IMG/VR virus record: IMGVR_UViG_2740892439_000018 | Length of the DNA: 16,746 nucleotides | DNA from: a virus | Lineage: Duplodnaviria > Heunggongvirae > Uroviricota > Caudoviricetes | Direction: 5' to 3' (one strand) | Shown here: in pieces, positions 1 through 16,746 of the stretch | Position numbering within the stretch: position 1 is the stretch's first letter | Layout: each line of letters opens with the position of its first letter | Program-made: the position numbers and the translations under genes | The notes under the pieces: model-generated | The model's database searches: none | What the model was told of the DNA's origin: nothing | The model's input: the letters and a program-made list of their open reading frames with translations, nothing else

Positions 1-303
1 ATGATAGGCCGCGCAGCTCAGGGAAGACCCTGGATCTTTCGGGAAATCCAGCATTATCTGGACACTGGGGAGTTGCTGCCCCCGCTGCCTTTGGCAGAGG
101 TTAAGCGCTTGCTTTGCGCGCACGTTCGGGAACTGCATGACTTTTATGGTCCGGCAAAAGGGTACCGAATTGCACGTAAACACGTTTCCTGGTATCTCCA
201 GGAACACGCTCCAAATGACCAGTTTCGGCGCACATTCAACGCCATTGAGGATGCCAGCGAACAGCTGGAGGCGTTGGAGGCATACTTCGAAAATTTTGCG
301 TAA
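1..303 (+). CDS. dusB: tRNA-dihydrouridine synthase B, C-terminal fragment (5' end lies outside window)
   Basis: Translation ends ...RTFNAIEDASEQLEALEAYFENFA, recognised as the DusB C-terminus; TAA at 301-303; immediately upstream of fis as in the conserved dusB-fis operon. First ATG in window is internal, not the true start. Confidence 0.85.
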   Translation: MIGRAAQGRPWIFREIQHYLDTGELLPPLPLAEVKRLLCAHVRELHDFYGPAKGYRIARKHVSWYLQEHAPNDQFRRTFNAIEDASEQLEALEAYFENFA

Positions 304-328
304 ACAGAAATAAAGAGCTGACAGAACT

Positions 329-625
329 ATGTTCGAACAACGCGTAAATTCTGACGTACTGACCGTTTCTACCGTTAACTCTCAGGATCAGGTAACCCAA
401 AAACCCCTGCGTGACTCGGTTAAACAGGCACTGAAGAACTATTTTGCTCAACTGAATGGTCAGGATGTGAATGACCTCTATGAGCTGGTACTGGCTGAAG
501 TAGAACAGCCCCTGTTGGACATGGTGATGCAATACACCCGTGGTAACCAGACCCGTGCTGCGCTGATGATGGGCATCAACCGTGGTACGCTGCGTAAAAA
601 ATTGAAAAAATACGGCATGAACTAA
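329..625 (+). CDS. fis: DNA-binding protein Fis (nucleoid-associated factor for inversion stimulation)
   Basis: 98-aa product [21 protein letters not shown]...[17 protein letters not shown] recognised as E. coli Fis with C-terminal HTH; ATG 329, TAA 623-625. Confidence 0.97.
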
Positions 626-688
626 TTCAGGTTAGCTAAATGCTTGATTAAAAAGGCGCTACTCGGCATGGGGAAGCGCCTTTTTTAT
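609..688. repeat. attL: left copy of perfect 80-bp direct repeat (fis 3' end plus terminator)
   Basis: 80/80 identity with 15760-15839, checked base by base; flanking bases differ at 608/15759 and 689/15840. Covers the last 17 nt of fis and the downstream hairpin. Confidence 0.88.
650..688 (+). terminator. fis rho-independent terminator (copy inside attL)
   Basis: Stem AGGCGCT (654-660) / AGCGCCT (675-681) followed by TTTTTT (681-686); A-tract upstream. Confidence 0.7.
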
Positions 689-692
689 TAAA

Positions 693-714
693 ATGACTGC
701 ACCACTGACTGCAC
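693..714. repeat. 22-bp arm-type repeat TGACTGCACCACTGACTGCACA (left arm), internally a tandem ACTGACTGCAC pair
   Basis: Exact 22-bp match with 15611-15632 in the same orientation; lies 5 bp inside attL. Confidence 0.6.
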
Positions 715-1037
715 ATAAGCACGAACGAAACCGAACAATAATAAATAGAATAGATACCTGCCAGTGGTTATGTCTCCGCAGTGATGTGTTTTTTCATTTT
801 TAATGGGGATAAAAACGGTGTGGTGAGCGGTCCGGAAGACGCCATGGCAAGAGTTTTGCCCCGCTTCTCCCTGTGCATGATAGATAACCGAGGGCGGAAT
901 TCCGCCTTCGGTGCTCACATATGAGAAATAATATTTCGTCCACCGATACCCTTTATTTGGGTATCGCGAGTAAGCCCCAGAATCTGGGTGTTACTCTTAC
1001 TACCCAAACTACGGGTAGTTTCCGTAGTTTCATGGTC

Positions 1038-1106
1038 GAGTTGCAGATCTGCAACTCACCCACCAGCCAACCCATTTTGGGGCTGTCGGGAATATCAACC
1101 AGTTAC
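1038..1106. repeat. Structured non-coding repeat unit A: 20-bp perfect palindrome GAGTTGCAGATCTGCAACTC (1038-1057) followed by 44-bp conserved block (1063-1106)
   Basis: Palindrome verified; 44-bp block matches 1367-1410 at 36/44 positions, including CCAGCCAAC and TCGGGAATATCA.C.AGTTAC. Confidence 0.55.
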
Positions 1107-1348
1107 TGACAATGCTCTGGGCGTTCTGTCTAGCTGGTGGCTGTGGCTGGACGCTAATTTTTGCGTACCACTTTTGCGCACTTTTTCAGGGTCGGATTTC
1201 AGATCCCCACCATTCTGGGAGCAGTTGCAGGGGCCGAATAAATCAATAGCCGTGCTGGTAACGTTTTGCATGACAAGTTTTGACAGTTTTTTATCTTCCG
1301 GCCTCCTCAAAATTGAGGATTGAAGAAAAGTCAATGGGTTAGGTCATC

Positions 1349-1410
1349 GTGCAAATTTGCACTATGCCAGCCAACGCAATTTTGCGTTATCGGGAATATC
1401 AGCAAGTTAC
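1349..1410. repeat. Structured non-coding repeat unit B: 14-bp perfect palindrome GTGCAAATTTGCAC (1349-1362) followed by 44-bp conserved block (1367-1410)
   Basis: Same architecture as unit A about 300 bp away, in the same orientation. Confidence 0.55.
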
Positions 1411-1697
1411 CGCCGCAGTCGTTCCGGCTTCTTCCACTGGTAAGTATTTTTCGCGCTCTCCCTCCGTTGTTGAGAACGGCGACGGTATGCCAGCAACTCA
1501 AGGACTCTGGTTCGTATGTTGCGCATATCCACGCCGTTAAGCTCAATACCGTCACGGCGCATCACCTCAGCCACCACACGCGCGTAATTTTCGGCTATCA
1601 CGCTGTCCGGCTGTGTAGCCTGTTCGTCAGGCTGCTGACTGATTCCGGTAATGCGGCGAATTATTTTTAGTAGATCAGTTTCAGTCATTCTCGTCAT
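1407..1697 (-). CDS. Hypothetical protein, translationally coupled to terL (ATGA overlap)
   Basis: 96-aa ORF whose ATG (1697-1695) overlaps the terL stop TGA (1696-1694); N-terminal two-thirds protein-like, basic C-terminus looks odd. No recognised family. Confidence 0.35.
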   Translation of the reverse strand: MTRMTETDLLKIIRRITGISQQPDEQATQPDSVIAENYARVVAEVMRRDGIELNGVDMRNIRTRVLELLAYRRRSQQRRESAKNTYQWKKPERLRR

Positions 1698-3355
1698 ACC
1701 CCATCAAACGCCGCAAGTCGCTCTTTGTGGCTGTCGCTCATATCAAATGCAAATTCCTCATGCTCTGCCTGGAATGTGCCAAACGCCATCAGCGCCGCAA
1801 CGCTCGGGTCTATCTTGTTGGATGATTTTTTCTTGTTCGGCTTGATATTGGCGTTCGCGTCACTCTGCATCACAACATTACTCATTGACCAGGCCAGCAC
1901 CGGATCACCACGATGCACAATCACCTTCCGGTTAACAAAAACTTCGAACGATTTCGCCGCCGGACTGAAACGAAGGTATGTTTGCGGGAACGGCTCCACC
2001 TCAAATCCTGCCCCCTGTAGCTGCGTCCTCAGGTGCGTGGCGTTCCATGTATCGAAGCCCACCAGCCTGATATTGAAATTCTCTGCATCCGCCATGATGT
2101 CATCACGGATACGGTCATAATCAATGCAGTCACCCGGTGTTGTGCGTATCCAGCCCGCCTTTACCCACTGGCGATAGATGGCGCGGTTTTTATTGGCGGG
2201 GTTCTGTAGCTGAAATTCCGGCAGATAGTGACGGGAAACCAGCATAATCTTTTTACCGACCGGAAAGGCATAGCACACGCTGGAAATATCGCTGGTTGAT
2301 GATAAGTCCAGCCCCGCGTAGCACTCCTGCCCGTATAAATCCGCCTCCGCGAACGTTCCGGCGCACTCCGCCCATGCACCGTTACCCATCCACGGCGTAG
2401 CCCCCTGACACCAGATATTGAATCGCTTGGTGAGCATTTCCACCCACTGCGACGGAATACCCCGCGCTTTCTGGATGGTTGAGGCCAGTTTTTCACGATC
2501 GACGGAAACATCGATATTTGGATTCGCCTTTATCCACATCGCCGGATCGTCAACCTCGCTTTCATCATCCAGCTCGTAAATCAGAACGAACATGGATTCG
2601 TTCATCTCTTCACCATCCAGTATCTGACAGCAATAGTCATAGTGTTGTTTACAGGCTGAAACAACGTTGCTCCCCGATGTGGTGATGGCAAATAACAGCC
2701 CCTCCGGACGCGCCCCCATCCCCAGCTCAAGTGCGGAATAAACCCCGTTGTCTGGGTGCAGGTGATATTCATCCACAATGGCAAGACTCGGGTTTGTCCC
2801 CTCAATGGTTGCCGCTTTTGCTGCCAGTGGCTTTAACAGGCTGTTGGTTTTCGGGTGTATCACCTTGTGCGCCTGAATATTTACCCGCTTTCGTAACGGT
2901 CGGGATAAAAGGCACATCTGACGCGCATCATCAAACACGATCCGCGCCTGATCACGACTCACGGCGGCGGTGTAAATATCCTGCTGCCCGTTTTCCATAA
3001 CCAGAAACCAGTTAGCCAGGATAGCGGCGACCGTGGATTTGGCATTTTTTCGCGGTACTTCAATGAATGCGCTGGTGTATTTGCGCCGTCCGGTGGCCTT
3101 AACCTTAAAGCCCAGGATGCAGGCAAAGGCGAACTGCTGCCACGGCTCCAGTTCAATGGGACTACCGCGCATTGCGCCTTTTACGTGCGGACACACCCGG
3201 GAAAAGGCAATAAACCGCTCCACGACCTCCGGATCGAACGTGTAAAGGGAGTTTTCAAGGTCAGAAAAATACCGTTTAACGGCCTGTTTCAGTCGTTTAC
3301 AGGCCGTAATTTTGCCGTTTTTTACGCCTTCTGCGTACTCATGCCAGGCGGTCAA
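1694..3355 (-). CDS. terL: Terminase large subunit (TerL)
   Basis: 553-aa product with a terminase-type N-terminal ATPase region and C-terminal nuclease region; follows terS with 17-nt overlap. Start appears to be TTG at 3355 preceded by GAGGAAGAGG Shine-Dalgarno. Confidence 0.92.
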   Translation of the reverse strand: MTAWHEYAEGVKNGKITACKRLKQAVKRYFSDLENSLYTFDPEVVERFIAFSRVCPHVKGAMRGSPIELEPWQQFAFACILGFKVKATGRRKYTSAFIEVPRKNAKSTVAAILANWFLVMENGQQDIYTAAVSRDQARIVFDDARQMCLLSRPLRKRVNIQAHKVIHPKTNSLLKPLAAKAATIEGTNPSLAIVDEYHLHPDNGVYSALELGMGARPEGLLFAITTSGSNVVSACKQHYDYCCQILDGEEMNESMFVLIYELDDESEVDDPAMWIKANPNIDVSVDREKLASTIQKARGIPSQWVEMLTKRFNIWCQGATPWMGNGAWAECAGTFAEADLYGQECYAGLDLSSTSDISSVCYAFPVGKKIMLVSRHYLPEFQLQNPANKNRAIYRQWVKAGWIRTTPGDCIDYDRIRDDIMADAENFNIRLVGFDTWNATHLRTQLQGAGFEVEPFPQTYLRFSPAAKSFEVFVNRKVIVHRGDPVLAWSMSNVVMQSDANANIKPNKKKSSNKIDPSVAALMAFGTFQAEHEEFAFDMSDSHKERLAAFDGV

Positions 3356-3695
3356 GTTCGTCCTCTTCCTCTGTTTCCGGTGGATTTCTGCGACGGCTTA
3401 CCGGGTCAAAACCCAGCAAAGAAGCCATTTTGATCATTATTCTTTCTGCGTCAGCCTTTGCGCTCAGTGCGGGGTTTCTGCTCTCGCTGCCCTGACTGTT
3501 AACAATGCTGAACCCGCGCGTCGCAAGGTCTTCGACGGCTTTGCGGTATATGGAGTAGTTAACACAATACAGTTCCAGATTGCTCCAGTCGGCGGGGGTA
3601 AGGTCTTCCCGCCCGGAAAGCTGGCGCGATTTTTCCTTCCACTGCCTGACCGCGATTTCATCCAGGTAAGCGGGGGCTTTTGGTGGTCTTGCCAT
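3339..3695 (-). CDS. terS: Terminase small subunit (P27-like TerS)
   Basis: MARPPKAPAYLDEIAVRQWKE... resembles P27-family small terminase; immediately upstream of terL. ORF-track start at 3740 is a TTG; first ATG is at 3695. Confidence 0.82.
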   Translation of the reverse strand: MARPPKAPAYLDEIAVRQWKEKSRQLSGREDLTPADWSNLELYCVNYSIYRKAVEDLATRGFSIVNSQGSESRNPALSAKADAERIMIKMASLLGFDPVSRRRNPPETEEEDELDRLA

Positions 3696-3746
3696 GTTCT
3701 TTTTTCGCCCAATTATTTTCAAAAAAATTACCGTGCACAAAAATTT

Positions 3747-3805
3747 GAGGGGGCGGTCGGTGTCCGGCAGGGACGGTTTCGTCCTGAAAACCCCCCCCCC
3801 CCCCC
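3747..3805. other. GC-rich block plus C15 homopolymer between HNH and terS; candidate cos/packaging site
   Basis: GAGGGGGCGGTCGGTGTCCGGCAGGGACGGTTTCGTCCTG (3747-3786) then 15 consecutive C (3791-3805); sits where HNH-dependent cos phages place cos, upstream of terS. Confidence 0.4.
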
Positions 3806-3983
3806 TCTGACGGCCTCACCAGCGATTGCGAAAACATTCCATGACCTCGCGGTCACGGTCGGTTAATCGCTTCGCTGTGGTGCGTTTTGTGCGCCCTGTC
3901 CTGTTGGCTTTGTGCTCTGTCTCCTGTGTCTTCCATGTGTCACGCTGCCTTATCAGTCCACGTATCAGCTGGTTTGCTCCTGT

Positions 3984-4424
3984 TCAGTCATCATCGCCAT
4001 ACATCCAGTCGTTACGGTGTGCCGCCCGTTCTTCCTGCTCGCGATACATGCCCGCTTTACGGTTTGCTTTCGTGGCTGGATCTTCCCGTGTCGTCTTACG
4101 GTTGTGGCACGTCTGGCACAATGCCTGGTGATTCCACTCAGGCCAGAAGAGAACATCACCGCCGCCATTGATGGGAATGATGTGATCCACCACAAGAGCT
4201 GGCGTATAAATCCCCTTAGCCAGACAACGCACGCATAACGGGTTTTTGCTCAGGTACAGGGCGCGGTATTTGTCCCACTGTCGGGAATACCCGCGCGCGC
4301 GGCGGTGTCCCCGTCTGGCATCCTCTGCACGCCATGCAGCCCGCCTGTGCTCTTCACACTTGCCGGACTTCACGCGCTTATTACAGCCAGGCTCAGTGCA
4401 TCGCCTTAATGGTTGCCACGGCAT
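3984..4424 (-). CDS. HNH endonuclease (phage packaging-associated)
   Basis: 146-aa product with Cys-rich N-terminus (CTEPGC...C..C) and HNH core ...LVVDHIIPINGGGD...NHQALCQTCHNRKT; AGGGGTG Shine-Dalgarno; overlaps connector stop (TGATG). Confidence 0.9.
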   Translation of the reverse strand: MPWQPLRRCTEPGCNKRVKSGKCEEHRRAAWRAEDARRGHRRARGYSRQWDKYRALYLSKNPLCVRCLAKGIYTPALVVDHIIPINGGGDVLFWPEWNHQALCQTCHNRKTTREDPATKANRKAGMYREQEERAAHRNDWMYGDDD

Positions 4425-4726
4425 CAGTACACCCCTACGTCACGATAAACTGACCAGAGCGCAGAAATAGCCATAGGCAGTTCCGAGTGCTCCACTGGTG
4501 AAACCGCTTCCCGGTTCTCGTACAGGAAAGCGATGTACATCAGGCAACCAACACGCATTGCCGGGGTAAATTCCAGCCCGTCTTCAAAACGTTTCCCGAT
4601 ATGCTTCTGGCAGGCTTCCAGCGCCGCATCGGTATACATTTTCAGAAGTTCGCCTTCACCGGATAAATCATCATCAAGTCGAAGATGTGCCCTGACTTCA
4701 TCAGGTGTAATTCTGGCTTCACTCAT
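4424..4726 (-). CDS. Head-tail connector / DNA-packaging protein (gp6-like)
   Basis: MSEARITPDEVRAHLRLDDD... resembles the N-terminus of gp6-type head-tail connector proteins; GGGAGA Shine-Dalgarno before ATG 4726; 8-nt overlap with portal stop. Confidence 0.65.
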   Translation of the reverse strand: MSEARITPDEVRAHLRLDDDLSGEGELLKMYTDAALEACQKHIGKRFEDGLEFTPAMRVGCLMYIAFLYENREAVSPVEHSELPMAISALWSVYRDVGVY

Positions 4727-5933
4727 CTTTTCTCCCTTTAATTTCCACAGTCTGTTTCCATGCCTGGCTGAACTCATCACCACCTTCACGCGGCGGCATA
4801 CCCTCACGCTCACGGGCTTCGTTCGGATTCATGATCCCGTTCTTAATCCCTTTCTCATACGTGGCATAACGTTCGGTGGGTGTGGCGCGTAATAAATCGG
4901 CTGAATCAAACTCAACCAGATAACGGGTACCAGGTACGGGAGAAGCCACCAGCAAAGCGGCCTTGATTTGCTGTTCGAAGTTCGCCAGCCACGGGCGCAT
5001 TGTCATGGTCAGAAACGCGCGGCTTGCCTCGCTGAAATTGCTGTAGGTGCTGTTGCTGTATTCCTGCAGAAAAATAGGCGATACGTTGAACATGCGGGCG
5101 ATGTCTTCAATGGAGAAGCGACGGGAGGCCAGCCATTCCGCATCCTGGTTACTCATTCCCAGTTGCCTGTAATCCATGCCCCCTTCAAGGATTGGCGTTT
5201 TTCCGGCATTTTTCGCCCCCTTGTAGCGTTCCAGAGCATCCAATGCCTGTTTACCTTTCACGCCGTCCAGCCATTCGCCTGACGTGATAATCCCTGCCGC
5301 CATCATGCCATCTTTCATAATGCTGGCTCCGTGGCGCTGTTGAGCAAGGCCAAGCCCAAGTGCCTCACGGCAAATCGTGACGGGGGAGCGCCCCAGAAAG
5401 CCATCATCCGAGGCATAGCGGAGATGCAGAACTTCTTCCTGTAAATACGTGCGCACCGTTCCTGTATAGGGTTCGGTGATGGTATAGCGGTATTTGTGTG
5501 CGCCTGTGCGTTCCGGTACAACACACCCCGGCGCATAAGGATGAAGTGATTTTGGCTGCCCGTCCTGCCCCCACTCAATAACCGCATAGGCGTTACCGTT
5601 CAGCAGGCAGTGACGCATCATTGTGCGTTTAAACTGGTAAGGTGTCTGGCACGAATTAGGCTGCTCATTCAGCAGAATATCTACCGGGTGACTGTCCAGC
5701 CATTCCCGCGCCTCCCTGCCCTTGTCATTACGTACCAGATACAGATAACACGGCATCGTGGCCACCGCCTCAGCGATGACAGAAACCGCATTCATCACTG
5801 CAGGCAATGATTCAGCCGTCCCGGCAGAAACATATTCTCCGGATCCGGTATTCGGTACGCCGGACAGCGCCAGAAAATCATCAATGGACAGGTTACGCTG
5901 CTCGCTTTTTTTACGACTAAAAGGCCACCACAT
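4719..5933 (-). CDS. Portal protein (HK97 family)
   Basis: Portal-like blocks (LPAVMNAVSVIAEAVATMPCYLY, NEQPN, LLNGNAY, IARMFNVSPIFL, RPWLANFEQ); first ATG at 5933, 1 nt after protease stop. ORF-track start 6023 is TTG. Confidence 0.92.
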   Translation of the reverse strand: MWWPFSRKKSEQRNLSIDDFLALSGVPNTGSGEYVSAGTAESLPAVMNAVSVIAEAVATMPCYLYLVRNDKGREAREWLDSHPVDILLNEQPNSCQTPYQFKRTMMRHCLLNGNAYAVIEWGQDGQPKSLHPYAPGCVVPERTGAHKYRYTITEPYTGTVRTYLQEEVLHLRYASDDGFLGRSPVTICREALGLGLAQQRHGASIMKDGMMAAGIITSGEWLDGVKGKQALDALERYKGAKNAGKTPILEGGMDYRQLGMSNQDAEWLASRRFSIEDIARMFNVSPIFLQEYSNSTYSNFSEASRAFLTMTMRPWLANFEQQIKAALLVASPVPGTRYLVEFDSADLLRATPTERYATYEKGIKNGIMNPNEAREREGMPPREGGDEFSQAWKQTVEIKGRKDE

Positions 5934-5934
5934 A

Positions 5935-6495
5935 TCACAACCCCGCCAGCTCAGACCAGCGATGACGATTATTTCCTGTCGGGCATAATTCAGGGTGCTG
6001 TGCAAACAACGAACGGTGGGCAATCTCCACGCCAGATTCTGGATAAGCAGGCATCGACGTTATTGTGATTTCACGGAGTTCAGCGGCGGTTACGGTACGC
6101 AAATACGGTTTTTGCGCGATACTCCACTCCTCGCATAATGCGCGAAAACCAAAGCTCATTCCTGTAATGTCGCCACGCTCCACCAGCGTAAGCACATCTT
6201 TTCCAAGCTGGGTATCCGGCGGTGTCAGTTCAAAACGTAACCCGGTGTTATCCTCAGTCAGTACCAGAGTGCCGGATTTGGTGCGCCCCAGCAGTTGGGT
6301 ATAGTCATGCTCATACAGGCAGCGCACATCATTACCCGCCGCCAGATAGTCAGCAAAAGCCCCCGGCGTGAACTGTTCGCGGAATTCGTCCCAGATAATT
6401 TCTGAAAGGCTGTTCCAGCGAACGGCATACCCCACCAGCTTTTTATTGCTGGCGGTCAGTTCAGATGTGCGGATTTCAAAATCGGTGTTTTTCAT
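5935..6495 (-). CDS. Prohead maturation protease (HK97 family, S78/U35)
   Basis: 186-aa product with GYAVRWN...FTPGAF...EHD...LGRT...EDNTGLRFE...GMSFGF pattern typical of HK97 prohead proteases; GGAG Shine-Dalgarno 7 nt before ATG 6495. Confidence 0.9.
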   Translation of the reverse strand: MKNTDFEIRTSELTASNKKLVGYAVRWNSLSEIIWDEFREQFTPGAFADYLAAGNDVRCLYEHDYTQLLGRTKSGTLVLTEDNTGLRFELTPPDTQLGKDVLTLVERGDITGMSFGFRALCEEWSIAQKPYLRTVTAAELREITITSMPAYPESGVEIAHRSLFAQHPELCPTGNNRHRWSELAGL

Positions 6496-6515
6496 CGGTG
6501 TACTCCATAAAGCTG

Positions 6516-6537
6516 AAAAAGGAGGCCGCAGCCTCCT
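6516..6537 (-). terminator. Intra-operon hairpin / partial terminator between capsid and protease genes
   Basis: Stem AGGAGGC (6520-6526) / GCCTCCT (6531-6537), 4-nt loop; on the minus-strand transcript it is followed by UUUU (plus-strand AAAA 6516-6519). Confidence 0.5.
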
Positions 6538-6549
6538 CCTTACTCATGA

Positions 6550-7717
6550 CTAGCCAGCTTTCATTTCCAGAATTTTGATGGCGTTTGAATCCACCACACC
6601 ACCGCCCAGATATTTATCCGTGTGGACCTTGTAGAATCCGGGTTCAGTAATGTTGTCCGGTCGGGTGCGAATCCCTGTTACATGATCAACGATGAAATAA
6701 CCACGACTGAAATCGCCAACCGCTAGCGGTGCTTTTCCTGCGCCGATGTCCGGCATGGACTCCAGGCAGTAAACAGGACGACCAAGCAACATATCCGGCG
6801 CACCTTCTTTAAGGCTGTCGCGCCAGATATAATCGCCGTTCTCATTTTTCAGCTTCTGTAGTGTCCCTGCCGTGCCCGAGTTCATCACCCAGACGGCATT
6901 TTTGCGGTATTTCGCTTTCAGCTTGTAGAGAATGTCGATCAGTTCGTCCGCTGTAATGGCGGTTCCACTTGCCGCTACCATTTTTTCAATGGTGCCAAAA
7001 GCGCGGGTTTTGTCACTGGTCGCCGCACGGGTGTAAGCATGAAGCCTTTCGGCTTGCCGTTACCGTTGCCATTAACAAAATCATCCTCTTCGGTGCTGGC
7101 GAACGTGTCGGCAATTTCGGAGGATAACCAGCCAGAATATCCACCTCTGAAAAATCTAGGATTTCCTGCGTGGTTTTCGGGTAGGCGTAGATCGGGTTCA
7201 GCTTGATGGTTACGCGTTCAATTTTCGGGGTGTTGGTTTCACTGCGTGCGCTGCCTTCTGTGCCTCGTCCTACAGTTGCGCCGCCAGTGGAAACCAGTTT
7301 CTGAAACTCATTTGATTTTGCAGTCTTCACGGTCGCGATCACGCGCATAACACTGTCATCCTGTAGCTGGCGCATGACTTCGCGATCAAGCTCAGGAATT
7401 ACGGTATATCCGCCATCCCTGCCGCTGTCAGTGCTGGTGGACAGAGATCGCACATCTCCGGTTACGATGTAGTTACGCAATTCATCAGATGATACTTTCT
7501 GGATGCCCGTTCCTGGCTTGCTGCGTTCTTCATCAGCCACAGACTCGAGGCGGGAAATGTCTGTATCGAGGGAATCAGCTTTTGCACGCAGTTCATCAAA
7601 CTGTTTGCCCTCGTCATCGTTCAGGCTGCGGTTTTCACTGTCGGCTTTTTCCAGCAGGGATCGCATCTGGTTTTTCAGGGCGTTTTTTTGCTGGCGGAGC
7701 TCGATTAATTTCTTCAT
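6550..7717 (-). pseudogene. Major capsid protein (HK97 family), disrupted by two single-base frameshifts
   Basis: N-terminal frame 7717-7013 (coiled-coil delta-like region then TIKLNPIYAYPKTTQEILDFSEVDILAGY); a third frame across about 7125-7035 reads SSEIADTFASTEEDDFVNGNGNGKPKGF; C-terminal frame 6981-6550 reads AYTRAATSDKTRAFGTIEKMVAASG...MKAG. Hand translation puts the shifts near 7119-7126 and 7036-7043. Confidence 0.85.
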
Positions 7718-7964
7718 GAAGGTTTTCTCGTATTGGTTAAGATTCAGGACGTGAAACCAACACGGAGGGAGCGCCGCCCGACACTCTCGGCATCTCGCAG
7801 ATCAACCCGGCATCGCGCAGGGGATCGGACGGCAACAGTGGCGGCTCACGTCTGAGTGCCACTATTTAAGATATGGATCAAAAAATTGATGTAAATAAGG
7901 TATTTTTGTTACGAACAGTCTTGAATGTTAACACACAAATAATTTACAAAAATGCTGATAAACT

Positions 7965-8741
7965 ATGGAGATTCAAGTGACAAAAGAAATTCTTGCTGTT
8001 CCTGGGATGCGACCATCCCCATTGTTCAAAAGGACTTATAAATTAGTTCGGGAGATTGACGAAAGATTAACCAAACTGATTCATAGATGGCGATTTTTCA
8101 ATGCAGGCCCCCCCATGAAAGTTACTGCATATGATGGAACAGAAATATGCTATCAAGGTTTGGCATTTAAAGGTACTCCCGTTCAAATTTTTTGGAATGG
8201 TTTTATCGATCCTTACATTGAAAATAACTCAGAAATTGTTTTAGAGCAGACCTCCGCGTTAGCAATTGAATGTCAATTCTCAATAGAGGAGTCAATCGAG
8301 GAGGCTAAATTACTATTACTTGTGATGATTCGCAGGCTTTACTATGAAATGGCCGAAACAGATAAAATATTAAGAGGTGATGGGTTTTCCTTCCCAGAAA
8401 AAAAAGACGTTAGTGGTTATATTGAAAGTATCTCTCAAAAAATCATAGAACATGCTGAAATTGAAAAGCTAAAAAAAACGCATCCAAAACAAAACATATT
8501 CAACATAGCTACTGTAAATAGCCAATACGTACAACTTGGTACAAATAACAATATTAATATACAAGAGCTCTCTGAGTTCTTCTCAAAAATTGCATCAACT
8601 GGTGAAAAAGAAATTATTACTCTCTCAAAAAACCTTCTTAAGAAGGCCTACTCAAAAAACTTACTGAGTAAAGAAAACTATGAAGCTCTAATATCAAACC
8701 TTAACACACAGACAAAATACACTTTCAAATCTACTAGTTAA
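7965..8741 (+). CDS. Hypothetical protein (258 aa), AT-rich accessory gene, unrecognised family
   Basis: Long ORF on the strand opposite to every other island gene, visibly AT-rich; possible alternative GTG start at 7977 preceded by GGAG. C-terminal module NIFNIATVNSQYVQLGTNNNINIQEL...KNLLKK shared with the next gene. Confidence 0.75.
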   Translation: MEIQVTKEILAVPGMRPSPLFKRTYKLVREIDERLTKLIHRWRFFNAGPPMKVTAYDGTEICYQGLAFKGTPVQIFWNGFIDPYIENNSEIVLEQTSALAIECQFSIEESIEEAKLLLLVMIRRLYYEMAETDKILRGDGFSFPEKKDVSGYIESISQKIIEHAEIEKLKKTHPKQNIFNIATVNSQYVQLGTNNNINIQELSEFFSKIASTGEKEIITLSKNLLKKAYSKNLLSKENYEALISNLNTQTKYTFKSTS

Positions 8742-8770
8742 ACGCAAAAGCGATCACGAGGAGCAACATA

Positions 8771-9280
8771 ATGGATCTTAACGTCATGGCATATCCAGAA
8801 AAATTCACAATCGCAGGAGTTGAATACAAGGGGAAAAGAAACTCAGCTGAAAAAAAAGTGCTAATCCCTTATACTGAAGAACCAGATATTAATATTGGAG
8901 ATGAAATCACTCAAAAACTAGGGAAGGGGGAAATAATATTAAAAGTAATTGATATGTCATTTTTACCAGGAGGTACACTCAATGTTGGTACTAATCACCC
9001 TCACATGCTTACATTAAAAGTCGAGAATCTGACTGCTAATGAACATAAACCAAAACAATCTAGCCAAAATACATTTAACATTGGTAACATATCCGGTACA
9101 CAGGTTCAACTCGGTGAGCATAACAATCTTATTGTAAATCTCAGCATAACTGAACTTGTTGAAAAAGTTTCTCAATCACAAGATCCTCAGGCAAAAAATT
9201 TGCTTAAGGATTTACTAAATAATAGTACGGTAGCCAGTCTCGTTGGTGCTGGTGCGTCCGCCTTGTTAACAATGCTTTGA
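8771..9280 (+). CDS. Hypothetical protein (169 aa), AT-rich accessory gene with hydrophobic C-terminal tail
   Basis: Strong GAGGAG Shine-Dalgarno 7 nt before ATG 8771, 29 nt after the previous stop; motif NTFNIGNISGTQVQLGEHNNLIVNLS...KNLLKD parallels the upstream protein; ends ...STVASLVGAGASALLTML. Confidence 0.8.
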   Translation: MDLNVMAYPEKFTIAGVEYKGKRNSAEKKVLIPYTEEPDINIGDEITQKLGKGEIILKVIDMSFLPGGTLNVGTNHPHMLTLKVENLTANEHKPKQSSQNTFNIGNISGTQVQLGEHNNLIVNLSITELVEKVSQSQDPQAKNLLKDLLNNSTVASLVGAGASALLTML

Positions 9281-9281
9281 G

Positions 9282-9312
9282 TATATGGCCTGGCAAAGAG
9301 CCAGGCCATATA
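9282..9312. terminator. Bidirectional hairpin terminator between convergent genes
   Basis: Perfect 13-bp stem TATATGGCCTGGC (9282-9294) / GCCAGGCCATATA (9300-9312), 5-nt loop; AT-rich flanks; between the stop at 9280 (+) and the stop at 9315 (-). Confidence 0.7.
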
Positions 9313-9314
9313 AT

Positions 9315-9575
9315 TCATTTCTCACTCATCCAATTAGGAGGTAGTGGCATTTTTTTCCTTAAAACCTGCAAATGCTCAATCAAAACATTAACCTGCTCTT
9401 GATTTGTTGCAAGGATTTCATCTGATAGCGTGCTACGAATAAAATCATGATGGTCAATCCACAGTAAACCACCATTTGCAAGGGCCTGACGGTACTGAGT
9501 GGTAGGCATTGAAGCAATATCATGAAGTCCGAATTGATCAAAATAATTGTTTATTTCATGCGTCAGAATCGGCAT
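9315..9575 (-). CDS. Hypothetical protein (86 aa)
   Basis: ORF with AGGAAG Shine-Dalgarno upstream of ATG 9575; lies just downstream of the iteron region on the minus strand; no recognised family. Confidence 0.55.
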   Translation of the reverse strand: MPILTHEINNYFDQFGLHDIASMPTTQYRQALANGGLLWIDHHDFIRSTLSDEILATNQEQVNVLIEHLQVLRKKMPLPPNWMSEK

Positions 9576-9723
9576 TATTTCTTCCTATTTTATCTAATTT
9601 ATCTAATTTGTAGTCATTTTTAACCAGTATTCGGTCAAATCAAGCGCGTGTTTTTGTGTGCTTTACTGTCATAGTCTTTATCTCACAGCAGTAAATTAAA
9701 ATTTTTGCGTTTTAACCCTTCAC

Positions 9724-9946
9724 CTGTTCACCTTTTGATATTTTATCTTTTAATTCATAAGGTTAAGGGGTGAACAGTTTCACAAAAACTATTCACCAAC
9801 TGTTCACCACTGTTCACCCTTGAAGCTCAATAAACAATCAAAAAGGTGAACAGTGAATAGTTTGGTGAACAGTTCATAAATAACTGTTCACCCTATAATA
9901 TACTGATATAAAAGATATTTATGACAGGGTGAACAGTGGTGAACAG
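9724..9946. repeat. Iteron array (9 copies of GGTGAACAG / CTGTTCACC in both orientations); putative island replication origin
   Basis: Forward copies at 9769, 9845, 9864, 9928, 9938; reverse copies at 9724, 9800, 9810, 9884; embedded in AT-rich DNA immediately 3' of the primase-helicase stop (9960-9962). Confidence 0.72.
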
Positions 9947-9959
9947 TTATTCCATAAGT

Positions 9960-11777
9960 TTAATTTTTGCTATCGTCATTAGTGACCGATACACATGATG
10001 GCATCCAGTCTTCTGATTCCTCCGTCAGTGTCACGTTTGAACGCAAACCGTGCTTCGTTTTCCGTTTCATATACTCCCTGCCATATTCCGCCATTGCCCC
10101 CGGCATATCTTTACCGAAGCGCGTCAGTGTTACAGGTTTACCAAACCCATGTGCCCTCATATAAGCCAGATAGGCATGATAGAGATATCTGCGCGGGCTG
10201 AATGGCACAATTTCAGCATTACCCACTAACAGGCCATCACACATTACCGACGCCATGAGATAGCCGCAGAAGTCCACCAGCGAATCCCCCTCTCGCTTTA
10301 TCGCCAGTGCTTCTTCAGATTTCTGCTGCTCATATAACAGGCGTCTGGCTTCGTCCTGGTTAGCAAACCGTGTAAGCAGATGGCGAATCACTACCGCCAG
10401 CTCACCTTCTATTTTTTCCGCCAGCATCGGATCACGTTCGTTCTCCGGTACAACTTCCGAAAAATTGAATATCACCCGACGACGTGAGATCCCCCCGCTG
10501 CGGTCACTGAATGACATGGCGTTATTGTTAACCGCCAGCACTACTGCCGGAATACGCGTTGAGTAGGGAGCTTTGTGTTTCGGGTCAATTGCCACCTTGT
10601 CACCGCCTGTAATGGCCTTAATCCCTGCCCCATCACCAGCGTAGCGGGTCATATCCGGCATGATAATCAGAGAAAAGCCAACCACTAACGCACGTTCCCT
10701 TGCATCTTCCAGCGCCTTCATGCTTGCTGATACTGTATTAGCCTTACCCGCCAGCATGGTGCAAATCTCCGCCATTACGCTTTTACCGCTTCCACCAGGA
10801 CCAGTTACCTCAATGAATAACTGCCAGTCATATCTGTTCGCCAGCACCATGAATAATGCCGCCAGTACACGATCCGCTTTGCGATCATTCTCAGCCACCG
10901 AACGGTGCAACCACTTCCAGAAATTCGGCGCATGTGTTGCCAGCGTTTCCCCCTCTGCTGGTGGGCTGAAAGGTAATTCACTGGCAATTAACAACCAGTC
11001 GTTTTTGTTATGCTCCCGAAAATTACCTGTTCTGGTATCAAATACCCCGTTACTGAATCCAATCAAGTTACGGGCTGTATTCCCCATTACAGGCAAACTT
11101 AACTTCATGGTATCGACCGCTGATTTAATAGCGTTCTGTGAATAGCTGATCTCCGCATCAATGAAAATCTGCGCCATAGCACGCTGTAACTCTTTATCCT
11201 GAACCGGCTCCCATATAACGCCGTTGTAATGGTGAACAGTGTCAGAGTCAGCATGAATCGCCAGTTCACCACCATAATGTGCCAGGAGAACTTCGCCGCG
11301 TTGACTTGCTCCCATCTGGTTAAGCGCCAGTGATGAAGCGTTATCGTCTTTTACCCGCTCTTTTTTCTTTACAGGCAGTTCAACAACCTTTTTCTTTTCC
11401 GCCAGCTCTCCCCGCTCACGCTCCAGATATTCGCGCCAGTTCTCCCGTTTCTGGCTGTGCATTCCTTCAGGGTAATAATCAGCATCCCTGACACCTGCCG
11501 CTGCCAGTTTCTGCCCGATGGTATTAACAAGTCCCGGACGCAATAACCCCGCCTGATAGAGACGCACACGATAGCGTCCGTCTGGTACGATTTGCAGGTT
11601 GTCCAGTTCGGCAAGTTGTTGCTCTCCAAGCCAGACAGGTGGCACGTTATCGCCAGCCAGTCGCCCGTCCTGTTCCTGCCACTGCTTCGCATGTGCCCAC
11701 GCATCACTACCCGCAAAAATGATGACTTCCGTCATTTTGTCACGCGGTTGGTGTTTTAAATTTGGCGCTTTTTTCAT
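9960..11777 (-). CDS. Replication initiator: P4-alpha/D5-like primase-helicase (Pri-Rep) with Walker A GPGGSGKS
   Basis: 605-aa product from ATG 11777 (GGAGAGAG Shine-Dalgarno; ATGA overlap with upstream gene); central P-loop NTPase (VTGPGGSGKS...DxxxD) resembles D5_N/SF3-helicase replication proteins of P4-like elements; ori iterons abut its 3' end. Confidence 0.88.
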   Translation of the reverse strand: MKKAPNLKHQPRDKMTEVIIFAGSDAWAHAKQWQEQDGRLAGDNVPPVWLGEQQLAELDNLQIVPDGRYRVRLYQAGLLRPGLVNTIGQKLAAAGVRDADYYPEGMHSQKRENWREYLERERGELAEKKKVVELPVKKKERVKDDNASSLALNQMGASQRGEVLLAHYGGELAIHADSDTVHHYNGVIWEPVQDKELQRAMAQIFIDAEISYSQNAIKSAVDTMKLSLPVMGNTARNLIGFSNGVFDTRTGNFREHNKNDWLLIASELPFSPPAEGETLATHAPNFWKWLHRSVAENDRKADRVLAALFMVLANRYDWQLFIEVTGPGGSGKSVMAEICTMLAGKANTVSASMKALEDARERALVVGFSLIIMPDMTRYAGDGAGIKAITGGDKVAIDPKHKAPYSTRIPAVVLAVNNNAMSFSDRSGGISRRRVIFNFSEVVPENERDPMLAEKIEGELAVVIRHLLTRFANQDEARRLLYEQQKSEEALAIKREGDSLVDFCGYLMASVMCDGLLVGNAEIVPFSPRRYLYHAYLAYMRAHGFGKPVTLTRFGKDMPGAMAEYGREYMKRKTKHGLRSNVTLTEESEDWMPSCVSVTNDDSKN

Positions 11778-12073
11778 TTCTGCTCTCTCCACGCGGCAAT
11801 CATGTTTTTCAGTTCCTGTAGTTTTTTATCCACATCCACACGTGACACATGGTTATTTCTGGAAGGCGGGATTTCCCGCCGGAATCTGCAAATAAAGATC
11901 TCCACGTTCAGCGAGCTATGAAATGAATAGCCATCACGAATAAAGTACACACGGTCAAACATTATCGATTTTACTGTTACTCTGTTGCCGTTCTTATCCC
12001 GATAAATAGCGCCGGGGATAATTTTGGGATGTGCATAACCGCTGGCAGTCAAGCCAGATAAATACGTTCTCAT
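11774..12073 (-). CDS. Hypothetical protein (99 aa), coupled to pri-rep
   Basis: ORF whose stop overlaps the pri-rep ATG (ATGA); unrecognised family. Confidence 0.55.
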   Translation of the reverse strand: MRTYLSGLTASGYAHPKIIPGAIYRDKNGNRVTVKSIMFDRVYFIRDGYSFHSSLNVEIFICRFRREIPPSRNNHVSRVDVDKKLQELKNMIAAWREQK

Positions 12074-12079
12074 GATTAT

Positions 12080-12400
12080 TTATCCCCGATTTGAATCAGT
12101 ATTCGCTTTCTTTATGGCATTTAATGCATCTGTGGCATTTTCAATGGTGCACCGTAACGAAATATCAAAATGTCCAAGCATTGCCAGTAACAAACCGATA
12201 TTACCCATATCAATGCGCATGGCCTTTGCGTCATATTCCTCATTTTCTGACGCATGCCACATCAGGCTACCAATTGACGCAACAGCCATTGATATATTGT
12301 CAGTAGCCCCATCCGCAGCGGAATAAACCTTTTTAGCAATATCATGCTCACAGTTAAAATGCGGATTAATCAGGTACTGGTAATTTGACATATCAGGCAT
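12080..12400 (-). CDS. Hypothetical protein (106 aa)
   Basis: Strong AGGAGGTG Shine-Dalgarno 5 nt before ATG 12400; stop 6 nt before the next gene start; unrecognised family. Confidence 0.65.
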   Translation of the reverse strand: MPDMSNYQYLINPHFNCEHDIAKKVYSAADGATDNISMAVASIGSLMWHASENEEYDAKAMRIDMGNIGLLLAMLGHFDISLRCTIENATDALNAIKKANTDSNRG

Positions 12401-12596
12401 GGCGCACCTCCTTGCGGATACGGGCGGTGAACACCATCACGCAGCCAGCCGGGGATTGCTGGCGGGCTTCCTGTTCACTGGTGGCCACGATGGTAATCAC
12501 ACGCGGTTTTGCGGCGCTCAGGGCGATAAAACGCCAGGTGAATTTATTCAGGTTGTGCGAATCCCGCCCTCGCGGGTGTGTGGTATGATTTAACAT
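12393..12596 (-). CDS. Hypothetical small protein (67 aa), first gene of the minus-strand early operon
   Basis: C-terminal portion of a longer, mostly non-protein-like ORF-track frame; own GAGG Shine-Dalgarno before ATG 12596; stop overlaps the next gene start by 8 nt. Competing plus-strand ORFs make this uncertain. Confidence 0.4.
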   Translation of the reverse strand: MLNHTTHPRGRDSHNLNKFTWRFIALSAAKPRVITIVATSEQEARQQSPAGCVMVFTARIRKEVRHA

Positions 12597-12677
12597 AGCT
12601 ACCTCGATAATCTTGCTATCGTTGGTGGTTAGACGCCCTGCATGTGTTGCGAGCACTGCGGGGCGTTGCTCTTTTAG

Positions 12678-12723
12678 GTGTATTTCACCTTTGCTTTTTA
12701 ATTTACTCACTGGTGAAATACAC
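12678..12723. promoter_or_regulatory. Perfect 12-bp inverted repeat GTGTATTTCACC ... GGTGAAATACAC with 22-bp spacer; candidate operator in divergent control region
   Basis: Verified by reverse complement; located between the divergent starts at 12596 (-) and 12790 (+); a TATACT -10-like hexamer lies at 12754-12759. Confidence 0.45.
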
Positions 12724-12789
12724 TTCAAGCCTTTTTTTATCATTTTTTTTGCGTATACTGACATACACCAATTTTTAGGAGATCCAGAA

Positions 12790-12969
12790 ATGGCAACTGG
12801 TGCAAAGAACGCAAAATCACAAATGACAACTGTCAGAATCCCACATGAAGTAATGGATGATATTGAGCAACTTAAAGAACCTGGCGAAAGTACCGCTGGT
12901 TTTTTAGTTACTGCCGCAAAAGGCGAGATCAAACGCCGCCAGCGGCGCAAGGCCAAAGAGCAGGAGTAA
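12790..12969 (+). CDS. Putative ribbon-helix-helix (CopG/Arc-like) DNA-binding protein (59 aa)
   Basis: AGGAG Shine-Dalgarno 8 nt before ATG 12790; TTVRIPHEVMDDIEQL... fits the RHH beta-strand plus helix pattern; basic C-terminus. Confidence 0.5.
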   Translation: MATGAKNAKSQMTTVRIPHEVMDDIEQLKEPGESTAGFLVTAAKGEIKRRQRRKAKEQE

Positions 12970-13026
12970 CCATCACCAGCGCCGTGATGCGGTGAACTGT
13001 GGCGCACAGGGTTACAGGTATCTACG

Positions 13027-13206
13027 ATGACTGACAAATTATTAAAGAAATTATCCTCATCTAGGAAAAAACAACGCAAAAATGCGGTAAACGAACATGA
13101 ACCGGAGAGATTCGCACCATGTGCGTTTGTCCTTGAGAAGTACCTTAAAGAGTATTCCAGGAAAATATGCTTATTGCAGGCATGGCAACAAATCGATCCA
13201 GACTGA
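13027..13206 (+). CDS. Possible small protein (59 aa) downstream of the RHH gene
   Basis: ORF not in the supplied track (below its size cut-off), translated by hand as MTDKLLKKLSSSRKKQRKNAVNEHEPERF...QQIDPD; followed by a plus-strand terminator; weak Shine-Dalgarno. Confidence 0.3.
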   Translation: MTDKLLKKLSSSRKKQRKNAVNEHEPERFAPCAFVLEKYLKEYSRKICLLQAWQQIDPD

Positions 13207-13270
13207 TAGCATTGCCCACCAGCCGACAACCTGGTATTCTGGATATGCTCAAGTTTAGTGTTATGCCACT

Positions 13271-13298
13271 GGCGACCGCCCCCGGTCGCCTTTGTTTT
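13271..13298 (+). terminator. Rho-independent terminator (plus strand)
   Basis: Stem GGCGACCG (13271-13278) / CGGTCGCC (13283-13290), loop CCCC, followed by TTTGTTTT. Confidence 0.65.
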
Positions 13299-13315
13299 AT
13301 ATACCATAACTCACC

Positions 13316-13537
13316 TTACGCCGATTTCAGTTGTGCTTTGGGTTGACGATCAAGCCAATCATTAACCTCAGACAGCAACCAACCGACAGAACGAGCCCCC
13401 AACTGACGACGGGCTGGAAACACCCCTTTCCTTTCCATCATATAACGCGTCGTTCGGCAAATACCGGTAAGGCGTCGGCATTCCTCCTCACGAATGATGC
13501 GATCAAATTGGTCTTGCGATGATTTAACTTTGCTCAT
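13316..13537 (-). CDS. alpA: AlpA-family transcriptional regulator / excisionase-like HTH protein
   Basis: 73-aa product from ATG 13537: ...QFDRIIREEECRRLTGICRTTRYMMERKGVFPARRQLGARSVGWLLSEVNDWL matches the AlpA/prophage CP4-57 regulator pattern. ORF-track upstream extension not supported. Confidence 0.85.
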   Translation of the reverse strand: MSKVKSSQDQFDRIIREEECRRLTGICRTTRYMMERKGVFPARRQLGARSVGWLLSEVNDWLDRQPKAQLKSA

Positions 13538-13599
13538 ATGGATATGCCCTCGTTTATTATCGTTCGAGAGCATATTGATAATATGCTTAGAATATTTAG

Positions 13600-13630
13600 G
13601 TGATATCACATATTTTATATGTGATATCAC
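13600..13630. promoter_or_regulatory. Two copies of the 10-bp palindrome GTGATATCAC spaced 21 bp centre to centre, upstream of alpA; candidate operator
   Basis: Palindromes at 13600-13609 and 13621-13630 with AT-rich spacer ATATTTTATAT; the second overlaps the stop codon of the upstream 245-aa gene. Confidence 0.5.
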
Positions 13631-14364
13631 GTTCGCCCTAAGTATTTAGCCCACGTATTCTTATCTGTTGCGGGAAGAAACACCCCTTTCATCGCTGCCG
13701 CAGCCTCTAAAACAGCGATCACTTTAGCAACTGGAGCAGTTCCAATATCTATATCATCCATTTCTGGAATTAGTTTGATTAATGCAGGGATCAACTCAGC
13801 TTTCTTCGCAAGAGTTTTTGGCGATTCTCCCATTTTTCTTCCAGGCATGGTTCCAACATCTTTGATATGCTCCAAATCCTTAGCCATTACACATAAAAAC
13901 CTTCTGTCGATCTCAATAGCCCCATCACTCATAATTTGACATTCCCAGTTTTCTGATTCAGGACGAGTTGAAAAAAAAGATGATACTATCCTTGCATCAT
14001 TGCCAATAAATTCAAGTTCAGAAAAACTTTCCCGATTTAGATAGAAGAAACCGCAAAAATTCTTTGCAAGATAAGAAGCCACACCAAAATAATTTACCCA
14101 TTCAAAATCGCTACCAACAGGCTTCATCCCTGTAATTACCCAGCGATCCCCTTGCAACATCCCTCCAGAATCAACATCAATATTTTCAACTAATGATTTT
14201 GGTATAACTAGCGATTTACATGGATGACAGTTTGGAAAATAAACAGAAATATTCAAAGCACCTATAGCAGCAAAATGATATATATCATTAAGCGTACATC
14301 CCAGCTTCTTTGCTGCTTCAGGCAATGGATAATATATACGCTCAGGGATGCTTATCTTTTTCAT
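13627..14364 (-). CDS. Hypothetical protein (245 aa), AT-rich, translationally coupled to int; possible N-terminal HTH
   Basis: ATG (14364-14362) overlaps the int stop TGA (14363-14361); visibly lower GC than int; N-terminal LPEAAKKLGCTLNDIYHFAAIGAL resembles an excisionase/AlpA-type HTH; remainder unrecognised. Confidence 0.78.
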   Translation of the reverse strand: MKKISIPERIYYPLPEAAKKLGCTLNDIYHFAAIGALNISVYFPNCHPCKSLVIPKSLVENIDVDSGGMLQGDRWVITGMKPVGSDFEWVNYFGVASYLAKNFCGFFYLNRESFSELEFIGNDARIVSSFFSTRPESENWECQIMSDGAIEIDRRFLCVMAKDLEHIKDVGTMPGRKMGESPKTLAKKAELIPALIKLIPEMDDIDIGTAPVAKVIAVLEAAAAMKGVFLPATDKNTWAKYLGRT

Positions 14365-15584
14365 TTCGCTACCTTCAATATTTTTACATTTGAATACTGA
14401 CCAGAAATAACCTCAAGCCGTTCCATCCATTTATTTAGAGCGTCTAGTTTTTCTGGTAAGTACTGGCTACGATTGTATATGGCCATTACACCACCTAATG
14501 TGTGACCGAGAAGCTGTTCAACAACATGTGGTGCAATCCCCATGTTATTTAGTGTGGTAGCAAACGTCCTGCGCAGGTCGTGAAGTGTCCACGATTCAAT
14601 ATGCCCCAGACGCTTATATATCATCCTCCCCCATTGGCTGACAGCTTCTGGTTTCTTTATTTCACCCAACAAAAGACCTGAGTTTTTGTGTTGCTCTATA
14701 AGCTGTTGGATGAATGGGCGTATTACCACTGGAATAGGGCGCAATATCTTCTCTCCGCCTTTGCTGTGTTCTTTAGGCACTGTCCAGATCCAATCCTTTA
14801 AATCCCACTCTGTAATACGTGACAACCGAAGCTCCTGGGTTCGACATCCAAACACCACCAATAGACGCAACAACGATGAATAGTATGGTTTAAATTTCTT
14901 ACCTGAACATTCCTGCCAAATATCTGCTAACTCTTGACTGCTGTGTTCCCTATCGCGCTTATTCTGTTTTCTACCAACATCATCGATAGTCAGGTCATCC
15001 AGAGCATTGCTAACCGCATAACGATGTACGCGGCAAAACTTCAGAGCCTGCTTACACATCTGCAGCAAATAACCAGCTGCCACTGGAGCGTCATTCCTTA
15101 CTCTAGCGAAACACTCCAGCCAATGCCGGGTTTCGCACATTGATAACGGATAATCACCTATATAGGGGAAAATATGCTTCCTCAGTTGCTCAATGTGTTT
15201 ATCAACATTCGTGCGCTTGTAAACGGCGTATTCTCTGATCCAGTAATCCAGAGCCTCTTTTACCGTCACTGGTTTGAGTGTTTCATGTATTGCCACATTT
15301 AACCGATGCTTTGGATTTTTACCTTCAGCAAGCCATGCTCGACACTGTTCACGTTTCTCGCGCGCAGCTTTCAGAGAAAGATCCGGGTAGTTTCCAAGCT
15401 TAACACGCTGTGAATACGATTCACGCCCACCAATCCGGAAAGAGAAATACCAAGTAAGAACGCCAATTTTTGACACCTTGATACTCAATCCATCACCGTC
15501 AGCATAAAATCTATCTCTATCGATTTCCCTCCCCAGCATCTTACGCAACGATGTATCGCTTAATTTGTTCGTTCCTCCAGCCAT
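14361..15584 (-). CDS. int: Tyrosine site-specific integrase (P4-type)
   Basis: 407-aa product from ATG 15584 (AAGG Shine-Dalgarno); N-terminal MAGGTNKLSD... and C-terminal catalytic region ...WTLHDLRRTFATTL...VEQLLGHTLGGVMAIYNRSQY typical of P4-family integrases. ORF-track start 15665 is TTG. Confidence 0.93.
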   Translation of the reverse strand: MAGGTNKLSDTSLRKMLGREIDRDRFYADGDGLSIKVSKIGVLTWYFSFRIGGRESYSQRVKLGNYPDLSLKAAREKREQCRAWLAEGKNPKHRLNVAIHETLKPVTVKEALDYWIREYAVYKRTNVDKHIEQLRKHIFPYIGDYPLSMCETRHWLECFARVRNDAPVAAGYLLQMCKQALKFCRVHRYAVSNALDDLTIDDVGRKQNKRDREHSSQELADIWQECSGKKFKPYYSSLLRLLVVFGCRTQELRLSRITEWDLKDWIWTVPKEHSKGGEKILRPIPVVIRPFIQQLIEQHKNSGLLLGEIKKPEAVSQWGRMIYKRLGHIESWTLHDLRRTFATTLNNMGIAPHVVEQLLGHTLGGVMAIYNRSQYLPEKLDALNKWMERLEVISGQYSNVKILKVAK

Positions 15585-15610
15585 AGAAAACCTTAATTCA
15601 TATTGAAAAC

Positions 15611-15632
15611 TGACTGCACCACTGACTGCACA
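15611..15632. repeat. 22-bp arm-type repeat TGACTGCACCACTGACTGCACA (right arm, int promoter region)
   Basis: Exact copy of 693-714; lies 27 nt upstream of the int start and 127 bp inside attR. Confidence 0.6.
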
Positions 15633-15759
15633 CTTTAATATTACCCTATGAACAGAAATGAACAAAGGTAAACTAAAGAAACAACATTAATTATTTTATT
15701 CAATAAGTTATATAAACACTAACGAACCATGACAAACTGTAAGAAACATAGGTTTTGAT

Positions 15760-15839
15760 AATACGGCATGAACTAATTCAGGTTAGCTAAATGCTTGATT
15801 AAAAAGGCGCTACTCGGCATGGGGAAGCGCCTTTTTTAT
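15760..15839. repeat. attR: right copy of perfect 80-bp direct repeat
   Basis: Identical to 609-688; contains a second copy of the fis 3' end and terminator hairpin (about 15801-15839) just upstream of yhdJ. Confidence 0.88.
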
Positions 15840-15861
15840 AGGTGTCACAAAGGGAGTGACC

Positions 15862-16746
15862 ATGAGAACAGGATGTGAACCGACCCGGTTTGGTAATGAA
15901 GCTAAGACCATTATTCACGGTGATGCCCTTGCCGAACTTAAAAAGCTACCTACTGAAAGCGTCGATCTGATCTTTGCCGACCCACCGTATAACATCGGTA
16001 AAAATTTTGATGGTCTGATCGAAGCCTGGAAAGAAGATCTGTTTATCGACTGGCTGTTTGAAGTGATTGCAGAGTGCCACCGCGTTCTGAAAAAGCAGGG
16101 CAGCATGTACATTATGAACAGTACGGAAAACATGCCCTTTATCGATCTCCAGTGCCGCAAGCTTTTTACCATCAAAAGTCGCATCGTCTGGTCATATGAC
16201 AGTTCTGGAGTACAGGCGAAAAAACACTACGGCTCCATGTACGAACCCATCCTGATGATGGTGAAAGACGCAAAGAACTACACATTCAACGGTGATGCTA
16301 TTCTGGTAGAAGCCAAAACCGGATCGCAGCGCGCGTTGATCGATTATCGCAAAAATCCTCCACAGCCATACAATCATCAAAAAGTACCGGGTAACGTCTG
16401 GGATTTTCCGCGCGTGCGTTATTTAATGGATGAATATGAGAACCACCCGACGCAAAAACCGGAAGCCTTACTGAAACGCATTATTCTCGCCTCTTCCAAC
16501 CCAGGCGATATCGTTCTCGACCCGTTTGCCGGTAGCTTTACTACCGGTGCCGTAGCCATCGCCAGCGGACGAAAATTCATTGGTATTGAGATCAACAGCG
16601 AGTACATCAAAATGGGGCTTCGACGGCTGGATGTCGCGTCGCATTACTCCGCGGAAGAACTGGCGAAAGTGAAAAAAAGAAAGACGGGCAACCGGTCAAA
16701 ACGATGCCGGGTTAGCGAAGTTGACCCCGATCTCATTGCAAAGTAA
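15862..16746 (+). CDS. yhdJ: DNA adenine (N6) methyltransferase YhdJ
   Basis: Product MRTGCEPTRFGNE...FADPPYNIG... (DPPY motif) recognised as E. coli YhdJ; AGGGA Shine-Dalgarno before ATG 15862; the in-frame GTG at 15856 used by the ORF track is less likely. TAA at 16744-16746. Confidence 0.93.
   Translation: MRTGCEPTRFGNEAKTIIHGDALAELKKLPTESVDLIFADPPYNIGKNFDGLIEAWKEDLFIDWLFEVIAECHRVLKKQGSMYIMNSTENMPFIDLQCRKLFTIKSRIVWSYDSSGVQAKKHYGSMYEPILMMVKDAKNYTFNGDAILVEAKTGSQRALIDYRKNPPQPYNHQKVPGNVWDFPRVRYLMDEYENHPTQKPEALLKRIILASSNPGDIVLDPFAGSFTTGAVAIASGRKFIGIEINSEYIKMGLRRLDVASHYSAEELAKVKKRKTGNRSKRCRVSEVDPDLIAK

What the first reader, a model, noticed from the sequence alone, without database searches (positions are those of the whole stretch)
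609..15839. About 15-kb capsid-encoding, tail-less satellite-like island inserted into the 3' end of fis
Perfect 80-bp direct repeats flank an element with a P4-type integrase, AlpA, a primase-helicase with iteron origin, and a complete HK97-type head/packaging gene set, but no tail, lysis or lysogeny-repressor genes visible. That architecture fits the published description of capsid-forming PICIs that build their own small capsids and borrow helper-phage tails. Its boundaries and gene content are fully resolved inside this window.
Basis: partly seen in the sequence, partly recalled or inferred. Interest (0 to 1): 0.7.

Follow-up and report, generated by a model that had tools for sequence, protein, structure and literature searches.

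The report
Capsid-forming phage satellite at fis

Summary
The 80-bp perfect direct repeats (609-688, 15760-15839) are real. They begin in the last 17 nt of fis and run through its terminator. 5306 of 5426 complete E. coli genomes carry the uninterrupted fis|yhdJ junction with one copy. The 15.15 kb between the repeats is collinear with the prototype cf-PICI EcCIEDL933, with packaging proteins 56-93% identical. It encodes int, AlpA, a D5-type replicase with 10 iterons, HK97 capsid, protease, portal, gp6-like connector, HNH, TerS and TerL. It has no tail or lysis genes. The att block matches the published "fis PICI" consensus TACGGCATGAACTAA.

Two corrections to "complete head gene set":
- The element lacks the head-closure (adaptor) gene that EcCIEDL933 has, giving 10 of 11 SatelliteFinder core components (Type B). 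This is a lineage trait, also seen in 9 of 51 related loci.
- In this window the capsid gene is split by two single-C deletions. None of the 18 closest genomes shares them, so they are probably assembly errors, possibly decay.

The only unexplained content is a low-GC, opposite-strand gene pair in the known PICI immune hotspot. It has no Pfam or PADLOC match, a shared RHIM-like/glycine-zipper C-terminal module and a phage-neck-like beta-barrel.

Verdict: a new member of a known kind, of low to moderate interest.

The parts
609..688 (.). attL: left copy of the 80-bp identity block. It holds the last 17 nt of fis plus the fis rho-independent terminator, so fis stays intact.
   Evidence: Contains TACGGCATGAACTAA, the published fis-PICI identity block.
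15760..15839 (.). attR: right copy of the 80-bp identity block.
   Evidence: 100% identical. Empty sites carry one copy.
690..715 (+). Doubled motif (A)ACTGACTGCAC x2 next to attL, a candidate arm-type integrase binding site.
   Evidence: 4 half-sites, 0.17 expected. In the reconstructed attP it lies about 84 bp from the core centre. The function is inferred.
15607..15632 (+). Second copy of the doubled ACTGACTGCAC motif, upstream of int, about 149 bp from the core centre in attP.
   Evidence: The layout resembles the doubled-motif layout described for related HE-PICI attPs.
14361..15584 (-). Tyrosine integrase (407 aa), P4/CP4-57-type architecture, reading inward.
   Evidence: PF13356, PF22022, PF00589. 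annotation. 54% identity to the EcCIEDL933 integrase.
13627..14364 (-). 245-aa protein of unknown function between int and alpA.
   Evidence: No Pfam or PADLOC hit. Only a weak PHROG hit.
13316..13537 (-). AlpA-family regulator/excisionase.
   Evidence: PF05930, E 3.4e-14. 63% identity to EcCIEDL933 AlpA.
12790..12969 (+). YlcI/YnfO-family small protein, divergent from the replication operon.
   Evidence: phrog_949.
12393..12596 (-). Icd-like protein (67 aa).
   Evidence: 47% identity to the EcCIEDL933 homologue.
12080..12400 (-). 106-aa hypothetical protein.
   Evidence: phrog_15327, function unknown.
11774..12073 (-). DUF4222 protein, immediately upstream of the replicase as in EcCIEDL933.
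9960..11777 (-). Replicase (primase-family / SF3 helicase, 605 aa).
   Evidence: D5_N, DUF5906, Pox_D5. Only the C-terminal 143 aa resemble the DUF927 replicase of EcCIEDL933.
9723..9947 (.). Iteron origin: 10 copies of GGTGAACAGT (<=1 mismatch) in both orientations, AT-rich, just downstream of the replicase gene.
9315..9575 (-). 86-aa hypothetical protein, homologue of the EcCIEDL933 gene just upstream of its capsid gene.
   Evidence: phrog_1957. 38% identity.
8771..9280 (+). Cargo protein B (169 aa, low GC). It has a beta-barrel N-domain, an invariant FNIGxxSGxQVQxGNxN motif, a helix, and a glycine-zipper hydrophobic C-terminus.
7977..8741 (+). Cargo protein A (254 aa from the GTG start; the mechanical ORF starts at 7965). 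It has a helical N-domain plus a diverged copy of the same C-terminal module as protein B.
6550..7717 (-). HK97-fold major capsid protein gene. In this window it is interrupted by two single-C deletions, just after window bases 7037 and 7131.
   Evidence: Intact 389 aa in L001. Best solved-structure match is 9gyi (E 8e-155).
5935..6495 (-). Prohead serine protease (S78).
   Evidence: E 7e-46.
4719..5933 (-). Portal protein (404 aa).
4424..4726 (-). gp6-like head-tail connector (100 aa). It is the only gene between portal and HNH.
3984..4424 (-). HNH endonuclease of the packaging module.
3816..4000 (-). Homologue of EcCIEDL933 gene 1792 (61 aa in MS6198), frameshifted in this window by a 1-nt deletion just after window base 3968.
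   Evidence: A 1792 mutation severely reduced transfer.
3339..3695 (-). Small terminase (P27 family).
1694..3355 (-). Large terminase.
   Evidence: 93% identity to EcCIEDL933 TerL.
1407..1688 (-). 93-aa conserved hypothetical protein following terL (also present in EcCIEDL933, 75% identity).
689..1406 (.). About 0.7 kb with no annotated gene. It carries a 44-nt motif twice (1063-1106; 1367-1410, the latter running 4 nt past this stretch into the stop codon of the 93-aa gene). The second copy is 98% conserved in EcCIEDL933.
   Evidence: No Rfam family.
329..625 (+). fis (host gene, intact). The insertion target is its 3' end.
15862..16746 (+). yhdJ (host gene), the normal downstream neighbour of fis.

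Best explanation
The region is a capsid-forming phage-inducible chromosomal island (cf-PICI). It was integrated by its own tyrosine integrase into the 3' end of fis, the 'fis PICI' attachment site, and it regenerates the fis terminus and terminator.

Inferred life cycle, by homology with EcCIEDL933:
- A helper phage, or stress, turns on alpA.
- AlpA drives excision at the 80-bp block and expression of the island genes.
- The D5-type replicase fires the iteron origin.
- The island's own capsid protein, protease and portal build small heads.
- Its HNH/TerS/TerL machinery packages only island DNA.
- The gp6-like connector on the portal then receives a tail made by a helper phage.

Because this lineage has no head-closure (stopper) gene, it probably also depends on the helper for that neck protein. 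The copy in this window may be unable to make capsids if the two capsid-gene frameshifts are real.
For: Shown here:
- Perfect 80-bp repeats.
- A single-copy empty site in 5306 of 5426 E. coli genomes, with 100% one-piece matches.
- The island is present at >=80% coverage in only 20 of 5426 genomes.
- Domain assignments for every core gene.
- Gene-by-gene collinearity and 56-93% identity with EcCIEDL933.
- The MCP best matches PDB 9gyi, a 385-aa 'major head protein' with 4 chains, which fits the 4-subunit asymmetric unit reported for the EcCIEDL933 T=4 capsid.
- Iterons are strongly enriched.
- The same packaging and replication module sits at other att sites with other integrases: thiM/rcnR and inside prophage TerL genes. 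This is how a mobile modular satellite behaves.
- No phage among 50,697 records holds more than 21% of the island.

From the literature:
- cf-PICI definition and experiments.
- Connector and adaptor determine tail choice, and tail-less capsids are released.
- The fis identity block TACGGCATGAACTAA, and excision of a fis PICI shown in Klebsiella.
- The SatelliteFinder 11-component model with Types A, B and C.
Against: - No experiment here shows excision, replication or transfer of this element.
- The helper phage is unknown.
- The capsid gene and the 1792 homologue are frameshifted in this window.
- One of the 11 cfPICI core components (head-tail adaptor / head closure) is absent.
- The replicase N-terminal part is unrelated to that of the prototype.
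Confidence: 0.9

Rival explanations
1. This particular copy is a decaying, no longer transmissible cf-PICI. The two frameshifts in the capsid gene and one in the 1792 homologue are real mutations, so the island can still excise and replicate but cannot build heads.
For: The window differs from MS6198 by four single-base indels, three of which fall inside packaging genes. None of the 18 closest genomes shares the capsid deletions, so the lesions are private to this genome.
Against: All four indels involve C residues, and one sits in a stretch where CCACCCCCACCCCC has become a 15-C run. That pattern is typical of base-calling or assembly error. The rest of the island has only 11 substitutions in 15 kb. 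Three independent frameshifts and no other damage would be an odd decay pattern.
Confidence: 0.2
2. A defective HK97-like prophage remnant that lost its tail, lysis and immunity genes by deletion, rather than a satellite.
For: The head and packaging genes are of phage type.
Against: - The boundaries are exact att repeats, and nothing is missing between fis and yhdJ.
- The same tail-less gene content recurs with intact ORFs in 20 E. coli genomes, at other att sites, and in 51 loci of other genera.
- int reads inward with AlpA and a P4/PICI-type replicase and iterons, which is the PICI layout and not the prophage layout.
- No phage record shares more than 21% of the island.
Confidence: 0.03
3. 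A classical (non-capsid-forming) PICI or P4-like satellite that merely carries some captured late genes and still uses helper capsids.
For: fis PICIs in general are mostly classical PICIs with variable 'late zones'. The integrase and replicase are P4/PICI-like.
Against: The island carries portal, protease, MCP, connector, HNH, TerS and TerL together. These are homologous to the set shown by mutagenesis to be required for EcCIEDL933 capsids. Portal and connector are 'forbidden' in the PICI model. No Sid/Psu/Delta-like ORF is left unassigned.
Confidence: 0.04

Closest known systems
EcCIEDL933, prototype cf-PICI of E. coli O157:H7 EDL933 (Alqurainy et al., bioRxiv 10.1101/2022.09.08.507074; NZ_CP008957.1, about 1680329-1694760)
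   Same: Same size class (15.15 vs 15.4 kb). Same order: int, alpA, (icd-like, DUF4222), replicase, ori, accessory region, capsid, protease, portal, connector, HNH, 1792, terS, terL, 93-aa gene, about 0.7-0.9 kb non-coding. Protein identities are 54-93%. A 44-nt non-coding motif is shared at 98%.
   Different: - A different att site (fis versus roxA/phoQ).
- No head-closure/adaptor gene.
- A D5_N/DUF5906 replicase instead of DUF927.
- No SSB or PerC genes.
- An opposite-strand two-gene cargo instead.
- An extra 245-aa gene between int and alpA.
'fis PICIs' (Tommasini, Mageeney & Williams 2023, PMC10111431)
   Same: Integration at the fis terminus with the identity block TACGGCATGAACTAA extending into the terminator. 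yhdJ lies across the island. int reads inward and is followed by AlpA. The island follows the Integration / (Bro) / Replication / Late zone order.
   Different: That paper treats fis islands as PICIs with variable late zones and does not single out capsid-forming ones. This island has no Bro-N protein and no C4/isrK-type RNA. Its attP carries a doubled ACTGACTGCAC motif rather than the TGTATTGC motif of the related helper-embedded PICIs.
SatelliteFinder cfPICI Type B (Moura de Sousa et al. 2023, PMC10085698)
   Same: 10 of 11 core components and no tail or holin genes. Type B (10 components) is the commonest class, 459 of 969.
   Different: I could not run SatelliteFinder itself. The component count is my own mapping of Pfam hits onto their list.
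Tai and Bab/Agp defence systems carried in phage and PICI hotspots (PMC11364771; bioRxiv 10.1101/2024.11.07.622273)
   Same: The cargo pair sits in the accessory region downstream of pri, where PICI-borne Tai genes were found. A phage homologue of protein B sits in the moron locus upstream of the packaging genes, as tai does. Two adjacent proteins share a short beta-motif, as Bab and Agp do.
   Different: No sequence relationship to TaiEcA (hhalign probability 0.1-0.2%). The architecture is unlike Bab (109 aa, helical, C-terminal motif) or Agp (1094 aa, TPR-PIN). No function has been tested.

Membership tests
cf-PICI (capsid-forming PICI) | Integrase at one end, bounded by att repeats | tested here: met
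cf-PICI (capsid-forming PICI) | AlpA-type regulator | tested here: met
   PF05930, E 3.4e-14.
cf-PICI (capsid-forming PICI) | Primase/replicase with adjacent origin | tested here: met
   D5_N, DUF5906 and Pox_D5 domains. 10 iterons against 0.84 expected.
cf-PICI (capsid-forming PICI) | Own major capsid protein, prohead protease and portal | tested here: met
   MCP E 8e-155 to PDB 9gyi. 62-81% identity to EcCIEDL933.
cf-PICI (capsid-forming PICI) | Capsid gene intact in this sequence | tested here: not met
   Two 1-nt deletions split it into two ORFs. It is intact in all 18 closest genomes. This is probably a sequencing artefact.
cf-PICI (capsid-forming PICI) | Head-tail connector (gp6-like) | tested here: met
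   PF05135.
cf-PICI (capsid-forming PICI) | Head-tail adaptor / head-closure protein (PF05521) | tested here: not met
   No tblastn hit at E<=10. Portal and connector ORFs overlap and leave no room. The same holds in 9 of 51 related loci. The family definition tolerates one or two missing components (Types B and C).
cf-PICI (capsid-forming PICI) | HNH, TerS and TerL packaging genes | tested here: met
   84-93% identity to EcCIEDL933.
cf-PICI (capsid-forming PICI) | No tail and no holin/lysis genes | tested here: met
   All ORFs were scanned against Pfam and PHROGs. The flanks are host genes.
cf-PICI (capsid-forming PICI) | Helper-dependent induction, small T=4 capsids made of island protein, tails taken from the helper | not testable with these tools
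   Shown only for EcCIEDL933 and a few others.
fis PICI (integration-site group) | attL/attR identity block TACGGCATGAACTAA at the fis stop codon, with yhdJ across the island | tested here: met
fis PICI (integration-site group) | Integrase belongs to the fis subclade of the HE-PICI integrase clade | not tested
   No reference fis-PICI integrase sequence was at hand. This is inferred from the att site only.
P4-like satellite | Psu-Delta-Sid capsid-size redirection operon and a helper cos site | tested here: not met
   No such ORFs exist. Every ORF over 60 aa is otherwise assigned or has no Pfam/PHROG match to them. No C4/isrK RNA.
Temperate HK97-like prophage | Tail, lysis and immunity modules contiguous with the head genes | tested here: not met

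The most novel reading that the evidence does not exclude
The island's opposite-strand, low-GC gene pair (7977-8741 and 8771-9280) may be an undescribed anti-phage or helper-interference system.

The two proteins have different N-domains but share a C-terminal module: an invariant RHIM/PP-like 'SGxQVQxGNxN' beta-motif, a helix, and a glycine-zipper hydrophobic tail. The N-domain of protein B is predicted to fold like a phage neck 'stopper'/head-tail adaptor barrel.

A mimic of a neck protein could sense or cap phage heads. It could then trigger homotypic (amyloid-like) assembly and membrane damage, or it could free helper tails for the satellite.

Separately, cf-PICIs without a head-closure gene may have to borrow the helper's stopper as well as its tail.
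Probability: 0.2. Interest if true: 0.65.

Novelty: new member of a known kind. Interest (0 to 1): 0.3.

Why it matters
As a cf-PICI at fis it adds little. Thousands of fis islands and about a thousand cfPICIs are already catalogued, and the mechanism was worked out on a close relative.

Two details could be useful to specialists:
- It is a clean example of the sub-lineage that lacks the head-closure/adaptor gene, which is one of the two proteins reported to set tail specificity. This lineage therefore tests whether 'only tails are stolen' holds for all cf-PICIs.
- It carries an uncharacterised gene pair at the PICI immune hotspot. The pair recurs in cf-PICIs of several genera and in a phage moron locus, which makes it a reasonable candidate for a defence screen.

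Tried and rejected
1. Cargo protein B as the 'missing' head-closure protein: rejected.
- hhalign against the EcCIEDL933 head-closure family gives 0.1% probability.
- In a survey of 65 related loci, protein B occurs in 6 islands that all have a head-closure gene, and in none of the 9 other islands that lack one.
- It also occurs outside satellites and in a phage moron locus.

2. Cargo as a Tai system: hhalign against phi80 orf63 (TaiEcA) gives 0.1-0.2%. Rejected at the sequence level.

3. Cargo as Bab/Agp amyloid signalling: the architectures differ. There are only sub-threshold Pfam RHIM hits (16 of 96 members, best E 0.0036) and EAD10 hits (11 of 96).

4. PADLOC: no defence-family hit for any unknown ORF, except a negligible BrxA match.

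5. Rfam at E<=1: only chance-level hits, and no P4-type C4/isrK immunity RNA.

7. The 44-nt motif as a family-wide site: found only in the E. coli-type elements, 4 of 55 loci, so it is not a general cf-PICI signal.

8. Supplementary tables of the cf-PICI paper listing the att sites are images or not held. I could not check whether fis is among its 'six attB sites'.

Full report
OBSERVATION

The window contains one long perfect direct repeat, 80 nt at 609-688 and 15760-15839. The left copy starts 17 nt before the fis stop codon (fis 329-625) and runs through a GC-rich hairpin and T-run, the fis terminator. The right copy lies 22 nt upstream of yhdJ.

A synthetic 'empty site', made of window 209-688 joined to 15840-16339, matches complete E. 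coli genomes at 100% identity in a single piece (e.g. NZ_CP025859). It is covered at >=80% in 5306 of 5426 genomes. The normal locus therefore holds one copy, and the second copy is created by the insertion. The island itself is present at >=80% coverage in only 20 of 5426 genomes. In strain MS6198, where the whole window aligns at 99.7% identity, RefSeq annotates dusB-fis on one side and yhdJ-yhdU-acrS on the other. Nothing phage-like lies beyond the repeats.

GENE CONTENT

Reading from attR inward on the minus strand, the island carries:
- a tyrosine integrase with Arm-DNA-bind_3, Phage_int_M and Phage_integrase domains;
- a 245-aa unknown protein;
- AlpA (PF05930);
- an opposite-strand YlcI/YnfO gene;
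- an Icd-like gene, a 106-aa unknown and a DUF4222 protein;
- a 605-aa replicase with D5_N, DUF5906 and Pox_D5 domains;
- an 86-aa unknown;
- two plus-strand genes in a 35% GC patch;
- the HK97-type capsid gene, S78 protease, portal, a gp6-like connector, HNH, a 61-aa gene, TerS (P27 family), TerL and a 93-aa gene;
- about 0.7 kb with no gene, up to attL.

Directly downstream of the replicase gene there are 10 copies of GGTGAACAGT (<=1 mismatch) in 225 bp, in both orientations. The whole window would be expected to hold 0.84. That supports the 'iteron origin'.

A doubled motif ACTGACTGCAC-N-ACTGACTGCAC occurs exactly twice, just inside attL (690-715) and upstream of int (15607-15632). In the reconstructed attP the two copies flank the core at about 84 and 149 bp. 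This arrangement is like the doubled arm-type motif reported for the related helper-embedded PICIs. I take these to be arm-type integrase sites, which is an inference.

No ORF matches a tail, holin, endolysin or CI/Stl-type repressor family.

TWO CORRECTIONS TO 'COMPLETE HEAD GENE SET'

First, relative to MS6198 the window has four single-base indels, all involving C. One extra C sits in a stretch where CCACCCCCACCCCC has become a 15-C run, and there are three deletions. Two deletions fall in the capsid gene and split it into ORFs 7013-7717 and 6550-6981. One falls in the 61-aa gene. None of the 18 genomes that match this stretch at >=99% shares the capsid deletions. The pattern looks like assembly error, but real decay of this copy cannot be excluded.

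Second, the island has no head-closure gene. EcCIEDL933 has one (112 aa, PF05521, E 7e-23) between portal and connector. Here the portal and connector ORFs overlap, and tblastn finds nothing even at E<=10. The same layout is seen in other E. coli relatives.

WHAT IT IS

I located EcCIEDL933 in the EDL933 chromosome, between roxA and phoQ, and compared gene by gene. The two islands are collinear. Identities are TerL 93%, TerS 88%, HNH 84%, portal 81%, gene-1792 homologue 77%, the 93-aa gene 75%, MCP 63%, protease 62%, connector 56%, AlpA 63% and integrase 54%. Only the C-terminal 143 aa of the replicase are related. The founding paper gives 50-90% as the range within the family and describes exactly this order for Proteobacteria: capsid, protease, portal, head connectors, then hnh-terS-terL.

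The intact MCP's best solved-structure match is 9gyi, at E 8e-155. It is 385 aa with four chains, as expected for the four-subunit asymmetric unit of the EcCIEDL933 T=4 capsid. That 9gyi is that capsid is my inference from those numbers.

The att block contains TACGGCATGAACTAA. Tommasini et al. report this as the conserved identity block of 2642-3565 'fis PICIs', often extending into the terminator and with yhdJ across the island. Excision at this block was shown experimentally for a Klebsiella fis PICI.

SatelliteFinder defines cfPICI by 11 core components with tails and holins forbidden. Type B (10 components) is the commonest class. By my mapping this island has 10, lacking the adaptor.

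The same replication and packaging module occurs at 97% identity with a different integrase at thiM/rcnR. Relatives sit inside prophage TerL genes. Among 50,697 phage records nothing covers more than 21% of the island, and the best hits are themselves small satellite-like records.

HOW IT MOST LIKELY WORKS

This section is inferred by homology and nothing was tested here. A helper phage or stress activates alpA. AlpA promotes excision at the att block and expression of the island. The replicase fires the iteron origin. Island-encoded MCP, protease and portal build small heads. HNH, TerS and TerL package island DNA only. The connector accepts a helper-made tail.

Because the head-closure protein is missing, this lineage probably needs the helper's stopper too.

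A survey of 65 portal-homologue loci from one genome per species gave 51 with a measurable portal-to-HNH interval. Of these, 42 have about 630-710 nt (one outlier of 1034 nt, where the portal match is partial), which is room for two genes. Nine have 267-374 nt, connector only, in Xenorhabdus, Pantoea, Symbiopectobacterium, Yersinia, Leclercia and Erwinia. The head-closure-less form is therefore a recurrent variant, not an accident of this copy.

THE CARGO

The two plus-strand genes have no Pfam or PADLOC match.

Protein B (169 aa, phrog_5789) belongs to a family of about 168-aa proteins. Members are 55-65% identical across Gammaproteobacteria and all are annotated as hypothetical. The alignment shows three parts:
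- a beta-rich N-domain;
- an invariant FNIGxxSGxQVQxGNxN stretch;
- a 'DPxAKSxLKxLLxNSTVASxIGAGASALLGLL' tail.

Its last 70 or so residues are homologous to the C-terminal module of B. The module alone finds 80 clusters. It is always C-terminal, in proteins of about 150-180 aa or about 215-276 aa.

Structure and weak family signals:
- Scanning the 96 family members against Pfam gives only sub-threshold matches, most often RHIM (16 members) and EAD10 (11 members).

I tested and rejected three ideas: that B replaces the head-closure protein, that the pair is Tai, and that it is Bab/Agp (see Tried and rejected).

The position, downstream of pri, is a published PICI immune hotspot. A phage homologue of B sits in the lysis-terminase moron locus. 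A defence or interference role is therefore plausible but unproven.

NOVELTY AND SCORE

Family, mechanism and integration site are all published, and near-identical copies exist in 20 complete genomes. This is a new member of a known kind. Interest is 0.3. The residual interest lies in the adaptor-less neck and the uncharacterised cargo pair.

Noticed in passing
window 7977-9280 (+): A low-GC two-gene cargo in the PICI immune hotspot. Both proteins share a C-terminal module with an invariant RHIM-like 'SGxQVQxGNxN' motif and a glycine-zipper tail. The N-domain of protein B is predicted to fold like a phage neck/stopper barrel. No Pfam, PADLOC, Tai or Bab/Agp relationship was found.
   Followed up: yes
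window 4424-4726 and 4719-5933; loci L031, L039, L043-L046, L050, L051, L077: A cf-PICI sub-lineage with no head-closure/adaptor gene. Portal is followed directly by the gp6-like connector. It was found in 9 of 51 related loci across six genera, plus the E. coli relatives.
   Followed up: yes
window 3791, 3968, 7037, 7131: Four single-C indels relative to the otherwise 99.7%-identical MS6198 sequence, including a stretch converted to a 15-C run. They break the capsid gene and the 1792 homologue. This looks like long-read or homopolymer assembly error.
   Followed up: partly
window 1063-1106 and 1367-1410; L003 about 15057-15101: A 44-nt motif (CCAGCCAACGCAATTTTGCGTTATCGGGAATATCAGCAAGTTAC, with an internal palindrome) occurs twice in the gene-free 0.7 kb next to attL. 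It is 98% conserved, and also repeated, in EcCIEDL933 non-coding DNA. It could be a packaging or regulatory site. It was not found in cf-PICIs of other genera.
   Followed up: partly
window 690-715 and 15607-15632: The doubled ACTGACTGCAC motif flanks the attP core at about 84 and 149 bp. It is analogous in layout, but not in sequence, to the doubled motif published for helper-embedded PICIs.
   Followed up: partly
L009, L011, L012 (E. coli contigs): Related cf-PICIs, carrying a protein B homologue alone, are flanked by the two halves of a TerL gene. They are inserted inside a prophage terminase gene, the helper-embedded configuration.
   Followed up: no
window 8709: MS6198 has a T here that creates a premature stop in cargo protein A (244 aa). 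The window and strain MB06021 encode the full 254 aa.
   Followed up: no
window 15888-15963: A cluster of 18 substitutions relative to MS6198 lies in the first 100 nt of yhdJ, next to attR. yhdJ is a pseudogene (internal stop) in MS6198. This suggests a recombination patch or allelic difference at the island border.
   Followed up: no
phage records LR881103.1, PQ569648.1, OR850982.1: GenBank 'phage' entries matching the island's capsid-portal region at about 76% identity include a 16.5-kb 'induced prophage'. These are likely cf-PICIs deposited as phages.
   Followed up: no

Follow-up and report, generated by a model that had tools for sequence, protein, structure and literature searches.

The locus raises the question of what reads a 22-bp sequence, TGACTGCACCACTGACTGCACA, that stands once near either end of an integrated element. 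In the window, by which we mean the whole stretch of 16,746 nt that was analysed, this sequence has two exact matches, co-oriented on the + strand at 694-715 and 15611-15632. A third match is absent from the + strand of the window even with up to three mismatches allowed, and none of 200 dinucleotide-preserving shuffles gave any match. The initial annotation had located the right copy correctly and the left copy 1 bp too early, at 693-714; its description of the repeat as an internal tandem, oriented the same way in both arms, was borne out. Each 22-bp copy is composed of two 9-mers, TGACTGCAC, with a period of 12 bp, and the identity between the copies reaches 25 of 26 positions over 690-715 versus 15607-15632. 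With one mismatch allowed, the 11-mer ACTGACTGCAC is found at only four positions in the window (692, 704, 15609 and 15621). No further degenerate half-site, at up to three mismatches, was found in either arm, giving exactly four half-sites (Table 1). Rfam scans of the window and of the related element L049 gave no match, and the repeats therefore carry no sign of belonging to a structured RNA.

A phage satellite of the capsid-forming kind, 15 kb in size and termed a "fis PICI", lies in the window; it is inserted at the fis stop codon and measures 15.15 kb from core to core. The defining features of fis PICIs and of capsid-forming PICIs, which are ~10-15 kb in size, have been described (PMC10111431; 10.1101/2022.09.08.507074), and the element has both the location at the fis 3' end and the identity block TACGGCATGAACTAA. 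Its genes include int, alpA, primase, capsid, portal, protease, HNH and TerS/TerL, and tail genes are absent. The identity block is present in the window as an 80-bp exact direct repeat (609-688 and 15760-15839). The same consensus block was reported in PMC10111431, where 3565 fis-integrated islands were mapped and excision within the block was confirmed experimentally for a Klebsiella fis PICI. Relatives narrow the crossover: L003, L006 and L007 have 17 bp, AATACGGCATGAACTAA, in common, and L004/L005 only 13 bp, TACGGCATGAACT. Measured from this 13-bp core block, the repeat pairs sit at 68 bp in the far arm and 129 bp in the int arm. The distances given initially, 5 bp for the left copy and 127 bp for the right one, are right when taken from the 80-bp identity block but misleading as distances to the crossover. 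A reading of the repeat as an extension of the identity block was rejected because the two come in opposite order in the two arms, with the block first on the left and the repeat first, by 127 bp, on the right. Tandem elements or remnants, seen as sequence beyond the attR core, occur at fis, and a variable gene lies between int and alpA in capsid-forming lineages.

Table 1. Arm half-sites, crossover cores and associated genes of the fis-inserted satellite (positions in the window)
Feature	Position	Strand	Remarks
Far-arm (P'-like) half-site 1, AATGACTGCACC	692..703	+	9-mer TGACTGCAC begins +82 bp after the A of ACGGCATGAAC
Far-arm half-site 2, ACTGACTGCACA	704..715	+	9-mer at +94
Int-proximal (P-like) half-site 1, ACTGACTGCACC	15609..15620	+	9-mer at -152 from core
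Int-proximal half-site 2, ACTGACTGCACA	15621..15632	+	9-mer at -140
Crossover core in attL, TACGGCATGAACT (last codons of fis)	611..623	+	inside identity block 609-688
Crossover core in attR	15762..15774	+	within identity block 15760-15839
int, 407-aa heterobivalent tyrosine integrase	14361..15584, stop codon included	-	domain and structure matches
alpA-like wHTH gene	13316..13537, stop codon included	-	present in window and most relatives
Putative weak -10-like hexamer for int, TAATAT on the int-sense strand	15638..15643	-	adjoins the proximal pair

In the excised attP, the order is int, doubled site, ~129 bp, core, ~68 bp, doubled site, with all four half-sites in one orientation. The half-sites thus occupy both attP arms, outside the crossover core, and their sequence is unlike that of the core. 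We consider it very probable that the satellite's own integrase binds both 22-bp copies as arm-type sites. This was also the suggestion of the initial annotation, and it is supported by a conserved geometry, by the homology of the Int arm domain and by covariation of the motif with the Int N-domain.

The integrase has an arm-DNA-binding domain besides its core-binding and catalytic domains, with profile matches to PF13356 (Arm-DNA-bind_3, E=1.4e-17), PF22022 and PF00589. Residues 10-94 match 3JTZ/3RMP (9.4e-8) and residues 17-95 match 3JU0 (9.3e-5); these are solved structures of arm-type binding domains, from the integrases of the HPI and HAI7 islands. The N-domain is of the DUF4102/Arm-DNA-bind_3 type, IntSXT/P4-like subgroup (PMC8138268). 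A single-sequence structure model of residues 1-105, of low confidence (pLDDT 57), weakly indicates a layout of beta-sheet plus helix. We propose the N-terminal domain (~residues 8-95, encoded at ~15300-15563) as the reader of the four half-sites, a contact deduced from covariation and homology. A start of int at an upstream TTG (15665), with the repeat then falling within the coding sequence, is rejected by the relatives: the N-terminus MA..NKLSD is conserved in all of them, and the DNA upstream diverges through indels whose lengths are not divisible by three.

The geometry was compared across ~45 related elements from Enterobacterales, Zobellella, Tolumonas, Photobacterium and Paraferrimonas, together with relatives inserted at hpt and thiM. 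A doubled motif with a 12-bp period is found in this set at fixed distances from the crossover core, and upstream of int it is nearly universal. The best tandem period upstream of int was 12 bp in 41 of 42 related int loci, and the tandem match was at least 9/10 in 40 of the 42; a match of 9/10 was reached by 3.1% of 150-bp windows taken at random from these loci, and at period 12 by 0.9%. Int-side 9-mers begin about -152/-140 or -164/-152 from the core and far-side ones about +82/+94 or +70/+82, in both cases on a 12-bp grid. The -152 position is filled in essentially all of ~40 relatives. A half-site at +81/+82 is present in four other elements with three other motif types (L004, L015, L019 and L047); the far arm of L002 is identical to that of the window and was not counted as independent. 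At fis, +82 and -152 are always occupied, and the hpt and thiM elements have the same geometry. A second class of repeat, phased RAAC, also fills both arms and is lineage-independent.

The sequence of the motif, on the other hand, is lineage-specific, with more than 12 types. In every element for which both ends were available, the two arms have the same motif type: at fis, this applies to the window, L002, L003, L004, L006, L015, L019 and L047, and beyond fis to L049 (thiM site) and to L050 and L051 (hpt site). Elements with the same Int type as the window (L002, L008 and L009) retain its motif in both arms while the flanks diverge, a strongly positive outcome for the search of related islands that had been suggested as a check. 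Where the Ints have diverged, both arms carry another doubled motif, in unchanged position relative to the core; for example, the L004-type half-site has the sequence TGTTTATACA. The thiM-inserted L049 has the backbone of the window only beyond position 790, whereas its Int, its core and its doubled motif are different ones, which indicates that the arms travel with int.

The most serious competitor of Int as the binder is the AlpA-like wHTH protein, which is likely an excisionase or activator and whose gene is found in the window and most relatives. Direct repeats spaced by about one helical turn are typical binding sites of recombination directionality factors (RDFs), and the AlpA sequences are, like the motif, lineage-specific. 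AlpA was also named as a possible binder of the doubled motif of HE-PICIs (PMC10111431). The two candidates can be told apart by elements in which the parts of the recombination module have different histories, comparing percent identity in the Int N-domain, the Int C-part and the AlpA-like protein, in that order. L035 versus L026 and L034 (57-58, 71-73 and 90-93) and L037 versus L038 (75, 92 and 98) have AlpA-like proteins that are 90-98% identical, yet their motifs differ. Conversely, L019 and L041 (59, 50 and 29) have the same motif with AlpA-like proteins only 29% identical, and L035 and L004 (77, 67 and 60) also have the same motif. In partial Mantel tests, the motif correlated with the Int N-domain when either the C-part (r = 0.49) or the RDF (r = 0.64) was controlled, both with p ~0.0005, whereas with the N-domain controlled the coefficients were -0.02 for the C-part and -0.18 for the AlpA-like protein. 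The circular form joins int, alpA and the arms physically, which confounds most of the covariation with phylogeny and leaves the discrimination to a handful of mosaic lineages. L031, L042 and L046 have the pair but no AlpA-like match within 4.5 kb of int. The motif pairs also lie at the outer attP edges in both arms, a placement typical of Int arm sites in the lambda, P2/186 and KplE1 systems and less so of RDF sites. By these comparisons the AlpA-like protein is largely ruled out as the binder of the repeats, and we regard binding by AlpA instead of Int as improbable.

The covariation can be followed into the integrase itself. Of the 11 columns in the Int alignment with the strongest association to motif class, ten fall in residues 24-62, clustering at 24-26, 42-46 and 55-62. 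The hpt-site integrases and the fis-site L019 Int have the motif GTGATACAC and the hairpin YRLGGRGSKLER in common, though their cores differ. In the mosaic lineages as in the Mantel tests, the motif type tracks the N-domain of Int; it follows neither the catalytic part of the enzyme nor the AlpA-like excisionase.

Another possibility, which we judge very improbable, is that the int-side copy is mainly an operator for int, bound by Int or another repressor, with the far copy incidental or serving another promoter and the repeats not needed for recombination. The right copy ends 27 bp upstream of the int ATG (15584), placing the proximal pair 27-48 bp upstream, where it adjoins the -10-like hexamer, and KplE1 IntS and P4 Int are documented cases of an integrase regulating itself through sites in the att arms (PMC2951348). 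However, the position of the pair is fixed relative to the core (-152/-140) and not to the int start, from which its offset ranges from 1 to 108 bp among relatives. The far-arm copy is equally conserved in position (+82/+94) and lies downstream of a convergent operon and beside a terminator, where no promoter is expected, and both copies always change together. Least likely of all are a binder from the host (IHF, Fis or a similar factor), a different element-encoded protein (the 245-aa or DUF6387 product) as the binder, or an origin of the repeat as a non-functional scar of past tandem insertions: tandem residents do occur at fis and capsid-forming lineages do have a variable gene between int and alpA, but a host factor is excluded by the occurrence of four motif types at this one site within a single host species, E. 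coli, the satellites L003, L006 and L007 have the doubled motif without the intervening gene, and a scar would not preserve exact 12-bp phasing and core-anchored positions across bacterial orders.

With the repeats taken as arm-type sites of Int, a role of the proximal pair in regulation of int is still plausible. A scan of 15500-15860 for sigma-70 promoters and terminators found no consensus promoter and no terminator, and the putative hexamer is a weak one; TAAYAT is weakly conserved at this core-anchored position in the lineage of the window. Autoregulation by Int at the proximal pair is suggested by this hexamer and by analogy with KplE1 IntS and P4 Int, which are autoregulated via arm-type sites overlapping their own promoters, with repression by Int measured (PMC2951348). 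As in those two systems, int is transcribed away from the adjacent att, so that its promoter must lie within the recombination arm, and the proximal pair may likewise lie at or near the -10 box or transcription start, the -10 of the window being putative. The difference is that the promoter and repression in the window are putative. The AlpA of CP4-57 is said to activate the neighbouring int. For AlpA in general, reports that it may or may not activate the int promoter are noted in PMC10111431.

The lambda attP has the arm sites P1, P2 and P'1-3, with a long P arm of ~150 bp and a short P' arm of ~85-100 bp. Like lambda, the satellite has a heterobivalent Int, tandem direct repeats and an N-domain that would read arm sites unlike the core, and an accessory bending factor and an excisionase are presumed. 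It differs from lambda in having 2+2 sites (2+3 in lambda), all co-oriented and with a strict 12-bp spacing, in its N-domain of the Arm-DNA-bind_3 type, and in its target, the 3' end of the protein-coding gene fis. The integrases of HPI and HAI7 have a homologous N-terminus, but target tRNA genes. The closest parallel in layout is the doubled attP motif of HE-PICIs, tgTGTATTGCantgTGTATTGCa, present twice in one orientation, 81+/-2 and 132+/-2 bp away from the centre of attP (PMC10111431, NAR Genom Bioinform 2023). HE-PICI integrases form a sister clade, and these elements likewise have a tandem pair of 12-bp period with one copy in the short arm and one in the long; for the pairs of the window, the distances to the middle of the 13-bp core block are 75 and 136 bp. 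The two agree in architecture and differ in sequence: the window has TGACTGCAC, and TGTATTGC was absent from all fis, hpt and thiM loci examined.

A mechanism of the lambda type would account for this layout. The C-terminal domains of Int, as a heterobivalent recombinase, would bind the core and cleave it at the fis stop codon, while the N-terminal domains of the four protomers of the tetramer would take one half-site each. The longer arm would probably be folded back by an IHF-like bend and by phased RAAC/A-tract repeats. Integration would leave one pair in attL and the other in attR, so that excision would need both pairs again, with its directionality set by the AlpA-like factor. An int promoter could be accommodated only in DNA on the far side of the int-side pair from the int start codon, and occupancy of this pair by Int would probably repress int as well.

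As a pair of arm-type sites, the repeat would be of a known kind that had not been described before for fis-inserted satellites; taken by itself, the window would offer a well-behaved case of a textbook mechanism. PICIs at fis are very abundant, and arm-type sites decide whether and in which direction an integrase acts. The only paper that looked, PMC10111431, reported its doubled motif TGTATTGC as not found in fis PICI attPs. The same paper named Int arm domains as one candidate binder of the HE-PICI motif and left the choice between Int and AlpA open; the comparative evidence assembled here favours Int. From the aligned loci, satellites targeting fis, hpt and thiM all follow one attP blueprint, with four co-oriented half-sites on a core-anchored 12-bp grid, in which the half-site sequence alone varies. 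The comparison also yields a natural table of N-domain variants matched to DNA motifs, in which GGRGSKLER is paired with GTGATACAC, GGRT-AP with TGACTACAC and GGRES-SQ with TGACTGCAC. It could be used for precise annotation of satellite ends, for predicting cross-mobilisation between co-residents and as a starting point for orthogonal integrase engineering.

A more speculative possibility, to which we give some but distinctly less than even weight, is that the hairpin of the Int N-domain and both pairs of arm sites form one swappable cassette. Its specificities, at least 12 among satellites competing for the fis attB and related targets, would then define orthogonal "recombination incompatibility groups". 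If so, each tandem resident would be excised only by its own Int, and the natural hairpin-motif pairs would constitute a readable protein-DNA recognition code, usable for orthogonal integrase design. Tandem residents at fis, as seen at the Xenorhabdus, Edaphovirga and Zobellella loci, usually differ in motif type.

The 22-mer TGACTGCACCACTGACTGCACA is present in the window in exactly two plus-strand copies (694-715 and 15611-15632), with no third match even at three mismatches and none in 200 shuffles. The initial annotation had reported an exact 22-bp repeat in both att arms; both copies were confirmed, with the left coordinates corrected upward by 1 bp. Each copy is made of two TGACTGCAC 9-mers, or half-sites, spaced by 12 bp. 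The similarity around the 22-mer reaches 25/26 (690-715 against 15607-15632), and the 11-mer ACTGACTGCAC, allowing one mismatch, occurs only at 692, 704, 15609 and 15621. Degenerate extra half-sites were sought in both arms of the window, and none was found.

The window comprises the E. coli dusB-fis ... yhdJ region with a 15.15-kb element inserted, bounded by an exact 80-bp direct repeat that includes the final fis codons and the fis terminator. Its main genes, all on the minus strand, encode TerS/TerL, HNH, a head-tail connector, portal, HK97 protease and major capsid proteins, followed on the same strand by a D5-type primase, an Icd-like gene, an AlpA-like HTH gene, a 245-aa ORF and int. 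The element belongs among the capsid-forming PICIs of the "fis PICI" group (10.1101/2022.09.08.507074; PMC10111431), and at least 80% of the window is present in 19 of 5426 complete E. coli genomes. Other fis-inserted elements of E. coli have far less than 80 bp in common with the host: only AATACGGCATGAACTAA in L003, L006 and L007, and only TACGGCATGAACT in L004 and L005, where the left copy has the fis stop codon altered to TGA. These short stretches common to relatives and host therefore place the functional core within the 80-bp repeat, in agreement with the published consensus and the experimentally confirmed excision junction (PMC10111431). The attP of the excised circle would read int, doubled site, 129 bp, core, 68 bp, doubled site, with all half-sites pointing the same way.

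Coordinates of features in the window
Feature	Position	Strand	Remark
80-bp direct repeat	609-688; 15760-15839
Functional core	611-623; 15762-15774
Far-arm doubled site	692-715		co-oriented with int-side pair
Int-side doubled site	15609-15632		co-oriented with far-arm pair
int	14361-15584	-	407 aa
IHF-like site, int arm	15698-15710		1 mismatch, conserved position
Exact IHF consensus (AATCAAGCATTTA)	637-649; 15788-15800	-	inside 80-bp block
RAAC(A) repeats, int arm	about 15646-15670; 15714-15747
RAAC(A) repeats, far arm	722-740
Inverted core-like 9-mer	15594-15602		TTAATTCAT, 1 mismatch
Major capsid gene	6550-7719	-	two ORFs, 7013-7717 and 6550-6981
GGTGAACAGT-type repeats	9744-9961		direct and inverted
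D5-type primase gene	9963-11792	-
44-nt direct repeat	1063-1106; 1367-1410		82% identity, 304 bp apart

A search for the motif in the arms of related islands, which the initial annotation had proposed, recovered a doubled motif with a 12-bp period at core-anchored positions. The compared set combined six more fis elements of E. coli, 41 loci that an alignment of five Ints retrieved from one-genome-per-species contigs, and one thiM-site and two hpt-site elements. Upstream of int, the best tandem repeat has a period of exactly 12 bp in 41 of 42 loci, and the tandem match is at least 9/10 in 40 of the 42; among random 150-bp windows of the same loci, the 9/10 level is attained by 3.1%, and at period 12 by 0.9%. 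The position of the pair is set by the core and not by int, the offset to the int ATG ranging from 1 to 108 bp. Int-side 9-mers start at -152/-140 in most loci and otherwise at -164/-152, and the three units of L035 and four of L042 fall on the same grid. Wherever the far end was available, it repeats the int-side motif type, with 9-mers at +82/+94 (window, L002, L004, L015, L019, L047) or about +70/+82 (L003, L006). The thiM-site element L049 carries a doubled TGTGTGGTCAGT in each arm, at distances of 129 and 67 bp from the 14-bp repeat; in the hpt-site elements, doubled AGTGATACACC sites flank the core at about 137 and about 62 bp. Elsewhere in these 10-40-kb loci, exact copies are essentially absent apart from a few isolated single 9-mers.

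The half-site sequence itself is lineage-specific. The types include TGACTGCAC, TGACTACAC, AGACTACAC, GTGATACAC, GTGATACCC, GTGACACAC, GTAGCGCAC, GTGTACACA, TGTTTATACA, (G)ATTACCCCAC / GTACCCCAC, (A/G)AACCCAC, AGTTACAC, TGACAAC and TGTGGTCA. A host factor as the binder is ruled out, because E. coli alone has four motif types at one and the same site. L002, with an Int 86% identical and a different replication module, retains the window motif exactly within flanking DNA that has diverged and carries an indel. L049 has the structural and replication backbone of the window in common from position 790 onward only, and its Int, core and motif all differ; the arms therefore travel with int.

L049 is a capsid-forming satellite of E. 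coli A357 (NZ_CM163381.1), inserted between rcnR and thiM, with its 14-bp direct repeat AGAAATACCCGTAT at 3141-3154 and 18166-18179, about 95 bp upstream of thiM. The insertion presumably falls within the TPP-riboswitch leader of thiM; when the interrupted locus was scanned against Rfam, there was no match. At several fis loci (L026, L028, L034, L035 (Xenorhabdus), L032, L038, L047), a doubled motif, usually of another type than that of the adjacent element, lies immediately behind the displaced fis terminator, 60-135 bp past the attR core, which points to a second satellite in tandem, or the remnant of one, at fis. Differing motif types among such co-residents may reflect orthogonal arm specificities. 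The fis-type core ACGGCATGAAC also adjoins integrases of this family outside Enterobacterales, with the doubled-motif architecture unchanged (L037, L038, L047 (Zobellella), L041, L042 (Tolumonas), L040, L045 (Photobacterium), L046 (Paraferrimonas)); PMC10111431 reports fis islands from Enterobacterales only.

The compared elements share just two proteins, Int and, in most of them, one of the AlpA-like wHTH type, and either could be considered as the binder. The two are separable because mosaic lineages exist.

Percent identity and motif agreement between compared loci (Int N-domain, residues 1-95; Int C-part, residues 110-400)
Comparison	Int N-domain	Int C-part	AlpA-like protein	Motif
L035 vs L026 and L034	57-58	71-73	90-93	different
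L035 vs L004	77	67	60	same
L037 vs L038	75	92	98	different
L019 vs L002 and L014	51-56	70-72	79-80	different
L041 vs L019	59	50	29	same

Among 36 dereplicated loci, the partial Mantel correlation of motif with the Int N-domain given the C-part was 0.49 (p about 0.0005), and that with the C-part given the N-domain was -0.02. For the 32 loci with an AlpA-like protein, a candidate excisionase, the values were 0.64 (p about 0.0005) for the N-domain given the AlpA-like protein and -0.18 for the reverse. In L031, L042 and L046, the pair is present and no AlpA-like match was found near int. The Int of the window has an Arm-DNA-bind_3 domain (PF13356, E=1.4e-17) ahead of central and catalytic domains, and over residues 10-95 it matches the arm-type binding domains solved for the HPI and HAI7 integrases (3JTZ/3RMP 9.4e-8; 3JU0 9.3e-5). 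Ten of the 11 alignment columns most associated with motif class fall at residues 24-26, 42-46 and 55-62, which map to predicted beta-strands and the loop between them (low-confidence model, pLDDT 57). Given hairpins pair with given motifs across taxa and target sites, as for hairpin YRLGGRGSKLER and GTGATACAC in fis-site L019 and hpt-site L050 and L051. The four half-sites thus co-inherit and co-vary with the N-terminal arm-binding domain of Int, and on this sequence evidence we favour Int over the AlpA-like protein as the probable binder. The original reading of the repeats as integrase arm-type sites is borne out by the core-anchored positions in both arms and this covariation, and is very likely correct. 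The finding is solid and of use for annotation and engineering, if unsurprising to a specialist in site-specific recombination.

A doubled motif, tgTGTATTGCantgTGTATTGCa, has been described in the sister integrase clade of the helper-embedded PICIs, where its two co-oriented copies lie at distances of 81+/-2 and 132+/-2 bp from the centre of attP; the binders proposed there were the arm domains of Int, AlpA and an unidentified protein, and the motif was not found in fis PICI attPs (PMC10111431). The fis PICIs and their hpt and thiM relatives have the same attP blueprint, but their half-site sequences differ and are lineage-specific. By analogy with lambda-type intasomes, the four N-domains of an Int tetramer would dock on the four half-sites as the C-terminal domains bring the core sites together in synapsis and cleave them. 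AlpA probably sets directionality. Bending of the int-side arm could be provided by an IHF-like site together with phased RAAC repeats. The IHF-like TATCAANNNNTTR is at about -66..-54 in the int-side arm of relatives (perfect in L013, L014 and L017). An exact IHF consensus also falls between the core and the far-arm pair. The RAAC(A) repeats (ATGAACA, CGAACA or AAAACA; about 10-11-bp phasing) form a second repeat class, which fills the two int-side stretches and some of the far arm. Their positions are kept across lineages regardless of the doubled motif, their sequence resembles the core ATGAAC, and they may serve as RDF sites or core-type-like Int sites, or give the DNA intrinsic curvature.

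No consensus promoter for int was detected. On the int-sense strand, the proximal pair adjoins a -10-like TAAYAT of weak conservation, so that bound Int would occupy about +1..+25. Such an arrangement is in line with the autoregulation measured for KplE1 IntS, P4 Int and other E. coli integrases (PMC2951348). The autoregulation of int suggested initially is plausible, at roughly even odds, and would be secondary, the pair being placed by the core. Near the int ATG, the core-like 9-mer ATGAACT(A/G)A, corresponding to the last fis codons, is also present in inverted orientation; it recurs in L002, L008-L019, L026-L034 and L043, in most relatives as TCAGTTCAT. It keeps a fixed position relative to the int start rather than the core. 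Read on the int-sense strand as ATGAACTGAGG..ATG, it overlaps the Shine-Dalgarno sequence, and it may function in translation or as an additional core-type site for Int.

Three further features of the element were observed. The major capsid gene is broken into two ORFs, both matching PF05065; in the 99.9% identical record L001, which is 1 bp longer, the gene is uninterrupted and encodes 389 aa. A 1-bp frameshift thus interrupts the gene in the window, which would be a pseudogene unless the sequence is in error. A 44-nt direct repeat (CCAGCCAAC..GGGAATATCA.C.AGTTAC) lies at the left end, in the non-coding DNA that separates attL from the last late gene, and may act in packaging (cos/pac) or regulation. 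Just past the D5-type primase gene, on its stop-codon (3') side, the dense GGTGAACAGT-type repeats look like iterons or a satellite replication origin.

Follow-up and report, generated by a model that had tools for sequence, protein, structure and literature searches.

Hairpin-bearing non-coding repeats with an IHF-consensus box downstream of orf96 in Escherichia coli PICIs

RIB or RIP elements (BIME-1) combine palindromic units with an IHF site and are found at the 3′ ends of transcription units. PICIs are intensely studied satellites, and annotation ignores their non-coding arms. Their attachment site at fis, with the identity block TACGGCATGAACTAA, is known (PMC10111431), as is the presence of duplicated cos sites in PICIs (PMC6092414, PMC6739421). 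Mutation of ‘hypothetical gene 1792’ impairs transfer of EcCIEDL933.

Here we analyse the window, a 16,746-nt stretch of DNA (IMG/VR record IMGVR_UViG_2740892439_000018) that holds one such island, and describe a unit repeated in its non-coding arm. These units are apparently a so far undescribed family of hairpin-bearing non-coding repeats at the ends of E. coli PICIs. Strings derived from the units gave only irrelevant matches in the searchable literature, which likewise yielded no description of an IHF site or a repeat covering the arm between orf96 and att.

Island context and the non-coding arm

The window contains, in order, E. coli dusB-fis, a 15-kb capsid-forming PICI (cf-PICI) and yhdJ. 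The gene content of the island (Table 1) is that of a capsid-forming PICI (bioRxiv 10.1101/2022.09.08.507074). All island genes but two are on the minus strand, and the integrase gene (int) lies on the same strand as the late operon, at a position beyond att. The att repeat holds the fis-PICI identity block, in agreement with the published attachment site, and an IHF consensus (AATCAAGCATTTA) is found inside the attL repeat at 637-649. E. coli MS6198 carries an identical copy of the island, in which PGAP annotates nothing between fis and orf96. With the arm and orf96 as query (window 690-1700), matches were obtained in 1398 of 5426 complete E. coli genomes, about a quarter, at a median of one place per genome.

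Table 1. Positions of island features, repeat units and their parts in the window
Feature	Position	Strand	Remarks
attL	612-690		direct repeat of ~79 bp; spans fis 3′ end and its terminator
attR	~15763-15841		identical to attL
GC-rich near-palindrome	887-912		26 bp; perfect core GGCGGAATTCCGCC at 893-906; in conserved distal arm module (~790-1062)
Distal-arm hairpin run	944-1030		944-966 (8-bp stem), 976-988, 999-1019, 1006-1030 (9 bp)
Palindrome GAGTTGCAGATCTGCAACTC	1038-1057		perfect, 20 bp; second hairpin ‘B’ after unit 1 on orf96 strand
Unit 1	1057-1106	minus	contains block 1063-1106; covariance-model E = 9e-4
Unit 1, Chi	1060-1067	minus	
Unit 1, stem-loop	1068-1085		
Unit 1, IHF box TATCAACCAGTTA	1093-1105	plus	exact consensus
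Insert between units 1 and 3	1107-1291		island-specific; no supported gene
Insert, Chi	1133-1140	plus	
Unit 3	1292-1342	minus	best covariance-model match in window, 40.5 bits, E = 3.6e-10
Unit 3, stem-loop TCCTCAAAATTGAGGA	1304-1319		
Unit 3, IHF-like box AGTCAATGGGTTA	1329-1341	plus	1 mismatch
Palindrome GTGCAAATTTGCAC	1349-1362		perfect, 14 bp; hairpin ‘B’ after unit 2 on orf96 strand
Unit 2	1361-1410	minus	contains block 1367-1410; covariance-model E = 8e-4
Unit 2, stem-loop AACGCAATTTTGCGTT	1373-1388		
Unit 2, IHF-like box TATCAGCAAGTTA	1397-1409	plus	1 mismatch
orf96	1407-1697	minus	96 aa; conserved hypothetical, phrog_1561; last gene of late (packaging) operon
P27-family TerS; TerL	1694-3355		
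D5-type primase-helicase	9960-11792		
Integrase	14361-15665		P4-type, with Arm-DNA-bind_3 domain; only integrase in window
AlpA-like excisionase/regulator			
Head genes			major capsid split over two ORFs, prohead protease, portal, head-tail connector, HNH endonuclease

The arm between attL and orf96 measures 716 bp (691-1406), shorter than the 1 kb or so estimated in a preliminary description of this DNA. That description had found no convincing gene between attL and the end of the packaging operon, and this is borne out: the identical RefSeq record is unannotated there, and the ORFs of the arm have no PHROG match.

The arm is rich in hairpins. Twelve perfect hairpins whose stems reach 7 bp or more give a density of 16.7/kb, versus 1.2/kb in the rest of the window (~14-fold), and 500 shuffles of the arm contained on average 0.4 such hairpins, with a maximum of 4. 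Folding of 860-1415 against dinucleotide shuffles gave z-scores of -5.7 and -6.1 on the two strands, with no strand asymmetry. The individual structures noted earlier are present, some with corrections. The 14-bp palindrome GGCGGAATTCCGCC is real and lies at 893-906 rather than 892-905. The 9-bp-stem hairpin is located at 1006-1030 as described; its stem and that at 999-1019 are mutually exclusive. The palindromes at 1038-1057 and 1349-1362 are indeed perfect, but the TGCA core attributed to them is wrong, their centres being AGATCT and AAATTT; TGCA occurs once in each palindrome arm (TGCA-N4-TGCA).

The near-palindrome at 887-912 is 100% conserved in the sister islands L002 and L003, and variants of it are found in 18 distinct homologues. 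All hairpins of the 944-1030 run are predicted in minimum free energy (MFE) folds of both strands, and homologues of the hairpin region 860-1062 are 86-95% identical. L002-L004 carry the 20-bp palindrome GAGTTGCAGATCTGCAACTC unchanged, and L005 retains part of it (89.7% over 29 nt). A hairpin ‘B’ like it comes after units in four islands (L004, L058, L052 and L012), while GTGCAAATTTGCAC follows units in another four (L067, L074, L020 and L088).

The repeat family and its compensated stem

The repeat was first noticed as a 44-bp block present twice (1063-1106 and 1367-1410) at an offset of 304, and the two copies are equal at 36 of 44 positions (82%), as had been stated. Both belong to real units, but the count of two was too narrow, a third and diverged copy being present at 1292-1342. 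A covariance model built from 19 units, all of other islands, and run over a search space of 242 kb recovers exactly these three sites in the window, all on the minus strand, and leaves the rest of the window empty.

On the orf96 strand the unit reads (G/C)TAAC-N3-(T/C)TGAT(A/T)TT-YYCGRAA, followed by a stem of 5-10 bp and by RGGYYGG, for a length of ~50 nt. Loops are of 2-6 nt, usually 2-4, and mostly A/T-rich (e.g. AA, ATT, AAC, AAAA). After some units the TGCA-N4-TGCA palindrome comes second. Unit 2 begins at the orf96 stop codon (TAA, 1409-1407), and the stop codon of orf96 homologues usually leads into TAAC-N3-YTGATATT-YYCGA, a hairpin and GGCTGG.

Many E. coli and Shigella PICIs carry one to six copies of the unit in the arm's first ~500 nt, all co-oriented with orf96; in L020 and L067 they stand in tandem at 54-nt spacing. 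Among cf-PICIs, units are found in the window, in L002 (at thiM) and in L087 (at phoQ), and among lambda-cos (Rpp-type) PICIs in L003, L005 and many IMG/VR loci. A repeat common to these two kinds of island marks orf96, arm, att and int as one conserved module. In the 242 kb the covariance model gave 117 matches at E up to 1; every full-length match among them is on the orf96 strand and, where an orf96 homologue is annotated, downstream of it, and there are none elsewhere. The unit pattern alone, with no use of orf96, picked out 80 loci in IMG/VR, of which 69 have an orf96 homologue at most 700 nt upstream on the same strand, and several of the others are truncated arms or hold orf96 remnants. 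Scans of genome contigs found 0 and 1 locus. The module of orf96 and arm has no match among 50,697 GenBank phage records. About a quarter of orf96-bearing arms contain no units, so the unit array is dispensable or replaceable. In relatives the units fall outside coding frames, and what is conserved among them is the unit, not the architecture of the repeats.

The units had been thought of as paired protein-binding sites. Pairing does not hold up, as the 304-bp two-copy layout is peculiar to this lineage, sister islands having 1-6 copies at other spacings and some islands no copy at all. The insert that separates units 1 and 3 is absent from the sister islands L002-L005. The insert, after which come unit 3 and the 14-bp palindrome, occurs in only 47 of 5426 E. 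coli genomes, in 43 at no less than 99% identity, and no annotation treats it as an intact gene. A search of 5.8 billion proteins with its 79-aa ORF returned, besides the ORF itself, a single partial copy at 100% identity. The 304-bp spacing is thus a lineage-specific insertion. In the distant relative L089 a PGAP pseudogene partly overlaps the insert homologue, not the units. A single unit joins the distal arm (window 790-1106) to orf96 in L002 and in L004 (a PICI lying within an O157 prophage), while L003 and L005 have at least two units with unrelated DNA between them. The insertion is bounded by two units, both ending in GGCTGG, and the 3′ edge of unit 1 coincides with a Chi site (GCTGGTGG). 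Recombination from unit to unit between different arms would be the simplest cause of the 304-bp segment that the sisters lack.

Ahead of its stem each unit contains a box, TAA-N4-TTGATW on the orf96 strand, whose opposite strand, WATCAA-N4-TTA, is the IHF consensus (WATCAANNNNTTR). Of 60 distinct units, 28 have the exact consensus and 48 have at most one mismatch, in a single register that places N4 at the variable positions; other registers average 5-7 mismatches. TAA and TGAT are the invariant positions of the box, separated by four or five variable ones, although for TAA and TGA this invariance is partly circular because the pattern used to collect units fixed both, and the covariance-model set descends from the same seeds. 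That set gives an equal profile and adds conserved T16, T17, C19, A23, G43 and G44. Judged by the consensus, the units are possible IHF binding sites.

Function had also been suspected because the palindrome and the block were conserved together, and the view that neither half is conserved by accident is right: the stem within the 44-nt block covaries across islands, and the TGCA palindrome recurs after units elsewhere. Covariation across related islands had been put forward as a check, and compensatory stem changes are what it reveals. In an alignment of odd-loop units (A4), five stem pairs are standard in 98.9% of cells and all five are doubly changed; sliding the partner lowers pairing to 30-58%. 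In an alignment of even-loop units (A6), 87.9% of cells are paired and five of seven pairs are doubly changed. None of 500 shuffles reached the observed values for A4, nor the pairing and covariation score for A6, figures that are not to be read as probabilities because the units were gathered by sequence motif, were sorted by loop parity after their stems had been seen and are kin by descent. Stronger arguments are the slid controls and the count of unrelated stem sequences. All loci together give 33 distinct stems, centred at a fixed distance from the box, and 29 of these are Watson-Crick throughout. Stems after the orf96 stop codon include AACGCAA/TTGCGTT, AAGTGCA/TGCACTT, CGGCCCA/TGGGTTG, AGCGCAA/TTGCGCT and TTCGCC/GGCGAA, and those of units further downstream CCTCA/TGAGG, CCCCC/GGGGG, CAGCC/GGCTG, CCTGC/GCAGG and GCGCA/TGCGC. 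The stem of the unit is kept by compensatory changes while its sequence is free to vary.

The evidence on whether such stems act as RNA or DNA points both ways. Stems of 5-8 bp are too short for cruciform extrusion in duplex DNA, and near-pure Watson-Crick stems are unusual for structured RNAs. Two features, the orientation of the units and the length of their stems, point to a single-stranded transcript; core stems with hardly any wobble pairs and folding that is equal on both strands point to palindrome upkeep at the DNA level or by a mechanistic process. Among 187 core-stem pairs there are 3 G.U versus 1 A.C, and another count gave 4 versus 4; with looser stems, read on the orf96 strand, there are ~8 versus 3 independent events.

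A first alternative explanation makes the units purely RNA, stem-loops in the 3′-UTR of the late operon that would serve as 3′-exonuclease barriers, as RNase processing sites or as a 3′-UTR-derived regulatory or sponge RNA, with the IHF-like box coincidental or acting at the RNA level. It is consistent with the fixed orientation to orf96 and the start of the first unit at the stop codon, with short compensated stems that form only in single strands, with the excess of G.U over A.C in the wider stems and with an MFE fold of the minus-strand RNA that holds every unit hairpin. Rfam, however, has no match and no promoter or terminator is found at the units, the opposite strand folds with an equal z-score, the core stems are almost without wobble pairs, and the best-conserved positions, which are those of the IHF consensus with its variable N4, would be left unexplained. 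We consider a purely RNA role unlikely.

The same Rfam search bears on an earlier suggestion that the units are two small RNA genes. At E up to 10 nothing in the arm came near a gathering score: the arm had just two hits, both at E = 6.8, and over 600-1800 the highest-ranking hit falls at the fis terminator and att repeat. Promoter and terminator signals around the units are at shuffle level, and separate small RNA genes with their own promoter and terminator do not fit; as units begin at the orf96 stop and are always co-oriented, a 3′-UTR or cis element suits them better.

The second alternative is that the units are neutral, duplications of the orf96 3′ end and its hairpin that arose by tandem duplication or unequal crossover and were shuffled between co-resident islands, with template-switch (quasi-palindrome) correction keeping the palindromes perfect in the absence of function. 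Nearly perfect stems with very few wobble pairs would be expected of such correction, and the Chi site at the edge of unit 1, copy numbers of 0-6, mosaic arms and unit-less islands with an identical orf96 tail are in keeping with it. Unit tails (AGGCCGGAAC..., ...GGCGCGGTAAC) also resemble the last codons of orf96 (AAGCCGGAACGACTGCGGCGGTAAC). Yet the 33 stems, 29 of them fully Watson-Crick, keep one position and length range between conserved flanks, which requires selection or unusually efficient correction, and the box positions are invariant across diverged copies. We regard neutrality as clearly unlikely.

Candidate identities of the units

Several known kinds of element were tried. Relics of decayed genes, another early suggestion, find no support and can be dropped: unit copies of 44 and 48 nt differ by a non-triplet length that breaks any frame, two frames contain the invariant TAA and TGA, and there are no protein homologues. 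Intrinsic terminators were rejected, as a minus-strand scan of 600-1800 gave no terminator-like site and the unit stems run into RGGYYGG; with no U-tract after them on the orf96 strand they are not classical terminators. A scan with the REP consensus was at chance level, with no match in 691-1410. For integron attC sites, no inverted core partner was found in any inspected arm and the sole integrase is P4-type; a gene-cassette model fails for want of ORFs between units.

The region adjoins terL and orf96, classical PICIs bear cos sites near orf96, and the units, like lambda cosB, carry an IHF-like box. These points would suit a site of packaging (cos/pac or terminase-binding), and ori/crr and attP-arm functions were considered with it. 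A lambda-type cosN (GGGCGGCGACCT) is not found beyond chance in the window at up to two mismatches, and cosQ is absent. In Rpp-type relatives both published cos sites of EcCICFT073 (cos1 and cos2, located by their flanks) lie convergently on the upstream side of orf96 rather than in the arm, and the units are common to islands with two unrelated packaging systems. As to replication, the Rep iteron TGTTCACC occurs 11 times in the window; nine of these copies cluster at 9725-9945, and 691-1410 has none. As to integration, 370-700 bp separate the units of the window from the att core, too far for arm-type sites, and the number and spacing of units vary between arms. The chance that they are packaging, replication or integration sites is very slight.

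A further possibility involves the protein encoded just upstream. The C-terminus of orf96 is arginine-rich (RRRSQQRRESAKNTYQWKKPERLRR), and this basic tail bears what we take to be a superficial resemblance to the arginine-rich motif of lambda N. It could then bind the hairpins as N binds boxB and so control read-through of the late operon over attP into int in the excised circle. The tight linkage and common orientation of orf96 and units, the A-rich loops and the location of int on the same strand beyond att would all fit. BLASTP, however, finds no alignment of orf96 with lambda N, a profile search of PDB finds no solved relative, and the AlphaFold model is of low confidence (pLDDT 62), too poor for a fold search. 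The orf96 tail is identical in islands with no unit and with four, and does not co-vary with unit presence; the sites lie downstream of the operon. A nut site was also rejected on the units themselves, whose loops (AA, ATT, AAC, AAAA; 2-4 nt) include no GNRNA-like pentaloop, which have no boxA match and whose neighbour orf96 is not N-like. An N/nut-like system has very slim prospects.

A broader proposal sees in the hairpin array no passive REP-like element but a cis-regulatory switch specific to satellites. In one version, either the arginine-rich orf96 tail or some factor of helper or host may recognise its modules as RNA or single-stranded DNA, and the modules may decide, only in the excised circle, whether late-operon transcription continues over attP into int. 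In another they may be processed into a decoy RNA against helper phage or host. We think such a switch very unlikely.

Comparison with known systems

The explanation that we prefer, with middling confidence, is that the units are a satellite-specific extragenic repeat of ~50 nt that may work like the REP-associated BIME-1 (RIB/RIP) elements, through its IHF box and its stem. IHF would bind and bend the DNA at the box of every unit, as the match to its consensus suggests. The short palindrome would form a stem-loop in single strands, most simply at the 3′ end of the late-operon transcript, if transcription runs through the units. Together they would close the heavily transcribed packaging operon with a structured, insulating end, placed before att and here beside the convergent fis gene. 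Among the possible roles are insulation of host genes from late transcription of the satellite, shaping of the DNA near attP, and arm mosaicism by recombination. Even if neutral, the units are a useful marker of PICI ends.

Several described systems resemble the units in part. Lambda nut also sets a conserved linear box a few nucleotides 5′ of a short stem whose loop is A-rich, and a small neighbouring gene there likewise encodes an arginine-rich segment with QWK; nut, however, lies just 3′ of the promoter of its operon, whereas the PICI units come after theirs. Lambda cosB, with its R elements and IHF site I1, likewise combines repeats with an IHF site in the vicinity of terminase genes; the known PICI cos sites, cos1/cos2 of EcCICFT073, are on the other side of orf96 from the units. 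Integron attC sites compare in the cassette-like insert between two repeats, in an RYYYAAC-like start (GCCTAAC) and in a hairpin structure that outlasts its sequence, but the PICI units are shorter, lack a GTTRRRY partner and have neither an integron integrase nor genes between them.

The closest known kind is BIME-1 (RIB/RIP), and our best reading makes the units its analogue, not a member of the family. Both are extragenic repeats at 3′ ends, with a stem beside an IHF consensus and a variable number of often adjacent copies, and in both the function may lie in DNA, RNA or both. They differ in that the REP/PU sequence is absent from the units; that BIME-1 has two inverted PUs of 35-40 nt where the PICI unit has one stem of 5-10 bp per box; that the stem sequence of the PICI unit, unlike that of BIME-1, varies freely; and that BIME-1 is dispersed over the chromosome while the PICI units are confined to the arm 3′ of orf96.

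orf96 and its surroundings

In the classical Rpp-type PICIs (loci L003, L005, L021-L085) two convergent lambda-type cos sites are found about 60-950 nt upstream of the homologue of orf96, the last gene of the late (packaging) operon. One of the two sites is separated from the start of orf96 by only ~65 bp, so that orf96 adjoins packaging signals or genes both in these elements and in the capsid-forming type (cf-PICIs) of the window. According to a preprint, efficient transfer of EcCIEDL933 requires a packaging-module gene, 'hypothetical gene 1792'. The arginine-rich tail of the orf96 product superficially resembles the RNA-binding motif of lambda N (RRRERRAEKQAQWK), a likeness without statistical support. 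Two small 'non-mobilizable plasmids', NZ_CP148328.1 (10.8 kb) and NZ_CP148430.1 (12.2 kb), match the region of orf96 and the adjoining arm, which extends to attL; these records may be excised circular PICIs that were assembled as plasmids.

Candidate integrase sites and cargo in the arm

In some arms GTGAC recurs four to five times, once every 10 bp, ahead of AAAAAGACGG, and in arms of the L029 type these repeats replace the hairpin units, the ~50-nt repeats of the window's arm. They may be arm-type binding sites near att for integrase or excisionase. The window has its own pair of motifs beside attL, GTGCAGTCA, which may serve as arm-type sites for the fis-specific integrase. The arm doubles as a slot for accessory genes, as is shown by one relative, L089, where it carries cargo.

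Features of the window and of related island loci (L-numbers)
Feature	Location	Strand	Remarks
GTGCAGTCA, two copies 12 bp apart	695-718	read on minus	just inside attL
orf96 C-terminus, tail RRRSQQRRESAKNTYQWKKPERLRR	1407-1490		arginine-rich
Chi, GCTGGTGG	1060, 1133, 2059, 4946, 6180, 6432, 7433, 10274, 10957, 13216	-, +, -, -, -, -, +, -, +, -	span 1060-13223
Major capsid gene, two ORFs	6550-6981 and 7013-7717	minus	Pfam Phage_capsid
Two genes, 258 and 169 aa	7965-9280	plus	phrog_5789; between origin and capsid gene
Replication origin	9714-9952		downstream of primase-helicase gene
GTGAC repeats + AAAAAGACGG	L029, L033-L035: directly after orf96 stop
GTGAC repeats + AAAAAGACGG	L074: about 415-450 nt past stop
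Panacea-domain protein gene and partner	L089: 215-1110		cargo; in arm downstream of orf96

The 258- and 169-aa products had no match in Pfam or PADLOC, and their genes are candidates for accessory or defence cargo. The division of the major capsid gene into two ORFs, corresponding to the C-terminal and N-terminal parts of the Pfam domain, suggests a frameshift or stop, and the window's cf-PICI copy may be unable to build capsids.

Chi sites and replication origin

Exact Chi sites are strongly enriched in the window, where 10 were observed against an expectation of 0.47 from composition-preserving shuffles; at the E. coli average, ~3 would be expected. Every one falls within the island, seven of them on the gene-sense strand. 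A possible role of the enrichment is the protection of rolling-circle concatemers in a satellite lacking a Gam-like RecBCD inhibitor. In the replication origin an AT-rich core is surrounded by TGTTCACC, which occurs nine times and in either orientation; this octamer is identical to the iteron of the phage P4 alpha protein.

Follow-up and report, generated by a model that had tools for sequence, protein, structure and literature searches.

A predicted HK97-like cos site between the HNH and terS genes of a capsid-forming PICI, and the private C15 run within it

The 16,746-nt window, which is the whole stretch of viral DNA that was analysed (IMG/VR record IMGVR_UViG_2740892439_000018), is a capsid-forming PICI (cf-PICI), and with a probability of about 70% the segment at 3721–3807, between its HNH and terS genes, is a cos site built like that of phage HK97. 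Read along the gene strand (−), the site would consist of a G-rich box (the G-box, 3807–3791), the block TTTTCAGGAC, a 21-nt spacer, the cohesive end CGACCGCCCC (3759–3750), the block CTCAAATTTTT and an A/T-tract (3735–3721), followed by terS. The G-box is part of cos, not the cut site. The run of 15 cytosines (C15) that occupies its place in the window is not a designed feature of the element, and is probably a base-calling or assembly error.

The window carries an island located between fis and yhdJ that is 99.6–99.9% identical to islands in several E. coli genomes. RefSeq annotation of these copies gives int, alpA, primase, major capsid, HK97-family protease, portal, head-tail connector, HNH, terS and terL, and no tail genes. 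This gene set matches that described for cf-PICIs (bioRxiv 10.1101/2022.09.08.507074), and both the annotation of the copies and a Pfam search of the window's own ORFs agree with an island of ~15 kb that has no tail genes. The island in the window is not intact: its major capsid gene (6550–7719, − strand) is split by two private single-C deletions, at 7038 and 7132, which are possibly sequencing errors. The packaging genes are all on the − strand, in the order HNH, small ORF, terS, terL. The HNH endonuclease, a packaging accessory nuclease (3984–4424; PF01844), has the GVE2 HNH endonuclease as its best PDB match (5H0M, E 9e-16). The small terminase gene terS (3339–3695) belongs to the P27 family (PF05119, E 1.6e-23) and is annotated as such a gene in RefSeq, while terL (1694–3355) encodes a homologue of the HK97 large terminase (Pfam TerL_ATPase and TerL_nuclease; PDB 6Z6D, E 2.3e-43). 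The order of HNH and terS around the tract, as read from the ORFs in an earlier note on this DNA, is the one given by Pfam and by the RefSeq annotation of the near-identical copies. Between HNH and cos lies the remnant of a conserved 61-aa ORF (3815–3999, − strand), which is frameshifted in the window by a private single-C deletion at 3969. In relatives this ORF (WP_001251188.1) encodes a basic protein, and no other gene lies between it and the right cos end; the part that codes for its C-terminus is kept across the cf-PICI family, and a Pfam search with it gave no match.

The region between HNH and terS had been proposed as the packaging (cos) site on the grounds of gene order, and the DNA ends of relatives do map there. 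The metagenome contig IMGVR_UViG_3300022664_000095 is a full-length linear molecule of 15,518 nt with both ends at cos. Its right end reads CAGGAC, 21 nt and GGCAC, and its left end starts with CTCAAATTTTT. Integrated relatives read GGCAC-CACCCGCCCC-CTCAAATTTTT across this point, and the linear contig is missing exactly 10 nt. The second case is vB_KppS-Ant (LR881103.1; 16.5 kb), which was assembled with SPAdes from the DNA of particles that had been induced in K. pneumoniae DSM 30104 (PMC8006926). It is the cf-PICI KpCIDSM30104, the packaged DNA of which has cohesive ends (bioRxiv 10.1101/2025.02.11.637232). Its linear record ends in GGGGTGGGGGAGGTTTTCAGGAC and begins 22 nt before terS, and compared to the integrated copy in K. 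pneumoniae ATCC 13883 (NZ_KN046818.1) it is without 69 nt across cos. The record is titled ‘Escherichia phage vB_KppS-Ant’ and was described as a filamentous ssDNA prophage (PMC8006926). The evidence on ends thus comes from assemblies of two relatives, not from the window's own element. Other contig ends near the site are scattered (+22, +33 and +67), and true contig ends at most 70 nt downstream of the box number four, against about 1.4 expected by our own estimate. Contig ends alone are a modest signal, and for this reason the placement relies on the two full-length linear assemblies. For a cos site of the HK97 type, dependent on HNH, the window itself has the site between HNH and terS and a TerL homologous to HK97 gp2, while packaged ends at the site are seen in the relatives only.

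The cohesive end is predicted to be the 10 nt at 3750–3759 (GGGGCGGTCG on the + strand, CGACCGCCCC on the gene strand), from the gap in the linear contig, vB_KppS-Ant and the comparison with HK97, which has a 10-nt 3′ overhang (PMC9410871). Since the 10 nt are absent from the contig rather than duplicated, and by analogy with HK97, the polarity would be 3′; the gap fits 3′ overhangs that were lost to end polishing. The nicks would fall at 3759|3760 on the + strand (CG|GT) and at 3750|3749 on the − strand (CCCC|CTC), leaving 3′ overhangs of 10 nt. The earlier note had offered both the run and the adjoining GC-rich block as candidates for cos. The block, GAGGGGGCGGTCGG at 3747–3760, contains the predicted cohesive end; the C15 run is placed 41 bp upstream of the cut. 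Cos-adjacent HNH nickases, N.phiGamma and that of GVE2 among them, are reported to nick at CG|GT (PMC3592412), and the HNH protein of the window is closest to the GVE2 enzyme (5H0M). The + strand nick at 3759|3760 would, by this analogy, plausibly be made by the HNH protein. The predicted nick site is CG|GT in the window and TG|GT in some lineages. HK97 gp74 differs from the CG|GT nickases in being reported as non-specific.

Around the cut, the elements are held in a regular arrangement on the − strand. Directly downstream of the G-box is the conserved block TTTTCAGGAC (3781–3790), and this is followed by a spacer with a fixed length of 21 nt (3760–3780), with a hypervariable centre and a conserved GG(C/A)AC at its 3′ end. 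The distance from TTTTCAGGAC to CTCAAATTTTT is identical in 53 of 55 sequence variants. The variability of the spacer centre extends over ~15 nt, and in many lineages this part contains short inverted repeats, which differ in register. After the cohesive end comes CTCAAATTTTT (3739–3749), which is kept across the cf-PICI family and would form the first bases of the left end of the packaged genome, as it does in IMGVR_UViG_3300022664_000095. Next is CACGGTAATTTTTTT (3721–3735), a candidate TerS recognition site that covers +15 to +29 of the packaged genome, contains a T7 tract at +23 to +29 and is conserved in the family. The GC-rich block and the small hairpin (GGACGgtttCGTCC, 3771–3784) that had been noticed beside the run are both present. 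The hairpin overlaps the spacer, however, and as a conserved element (GGACG/CGTCC) it was rejected, because the spacer centre is hypervariable and the hairpin is missing from the consensus fold. It is specific to the lineage of the window.

The layout has much in common with that of HK97. In both, cos is located between an HNH gene and terS, and the TerL proteins are homologous (6Z6D). The stagger of HK97 is 10 nt, as is that predicted for the window, and in each a GC-rich overhang (in the window, the predicted one) leads into a left end rich in A/T. Counted from the cut, which for the window is the predicted one, the T7 tract is at +23 to +29 in the window and at +24 to +30 in HK97, the end of the G-run is 41 nt ahead in the window and 42 nt ahead in HK97 (where it is a G9 run), and the ATG of terS is at +55 and +50, respectively. 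A bottom-strand nick at CG|GT is predicted for the window and implied by the record of HK97. The minimal TerS site of HK97 covers +15 to +29 (PMC11331095), and in this A-tract interval the window has CACGGTAATTTTTTT and HK97 has CTAACCCGATTTTTT (PMC11331095). A sequence search with the window's TerS against the PDB found nothing significant among the solved small terminases, that of HK97 included, so the analogy between the TerS sites is positional only. Other differences from HK97 are the P27 family (PF05119) of the TerS, the G-box, where an interrupted sequence (GGGGTGGGGG) that repeats the cohesive end in inverted form takes the place of the pure G9, and the nature of the element, a 15–16 kb satellite without tail genes. 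When the HK97 and window sequences were aligned, the DNA similarity gave z-scores of 4.6–4.9 against mononucleotide shuffles, and for HK97 against the Klebsiella copy the z-score was 1.4. With a DNA similarity that is moderate at best, and no detectable similarity of TerS, the resemblance to HK97 is mainly architectural.

The G-box (3791–3807, − strand) is the upstream, or right-end, arm of cos, and has the family consensus GA-N-GGGG-T-GGGGG-NN. In place of the G15 that the window shows on this strand, every relative has G(3–5)-T-G(5–7), across 534 E. coli genomes, about 190 contigs from IMG/VR and metagenomes, and 10 species of Enterobacterales. A pattern scan that left the position of the T free found the interrupting T in 120 of 120 IMG/VR loci and in 70 of 70 family metagenome loci; when the scan was anchored on the flanks only, with the tract unconstrained, G3–5-T-G5–7 was present in all 121 IMG/VR loci. 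Two apparent exceptions in metagenomes were unrelated chance matches. With a loosened pattern, about 26 of the 36 matches in genome contigs were likewise due to chance, in unrelated taxa. The box with its T occurs in 10 species of Enterobacterales, the genera including Shigella, Klebsiella, Enterobacter, Kluyvera, Pluralibacter, Intestinirhabdus, Erwinia and Pectobacterium. It repeats the cohesive-end block imperfectly and in inverted orientation, and the two form an inverted repeat of 10 nt with 90% identity (3747–3756, GAGGGGGCGG, and 3798–3807).

In the window, the box takes the form of a homopolymer. The C15 run is at 3791–3805 on the + strand (G15 on the gene strand), exactly where it had been reported, and 95 nt separate it from the start codon of terS (the reverse complement of 3693–3695). 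No other homopolymer of at least 9 bases occurs in the whole window, and a run of C12 was seen in none of 200 dinucleotide-preserving shuffles. The three closest copies carry CCACCCCCACCCCC (14 nt) at this position, and the window departs from it in having one more C and two A-to-C changes. The run was not born from random sequence, but is a private form of the conserved G-box. Among 534 complete E. coli genomes that have this intergenic region, the best match over 3696–3860 is only 98.2%, which means that none of the 534 has C15. An uninterrupted G12 or longer run followed by TTTTCAGGAC was absent from IMG/VR, from 185,579 species genomes and from 241 M metagenome records. Only the window sequence has the homopolymer form.

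The most probable explanation of this private form is an error of base-calling or assembly. Apart from the tract, the only private indels in the 16.7 kb, which are 99.9% identical to a relative, are the three single-C deletions (on the + strand) at 3969, 7038 and 7132. That all of them are single-C changes points to a systematic sequencing error of the homopolymer type, or to a decaying copy. The second of these options, in which C15 is real and fixed in the strain, as a recent mutation of the G-box in a cf-PICI that is degenerating and whose capsid gene is lost as well, is less likely than an error but has some support. The three private deletions are frameshifts in otherwise conserved genes (that at 3969 in the 61-aa ORF, and the other two in the major capsid gene), and decayed copies do exist, such as one in Shigella flexneri where the cos core and the terS start are deleted. 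However, the three changes that separate the tract from CCACCCCCACCCCC are clustered within 10 bases and look like a systematic homopolymer or base-calling error, as do the single-C deletions in a sequence so close to its relative. RefSeq complete E. coli genomes contain no 100% match to the window, which would fit an assembly that was excluded for quality. In annotation, it is best to regard the C15 run as a probable error in the sequence and to avoid calling it a regulatory switch. There is also the possibility that it is a real variant that alters packaging efficiency. In the Shigella flexneri copy (CP182556.1, ~3076–3130), the deletion lies between two CCCCGCC direct repeats and takes out the cohesive-end block and A/T tracts along with the first codons of terS, leaving both the cos site and terS dead.

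As to what the conserved G-box does, a function like that of lambda cosQ is proposed, tentatively and by analogy. During packaging, TerS would bind the A-tract of the genome copy that is next in line and stall the incoming motor, after which TerL and the HNH protein would cut the DNA with staggered nicks to give the 10-nt 3′ overhangs. The G-box would then be situated some four turns of the helix upstream of the cut, on the side already packaged, and may, in the manner of cosQ, be required for cutting or termination to proceed correctly. In the termination assembly of HK97, DNA is cut at the TerL–portal interface (PMC10359639), and from this a box 41–55 bp upstream would sit inside the portal at the time of cutting. 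The upstream subsite cosQ of lambda is required for termination (PMC4669245), and its mutations have suppressors in the portal protein (Wieczorek et al. 2002, cited in PMC10359639), which agrees with an element located in the portal or motor at the moment of cutting. Together, these observations lead to the proposal of a cosQ-like role. The position of the box agrees with such a role, since it lies 41 nt upstream of the predicted cut and is conserved in Enterobacterales, Pasteurella and HK97. Like the cosQ-cosN-cosB arrangement of lambda, the region has an upstream element, a nick site, a TerS-binding region and terS, in packaging order, where the nick site and the TerS-binding region are the predicted ones; and like cosQ (PMC4669245) the G-box is highly conserved and is found on the end that is packaged last. 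In lambda, cohesive ends account for 12 positions (PMC4669245). The differences are that lambda has no HNH protein and that the sequence of cosQ is unrelated to the box. The cohesive ends of lambda are 5′ overhangs.

The box might instead act in RNA. In a transcript running from HNH to terS, it could pair with the C-rich block ~40 nt downstream and so control translation of terS or stability of the mRNA. RNAalifold pairs columns 10–22 with 56–69 in an alignment of 24 diverse sequences, the 10-nt, 90% inverted repeat is there to form the stem, and the invariant T would be opposite a G, giving a tolerated G-U pair. However, none of the ten predicted pairs shows compensatory changes in RNAalifold, the z-score for the fold of the single sequence is only −1.8, and the stem ends short of the ribosome-binding site of terS, which is ~45 nt further on. 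HK97, moreover, has a G-run that is just as far from its cut, with arms that are poorly complementary, which favours a role of the G-box at the DNA level. The RNA stem is an improbable explanation.

It had also been suggested that the run is a slipped-strand (contingency) tract, of a length that varies and that switches terS expression or cos cleavage. A homopolymer of 15 bases is intrinsically slippage-prone, and this one resembles tracts of phase variation in being a long G/C run that is intergenic and upstream of a gene, 95 nt from terS and inside the cos region; the family also shows a minor variation in run length, from G5 to G7 in the second run. In contrast to such tracts, its ancestral sequence is interrupted. 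All relatives keep the interrupting T, which suppresses slippage, in a box of nearly constant length, with no length polymorphism of a tract among them, and the homopolymer itself is found nowhere else, whether in the 534 E. coli copies, IMG/VR, the species genomes or the metagenome records. The tract is downstream of the stop codon of the small ORF and outside the reading frames, and it is not part of a promoter spacer, as the gene strand gave no sigma-70-type promoter-like match across it; there is thus no sign that it modulates terS transcription. The same copy of the element also has the disabling frameshifts in its capsid gene. Taken together, a contingency tract is very improbable. A role as promoter or terminator was rejected, for the lack of such a promoter-like match on the gene strand and because terminator-like matches were not above those in shuffles, as was a G-quadruplex, the relatives having only two or three G-runs when their sequences were judged by eye.

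Outside the Enterobacterales, a similar box is present in the Pasteurella multocida ‘phages’ Pmp7 and Pmp8. These are 10.7 and 15.3 kb in size, have a TerL 70% identical to that of the window, and look like cf-PICIs. In Pmp8 (OR544139.1, 1000–1140), and also in Pmp7, the G-box is followed by the same 10+21+10 nt layout and then by ATCAAATTTTT; in Pmp8 the distance from the end of the G-run to the equivalent position is 43 nt. G-rich boxes ahead of the cos end or terS were also observed in more distantly related phages, namely HK97 (G9), Marinobacter phage AS1 (GGGGGCGGGG) and Brucella phage BiPBO1 (GGGGCGGGGGCGG), although the record of the last begins at the ATG of terS and is uninformative on ends. 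The last 130 nt of Paraburkholderia phage IPK contain no G-box; this record was perhaps linearised arbitrarily. The occurrence of the box across phages with TerL of the HK97 type suggests a general cos subsite. A broader proposal, that it is an undescribed subsite of HNH/HK97-type systems, set some four helical turns ahead of the cut as an inverted copy of the cohesive end and read by the portal or terminase to license the terminal cut, as an analogue of cosQ, is doubtful; it would span HK97, the cf-PICIs of Enterobacterales and Pasteurellaceae, and the Marinobacter and Brucella phages.

The cf-PICIs are a recently recognised and widespread class of self-packaging satellites. For their cos sites, the texts that could be searched mention cohesive ends and do not give the sequence. 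What is new here is modest: a placement of the cf-PICI cos at the level of sequence, and a conserved G-box that is common to HK97. With a 10-nt cut block and an HK97-like geometry, the packaging specificity of cf-PICIs acquires coordinates that can be tested, and the placement of the cut explains why packaging of phage and satellite could be mutually exclusive. The G-box, conserved at a fixed distance from the cut and shared with HK97, is a candidate termination signal.

The copies in E. coli are not all at one site. That of strain KSC9 adjoins hpt, while three others are between fis and yhdJ; their packaging modules are near-identical, and the KSC9 copy has different replication genes from the fis/yhdJ copies and presumably a different integrase. 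The presence of the same packaging module at different sites indicates modular exchange among cf-PICIs. At the fis-proximal junction of the island, the window differs from strain N17 by a 12-nt indel (TGACTGCACCAC, at 694–705).

Follow-up and report, generated by a model that had tools for sequence, protein, structure and literature searches.

Origin of the capsid-first head gene order in a probable capsid-forming PICI at the fis locus of Escherichia coli

In HK97-type phages the head genes follow one another as portal, protease and capsid. In the DNA analyzed here (the window: 16,746 nucleotides of IMG/VR record IMGVR_UViG_2740892439_000018), the same three genes are reversed in relative order while keeping a common orientation. 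This raises the questions of whether the order is peculiar to this locus, how it arose, and whether it serves capsid dosage. The reading that we favor, with a probability of about 0.9, is that the segment represents the head-building half of the packaging operon in a capsid-forming PICI (cf-PICI), a 15.15-kb island at fis, and that its layout results from one ancient reordering.

Head genes and the surrounding island

The head and packaging genes all lie on the minus strand in the order major capsid, S78 prohead protease, portal, gp6-like connector, HNH endonuclease, TerS, and TerL (Table 1), and each family assignment is backed by Pfam and PHROG profiles. The capsid-protease-portal order of the preliminary description is thus confirmed with exact coordinates, and profile searches reassigned none of its products, including the portal (4719-5933) and the capsid (6550-7717). 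Adjacent genes of the module overlap or are 1 nt apart, except at the HNH-TerS spacer and at the junction behind the capsid gene, which holds a hairpin. HNH proteins are packaging cofactors of HK97-type terminases. The cos site would lie in the HNH-TerS spacer; in phiP27, cos is annotated between these two genes, and the LR881103.1 record begins at terS and ends past HNH and a 61-codon small ORF. This ORF (3815-4000) overlaps the HNH-proximal part of the spacer and is intact in E. coli MS6198 and frameshifted in the window. The small ORF that closes the operon is found in the O157:H7 and PE15 elements as well. The presumed operon promoter region contains two weak sigma-70-like matches (7931-7902 and 7895-7868), a number not above chance. 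The arrangement is no assembly accident, since at least 80% of the 6.7-kb module is found colinear in 157 complete E. coli genomes; the module of MS6198 is 99.9% identical to that of the window.

Table 1. Features of the island and of its packaging operon (positions in the window)
Feature	Position	Strand	Evidence or remark
attL, left repeat copy (3' end of fis and its terminator)	609-688	+	80-nt perfect direct repeat
Final small ORF of packaging operon	1407-1697	-	phrog_1561 (no function assigned); overlaps TerL stop
Large terminase TerL (ATPase and nuclease domains)	1694-3355	-	PF03354, PF20441; phrog_9, E 2e-180
Small terminase TerS, P27/Terminase_4 family	3339-3695	-	17-nt overlap with TerL start
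HNH-TerS spacer, candidate cos region	3696-3983	-	C13 tract at 3787-3800
HNH endonuclease	3984-4424	-	PF01844, phrog_144
gp6-like head-tail connector (Ad1)	4424-4726	-	PF05135, phrog_40; 8-nt overlap with portal stop
Portal protein	4719-5933	-	PF04860, E 1.5e-92
HK97-type prohead serine protease (Peptidase_S78)	5935-6495	-	PF04586, E 7e-46; own GGAG ribosome-binding site
Terminator-like hairpin directly past capsid stop	6516-6541	-	Core GGAGGC/UGCG/GCCUCC at 6521-6536, U5 at 6516-6520
Major capsid protein gene (HK97 fold, N-terminal delta domain)	6550-7717	-	PF05065; frameshifted in window copy
Non-coding region upstream of capsid gene	7718-7964	-	Presumed operon promoter region
Primase/helicase, island replication module	9960-11792	-	D5_N, DUF5906, Pox_D5
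AlpA-family regulator	13316-13630	-	PF05930, E 3e-14
Tyrosine integrase	14361-15584	-	Arm-DNA-bind_3, Phage_integrase
attR, right repeat copy	15760-15839	+	80-nt perfect direct repeat; spacing 15,151 bp

The discrete island delimited by the direct repeats measures 15,151 bp and is integrated in E. coli at the 3' end of fis. We compared it with the published definition of cf-PICIs (10.1101/2025.02.11.637232) and with the components used by SatelliteFinder (PMC10085698). The island falls within the expected range of about 10-18 kb and has an integrase at one end, an AlpA-type regulation module, its own primase-replicase module (with iterons at 9769-9957), a prohead protease and a portal, a gp6-like connector, and HNH, TerS and TerL, in the proteobacterial layout of capsid-protease-portal-connectors followed by hnh-terS-terL. 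Tail and holin or lysis genes gave no Pfam or PHROG match in any island ORF scanned. The component that is missing is the PF05521 head-completion or "adaptor" gene, reported as a determinant of tail choice, for which tblastn returned no match in the slot after the portal. The gap between portal and HNH is 298 nt in the window, versus a median of 655 nt in relatives with this gene. The gene is present in about 85% of relatives, and PF05521 was confirmed for its O157:H7 representative. SatelliteFinder accepts 10 of 11 components as Type B (PMC10085698). A temperate HK97-like phage would instead carry TerS-TerL-portal-protease-capsid-Ad1-Hc1 followed by a tail module, whereas here the order differs and tail genes are absent. 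Judged by its gene content, the island is a capsid-forming PICI and a typical representative of a known family.

Between the primase and the capsid gene lies a low-GC pair of accessory genes on the opposite strand. A PADLOC search of the accessory genes for defence systems found nothing, as did Rfam and tRNA scans of the window.

In the window the capsid gene is not a single ORF. Its family assignment holds, but two 1-nt deletions, after plus-strand positions 7037 and 7131, divide it into 7013-7717, which covers profile positions 1-94, and 6550-6981, which covers positions 143-279. The PF05065 signal spans the whole gene despite these deletions, and the 1263-nt aligned stretch is otherwise identical to the intact 389-aa gene of the MS6198 element. 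Among 107 E. coli genomes with the same capsid stretch, the capsid frameshifts are private to the window, and all frameshifts of the window, in the capsid gene and in the small ORF, sit in G/C runs. This pattern is compatible with sequencing error or with the very recent decay of a single copy, and the frameshifts could be homopolymer sequencing errors. Programmed frameshifting was rejected, since the breaks are two deletions, found in no other genome, in a gene that otherwise matches an intact one exactly. With two frameshifts in its capsid gene, the window copy as sequenced is probably unable to build heads.

One might therefore regard the locus as a decaying prophage, that is, the tail-less residue of a scrambled HK97-like prophage with no satellite function, given the two frameshifted genes and the absence of head-completion, tail and lysis genes. 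We consider this very improbable. The two att copies match perfectly; the genes for integrase, AlpA and primase are intact; the frameshifts are private; and the same compact architecture recurs with intact genes in many genera, in a family that experiments have shown to be one of satellites.

Gene order in relatives and its origin

Is the capsid-first order special to this locus? The preliminary description had named beforehand what would count against its reading, namely the same order being the norm in related satellites, and this is what the comparison revealed. The order is the stated conserved organization of proteobacterial cf-PICIs (bioRxiv 10.1101/2022.09.08.507074; 10.1101/2025.02.11.637232). 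In our survey it was found without exception in about 70 related loci and, among the 80 loci covered, in every one with enough sequence, as well as in the E. coli relatives. The surveyed loci come from Enterobacteriaceae, Erwiniaceae, Pectobacteriaceae, Yersiniaceae, Morganellaceae, Orbaceae and Pasteurellaceae, with capsids 59-76% identical to that of the window; the O157:H7 element at the phoQ-roxA site and the PE15 element at the fis site share the order too. Thus, the capsid-first order is the published invariant layout of these satellites.

Outside the family the order changes with distance. A sister group, whose capsids are 43-46% identical to that of the window, is capsid-first in all 12 cases. 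More distant capsid relatives from IMG/VR in which both genes are visible have the canonical portal-protease-capsid order (88 of 88), as do both head regions retrieved from true phages, ST64B and phiP27, where capsid identity does not exceed 37%. These comparisons bear out that the head genes are reversed in relative order with orientation kept, and also support the earlier argument that neither a single inversion nor a circular permutation could produce this arrangement. A word-index protein search for intermediates yielded the family itself (the best 120 matches are all at least 68% identical); the outgroups come from an exhaustive search of representatives, among which the capsid representative P0128 had no IMG/VR matches.

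The closest known systems are the proteobacterial cf-PICIs, with EcCIEDL933 as the prototype and EcCIGN02175 and KpCIDSM30104 as further examples. Like the window island, they are about 15 kb long, with integrase, AlpA and primase in the left part, the capsid-protease-portal-connector-HNH-TerS-TerL series on a single strand, neither tail nor lysis genes, and HK97-type proteins that stay below 40% identity to the proteins of any true phage. The O157:H7 element agrees in size and gene content with the description of EcCIEDL933, to which it is likened on these grounds; it is inserted at phoQ-roxA rather than at fis and shares about 74% nucleotide identity with the window from portal to capsid. 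The window also differs from these cf-PICIs in having no PF05521 gene between portal and connector, a frameshifted capsid gene, and the accessory pair. Firmicute cf-PICIs (the Bacillus/Clostridium/Staphylococcus and Lactococcus/Enterococcus groups) have the same gene content, their own small capsid and stolen tails; they represent independent origins with other orders, beginning with portal-protease-capsid or with HNH-TerS-TerL (10.1101/2022.09.08.507074). Three tail-less IMG/VR loci with portal-protease-capsid-HNH-TerS-TerL (L183, L184, L187) are comparable to them.

HK97/P27-type phages (HK97, phiP27, ST64B, SfI/SfII/SfIV) share with the window the Terminase_4 TerS, TerL, PF04860, S78 and PF05065 (with delta domain) families, the gp6-like Ad1, an HNH gene beside cos, and a GC-rich hairpin after the capsid gene. 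Their order is HNH-cos-TerS-TerL-portal-protease-capsid-Ad1-Hc1-tail, whereas in the window the head block precedes HNH, in the order capsid-protease-portal-(Hc1)-Ad1. They also possess tail, lysis and lysogeny-switch genes that the window does not have, and their capsids are T=7, in contrast to the published T=4 capsid of cf-PICIs (10.1101/2025.02.11.637232).

A natural explanation, which fits the sequence comparisons, is a single ancient reordering of an HK97/P27-type head module that was then inherited by the whole proteobacterial cf-PICI clade. Capsid, protease and portal have diverged congruently from the sister group (42-49% identity each), and 28-39% identity to the counterparts in P27/ST64B-type phages is seen for capsid, portal, TerL, TerS, Ad1 and HNH alike. 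The similar identities of six genes and the in-step divergence suggest that the module descended as a unit and was reordered once, long ago.

Another scenario is that the module was assembled gene by gene from different phages, its order reflecting a mosaic origin. Indeed, the best-scoring true phages vary by gene: ST64B/SfI-type for the capsid; Streptococcus Javan, Ralstonia and phi1026b phages for the portal; and Brucella BiPBO1, Marinobacter and Vibrio phages for TerL. In addition, the protease shares just 18-20% identity with its ST64B and phiP27 counterparts. However, all best phage matches are at 33-37% identity, a range where ranking is noisy, the protease belongs to the same S78 family, and the similarity of six genes to one phage type and the in-step divergence from the sister group point the other way. 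Nor was anything assembled within this island, given the near-identical MS6198 module and the clade-wide order. We therefore judge a mosaic origin improbable. Nor do the best matches point to a single donor phage: they differ by gene and all lie at this low identity. Of the earlier suggestion of a "rearranged or independently assembled" module, the first half is retained, as an ancient and clade-wide event, and the second is disfavored by the congruent divergence of the genes.

The hairpin after the capsid gene

The hairpin directly past the capsid stop folds at -21.4 kcal/mol (z = -2.35 versus shuffled sequences); a generic terminator scan of the window did not flag it. To measure its conservation, hairpins were counted sequence by sequence, with other gene ends and random windows as controls. 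Of 74 distinct family sequences, 67 have a hairpin no more than 55 nt from the capsid stop, versus 7% of random windows, and in 41 of the 74 a U-run follows, versus 0.8%. At other junctions of the module this combination is absent, apart from one or two TerL ends. When 70 post-capsid sequences were aligned with MAFFT, RNAalifold predicted only 4 pairs without informative covariation, owing to loops of variable length and a nearly invariant GGGGC/GCCCC core.

The placement of the capsid gene first, with this hairpin behind it, had been proposed to be a dosage adaptation. In this scenario, a leaky terminator would set a high ratio of capsid to portal, protease and terminase without phage late-gene regulation, and selection would explain the invariance of the order. 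The near-exclusive association of the hairpin with the capsid junction, the tight packing of the remaining genes outside the HNH-TerS spacer, and the presence of the AAGGGGC...GCCCCUUUUUU element in part of the sister group are in favor of it. On the other hand, relatives with canonical order have a GC-rich hairpin behind the capsid gene just as often (72 of 84), and so does ST64B, which suggests that it travels with the capsid gene and predates the new order. It is absent, leaving a spacer of 10-24 nt, from most sister-group elements and from five members of the family. Moreover, the canonical order varies just as little within its own clade, so invariance alone is no proof of selection on order. 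Dosage control through the hairpin is thus possible but weakened, and as the adaptive cause of the capsid-first order we consider it unlikely.

Working of the island and its significance

Mutations have proved that the EcCIEDL933 module builds the small capsids (10.1101/2022.09.08.507074), and helper induction, self-made small capsids and hijacked tails have been shown for EcCIEDL933 and a few others (10.1101/2025.02.11.637232). By homology with EcCIEDL933, a helper phage would induce the island, leading to its excision and replication. The capsid protein, the S78 protease and the portal would then form small T=4 procapsids; HNH-TerS-TerL would cut at cos and package island DNA only; the connector would close the portal; and tails of the helper phage would join the filled heads. 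The hairpin most likely ends or stabilizes a short capsid transcript, so that the capsid protein (about 235 copies per head) may be made in excess over read-through products such as the portal (12 copies).

In summary, the window appears to hold a satellite that makes its own capsids and borrows phage tails, and the gene order is a reliable signature of its family. For annotation, capsid-protease-portal on one strand beside HNH-TerS-TerL, without tail genes, indicates a satellite rather than a prophage remnant; several GenBank "phage" records of 15-16 kb are actually such satellites. The IMG/VR elements L088-L100 (capsid representative P0124) also have capsid-protease-portal on one strand, each 42-49% identical to those of the window, together with an integrase, their own replication genes and, in some, the same post-capsid terminator. 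Unlike the window, they have no connector genes between portal and HNH/TerS, mostly no TerL within the contig, and different replication genes (DnaC-like or primase-polymerase). A still more tentative suggestion is that capsid-first order with a conserved terminator is a dosage device of a wider, partly described superfamily of capsid-encoding satellites that includes these elements. If true, the reordering would be an early, and possibly enabling, step in the evolution of head-making satellites.

Island content and the split capsid gene

The window is E. coli chromosome, with the 3' end of dusB, fis (329-625), the island, and chromosome resuming before yhdJ (from 15856). The 15,151-bp insert is bounded by an 80-nt perfect direct repeat (609-688 and 15760-15839) that duplicates the end of fis at the island borders. 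Nearly all island genes lie on the minus strand, in the architecture of a capsid-forming phage-inducible chromosomal island (cf-PICI); tail, lysis and defence models gave no matches among the island ORFs scanned. Profile searches agree with all coordinates, family guesses and the gene order of the preliminary description, and the observation stands well above chance.

Minus-strand genes of the island assigned by profile searches
Product	Coordinates	Pfam profile
Tyrosine integrase	14361-15584	
AlpA regulator	13316-13630	
D5-type primase/helicase	9960-11792	
Major capsid protein	6550-7717	PF05065
S78 prohead protease	5935-6495	
Portal	4719-5933	PF04860
gp6-like head-tail connector (Ad1)	4424-4726	
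HNH endonuclease	3984-4424	
Terminase_4 small terminase (TerS)	3339-3695	
Large terminase (TerL)	1694-3355	
Small ORF, function unassigned	1407-1697	

The capsid gene belongs to the proposed family; it is not the single reading frame initially described. Compared with the E. coli MS6198 genome, where the gene is intact and encodes 389 aa, the window lacks one base after plus-strand position 7037 and another after 7131, whereas the capsid stretches are otherwise identical over 1263 aligned nt. Both deletions (7037/7038 and 7131/7132) fall in short G/C runs and are absent from all 107 complete E. coli genomes carrying the window's capsid stretch. Four single-base indels in all, each in a G/C run, set the window apart from the otherwise near-identical MS6198 island. 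The other two (3968 and 3787-3800) lie in the HNH-TerS spacer, where one indel breaks a 61-codon ORF that is intact in MS6198; the poly-C tract at 3787-3800, in the candidate cos region, is lengthened to C13 in the window. The deletions reflect either sequencing errors at homopolymers or a very recent decay confined to this one copy.

Between primase and capsid, the run of minus-strand island genes is broken by two plus-strand genes (7965-8741 and 8771-9280; approximately 35% GC). They match phrog_5789 (function unknown), have no matches in Pfam or PADLOC, and are followed by a strong bidirectional terminator with a 13-bp stem (9282-9312; whole region 7965-9312). This low-GC opposite-strand pair, with unassigned functions, distinguishes the island from the prototype cf-PICI, EcCIEDL933; the variable slot that it occupies is said to hold immunity genes in cf-PICIs. 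Immediately downstream of the primase gene, GGTGAACAGT-type iterons recur five to six times (9769-9957) and are probably the island's replication origin. From attL to the final ORF of the operon, a stretch of approximately 720 nt (689-1406) contains no convincing ORF, tRNA or Rfam family; it carries an imperfect direct repeat of 44 nt (1063-1106 and 1367-1410) and likewise has no annotation in the MS6198 record.

Head-gene order in satellites and phages

The capsid-protease-portal order is unusual when set against HK97-type phages. The order is TerS, TerL, portal, protease, capsid, Ad1, Hc1 (the PF05521 head-completion gene) in ST64B and HNH, cos, TerS, TerL, portal, protease, capsid, Ad1 in phiP27. 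The island shares the HNH-(cos)-TerS-TerL arrangement with these phages, but its head block lies upstream of HNH and reads capsid, protease, portal. The neck genes are also reversed: in relatives with both, the profile-confirmed head-completion gene precedes the connector. As originally argued, a single inversion or circular permutation cannot yield the island order.

For an island of its kind, the order is not unusual and has already been described as the hallmark of proteobacterial cf-PICIs. One study gives it as their conserved organisation and adds that the modules of phages and PICIs "have different genetic organisations" (bioRxiv 10.1101/2022.09.08.507074), the search criteria of a later cf-PICI study list the module in the island's order (10.1101/2025.02.11.637232), and SatelliteFinder describes the organisation as very conserved (PMC10085698). 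We observed the same order in an O157:H7 element between phoQ and roxA, whose size and gene content match the EcCIEDL933 type, and in the PE15 element at fis; the 6.7-kb module is colinear in 157 complete E. coli genomes. Outside E. coli, 80 loci from Enterobacteriaceae, Erwiniaceae, Pectobacteriaceae, Yersiniaceae, Morganellaceae, Orbaceae and Pasteurellaceae (capsid identity to the window 59-76%) carry capsid, protease, portal, (Hc1), Ad1, HNH, TerS, TerL on one strand, without exception among loci with enough sequence. The order is thus the norm in related satellites, the outcome that the preliminary description had named as refuting, and a local rearrangement or independent building of the module in this island is not supported.

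The simplest reading of these comparisons is that a single old reordering of an HK97/P27-type module occurred in the ancestor of the satellite clade and has been inherited since, rather than any assembly in this island. For the window's capsid, portal, TerL, TerS, Ad1 and HNH, identity to the ST64B/phiP27 counterparts is 28-39%; the protease is more diverged, yet of the S78 family in both. The best-matching phages differ from gene to gene, but all matches are at 33-37% identity, and therefore provide no strong argument for a mosaic origin.

A capsid search of the phage collection yielded no matches between 37% and 60% identity, and none of the four matches at 60% or above is an ordinary phage genome: two 15-16 kb records filed as phages are cf-PICIs, one is a 3.8-kb fragment, and the last is a 106-kb record of a Klebsiella phage with a cf-PICI module close to one end. 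The record PQ569648.1 "Klebsiella phage P12620-1" (106.5 kb), with an entire cf-PICI packaging module at 90.9-105.3 kb, may be a chimeric assembly. Both LR881103.1 "Escherichia phage vB_KppS-Ant" (L084; 16.5 kb), in which a 2.3-kb ORF directly behind TerL is annotated as tape measure, and OR544139.1 "Pasteurella phage Pmp8" (L087; 15.3 kb) were deposited as phages but are cf-PICIs.

In an exhaustive search of cluster representatives, the nearest capsid outgroup is P0124 (45% identity), followed by many at 37-44%. The P0124 group (13 IMG/VR contigs, L088-L100) is capsid-first in all 12 contigs with a visible portal, and in capsid, protease and portal alike it shares 42-49% identity with the window. 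These small integrative elements have their own replication genes (DnaC-like or primase-polymerase) and HNH and/or TerS directly after the portal gene, without connector genes there and mostly without TerL on the contig, as in the capsid-protease-portal-(HNH)-TerS modules of L096 (5960-9789) and L097 (6974-10392). The next two capsid groups (111 contigs) show the canonical portal-protease-capsid order in 88 of 88 cases where both genes were seen. Tail-less IMG/VR modules in L183, L184 and L187 have the circularly permuted canonical order portal-protease-capsid-HNH-TerS-TerL, resembling the published Firmicute cf-PICIs.

The hairpin following the capsid gene

Directly after the capsid stop (6516-6541, minus strand), GGAGGC-UGCG-GCCUCC is followed by U5, with a folding energy of -21.4 kcal/mol (z = -2.35). 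Among distinct family sequences, 67 of 74 have a GC-rich hairpin at most 55 nt from the capsid stop, 41 of the 74 with a U-run. Other module gene ends have such hairpins in 0-9 of 43-66 cases, with no U-run except at 1-2 TerL ends; random windows of family loci have them in 7%, and with a U-run in 0.8%. Loops vary freely and a few stems carry compensating changes; on these counts and comparisons, the hairpin is real and conserved. Besides the HNH-TerS spacer, the capsid-protease gap is the only sizeable one in the module; the remaining junctions overlap or span 1 nt.

ST64B also has a hairpin 3' of its capsid gene, and canonical-order relatives have one in 72 of 84 cases, compared with 30% for the background of those GC-richer contigs. 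The hairpin is missing in five family members and in most of the sister P0124 group. Its presence thus does not depend on the capsid-first order; it travelled with the capsid gene. Some L088-L100 elements share the AAGGGGC...GCCCCTTTTTT hairpin behind the capsid gene.

The cf-PICI capsid has T=4 symmetry (10.1101/2025.02.11.637232). A first-placed capsid gene followed by the hairpin could give a putative short, stable, monocistronic capsid message, which would be a sensible route to approximately 235 capsid subunits for every 12 of the portal. A terminator is not mentioned in either of the cf-PICI descriptions (bioRxiv 10.1101/2022.09.08.507074; 10.1101/2025.02.11.637232).

A lineage without the adaptor gene

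Unlike the prototype cf-PICI, the window lineage has no PF05521 head-completion gene, the "adaptor" of the cf-PICI papers, between portal and connector (junction 4719-4726). This gene occupies that position in approximately 85% of relatives, and the portal-to-HNH gap is 298 nt in the window versus 655 nt as the median of relatives with the gene. It has likewise been lost in Leclercia, Pantoea, Erwinia, Serratia, Gilliamella and Xenorhabdus (loci L004, L013, L016, L018, L025 and L059). The SatelliteFinder class of the element would be the 10-of-11-component one (PMC10085698). Since adaptor and connector reportedly set tail specificity (10.1101/2025.02.11.637232), the adaptor-less variant may use tails differently.

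The gene order itself is already known. Small additions are the conserved terminator following the capsid gene, the reach of the capsid-first order into a group of small elements that is more distantly related, and the lineage without the adaptor gene.

Follow-up and report, generated by a model that had tools for sequence, protein, structure and literature searches.

Does the broken major capsid gene in this stretch of viral DNA belong to a phage satellite that can no longer build its own capsid, or does the damage exist only in the deposited sequence? The record (IMGVR_UViG_2740892439_000018; 16,746 nucleotides, hereafter the window) carries a gene for an HK97-family major capsid protein on its minus strand, at 6550–7717, and the protein-like reading path of this gene changes frame twice. 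An earlier reading of the DNA, made from the sequence only, had noticed the two switches and had left two explanations standing, an inactivated satellite and assembly errors.

The capsid gene in three frames

As deposited, the gene is 1168 nt long (3n+1), and upon three-frame translation the protein-like path runs from frame 0 into frame 2 and then into frame 1; the record thus holds the capsid coding sequence in three frames and not as a single uninterrupted ORF. The ORF that begins at the start codon (7013–7717) encodes 234 aa as written, of which 195 are native residues and the remaining 39 an aberrant tail that ends at a premature minus-strand stop codon (7013–7015), while the second ORF (6550–6981) encodes 143 aa. 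Pairwise alignment with the intact 1170-nt gene of strain MS6198, which encodes 389 aa, finds exactly two differences, each the loss of one G from the gene strand (CTGGGCTGG to CTGGCTGG and CATGGCTTA to CATGCTTA). The frame switches are read straight off the letters and do not rest on statistics.

Translation and alignment together divide the minus-strand coding path into three segments. Segment A, codons 1–195 (7133–7717), is read in the frame of the start codon; segment B, codons 197–227 (7038–7130; WLSSEIADTFASTEEDDFVNGNGNGKPKGFM), in a second frame; and segment C, codons 229–389 with the stop codon (6550–7035), in a third. The junction of A and B is deletion 1, where the plus strand reads CC at 7132–7133 and every relative reads CCC (GGG to GG on the gene strand, in codon 196). 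That of B and C is deletion 2, at 7038, where the plus strand has C in place of the CC of relatives (ATGGCT to ATGCT on the gene strand, in codon 228).

The sequence-only reading fares well against this alignment. It was right that the frame switches twice, and its interval for the second switch, 7036–7043, contains the deletion at 7038; its interval for the first, 7119–7126, falls 6–14 nt short of the real site, and its spacing of about 85 nt gives way to one of about 95 nt. Both changes, being 1-nt deletions, act in the same direction, as it had said, and do not compensate for each other. The intact length is indeed 389 codons, the motif that it quoted (DDFVNGNGNGKPKGF) does lie in the short middle frame, and the first ORF ends at 7013 after just the kind of non-protein-like stretch that it had described.

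The identity of the gene is clear from both fragments, each of which matches PF05065. Because the middle part of the capsid lies in a third frame, this match is split in the sequence as written, with profile positions 1–94 on the first ORF and 143–279 on the second. Once repaired, the 389-aa protein matches PF05065 (Phage_capsid) over positions 1–279 of 280 with 239.7 bits, against a gathering cut-off of 24.2. Its residues 1–386 match PDB entry 9GYI (9gyi_B) with E=7.9e-155, and it also matches the RcGTA capsid entries 6tb9 and 6tba, with E of about 1e-54. The 9GYI entry is the cryo-EM capsid structure of EcCIEDL933, which has an HK97-like fold (10.1101/2025.02.11.637232). In its full-length match to the family profile, and in having the gene for an S78 prohead protease immediately downstream, the repaired gene resembles those of other HK97-family capsids.

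A cf-PICI next to fis

[quoted passage not shown] A repeat search finds a perfect 80-bp direct repeat, whose first copy (attL, 609–688, plus strand) includes the 3' end of fis and whose second (attR, 15760–15839, plus strand) lies 15,151 bp away, start to start. The empty fis|yhdJ junction is found in many other genomes. The site appears to be an integration hotspot.

Between the repeats, all on the minus strand, are genes for a tyrosine integrase (14361–15584; Phage_integrase and Arm-DNA-bind_3 by Pfam, in agreement with the annotation of relatives), an AlpA regulator (13316–13537; Phage_AlpA by Pfam) and a primase-replicase (9960–11777; D5_N / DUF5906 / Pox_D5 by Pfam). Beyond the capsid gene follow, each of them intact, those for the prohead serine protease (Peptidase_S78 by Pfam, 5935–6495), the portal protein (Pfam and annotation of relatives, 4719–5933), a gp6-like head-tail connector (4424–4726) and an HNH endonuclease (3984–4424), both by Pfam or NCBIfam, the small terminase subunit (Terminase_4 / P27 family by Pfam or NCBIfam, 3339–3695) and the large terminase subunit (Pfam, 1694–3355). 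The sequence-only reading had already taken the gene for a major capsid gene with an HK97-type motif, in a satellite island with int and pri-rep, and the profile matches bear out both the identity and the context.

The definition of a cf-PICI that we apply is that of the SatelliteFinder model, which was followed here with Pfam, PHROGs and NCBIfam scans in place of SatelliteFinder's own profiles, and in which tail and holin genes are forbidden components (PMC10085698). Members of the family are expected to be induced by a helper phage and to be transferred in small capsids of their own, joined to hijacked tails. The island has the size expected, about 15 kb between att repeats, along with the module of integrase, AlpA-type regulator and primase-replicase, and of the eleven core components of the model ten are recognised by Pfam and NCBIfam, among them all of the packaging module but one. 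No second head-tail (adaptor) gene can be assigned by these two collections; an ORF of 93 aa at 1407–1688 matches phrog_1561. No tail or lysis gene is seen between the att repeats, either in the annotation of identical islands or when the remaining ORFs are searched with Pfam, PHROGs and NCBIfam.

The closest point of reference is EcCIEDL933, the prototype cf-PICI of E. coli EDL933, which has the same modules (int, alpA, pri-rep, capsid, S78 protease, portal, connector, HNH, terS and terL) and a size of 15.5 kb, as against 15.15 kb here. The island in the window is nonetheless a different island with a different capsid allele, sited at the 3' end of fis and known here from sequence alone. Its accessory genes differ from those of the prototype, including as they do two phrog_5789 paralogues, and its deposited sequence has three 1-nt deletions, which we judge to be artefacts. 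Neither the island nor the capsid gene is new, the cf-PICI family having been described in 2023.

Intact relatives of the capsid gene

Whether other isolates carry an intact gene had been named as a check by the sequence-only reading, and here the result is plain: an exact look-up finds the intact 389-aa protein on 658 contigs. The product of an allele with deletion 2 only is found by the same look-up on one contig, and the 234-aa truncated product on none. A search of 5,426 complete E. coli genomes gives, as the closest matches, genes of 1170 nt with 99.8% identity, a figure made up of two gaps and zero substitutions. Deletions 1 and 2 occur in none of the 5,426, and the listed copies with at least 98% identity are all exactly 1170 nt in length. 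Outside the deletions, the gene is base-for-base identical to those of at least ten complete genomes.

The aberrant 39-aa tail occurs in no protein among 5.8 billion protein clusters, and the homologue alignment that had likewise been called for therefore finds the C-terminal tail of the first ORF unconserved. At the level of DNA, the junction of deletion 2 has no exact match in GTDB species representatives, IMG/VR or JGI metagenomes, and that of deletion 1 has none in GTDB species representatives, the one collection scanned for it.

The 143-aa C-terminal product, on the other hand, is on record in five contigs, each with a different 1-nt indel in the capsid gene. Because these assemblies carry different indels of their own, the product recurs in databases for unrelated reasons. 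The five assemblies appear error-prone, and several of them have further indels or split neighbouring genes. Assemblies with their own, different 1-nt indels in the capsid gene include NCTC UFZC01 (UFZC01000004.1, in which the portal gene is also split), JBFNRX01 (JBFNRX010000066.1) and the Logan assemblies of ERR2213719 and SRR12247663.

Differences private to the window

The capsid deletions are not the only changes that set the window apart. Compared with eight related islands it has nine private differences, namely three single-C deletions (3969, 7038 and 7132–7133), one inserted C, two A>C changes and three C>T changes. Private SNPs in the eight relatives add up to 136, and private 1-nt indels to only one. 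Near-clonal assemblies share two of the C>T changes of the window (11216 and 13172), which are therefore real lineage markers.

The third deletion, a plus-strand CC>C at 3969, is again private, and cuts off after 10 residues a small conserved minus-strand ORF between the HNH and terS genes (3815–4000; 61 aa when intact; phrog_3173), which is uninterrupted in all relatives. The inserted C and the two A>C changes fall together in the intergenic region upstream of terS, where the alignment sets an uninterrupted run of 15 C residues (the C15 tract, 3791–3805) against CCACCCCCACCCCC in all relatives. Neither this tract nor any of the three deletions is present in the 5,426 complete E. coli genomes searched.

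Each of the three deletions shortens a run of two or three C residues by one, in the context AG[C]C, and the chance of one shared preceding dinucleotide is about 0.009. All 37 of the other homopolymers of at least 6 nt, the C15 tract aside, have the same length as in relatives. A purely homopolymer-length-dependent error process is thereby ruled out as the sole model, and if these are errors they must be specific to site or context. Ion Torrent errors of a site- or context-specific kind have been described.

Two other technical explanations were considered and rejected. Incomplete polishing of a repeated region does not apply, the capsid gene being single-copy in the closest complete genome, and nanopore errors at Dcm sites (CCWGG) could account for one deletion only, that at 3969, which alone sits in CCTGG. 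An artefact of unspecified origin, argued from the indel excess, the AGCC context and the clustering, is suggested by the pattern and not decided by it; this argument has been superseded by the evidence of provenance.

Provenance of the sequence and near-clonal islands

The window is identical (100.000% over 12,787 nt, and over its whole length in a wider alignment) to contig JUDV01000033.1 of E. coli RCE01 (GCA_001630855.1), and this identity marks the contig as its source. The exact primase-replicase protein of the window is found, by look-up, on eight contigs, JUDV01000033.1 among them. The RCE01 genome (JUDV00000000) is a meta-assembly of six colonies from one patient with Crohn's disease, for which pooled Ion Torrent PGM reads were assembled with MIRA 4.0 (PMC5517970). 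As its authors point out, artificial frameshifts arise from homopolymer errors, and the tool with which they corrected the assembly lowered the number of artificial indels by a factor of only about 2.5 (PMC5517970).

Near-clonal islands provide the control. Five independent assemblies other than JUDV01 were compared, GCA_038110205.1, GCA_012928665.2, GCA_032834515.1 and the Logan assemblies of SRR28645733 and SRR24915020. The 389-aa capsid gene is present in all five, and the intact 61-aa ORF together with the CCACCCCCACCCCC tract in all four whose sequence extends that far. Within the island, the window and GCA_038110205.1 disagree at just seven positions, 3791, 3794, 3800, 3968, 7037, 7131 and 15692; over 15 kb this amounts to four indels, two transversions and a single further substitution (C>T). 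This last, at 15692 in the intergenic region between int and attR, is the only substitution that sets the source record apart from the near-clonal islands, and could be a real SNP or another error.

A second assembly bears directly on the question. The Logan contig of run SRR1599274, one of the five with the 143-aa product, matches the window over 8445–3787. It shows deletion 2, being the one contig with the product of the deletion-2-only allele, and breaks off at a pure poly-C tract; deletions 1 and 3 are missing from it and its 61-aa ORF is intact. From these shared and otherwise unique features we infer that SRR1599274 probably comes from the Ion Torrent sequencing of RCE01, the RCE01 paper itself giving no SRA accessions (PMC5517970). 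The YhdJ allele, looked up for the same link, is very common and does not inform it.

Taken together, the platform, the authors' own caveat, the intact near-clonal copies and the disagreement of the SRR1599274 assembly favour assembly errors, and count against an inactivated satellite, in the choice that the sequence-only reading had left open. We are confident that what the window represents is an ordinary cf-PICI at the fis/yhdJ site, with frameshifts that are artefacts of the record. The frameshifts themselves are very probably leftover Ion Torrent sequencing and assembly errors in a draft, and not the mark of a biologically dead gene.

The course of events would then be a simple one. Deletions 1 and 2 would each reflect a short C run called one base too short (CCC>CC and CC>C), a homopolymer error of the Ion Torrent PGM that was carried through into JUDV01000033.1 of the draft MIRA meta-assembly of RCE01; the bases are inferred to be missing from the reads rather than from the DNA. 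Deletion 3 and the C15 tract most likely have the same origin, deletion 3 being a further CC>C, and the tract is probably an Ion Torrent artefact. In the organism, the capsid gene would most likely be an intact 389-codon ORF, as it is in every other copy, and would encode a normal HK97-fold capsid protein.

Comparison with known indels of Ion Torrent and other error-prone assemblies supports this account. Here, too, one finds single-base undercalls of C runs and a miscalled long C tract, and here, too, the changes are private to one Ion Torrent draft and differ between two assemblies. In contrast to simple length-dependent Ion Torrent errors, those in the window affect only runs of 2–3 nt and the C-rich tract.

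Alternative explanations

A first rival is a mixed case: the RCE01 clone would really have deletion 2 and the altered poly-C tract, its capsid gene thus being broken once, and only deletions 1 and 3 would be assembly errors. It draws on the distribution of the changes, deletion 2 and the uninterrupted poly-C tract being present both in JUDV01 and in the separately built SRR1599274 contig, and deletions 1 and 3 in JUDV01 only. Were SRR1599274 an independent and accurate data set, deletion 2 and the poly-C change would indeed be real. If, as is probable, it is an RCE01 Ion Torrent run, the agreement shows only that a read error was systematic and specific to the site. The Logan contig moreover stops within the poly-C tract, as unstable homopolymer calls would cause it to do. 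The single contig with the deletion-2 product, as against the hundreds with the intact protein, also tells against the mixed case, as does the intact capsid gene in the near-clonal islands, and we regard it as very unlikely. The broader proposition, that the RCE01 gut clone truly has at least deletion 2 and a G/C-rich tract upstream of terS turned into a pure homopolymer, is unlikely as well.

A second rival is genuine pseudogenisation, according to which RCE01 would hold a decaying satellite with two independent 1-nt deletions in its capsid gene and a third in the small ORF, and would make no capsids of its own. The deletions do exist in the deposited sequence, they affect two genes of the packaging module, and in a gene already broken further frameshifts would be neutral. 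The mutational balance speaks against it. In E. coli mutation spectra, substitutions exceed indels roughly tenfold, and four indel events beside a single further substitution, the tally when the island is compared over 15 kb with a near-clonal copy, would for this reason be very unlikely to have arisen by mutation. Nor is such decay easily reconciled with a capsid gene that is otherwise base-for-base the same as in complete genomes, with an SRR1599274 assembly that lacks two of the three deletions, or with a platform and an authors' caveat that between them account for the pattern. We consider pseudogenisation most unlikely.

Programmed recoding, in which the ribosome would shift twice to produce the full-length capsid from the sequence as written, has a single point in its favour, that the three segments jointly encode a complete capsid protein, and with practically no chance of being correct it can be dismissed, for we looked for deletions conserved across diverged homologues with slippery sites and found none, neither site has a slippery heptamer (GAT ATT CTG GCT GGT at the first, GGC TTC ATG CTT ACA at the second), one continuous ORF runs through both sites in every homologue, in Klebsiella, Pantoea and Erwinia as in E. 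coli, the extra bases are present in identical islands, and two inefficient serial shifts would not suffice for a T=4 capsid, which needs hundreds of subunits.

Other features of the island

Several further observations concern the rest of the island. The C15 tract adjoins a small inverted repeat (GGACGGTTTCGTCC) upstream of terS, and it is plausible that this intergenic region is the cos/packaging region. Just 3' of the primase-replicase gene, the non-coding stretch at 9769–9957 contains a cluster of direct and inverted repeats of the GGTGAACAG type, which resemble iterons and could indicate where the island's replication origin lies.

In cf-PICIs, the slot between the capsid gene and pri-rep is where defence cargo is expected. 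The window has there two adjacent plus-strand paralogues (7965–8741 and 8771–9280), both assigned to phrog_5789 and both without matches in PADLOC, Pfam or NCBIfam. PADLOC and NCBIfam give nothing significant for the accessory genes of the island.

On the minus strand at 12393–13307, some assemblies annotate an ORF of 304 aa, which has no Pfam or PADLOC match; on identical DNA, RefSeq instead annotates small Icd-like and YlcI/YnfO genes, on both strands. In none of the relatives is a gene annotated in the stretch of about 700 nt from attL to the 93-aa ORF (689–1400), which contains an imperfect direct repeat of 44 nt with 82% identity (1063–1106 and 1367–1410). An Rfam scan of the window returned nothing. 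As for the attachment site itself, in other genomes (L027, L029) the fis|yhdJ junction holds a different element, of an integrase/AlpA/VapE-like type.

Implications

If deletion 2 and the poly-C change were real after all, an E. coli lineage from Crohn's disease would be maintaining a cf-PICI whose capsid gene is dead but whose int, pri-rep and other packaging genes are intact, an early snapshot of satellite domestication or decay. Even then, the island would be just one more recently decayed cf-PICI, and the point a minor one. Under the reading that we prefer, in which the frameshifts are residual sequencing errors, their value is of another kind. They lead back to one particular draft assembly whose problem with indel errors is documented, and taken at face value they would suggest an inactivated phage satellite; the case thus counsels caution over database artefacts that mimic the decay of satellites.

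Follow-up and report, generated by a model that had tools for sequence, protein, structure and literature searches.

Does the cluster of short repeats that directly follows the replication gene of an Escherichia coli satellite mark the place where that element begins its replication, or do these repeats enhance, regulate, or merely commemorate a process that starts elsewhere? This question is raised by a 16,746-nucleotide stretch of tailed-phage DNA (IMG/VR record IMGVR_UViG_2740892439_000018; called the window below), in which short iterons in both orientations are packed between pri-rep, the initiator gene, and the next gene of the same operon. As we discuss below, the array is very probably the vegetative replication origin of a ~15-kb cf-PICI at the 3' end of fis. 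Judged from sequence comparisons, it is a feature of an already known kind, namely a PICI origin of the P4 alpha type. Understanding of satellite replication is unchanged by this assignment; one member is added and a known relationship is sharpened, and the results are refinements.

Twelve iterons form two mirrored modules

The initial annotation of this locus described nine copies of a repeat, present in both orientations between positions 9724 and 9946, directly after the pri-rep stop codon and in AT-rich DNA. We reproduced the exact count and the positions. GGTGAACAG/CTGTTCACC is present nine times without mismatch in the 223-bp segment, the distance from the stop codon (9960-9962) to the first iteron is 13 nt, and the G+C content of the intergenic region (9576-9959) is 32% as compared with ~51% in the pri-rep gene. 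The exact copies begin at the following positions.

9769, 9845, 9864, 9928, and 9938, plus strand: GGTGAACAG (n = 5)
9724, 9800, 9810, and 9884, opposite orientation: CTGTTCACC (n = 4)

Multiple controls rule out chance or a dispersed motif as the source of the array. First, iterons with one mismatch or fewer occur 21 times in the window as compared with 2.98 +/- 1.78 times in shuffled sequences, and none of 200 dinucleotide-preserving shuffles reached 21. Likewise, the 8-mer core, TGTTCACC, has 11 exact occurrences in the whole window when 0.65 are expected. Second, a sliding count over the window found the array to be the sole iteron cluster, with chance-level density elsewhere. Finally, no copy of the iteron 9-mer occurs in 49 kb of unrelated E. 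coli chromosome, and it thus is not a common dispersed chromosomal motif, an outcome that the initial annotation had named as refuting its reading.

Comparison with relatives revealed three additional degenerate sites, so that the nine exact and three degenerate sites together make a full array of 12 sites spanning 9717-9946. Read on the plus strand, this array is fF-36-R-13-fFF-26-RrR-13-F-35-RR, where F is TGTTCACC and R is GGTGAACA. The 12 sites thereby compose two mirror-image modules, each of which contains a triple iteron, 13 bp, an opposed single iteron, an AT-rich spacer of 35 or 36 bp, and a double iteron.

9717-9724: degenerate site CCTTCACC, found by comparison with relatives
9789-9797: degenerate site CTATTCACC, found by comparison with relatives
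9853-9860: degenerate site GTGAATAG, found by comparison with relatives
9717-9818: gene-distal half-module, a mirror image of the proximal half (reverse complement 75% identical to the proximal half)
9845-9946: gene-proximal half-module, RRR-13-F-35-RR, from alignment with the P4 ori core
9893-9927: 35-bp AT-rich spacer with convergent iterons on either side, candidate unwinding element 1 (stability scan)
9733-9768: 36-bp AT-rich spacer with convergent iterons on either side, candidate unwinding element 2 (stability scan)
9819-9844: central 26-bp spacer, dyad center

The dyad symmetry is evident as a match of the array to its own opposite strand (69% over 246 bp), which explains why BLAST searches returned two 'places' in most genomes. 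Tandem iterons are spaced 10-11 bp apart from start to start and therefore lie on the same face of the helix. The 35-bp spacer contains the least stable 30-mer of the 9300-10300 region (dG -27.0; mean -37.7, sd 3.7), and a 30-mer in the 36-bp spacer ranks third (dG -29.4); the second-ranked 30-mer, at 9585, covers a tandem of TATCTAATT beyond the array. Pattern searches of 9560-9990 found no DnaA boxes, IHF sites, GATC clusters, Fis-like sites, or oriC-type 13-mer. A hidden gene or RNA inside the array was ruled out, as there is no ORF of at least 50 aa in 9576-9959 and no Rfam family in the window.

The array lies in a capsid-forming island next to fis

The host element is recognizable as a ~15-kb capsid-forming PICI (cf-PICI) next to fis. 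The window and the E. coli MS6198 chromosome are 99.7% identical, and the array and origin are 100% identical to the MS6198 copy. PGAP annotation of that copy places capsid, protease, portal, connector, HNH, TerS, and TerL genes between fis and yhdJ and no tail genes in this interval. Two perfect 80-bp direct repeats, which are likely to be attL and attR, occur in the window; the left repeat overlaps the last 17 nt of fis, and the positions of both repeats place the island between fis and yhdJ.

609-688, plus strand: 80-bp direct repeat, likely att site at the fis 3' end, left boundary, identical to 15760-15839
13316-13537, minus strand: alpA, PICI induction regulator (Pfam PF05930, E 1.4e-14; helix-turn-helix regulator in MS6198)
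14361-15584, minus strand: tyrosine integrase (integrase domains; MS6198 annotation)
15760-15839, plus strand: 80-bp direct repeat, likely att site next to int, right boundary

The island also encodes an Icd-like protein and a DUF4222 protein, and all early genes are on the minus strand. Its closest entry in a phage collection is a 16.5-kb 'induced prophage', vB_KppS-Ant. Just outside the island, a dense cluster of substitutions relative to MS6198 occupies 15888-15963, in the first 110 bp of yhdJ, and points to either a recombination boundary or another yhdJ allele.

Several features beyond the gene-distal end of the array are relevant to its boundaries.

9640-9672, minus strand: 11-codon remnant (ATGACAGTAAAGCAC...TGA), from the sequence and alignment with relatives
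9591-9608: TATCTAATT twice in tandem, in the leader of the 86-aa gene
9315-9575, minus strand: 86-aa gene, phrog_1957, last gene of the early operon in the island
9282-9312: hairpin terminator between convergent genes

The tandem had been noted by the initial annotation as a TTATCTAATT repeat at 9588-9607, upstream of the array; the tandem exists, but its true coordinates are 9591-9608 and its unit is TATCTAATT, present twice. The ribosome-binding site and start codon (ATG, 9575) of the next minus-strand gene follow closely after it. Homology with most relatives begins only at ~9620 and the 86-aa gene shows no relationship to the one that relatives carry there, and the tandem therefore belongs to a swapped-in module and not to the origin. 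For these reasons (a position outside the block conserved in most relatives and in the leader of a swapped-in gene), we rejected the TTATCTAATT tandem as part of the origin. In related islands, the origin is followed by a small gene and then by ssb; the 11-codon remnant is what is left of this small gene. The hairpin at 9282-9312 is the only terminator-like hairpin in 9200-10100, and none lies between pri-rep and the array.

Two plus-strand genes (7965-8741 and 8771-9280) run against the rest of the island and end at this shared hairpin terminator. Both match phrog_5789 (the first only weakly, E 2e-4), neither has a Pfam, NCBIfam, or PADLOC match, and they are likely to be accessory cargo. A defense function for the neighboring unknown genes was set aside, as the PADLOC search was empty.

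Is the array in this copy of the island an intact-looking but inactive relic? Some features of the window are those expected of a decaying element. Single-base indels relative to MS6198, at 7037 and 7131, break the frame of the capsid gene (6548-7717, minus strand) and split it into ORFs 6550-6981 and 7013-7717, additional 1-bp indels occur near 3791 and 3968 in the TerS/HNH region, and the hypothetical gene and ssb normally found downstream are replaced, with only the 11-codon remnant left. The indels could, however, be either real decay of this island copy or, equally, homopolymer sequencing errors, and both pri-rep and the array are intact, with 12 sites in register and complete identity to the MS6198 copy. 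We regard an inactive relic as exceedingly unlikely and favor a functional origin.

Pri-Rep has the origin-binding domain of P4 alpha and the array has the P4 iteron

The proposal of an island origin served by its own initiator makes the domains of that initiator important.

9960-11777, minus strand: pri-rep, initiator-helicase, 605 aa, from annotation of the near-identical MS6198 copy ('DNA primase family protein')
11379-11777, minus strand: N-terminal domain of Pri-Rep, ~130 aa, Toprim-like alpha/beta fold, not the P4 primase domain
9999-10289, minus strand: C-terminal winged-helix origin-binding domain of Pri-Rep (residues 502-598 of the 610-aa ORF; 1KA8, Pfam Pox_D5)

In the ORF listing, the gene extends over 9960-11792 on the minus strand and encodes 610 aa, with its stop codon at 9960-9962. 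Pri-Rep contains D5_N, SF3 helicase, and C-terminal origin-binding domains and is 48% identical to residues 290-771 of P4 alpha. Its helicase core matches SaPI5 PriRep (7OLA, E 2.4e-10), and residues 502-598 match the origin-binding domain of P4 alpha (PDB 1KA8; phmmer E 1.8e-24), which is a winged helix (PMC2777425).

The term 'primase-helicase', used in the initial annotation, fits this protein in part: the helicase and origin-binding portions are clear, but the N-terminal zinc-finger/DnaG-type primase domain of the P4 type is absent from Pri-Rep. The N-terminus has a modest fold resemblance to DnaG-type Toprim domains. Sequence gave no support for this region being a diverged P4 primase domain (hhalign E 0.33), and a MAFFT pairing of 'IIFAGSDAW' in Pri-Rep with 'IAEGYATA' in P4 was judged to be unreliable as evidence.

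The P4 record (X51522) lists an 'ori type 1 repeat' for ori as well as for crr. These repeats read as TGTTCACC/GGTGAACA, and as GGTGAACAG within the P4 ori. Thus, the window octamer is identical to the P4 type 1 repeat, and the window iteron is the P4 iteron. P4 alpha reportedly binds type 1 iterons specifically (Ziegelin et al. 1993 EMBO J). From the homology of the two C-terminal domains and the identity of the iteron, we infer that the C-terminal domain of Pri-Rep binds TGTTCACC iterons.

The sites and their spacing are conserved among relatives

BLAST searches found the intergenic region in 689 of 5426 complete E. coli genomes (~13%), where it occurs in cf-PICIs and in classical PICIs with downstream ssb, a ProQ/FinO gene, and perC. 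Site order and spacing are unchanged in eight E. coli-group relatives, down to ~75% DNA identity. All eight, and most of the 80 loci examined in other species, carry the array directly 3' of the initiator gene; genera that show this layout among the 80 loci are Klebsiella, Raoultella, Citrobacter, Kluyvera, Pectobacterium, Xenorhabdus, Photorhabdus, Erwinia, and Zobellella. The spacer matching 9733-9768 is constant in length in relatives, and the central spacer is 26-27 bp in E. coli relatives and 36-37 bp in Klebsiella/Raoultella relatives.

Comparing the iterons across related islands, a check proposed by the initial annotation, gave a clear result: iterons are kept and spacers have diverged. 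In an alignment of 13 diverged copies, the window base was kept at 92.5% in iteron columns versus 67% in spacers (Mann-Whitney p 6e-12), and TTCACC was the most constrained part of the iteron. On the evidence of this alignment, the preferential conservation of iterons over spacers is selection on the sites. The position of the array, the P4 iteron, the 1KA8-type C-terminus, and the conserved iterons all support the initial suggestion that this region is an island origin with its own initiator.

A scan of viral contigs yielded 122 instances of the FF-spacer-R module, with a spacer of exactly 35 bp in 118. An alpha-type C-terminus lies just ahead of 75 of these instances, of which 74 are full mirrored arrays; the other 47 have no alpha gene next to them and are P4 ori-type half arrays. 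These numbers separate two clean classes, gene-adjacent mirrored arrays (PICI type) and remote half arrays (P4 type), and this split may be under-appreciated.

Some individual loci are worth describing. In Xenorhabdus and Photorhabdus (L027-L081), there are several alpha-type elements per genome, with five loci in X. ehlersii; alpha is ~805-847 aa in length and is followed ~41-44 nt later by a mirrored array of TGTTCACC-like sites. Long, primase-bearing alphas can thus also have a gene-adjacent mirrored array. In Pantoea and Ewingella (L086-L089), ~790-aa full-length alpha homologues are followed, as in P4, by a strong hairpin terminator after the stop codon. No array occurs within 450 bp of the alpha stop in L086, L088, or L089, and L087 has a pair of degenerate copies ~140 bp downstream of its alpha homologue. 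One viral contig of ~10 kb (L095; IMGVR_UViG_2690316346_000015) carries full mirrored arrays at 4042-4102 and 9631-9691, 5.6 kb apart, each adjoining an alpha-type C-terminus; this arrangement could be a tandem or a concatemeric satellite assembly.

These comparisons also bear on a mainly regulatory role, in which the repeats would be operator or handcuffing sites for Pri-Rep that control copy number or downstream transcription and would not be involved in melting. The array does lie within an operon, flanked by pri-rep and the gene that follows and without a terminator, and the iterons of plasmid replicons commonly serve in copy control too. Nevertheless, a consensus scan of 9200-10100 found no sigma-70-like promoter, inside the array or elsewhere in that interval, the conserved 35/36-bp spacers of minimal stability and high A+T content between convergent sites are a feature of origins, and the gene downstream varies between islands whereas the array is constant. 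We therefore consider it highly unlikely that regulation is the main role of these repeats. Moreover, regulation could occur alongside origin function instead of taking its place.

Iteron classes change together with the initiator

Relatives without TGTTCACC after the initiator gene keep the same layout with another repeat.

E. ruysiae: iteron GGTAGACAG
Kluyvera, Enterobacter, Lelliottia: iteron GGTAGACAC
Rahnella: iteron GGTGGAGA
Serratia: iteron GGCGGACAG
Pseudocitrobacter and Escherichia sp.: iterons GGTATACAC and ATGAACAC, respectively, with two near-identical proteins

Changes in iteron class accompany changes in the C-terminal domain that are most visible in the wing segment, a relationship consistent with the expectation of the initial annotation that iteron sequence would define replicon specificity. 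The wing segment of TGTTCACC-type proteins is KRKTKHG-LRSNVTL. Several GTAGACA-type proteins have a five-residue insertion in the wing, and the Serratia protein has a different insertion. EcCICFT073 has a GTAGACA-type iteron, but the wing insertion of its other GTAGACA-type relatives is absent, and loci L079 and L082 have similar wings and slightly different iterons. Given the EcCICFT073 exception and a wing-iteron relationship that is not one-to-one, we grade the wing segment as a likely specificity determinant.

One natural pair may be useful for mapping such determinants. Pseudocitrobacter faecalis (L083) and Escherichia sp. ESNIH1 (L084) have near-identical C-terminal domains, with N->T and M->V changes in the wing, and arrays built from different iterons, GGTATACAC and (T)ATGAACAC, respectively. 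More generally, natural variants of the iteron and DNA-binding domain could help in working out a recognition code for winged-helix initiators.

A model for initiation

We propose the following model, in which the array functions as the origin. Upon induction by a helper phage, AlpA would switch on the early operon and Pri-Rep would be made, as expected from published work on PICIs. Binding of the Pri-Rep winged-helix domain to the iterons, predicted from P4 alpha as described above, would then allow each module to nucleate one SF3 hexamer over its own AT-rich spacer, which would melt. This hexamer step is proposed by analogy with P4 alpha, with the self-loading helicases of the SaPI Rep family, and with SF3 initiators at palindromic origins. 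The two hexamers would face opposite ways and thus could support bidirectional theta replication. The adjacency of the two halves would make a distant second site, like crr of P4, unnecessary, a proposal based upon PICI precedent; P4 needs two separated sites, and the island would need one. Priming is the weakest step in this model. As Pri-Rep is without the zinc-finger/DnaG primase domain of the P4 type, another primase, most simply host DnaG, would probably be used.

If this model is correct, then the array defines the cis-acting origin, and hence the replicon specificity class, of a module present in ~13% of complete E. coli genomes. The 12-site map could be used in designing minimal replicons or interference experiments.

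Comparison with known satellite origins

The cf-PICI prototype EcCIEDL933 (Alqurainy et al., bioRxiv 10.1101/2022.09.08.507074) has the same gene content and order as the window island, with int, alpA, and pri-rep followed by HK97-type capsid, protease, portal, connector, HNH, TerS, and TerL genes. We found no mention of iterons and no origin analysis in that paper. The window origin region is ~94% identical to copies in O157:H7 genomes. The window island differs from EcCIEDL933 in lying between fis and yhdJ and in having two extra plus-strand genes.

The SaPI origins are similar in organization. C-terminal winged helices of SaPI Reps bind iterons located downstream of rep, and two hexamers are modeled to load on either side of an AT-rich region (PMC9371898). 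As in the window, the origin is directly 3' of rep, the initiator is itself the helicase, with a homologous helicase core (7OLA), and 6-12 short iterons in opposite directions are split around AT-rich DNA. SaPIs differ in having Gram-positive hosts, iterons of 5-6 bp and unrelated sequence, one central AT-rich region instead of the two 35/36-bp spacers of the window, and a DNA-binding domain without detectable sequence similarity to that of the window Pri-Rep.

Among Gram-negative PICIs, the origin is immediately 3' of the initiator gene, and two iteron sets flank AT-rich DNA (PMC6092414). For EcCICFT073, a rep-ori segment keeps a temperature-sensitive plasmid at the restrictive temperature, and deletion of rep or ori abolishes or reduces plasmid maintenance (PMC6092414, Fillol-Salom et al. 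2018). Iteron sequences are absent from the text and supplements of that study and are drawn only in a figure. We located the island in CFT073, where its Pri-Rep is 48% identical to the window protein and a 288-bp region after pri-rep is built from CTGTCTACC with a layout like that in the window. This layout, FF-~38-R-12/13-FFF-~25-RRR-~12-F-~36-RR, matches the window array in order and spacing, and the window array is thus an architectural homologue of an experimentally tested origin. Both elements have an origin 3' of pri-rep with iterons of both orientations around AT-rich DNA, and both have the Pri-Rep N-terminal domain, an upstream DUF4222 gene, alpA, and int. By contrast, the EcCICFT073 iteron is CTGTCTACC and that in the window is CTGTTCACC, the helicase and C-terminal parts of the two Pri-Reps are only ~45% identical, and the window island, which is of the capsid-forming type, encodes capsid, portal, and terminase proteins of its own and is without ssb and perC after the origin.

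Comparison with P4 reveals similarity at the level of individual sites. The P4 ori core (X51522, 9310-9413) is R-2-R-3-R-14-F-35-R-2-R and is colinear at every site with the gene-proximal half of the window array. The P4 ori is 75% identical to this proximal half (62% or less for shuffles) and 73% identical to the reverse complement of the distal half, with maxima of 62-65% in shuffled controls for the half-array identities. When all three sequences are aligned, every one of the six sites in each half is in register with its P4 counterpart. Also common to both are the AT-rich 35-bp spacer, the gaps of 2-3 bp that separate tandem sites, and an initiator with an SF3 helicase and a 1KA8-type winged-helix domain (48% identity). 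P4 and PICIs have been regarded as independently evolved, with an origin organization found in no other known replicon (PMC6092414). Our comparison links the PICI and P4 origins one binding site at a time, and this colinearity may be under-appreciated.

There are also clear differences. In P4, ori consists of a single half-module, and the two 120-bp crr units that adjoin alpha are 4.7 kb away, whereas the window island has a single mirrored double module adjoining pri-rep. The P4 origin is bipartite, as ori and the distant crr are both required, but the island has one cluster only. P4 alpha has a 290-aa N-terminal primase region that the window Pri-Rep is without, and P4 has a terminator between alpha and crr in contrast to the uninterrupted stretch between pri-rep and the array. 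Cnr of P4 (DUF5375) has no homologue upstream of the window pri-rep, where a DUF4222 gene is found instead; this gene was rejected as a Cnr equivalent, as the two show no similarity.

The P4 site immediately 3' of alpha is crr and not ori, and the window array occupies that very position. The array might then be a crr-like enhancer that acts in cis, with initiation at a separate origin elsewhere in the island. This arrangement is very improbable in our view. First, a second iteron cluster is lacking throughout the 15-kb island. Second, the layout of the array is that of the P4 ori (FF-35-R-13/14-FFF) and not that of a crr unit (FF-35-RRR-6-F). Finally, pri-rep of EcCICFT073 and the region downstream of it sufficed, on their own, for plasmid replication (PMC6092414). 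These results favor assignment of the array as the origin itself.

PICIs and cf-PICIs use the exact P4 iteron in half-arrays that are colinear with the P4 ori, and this correspondence raises a joint reading that we offer only tentatively and consider rather doubtful as a whole: each of the two initiators, P4 alpha and PICI Pri-Rep, might recognize the origin of the other and either fire or titrate it, the gene-adjacent array with its mirrored halves may represent an ancestral self-sufficient form from which the split ori and crr of P4 were derived, and such an array may work with an initiator that has lost its primase and relies on host DnaG. If the two initiators do act on each other's origins, then cross-activation or incompatibility would couple, within one cell, two satellite families that depend on different helpers.

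Follow-up and report, generated by a model that had tools for sequence, protein, structure and literature searches.

A modular protein encoded between int and alpA in phage satellites is a candidate helper-responsive regulator

Introduction

How does a phage-inducible chromosomal island (PICI) of a Gram-negative host detect its helper phage, and could a gene wedged between the island's integrase and its activator take part? In Gram-negative PICIs, helper phages, and not the SOS response, specifically switch on transcription of the activator gene alpA (PMC6092414). The phage inducer of alpA is unidentified, no repressor is known, and it is unclear whether one exists (PMC6092414). Induction can be selective: EcCIEDL933, the prototype capsid-forming PICI, is induced by some lambdoid phages only (bioRxiv 10.1101/2022.09.08.507074).

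Here, we analyze a window of 16,746 nucleotides from a viral sequence collection, in which an open reading frame of 245 amino acids, called X below, lies between int and alpA. A first-pass annotation, made from the letters alone, had flagged this gene as AT-rich and coupled to the integrase gene, and had offered three readings for it: a helper-sensing regulator, a directionality factor fused to an effector, or an anti-phage protein. The locus is a concrete candidate for helper detection by Gram-negative PICIs, among them those that form their own capsids and spread across genera.

Results and Discussion

The window carries a capsid-forming PICI at fis

The window is part of an Escherichia coli chromosome, 100% identical to strain MS6198, in which an island of 15.2 kb separates fis from yhdJ. 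Two copies of a direct repeat bound the island (Table 1). Because this exact 80-bp repeat duplicates the fis 3' end together with its terminator, integration restores a complete fis. The minus-strand gene order is int, X, alpA, an Icd-like gene, a DUF4222 gene, and a D5-type primase gene; the island then encodes a major capsid protein, prohead protease, portal, connector, HNH protein, TerS, and TerL. Capsid-forming PICIs are defined by int, alpA, and primase genes plus capsid genes of their own, no tail genes, a length of about 15 kb, and flanking att sites (bioRxiv 10.1101/2022.09.08.507074). We find the int, alpA, and primase genes, an island-borne capsid set, and att repeats, in line with the annotation of the MS6198 locus. 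The element in the window is thus a capsid-forming PICI of E. coli with fis as its insertion site, a site used by a known and abundant group of PICIs (PMC10111431).

Table 1. Coordinates of the features discussed, given as positions in the window
Feature	Position	Strand	Remarks
attR-side copy of the 80-bp direct repeat (fis 3' end + terminator)	609..688	.	
alpA, AlpA-family activator, 73 aa	13316..13537	-	PF05930, 3.4e-14; ATG 13535-13537
alpA leader hairpin, ATGCTCTCG-12 nt-CGAGGGCAT	13544..13573	-	-14.1 kcal/mol
Box 2, GTGATATCAC palindrome	13600..13609	.	21 bp from box 1, 26 nt 5' of alpA leader hairpin
Box 1, GTGATATCAC palindrome	13621..13630	.	overlaps X stop codon
ORF under study (X), 245 aa	13627..14364, stop codon included	-	annotated hypothetical protein, WP_001553506.1; homologs found
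C-terminal module of X, residues 182-245	13630..13821	-	three-helix, ends KNTWAKYLGR ("type A")
Middle module of X, residues 56-170	13855..14199	-	beta-rich, hypervariable; candidate specificity/sensor domain
N-terminal module of X, residues 8-55	14200..14343	-	predicted MerR/excisionase-type winged helix-turn-helix
ATGA overlap of int stop and X start	14361..14364	-	X ATG 14362-14364, int TGA 14361-14363
int, tyrosine integrase, 407 aa	14361..15584	-	annotation + profile matches
attL-side copy of the 80-bp direct repeat, 5' of int	15760..15839	.	

X is a real gene, joined to int and restricted to satellites

X is a real gene. Its homologs form 17 clusters, down to 36% identity, and an exhaustive profile search returned 322 representatives at 50% clustering. 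The coordinates bear out the first-pass reading that the ATG of X overlaps the int stop codon as ATGA, and a Shine-Dalgarno-like stretch (AAGG/GGTAG) lies within int, 8-12 nt 5' of the X start. The 434-aa ORF with a TTG start that appears in the ORF list is an over-extension of int, which encodes 407 aa. Among related loci with upstream sequence available and an integrase of 405-407 aa, the start of X shares 4 nt with the int stop, in rare cases 1 nt, or follows it after a 2-nt gap. This arrangement fits co-expression and translational coupling with int, as had been proposed from the window, and is kept throughout these loci.

The remark that X is visibly more AT-rich than its neighbors also stands: GC content is 38.6% in X, 44% in int, and 49% in alpA (GC/GC3 0.386/0.289, 0.442/0.424, and 0.491/0.446, respectively). 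Across 15 related loci, the GC content of the homolog is always 6-17 points below that of its own int, so low GC characterizes the family as a whole.

About 25 loci, found in Escherichia, Klebsiella, Serratia, Kosakonia, and metagenomes, all keep the order int, X, alpA. Beyond these three genes the islands differ: some are capsid-forming PICIs, others are classical PICIs with TerS or islands with an AAA_25 replicase. They also occupy different attachment sites (fis/acrS, cspD/clpS, rcnR, and a Serratia site). Searches of 50,697 phage records and of 72,556 plasmid records returned no family homolog, and a contig scan of a genome collection yielded 3 species representatives only. Absence from the phage and plasmid collections, and from PADLOC (below), fits a function in the satellite life cycle. 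In the literature searched, leaving aside the 2022 Cell study of PICI immune systems, we found no mention of the family, nor is there a database model for it.

The slot between int and alpA is exchangeable

We compared the slot downstream of int across related islands, a check that the first-pass annotation had itself proposed, and find that its occupants are swapped. At the rcnR site, two islands have integrases that are 100% identical and AlpA proteins that are 99% identical, with X alleles only 38% identical. One of these rcnR alleles resembles an allele from the cspD/clpS site in its first 40 residues (~90% identity) and its last 75 residues (100%), while the middles are unrelated. Other rcnR islands, with an integrase 96% identical, have a DUF6387 gene in the slot instead of X. 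Thus, X moves independently of its neighbors, as expected if it was separately acquired, and the rcnR alleles rule out a slot gene that co-evolves with int.

This exchange bears on the idea that X is an accessory factor of the integrase or a recombination directionality factor, whose excisionase-like N-terminus would bind att DNA while the remainder modulates Int. Such a role would explain the translational coupling, given that the start of X overlaps the int stop in nearly all loci; the N-terminus has a predicted fold of the Xis/RdfS/TorI/AlpA type; and the family is confined to one clade of 405-407 aa integrases, 57-69% identical. We nevertheless regard it as very unlikely. Identical integrases are found with 38% identical alleles, and 96% identical ones with the unrelated DUF6387. 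Members beside a different integrase are distant from the rest and do not overlap int, from which they are separated by a 95-nt gap. At a distance of ~2.1 kb, the palindromic boxes described below are too remote from the att repeat to be an arm site, and AlpA alone triggers excision in EcCICFT073 (PMC6092414). The more specific suggestion of a directionality factor fused to an effector gains little from the same comparison, since X has no recognisable effector domain and the same int occurs with unrelated slot genes.

DUF6387 (PF19924) forms another uncharacterised family with a link to int and alpA. In two rcnR-site PICIs, its genes (L013, 8192-9046; L014, 8208-9062) encode 284-287 aa, are as AT-rich as X (33.6% GC), and overlap the int stop by 4 nt. 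DUF6387 is also found beside alpA in a genomic island that is not a PICI, ICEKp258.2 (PMC10763509). For all this likeness in position and composition, the two families are unrelated in sequence, and no GTGAWWTCAC boxes lie downstream of DUF6387. We considered DUF6387 as a distant homolog of X and rejected it: X gives no Pfam match, and hhalign of the profile against a member returns a probability of 1%.

Some islands have no slot gene. In two PICIs with a different type of int and alpA (L047 and L048), int is followed by a 420-bp gap and then alpA, and EcCICFT073 seems to have alpA directly after int, judging from the gene numbering in PMC6092414. The helper response of prototype PICIs thus appears not to require a slot gene. 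The family is present in about 84 of 5,426 complete E. coli genomes, with pieces of the island backbone in 1,444. X is therefore no universal PICI core component and cannot be the general solution to the helper response.

Conserved end domains flank a hypervariable middle

An AF2 model computed with the family alignment (pLDDT 83) predicts a three-part architecture, in which a low-confidence linker (residues 171-178) joins the C-terminal module to the rest. Conservation differs strongly between these parts. Among 71 family representatives, the mean pairwise identity is 0.43 in the N-terminal module, 0.15 in the middle, and 0.39 in the C-terminal module.

The N-terminal domain, ~50 residues long, is predicted to adopt a winged helix-turn-helix (HTH) fold of the Xis/MerR type: a beta-strand, two helices, and a beta-hairpin wing, superposable on the DNA-binding domains of Xis or MerR. 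The first-pass annotation had seen an excisionase/AlpA-type HTH here. The model agrees with the excisionase half of that description, extending it to MerR, whereas homology to AlpA is undetectable: hhalign against the AlpA proteins of the same islands gives a probability of 0.2%, and there is no significant sequence or profile match to the excisionase/AlpA families (PF05930 Phage_AlpA, PF12728 HTH_17). X resembles excisionases and their relatives (AlpA, Vis, TorI, RdfS) in lying beside a P4-type integrase. It differs from them in lacking a match to their Pfam families, in its ~190 additional residues, and in being followed by a separate, bona fide alpA.

The likeness to MerR-family regulators is one of layout, that is, an N-terminal winged HTH combined with a part that would bind a ligand or effector, and palindromic DNA targets, candidate ones in the case of X. 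In X, however, the HTH is followed by a beta-rich domain and not by a long dimerisation helix, there is no Pfam MerR match, and the boxes are not, as far as can be judged, in a 19-20 bp spacer between -35 and -10 elements.

The type-A C-terminal module is always found at the extreme C-terminus. In about half of the relatives listed, the N-terminal module is joined to a C-terminus of another kind. Type B, one such C-terminus, is probably remotely homologous to type A (hhalign probability 67%). The C-terminal domain gives no significant fold match, and a profile search with this domain alone returned only fragments of the family.

Searches with the whole protein were similarly silent. Neither full-length X nor any of its modules had a usable match in Pfam, PHROGs, PADLOC, NCBIfam, or the PDB sequences. 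Full-length X had no Pfam match at E <= 0.1 and 15 N-terminal fragments had none at E <= 10; PADLOC-DB 2.0 returned 0 families at E <= 0.1, which places X outside the known defence families; and 5.8 billion proteins contained no named homolog. The sole PHROGs match is weak, covers residues 5-52, and is to a family of function not known. No full-length homology to a satellite core protein without a DNA-binding fold emerged, the one outcome that the first-pass annotation had named as fatal to its reading. Against a DNA-binding regulator, neither end domain matches a DNA-binding family by sequence, and neither appears strongly basic (residue count by eye).

Paired palindromes stand at a fixed distance from the alpA leader

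Two copies of the perfect palindrome GTGATATCAC stand before the alpA leader, box 1 around the X stop codon and box 2 beyond it. They add to what had been noted from the window, as do the hypervariable middle and the conserved C-terminal domain. With up to one mismatch, the window has 3 matches against 0.4 expected, and the 2 exact ones are the boxes. In 13 aligned loci, with proteins down to 31% identity, the GTGA and TCAC positions of the consensus GTGAWWTCAC are invariant. Neither the 11-nt spacer nor the DNA after box 2 is conserved in these loci. The distance from box 2 to the leader hairpin is 26 nt (27 nt twice) in 13 of 13.

The boxes accompany one form of the protein. They occur with the type-A C-terminus and are absent from homologs with a type-B C-terminus. 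Distant type-A-like variants beside a different integrase have GTGA...TCAC dyads at the stop codon, at a wider spacing. Since box 1 overlaps the X stop codon, physical linkage alone could account for this association. The boxes are unlikely to be AlpA sites, because they are absent from DUF6387 islands, where AlpA is 91% identical and its HTH unchanged. AlpA was thus rejected as the box binder.

Among 2.9 million viral contigs in IMG/VR, the exact double box occurs in 11, and 8 of these contain a family member. Two of the other three are coding repeats in tail-fibre genes. The third is a P2-like prophage (L035, IMGVR_UViG_2588253800_000018), in which positions 2165-2195 read GGTGATATCAC-N11-GTGATATCACC, followed by a T-run. 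This double box is situated 3' of an antirepressor gene (ORF6N/P22_AR_C) and has no family member in its vicinity; it might serve as a terminator or as a shared binding site.

The boxes might instead act as RNA, as a stem-loop that marks or stabilizes the 3' end of the int-X transcript, or else serve a host or phage factor, in which case X would have a role unconnected with alpA. The two boxes are complementary to each other and could form a 14-bp RNA stem in the window (-17.7 kcal/mol; 92% of cells paired), and the prophage just described has its double box and T-run after an unrelated gene. We consider this explanation unlikely. No U-tract follows the boxes in family loci, and a second hairpin is already present before alpA. 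In the Klebsiella group and in one further locus (L019), the pairing is degraded while the GTGA/TC half-sites persist. Covariation between box 1 and box 2 also does not exceed that of shuffles, in contrast to the true hairpin that lies 26 nt further downstream, where 6 of 8 pairs have compensatory changes (14 islands, DUF6387 islands included). Conservation of the box sequence without covariation, set against a hairpin with compensatory changes, suggests sequence-specific recognition, not a purely structural role.

This leader hairpin stands directly 5' of the alpA ATG and often has a T-run after it; the alpA Shine-Dalgarno sequence lies within its 3' arm. It may terminate or insulate the operon formed by int and the slot gene, or occlude the alpA ribosome-binding site on read-through transcripts. 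A consensus scan found no sigma-70-type promoter on the alpA strand between X and alpA in the window, and none on that strand in two other islands (L005 and L013). A promoter placed by eye, with a -10-like element just 5' of the hairpin and the boxes near -40 and -61, was dropped as unsupported by the consensus scanner. Absence of a consensus promoter is compatible with an alpA promoter that depends on a factor.

A candidate helper-responsive switch at alpA

We tentatively propose, from these comparisons of sequences and loci, that X is co-expressed with int and acts as a DNA-binding switch at the alpA promoter, with a variable domain for sensing a helper phage. Of the roles suggested for the gene, a regulator of the alpA promoter fits best because it accounts for four features: end domains that are constant and DNA-binding-like while the middle is hypervariable, joint expression with int, confinement to satellites, and a conserved operator-like element at a fixed distance from alpA. 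The helper-sensing regulator of the first-pass annotation is likewise the option that the data favor, tentatively, given the boxes before alpA and the hypervariable middle; that X binds DNA and senses a phage protein is what we infer.

The mechanism we envisage is as follows. X, a satellite-specific modular DNA-binding protein, would be produced with the integrase in the quiescent island and would most likely act on the promoter of the master activator gene alpA. One of the conserved end domains would bind both GTGAWWTCAC palindromes, probably as a dimer; 21 bp apart, these would present the same face of the helix immediately 5' of the alpA leader. We favor the C-terminal three-helix domain as the binder because it co-occurs with the boxes, and the MerR/Xis-like winged HTH at the N-terminus is the alternative. 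The hypervariable middle would bind a protein of an incoming or induced helper phage, altering the occupancy or activity of X at the boxes. Expression of alpA, and hence excision, replication, and packaging of the capsid-forming PICI, would thereby be coupled to a particular helper, and a swap of the middle domain or of the whole cassette would change the triggering phages. X might activate, co-activate, or repress alpA, because Gram-negative PICIs are driven by an activator, AlpA.

It is possible, though doubtful, that the family as a whole is a plug-in helper-phage sensor on GTGAWWTCAC operators, in which recognition of a specific phage protein switches on alpA. If so, cassette exchange would re-program which phages induce the satellite. 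Such a sensor would also supply, for one clade of islands, the link from helper infection to alpA activation that has been open since 2018, and would make satellite induction harder to separate from the sensing of phages by defence systems.

The closest known parallel is the Stl/Rpr repressors of SaPIs and other Gram-positive PICIs. Like X, they are satellite-encoded and, as proposed for X, expressed with int in the quiescent state. They combine an N-terminal HTH with a highly divergent domain, which in Stl binds a specific helper-phage protein (PMC6092414; PMC9638917), and their allelic diversity sets the helper range (PMC6092414; PMC9638917). X has a second conserved domain at its C-terminus and is optional among related islands, two respects in which it differs from Stl/Rpr. 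A further difference is position: Stl/Rpr are divergent from str/xis, with operators in the DNA between the genes, whereas X lies downstream of int, co-directional with the regulator gene alpA, and its candidate operators are at its own 3' end. The PDB holds Stl structures; X has no sequence similarity to Stl or Rpr and does not qualify as their homolog. As a switch, X would be a functional analogue of Stl, without sequence relationship to it and at another position. Master regulators of satellites that sense helper proteins are known in kind; what is new here is the architecture, the position, and the cis element.

AT-richness, cassette swapping, and a hypervariable domain are equally typical of defence cargo, which counts against a switch; the possibility that the boxes act as an RNA 3' stem-loop, given the double box and T-run of L035 without a family member, also counts against it. 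X could be an anti-phage defence, abortive-infection, or exclusion gene carried in the int-proximal (5') PICI hotspot, with a middle domain that recognizes a phage component and conserved domains that execute or regulate the response. This overlaps with the switch at alpA if the response is island induction itself. The slot is variable, with DUF6387 or different alleles beside integrases that are identical or 96% identical; both occupants are strongly AT-rich; and not all related islands have X. Immune systems of PICIs are found at the 5' or 3' end of the island and beside pri (PMC11364771), recognized accessory positions with variable content, and systems of this kind, such as Tai, were not recognized by PADLOC or DefenseFinder before testing (PMC11364771).

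We consider a defence role rather unlikely all the same. X has no recognisable effector domain (nuclease, NTPase, membrane, or toxin), besides its lack of a PADLOC match. Tai and most such systems are shared with phages (PMC11364771), whereas the X family has no homolog in the phage and plasmid records. A cis element at a fixed distance before alpA, together with strict int-X-alpA synteny, would not be expected for free cargo. If X were a defence protein, it would represent a new single-gene system carried only by satellites. Either way, the family merits a name and a Pfam entry. The natural allele series, with identical flanks and different middles, suits a direct test of helper specificity.

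Further features of the island

Between the att repeat and int, a tandem ACTGACTGCAC repeat (15609-15619 and 15621-15631) lies 25-50 nt 5' of the start of int and may serve as an arm-type or regulatory site. Strain MS 69-1 carries a derivative (L012) that lacks int, X, yhdJ-acrS, and part of acrE by deletion.

On the other side of alpA, the Icd-like gene (12393-12596, minus strand) forms a divergent pair with a YlcI/YnfO-like gene (12790-12969, plus strand), and the region 12393-12969 resembles the immunity or "Bro" zone of Gram-negative PICIs. No Rfam family, including RNAs of the C4/isrK type, reaches the gathering score in the window, so there is no detectable P4-like C4/CI immunity RNA beside the Icd-like gene.

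Between the capsid gene and the primase gene, an AT-rich block (7800-9900; 32-39% GC) contains three ORFs (7965-8741, plus strand; 8771-9280, plus strand; 9315-9575, minus strand), which have no match in Pfam, NCBIfam, or PADLOC. Its position matches the pri-adjacent accessory and immune hotspot of PICIs (PMC11364771). In the related island L013, a gene with a HEPN domain occupies the position of this block.

Follow-up and report, generated by a model that had tools for sequence, protein, structure and literature searches.

In lambdoid phages, adjacent dyad operators such as OR1-OR2 are bound cooperatively by repressor dimers, and the operator read by lambda cI and Cro is 17 bp long, with outward-facing TATCAC...GTGATA half-sites 11 bp apart. 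Cox, Apl and Vis, found in P2-, 186- and P4-type elements, bind direct-repeat arrays and not dyads. Allelic variants of Stl have conserved ends and a hypervariable sensor part. Stl is the master repressor of the SaPIs and Gram-positive PICIs and is de-repressed by helper-phage proteins (PMC6092414). In Gram-negative PICIs, the island cycle cannot do without its activator AlpA, which also activates its own promoter (PMC6092414); alpA is silent until a helper phage switches its transcription on, and neither an inducer nor a repressor of alpA has been identified (PMC6092414; PMC11773190).

The DNA that we analyzed, a stretch of 16,746 nt referred to here as the window, contains an island whose region recurs with 99.7-100% identity in 19 of the 5,426 complete E. 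coli genomes compared and is partially present in a twentieth. According to its RefSeq annotation, E. coli MS6198 carries the identical island between fis and yhdJ, with genes for an integrase, a protein that we call X, AlpA, an Icd-like protein, primase, capsid, portal, protease, HNH and terminase. This gene set, its unidirectional arrangement, the length of about 15 kb and the PICI attachment site are those by which the capsid-forming PICI family is defined (10.1101/2022.09.08.507074), fis being a described PICI attachment site (PMC10111431). Judged by its sequence, the window thus represents a satellite of the capsid-forming PICI type, integrated next to fis in E. coli. The integrase gene, gene X, the twin palindromes and alpA follow one another in this order, and all three genes are co-directional on the minus strand. 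The features that matter for what follows are these:

13316 to 13537, minus strand: alpA, 73 aa, Pfam Phage_AlpA
13544 to 13573, minus strand: alpA leader stem-loop, formed by ATGCTCTCG, a 12-nt loop and CGAGGGCAT
13574 to 13599, minus strand: block of 26 nt separating S2 from the leader hairpin of alpA, candidate core-promoter or transcription-start region
13600 to 13609, no strand assigned: proximal palindrome S2, GTGATATCAC, whose left half in the minus-strand reading, GTGATA, is a possible -35
13610 to 13620, no strand assigned: spacer between S1 and S2, 11 bp, ATATTTTATAT on the plus strand, all A/T
13621 to 13630, no strand assigned: distal palindrome S1, GTGATATCAC, which encloses the TGA stop of gene X (13627-13629)
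13627 to 14364, minus strand: gene X, 245 aa, candidate operator-binding regulator
14361 to 15584, minus strand: tyrosine integrase, 407 aa as annotated, whose stop overlaps the start of X (ATGA)

Several details of the surroundings can be added. On the far side of alpA, a 304-aa minus-strand open reading frame at 12393-13307 is not a gene, RefSeq having only the 67-aa Icd-like protein there (12393-12596); a gene of the YlcI/YnfO family on the plus strand (12790-12969) is directed towards alpA, and a terminator-like hairpin lies at 13271-13290 on the plus strand. The flanking yhdJ adenine methyltransferase gene (15862-16746 of the window; 18563-19447 of L001) is a pseudogene with an internal stop in MS6198. 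A remnant of the island is present in E. coli MS 69-1 (L002, 4001-4250), where a deletion took int, X and the operator, so that alpA keeps only about 25 bp upstream and adjoins a truncated acrE.

The initial annotation had described two identical 10-bp palindromes 21 bp apart, separated by an AT-rich spacer, the second overlapping the stop of a 245-aa gene coupled to int. All of this is borne out: GTGATATCAC has exactly two copies in the 16,746-nt window, at 13600-13609 and 13621-13630, with a start-to-start distance of 21 bp; ATATTTTATAT consists entirely of A and T; the TGA of gene X falls within the second copy; and the start of X shares 4 nt (ATGA) with the integrase stop. Both copies are perfect palindromes (GTGAT/ATCAC) and, being about two helical turns apart, would present themselves on one face of the helix. 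Allowing up to one mismatch, GTGATATCAC has 3 matches in the window compared to 0.40 expected, a number reached by 0 of 200 dinucleotide-preserving shuffles, and no third copy of the relaxed motif GTGAWWTCAC in the 16.7 kb of the window is convincing. An isolated GTGATTTCAC at 6065-6074 fits the relaxed motif within chance expectation for the window and lies inside the capsid-module genes, in the portal gene by coordinate conversion. S2 is 62 bp from the ATG of alpA (13537).

Searching viral contigs for the exact twin motif gave 11 loci, 8 of which, including the island of the window itself, share one architecture, with the end of an X-like gene followed by the first site, 11 bp of variable spacer, the second site and the alpA leader. 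As such a scan is conditioned on the motif, the conservation search was repeated through the X protein. Seven loci found by protein homology alone (L016, L017, L020, L021, L022, L029 and L030) all carry two sites in the same place; examples of site pairs in relatives are GTGATATCAC with GCGATATCGC, GTGAAATCAC with GTGATTTCAC and GTGAATTCAC with GTGATATCCC. A profile search of 1.84 billion representatives returned 322 relatives of X, and the twin sites are again present at the distant loci L032, L033, L035, L038 and L045, which have the same C-terminus and very different middle domains. Twin GTGAWWTCAC sites stand at the X stop in every examined X relative with the canonical C-terminal domain.

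The pattern of change around the sites is equally regular. S1 is a perfect GTGAWWTCAC in 14 of 14 aligned loci and in 5 more distant ones, and S2 keeps the GTGA..TCAC arms at most positions across the 14 aligned loci; the variation is in the central two bases of the sites, which are A or T. The sites are spaced 20-22 bp start to start in 19 loci, with a spacer of 10-12 bp that is not conserved in sequence. In the 14-locus alignment most site positions hold 1.6-2.0 bits of information, compared to about 0-1 bit per column in the spacer and the 26-nt block. This block travels with the operator module and is poorly conserved in sequence; measured from S2 to the leader hairpin, it has a constant 26 nt in 12 of the 14 aligned loci, and L024 and L025 have about 27. 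The spacer, the flanks and much of the X protein have diverged among site-bearing loci, which come from E. coli, Klebsiella (by protein annotations), Kosakonia and unassigned metagenomic contigs. Conservation in related islands, which the initial annotation had proposed as a test, is therefore what we find: twin dyads at a near-constant distance from the leader, set in diverged surroundings. In the window the symmetry reaches further, to a perfect inverted repeat of 14 bp around a 3-nt loop; this extension is restricted to the lineage of the window, and relatives keep the two 10-bp dyads without it.

The stop of X is the TGA inside site 1 (..AAG TGA TATCAC) in most loci and comes earlier only in L022 and L045. 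With the stop codon within the site, the reading frame of X and the operator are locked together in most loci.

Of the features that characterize a repressor-type operator, dyad symmetry, several helically phased sites and conservation above that of neighbouring non-coding DNA are present here. That the palindromes should be chance occurrences or a functionless remnant is suggested by nothing but the shortness of the motif; its absence from the shuffles at this frequency and its retention by about 19 independent loci, while the neighbouring DNA diverged, leave that explanation a negligible probability. We consider instead that a protein binds the twin palindromes as an operator and thereby controls alpA, and we put the probability of this reading, which the sequence comparisons favour, at roughly three in four. 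The proposal of the initial annotation that the sites form an operator for a dimeric regulator gating alpA is in this sense essentially supported by conservation and geometry; that a protein binds the sites and that its effect is repressive are points which we infer.

Because each site is palindromic, S1 is also complementary to S2, and a 10-bp RNA stem (14 bp in the window) could form. The pair might accordingly act as a structure of the int-X mRNA or of single-stranded DNA, serving as a 3'-end stabilizer, a terminator or an attenuator between X and alpA. The stem is predicted to be very stable in the window, where the computed folding energy of the region is -34.3 kcal/mol (z = -5.8), and one compensatory pair occurs in L030. 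However, it is base identity and not pairing that is conserved across lineages whose spacers are saturated with changes: pairing is broken by 2 mismatches in L020, by 3 in L021 and by 1 each in L022 and L029, all of which keep GTGA..TCAC, and the extension to 14 bp is not conserved. Covariation of the S1:S2 stem over the 14 loci is uninformative, as 213 of 500 shuffles reach the observed score and the sites hardly vary; 5 of 10 pairs are invariant, one cell is compensatory and 8 of 140 cells are unpaired. Covariation within each dyad is likewise not significant, the sites varying too little for it. In the aligned PICI loci S2 is not followed by a U-tract, the terminator scan is empty there, and the near-constant 26 nt to the leader hairpin argue for a DNA geometry. 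Taken together, we regard a role as a nucleic acid structure as very unlikely. An intrinsic terminator at 13600-13630 was rejected in its own right, as the stem is A/T-rich, there is no T-run on either strand and the scan is negative.

A pair of identical sites also occurs outside the islands. At 2165-2195 of L009 (IMGVR_UViG_2588253800_000018), in a P2-like prophage region with a gpD-like tail gene nearby, GTGATATCAC-N11-GTGATATCAC is followed by a T-run, a point in favour of the structural explanation just discussed. This pair lies 33 nt after a 294-aa gene whose N-terminus looks ORF6N/antirepressor-like by eye, and it could be a terminator hairpin or a trans target of the same kind of protein that would bind the island sites.

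As to which protein reads the sites, natural module swaps between islands are informative. AlpA, one of the regulators listed in the initial annotation, is 91% identical between L004 and L026 and 95% identical between L003 and L024, and in these pairs only L026 and L024 have GTGATATCAC; likewise the AlpA of L042 equals that of L026 from the AERVIRE motif to the C-terminus, and only L026 has GTGATATCAC. Conversely, canonical sites also precede very different types of AlpA in L030 and L045. The swaps thus argue against AlpA as the protein that reads the palindromes, and we rejected the idea that these are its auto-activation site, since the sites are present beside some and missing beside others of a set of near-identical AlpA proteins, and are also present beside very different ones. 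The integrase fares no better: in L004 it is 86% identical and the island occupies the same fis/yhdJ chromosomal site, yet the twin sites are absent, and about 2 kb separate the sites of the window from the int-proximal end of the island, for which reasons we also rejected arm-type integrase sites. The presence of the sites is therefore independent of AlpA and of the integrase. Many site-bearing islands lack the RHH/YlcI-type protein, which was on the same earlier list.

The remaining protein of that list, the 245-aa protein X, behaves differently. In L018 and L042 its N-terminal winged helix is close to the canonical one and the C-termini are of other kinds; the middle of the L018 protein is canonical-like as well, and over 191 residues the N-terminus and middle of the L042 protein share 42% identity with a canonical member. 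There is no GTGAWWTCAC in the 8.6 kb of L018, and none was seen in the intergenic region between X and alpA of L042. L038 presents the reverse combination, a divergent N-terminal helix with a canonical C-terminus and perfect sites. Moreover, other C-terminal classes come with repeats of their own. The class ending in ..NTWARWR.KFP (L036, L040 and L041) has two 19-20-bp units, GTGAGTTTTT.AAAAACTCAC, of the form GTGA-N11/12-TCAC; the class ending in ..DWLKNVDIDFFP (L042) has GGAATTTCCA and TGGAAATTAC, 20 bp apart, which we label the GGAATTTCC operator class as the counterpart to the GTGATATCAC class; and the class ..DYVGIPT..VEN.KK (L018 and L043) has GTGGGAATTCCCAC inside the 3' coding end. In these alignments the type of operator follows the C-terminal class of X, and not AlpA, the integrase or the N-terminal winged helix, and the architecture is kept while the sequence of the repeat changes with the C-terminal domain. 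Both the module swaps and this co-variation point to the 245-aa protein, and the most probable reader of the sites is X, acting through its C-terminal domain.

The operator abuts the C-terminal codons of X, and the co-variation could therefore be a matter of simple physical linkage. L042 and L026 become homologous exactly where the leader hairpin has its 5' edge and not before. In such swapped pairs, among which are also L004 with L026 and L003 with L024, the X C-terminus with the operator and the 26 nt on one side, and the hairpin with alpA on the other, behave as separate recombination modules. The C-terminal helix of X is, for its part, kept at the protein level through synonymous changes, which indicates that it is itself under selection.

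If the tracking of the X C-terminus reflected adjacency only, the binder could be a protein other than X, such as a regulator of the helper phage, a host transcription factor or another island protein. In addition to the linkage itself, the occurrence of the identical twin motif in the P2-like prophage of L009 is compatible with this, as is the induction of alpA reporters by helper phage (PMC6092414; PMC11773190). On the other side, the swaps exclude AlpA and the integrase, and the gene content downstream of alpA varies greatly between site-bearing islands; a host-specific factor fits poorly with sites that persist across E. coli, Klebsiella, Kosakonia and metagenomic contigs. The motif is, furthermore, neither a CRP site nor a lambda operator. 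The CRP consensus is TGTGA-N6-TCACA, whereas the arms here are 2 bp apart and not 6; against a lambda-type cI/Cro operator, the half-sites of GTGATATCAC abut in opposite order, and the TATCAC-N11-GTGATA that spans S1 to S2 measures 23 bp. A literature search for the motif string found nothing relevant among the matches listed, which were mostly eukaryotic or molecular-tool studies. We therefore think it quite unlikely that a protein other than X is the reader.

X belongs to a rare family for which there is no model in Pfam, NCBIfam or PADLOC; its match in PHROGs is marginal, to the family phrog_13283 of unknown function (E = 0.0028), and neither a sequence profile search of the PDB (nothing meaningful) nor Foldseek against viral structures (nothing at E <= 0.001) gave a relative. 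AlphaFold2, run on the family alignment, produced a confident model with a mean pLDDT of 83, in which about residues 10-55 form a winged helix of the Xis/AlpA/MerR type. The middle is beta-rich and the least conserved part of the family alignment, and the C-terminus consists of three helices (182-241) with a near-invariant end, TW(A/Q)(K/R)YLGR, which reads ...NTWAKYLGRT in the window; searches by structure and by sequence gave nothing significant for this C-terminal domain. The winged helix is the sole recognizable DNA-binding fold of X, and the fact that the operator does not co-vary with it counts against X as the binder.

Other proteins occupy comparable positions in other islands. DUF6387 proteins fill the same int-coupled slot in sister islands (L003, 4266-5261, E. 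coli VG35A2; L004, 4289-5131, HZ13) and were rejected as relatives of X, as there is no detectable relationship. In L004 a single different palindrome, TCACCGTCGCGGTGA, overlaps a GATAAT hexamer upstream of the same leader hairpin, and the int-overlapping slot may generally hold a regulator. EcCIMP1_002, located between int and alpA of another PICI, was likewise rejected as a counterpart of X, being a small and unrelated protein. In the prototype EcCICFT073, alpA apparently follows int directly, without X, as judged from the name ORF3 of the following gene (PMC6092414). Control by X would for this reason be a feature of a subclass and X no universal PICI regulator.

The leader hairpin shows compensatory changes in 6 of 8 pairs across 14 loci and contains the Shine-Dalgarno sequence GAGGG (13547-13551) within its 3' arm. 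With the ribosome-binding site of alpA inside the hairpin, the transcript must start upstream of the hairpin or at it, which places S2 over the -35/spacer region, or else S1 between -35 and -10 with S2 over the start. A sigma-70 consensus scan of the alpA strand found no confident promoter; candidates with GTGATA as -35 are weak (7-8 of 12), and alternative weak candidates place S1 between -35 and -10. This second geometry presupposes the use of a -10-like hexamer at the 3' end of the spacer, which is present in about half the loci. Either geometry would be typical of repression.

The leader hairpin itself looks like a terminator or attenuator just before the ATG of alpA. It is directly followed by a U-run in many relatives and not in the window, and a CGAAC...GAACG direct repeat is preserved in its loop; AlpA auto-activation or anti-termination could act on this hairpin. 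An N-terminally extended AlpA starting from an ATG in the 5' arm of the hairpin was rejected, as this reading is out of frame or absent in L016, L023, L024 and L014. No Rfam family matches any part of the window, the palindromes and the leader hairpin included.

The position of S1 and S2 would also fit an activator. X could then use the same operator to activate alpA on sensing the phage, by recruiting or remodelling RNA polymerase at a weak promoter of that gene, in a class II or MerR-like manner. The promoter candidates are indeed weak and without a good -35, the N-terminal fold of X is MerR/Xis-like, and the control of alpA has been described as activation by the helper phage (PMC6092414; PMC11773190). 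On the other hand, a start just before the hairpin puts the centre of S2 near -28 to -32 and not at the classical -41.5 or -61.5, the AlphaFold2 model of X is without the coiled-coil dimerization helix of MerR, and a protein made constitutively with int better fits a maintenance repressor. We consider activation by X unlikely.

With X as a repressor, the locus could work as follows. The bipartite operator with the consensus GTGAWWTCAC, at the junction of the int-X operon and the alpA leader, would be occupied by two cooperating X dimers, one on each dyad and both on one face of the DNA, their specificity coming from the C-terminal domain. X would be made in the integrated state, since it is translationally coupled to int, and S2, only 26 nt from the leader hairpin, overlaps any promoter able to start the alpA transcript; bound X would thus keep alpA transcription off in the integrated state, whether it comes from a promoter of its own or from int-X read-through. 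A helper-phage signal, possibly sensed by the hypervariable middle domain of X, would release the protein, after which AlpA would amplify its own expression, lock the induced state and start the island cycle. The binding of X, the location of the promoter, the repression and the phage-sensing step are all steps that we infer, and the full model, in which X binds, represses alpA and is relieved by the phage, stands at little better than even odds at the very most.

Compared with the described systems, the locus resembles lambdoid operators such as OR1-OR2 in having two dyads roughly two helical turns apart beside a master-regulator gene, and lambdoid immunity regions in having a class-specific sequence that changes together with a domain of the adjacent regulator. 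Even the half-site resembles the TATCAC of lambda. However, the island half-sites are in opposite order and abut within 10 bp (GTGAW/WTCAC) rather than forming 17-bp operators, X has no cI/Cro-like helix-turn-helix, its gene is coupled to int and co-directional with the target instead of divergently transcribed, and no third site or switch partner was seen at the island operator. With Stl, X would share the role of an island-encoded silencer that acts until a helper-phage protein arrives, as well as conserved ends and a hypervariable presumed sensor part like those of the Stl allelic variants. Yet there is no sequence or fold relationship between the two, Stl and str/xis are transcribed in divergent directions whereas X belongs to the int operon and precedes alpA, and repression and anti-repression by X are proposed by analogy. 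Cox, Apl, Vis and the AlpA family share with X the Xis/AlpA/MerR-type winged helix, and Cox, Apl and Vis also a gene in the integration module and sites controlling an early regulatory gene; X differs from these three in being three times larger, with two extra domains, and in an operator that tracks the C-terminal domain and not the winged helix. By analogy, then, the element would work like a lambdoid operator pair combined with a Stl switch, and is a member of neither group.

A broader view, which we put forward tentatively and hold to be doubtful, is that a large subclass of Gram-negative PICIs has in X its master regulator and phage sensor. X would be a functional counterpart of Stl with a new three-domain architecture, having a hitherto unrecognized, rapidly diversifying C-terminal DNA-specificity domain, class-specific twin operators and helper-phage release via the middle domain. 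GTGAWWTCAC, GTGA-N11/12-TCAC, GGAAWTTCC and GTGGGAATTCCCAC would then be immunity-like operator classes.

For Gram-negative PICIs, among them the capsid-forming ones that pass from species to species, expression of alpA is the step that commits the island to induction. The PICI papers considered here, from 2018 to 2025, describe that the helper phage turns alpA on, name neither an inducer nor a repressor nor a cis element, and do not mention the twin motif or protein X. A conserved operator 62 bp from the start of alpA, together with a candidate cognate protein, makes the question of PICI induction testable. Class-specific pairs of operator and X C-terminus would explain how related islands in one cell avoid cross-talk, and such pairs may be of use for predicting helper specificity and as orthogonal switches for PICI-based delivery tools.
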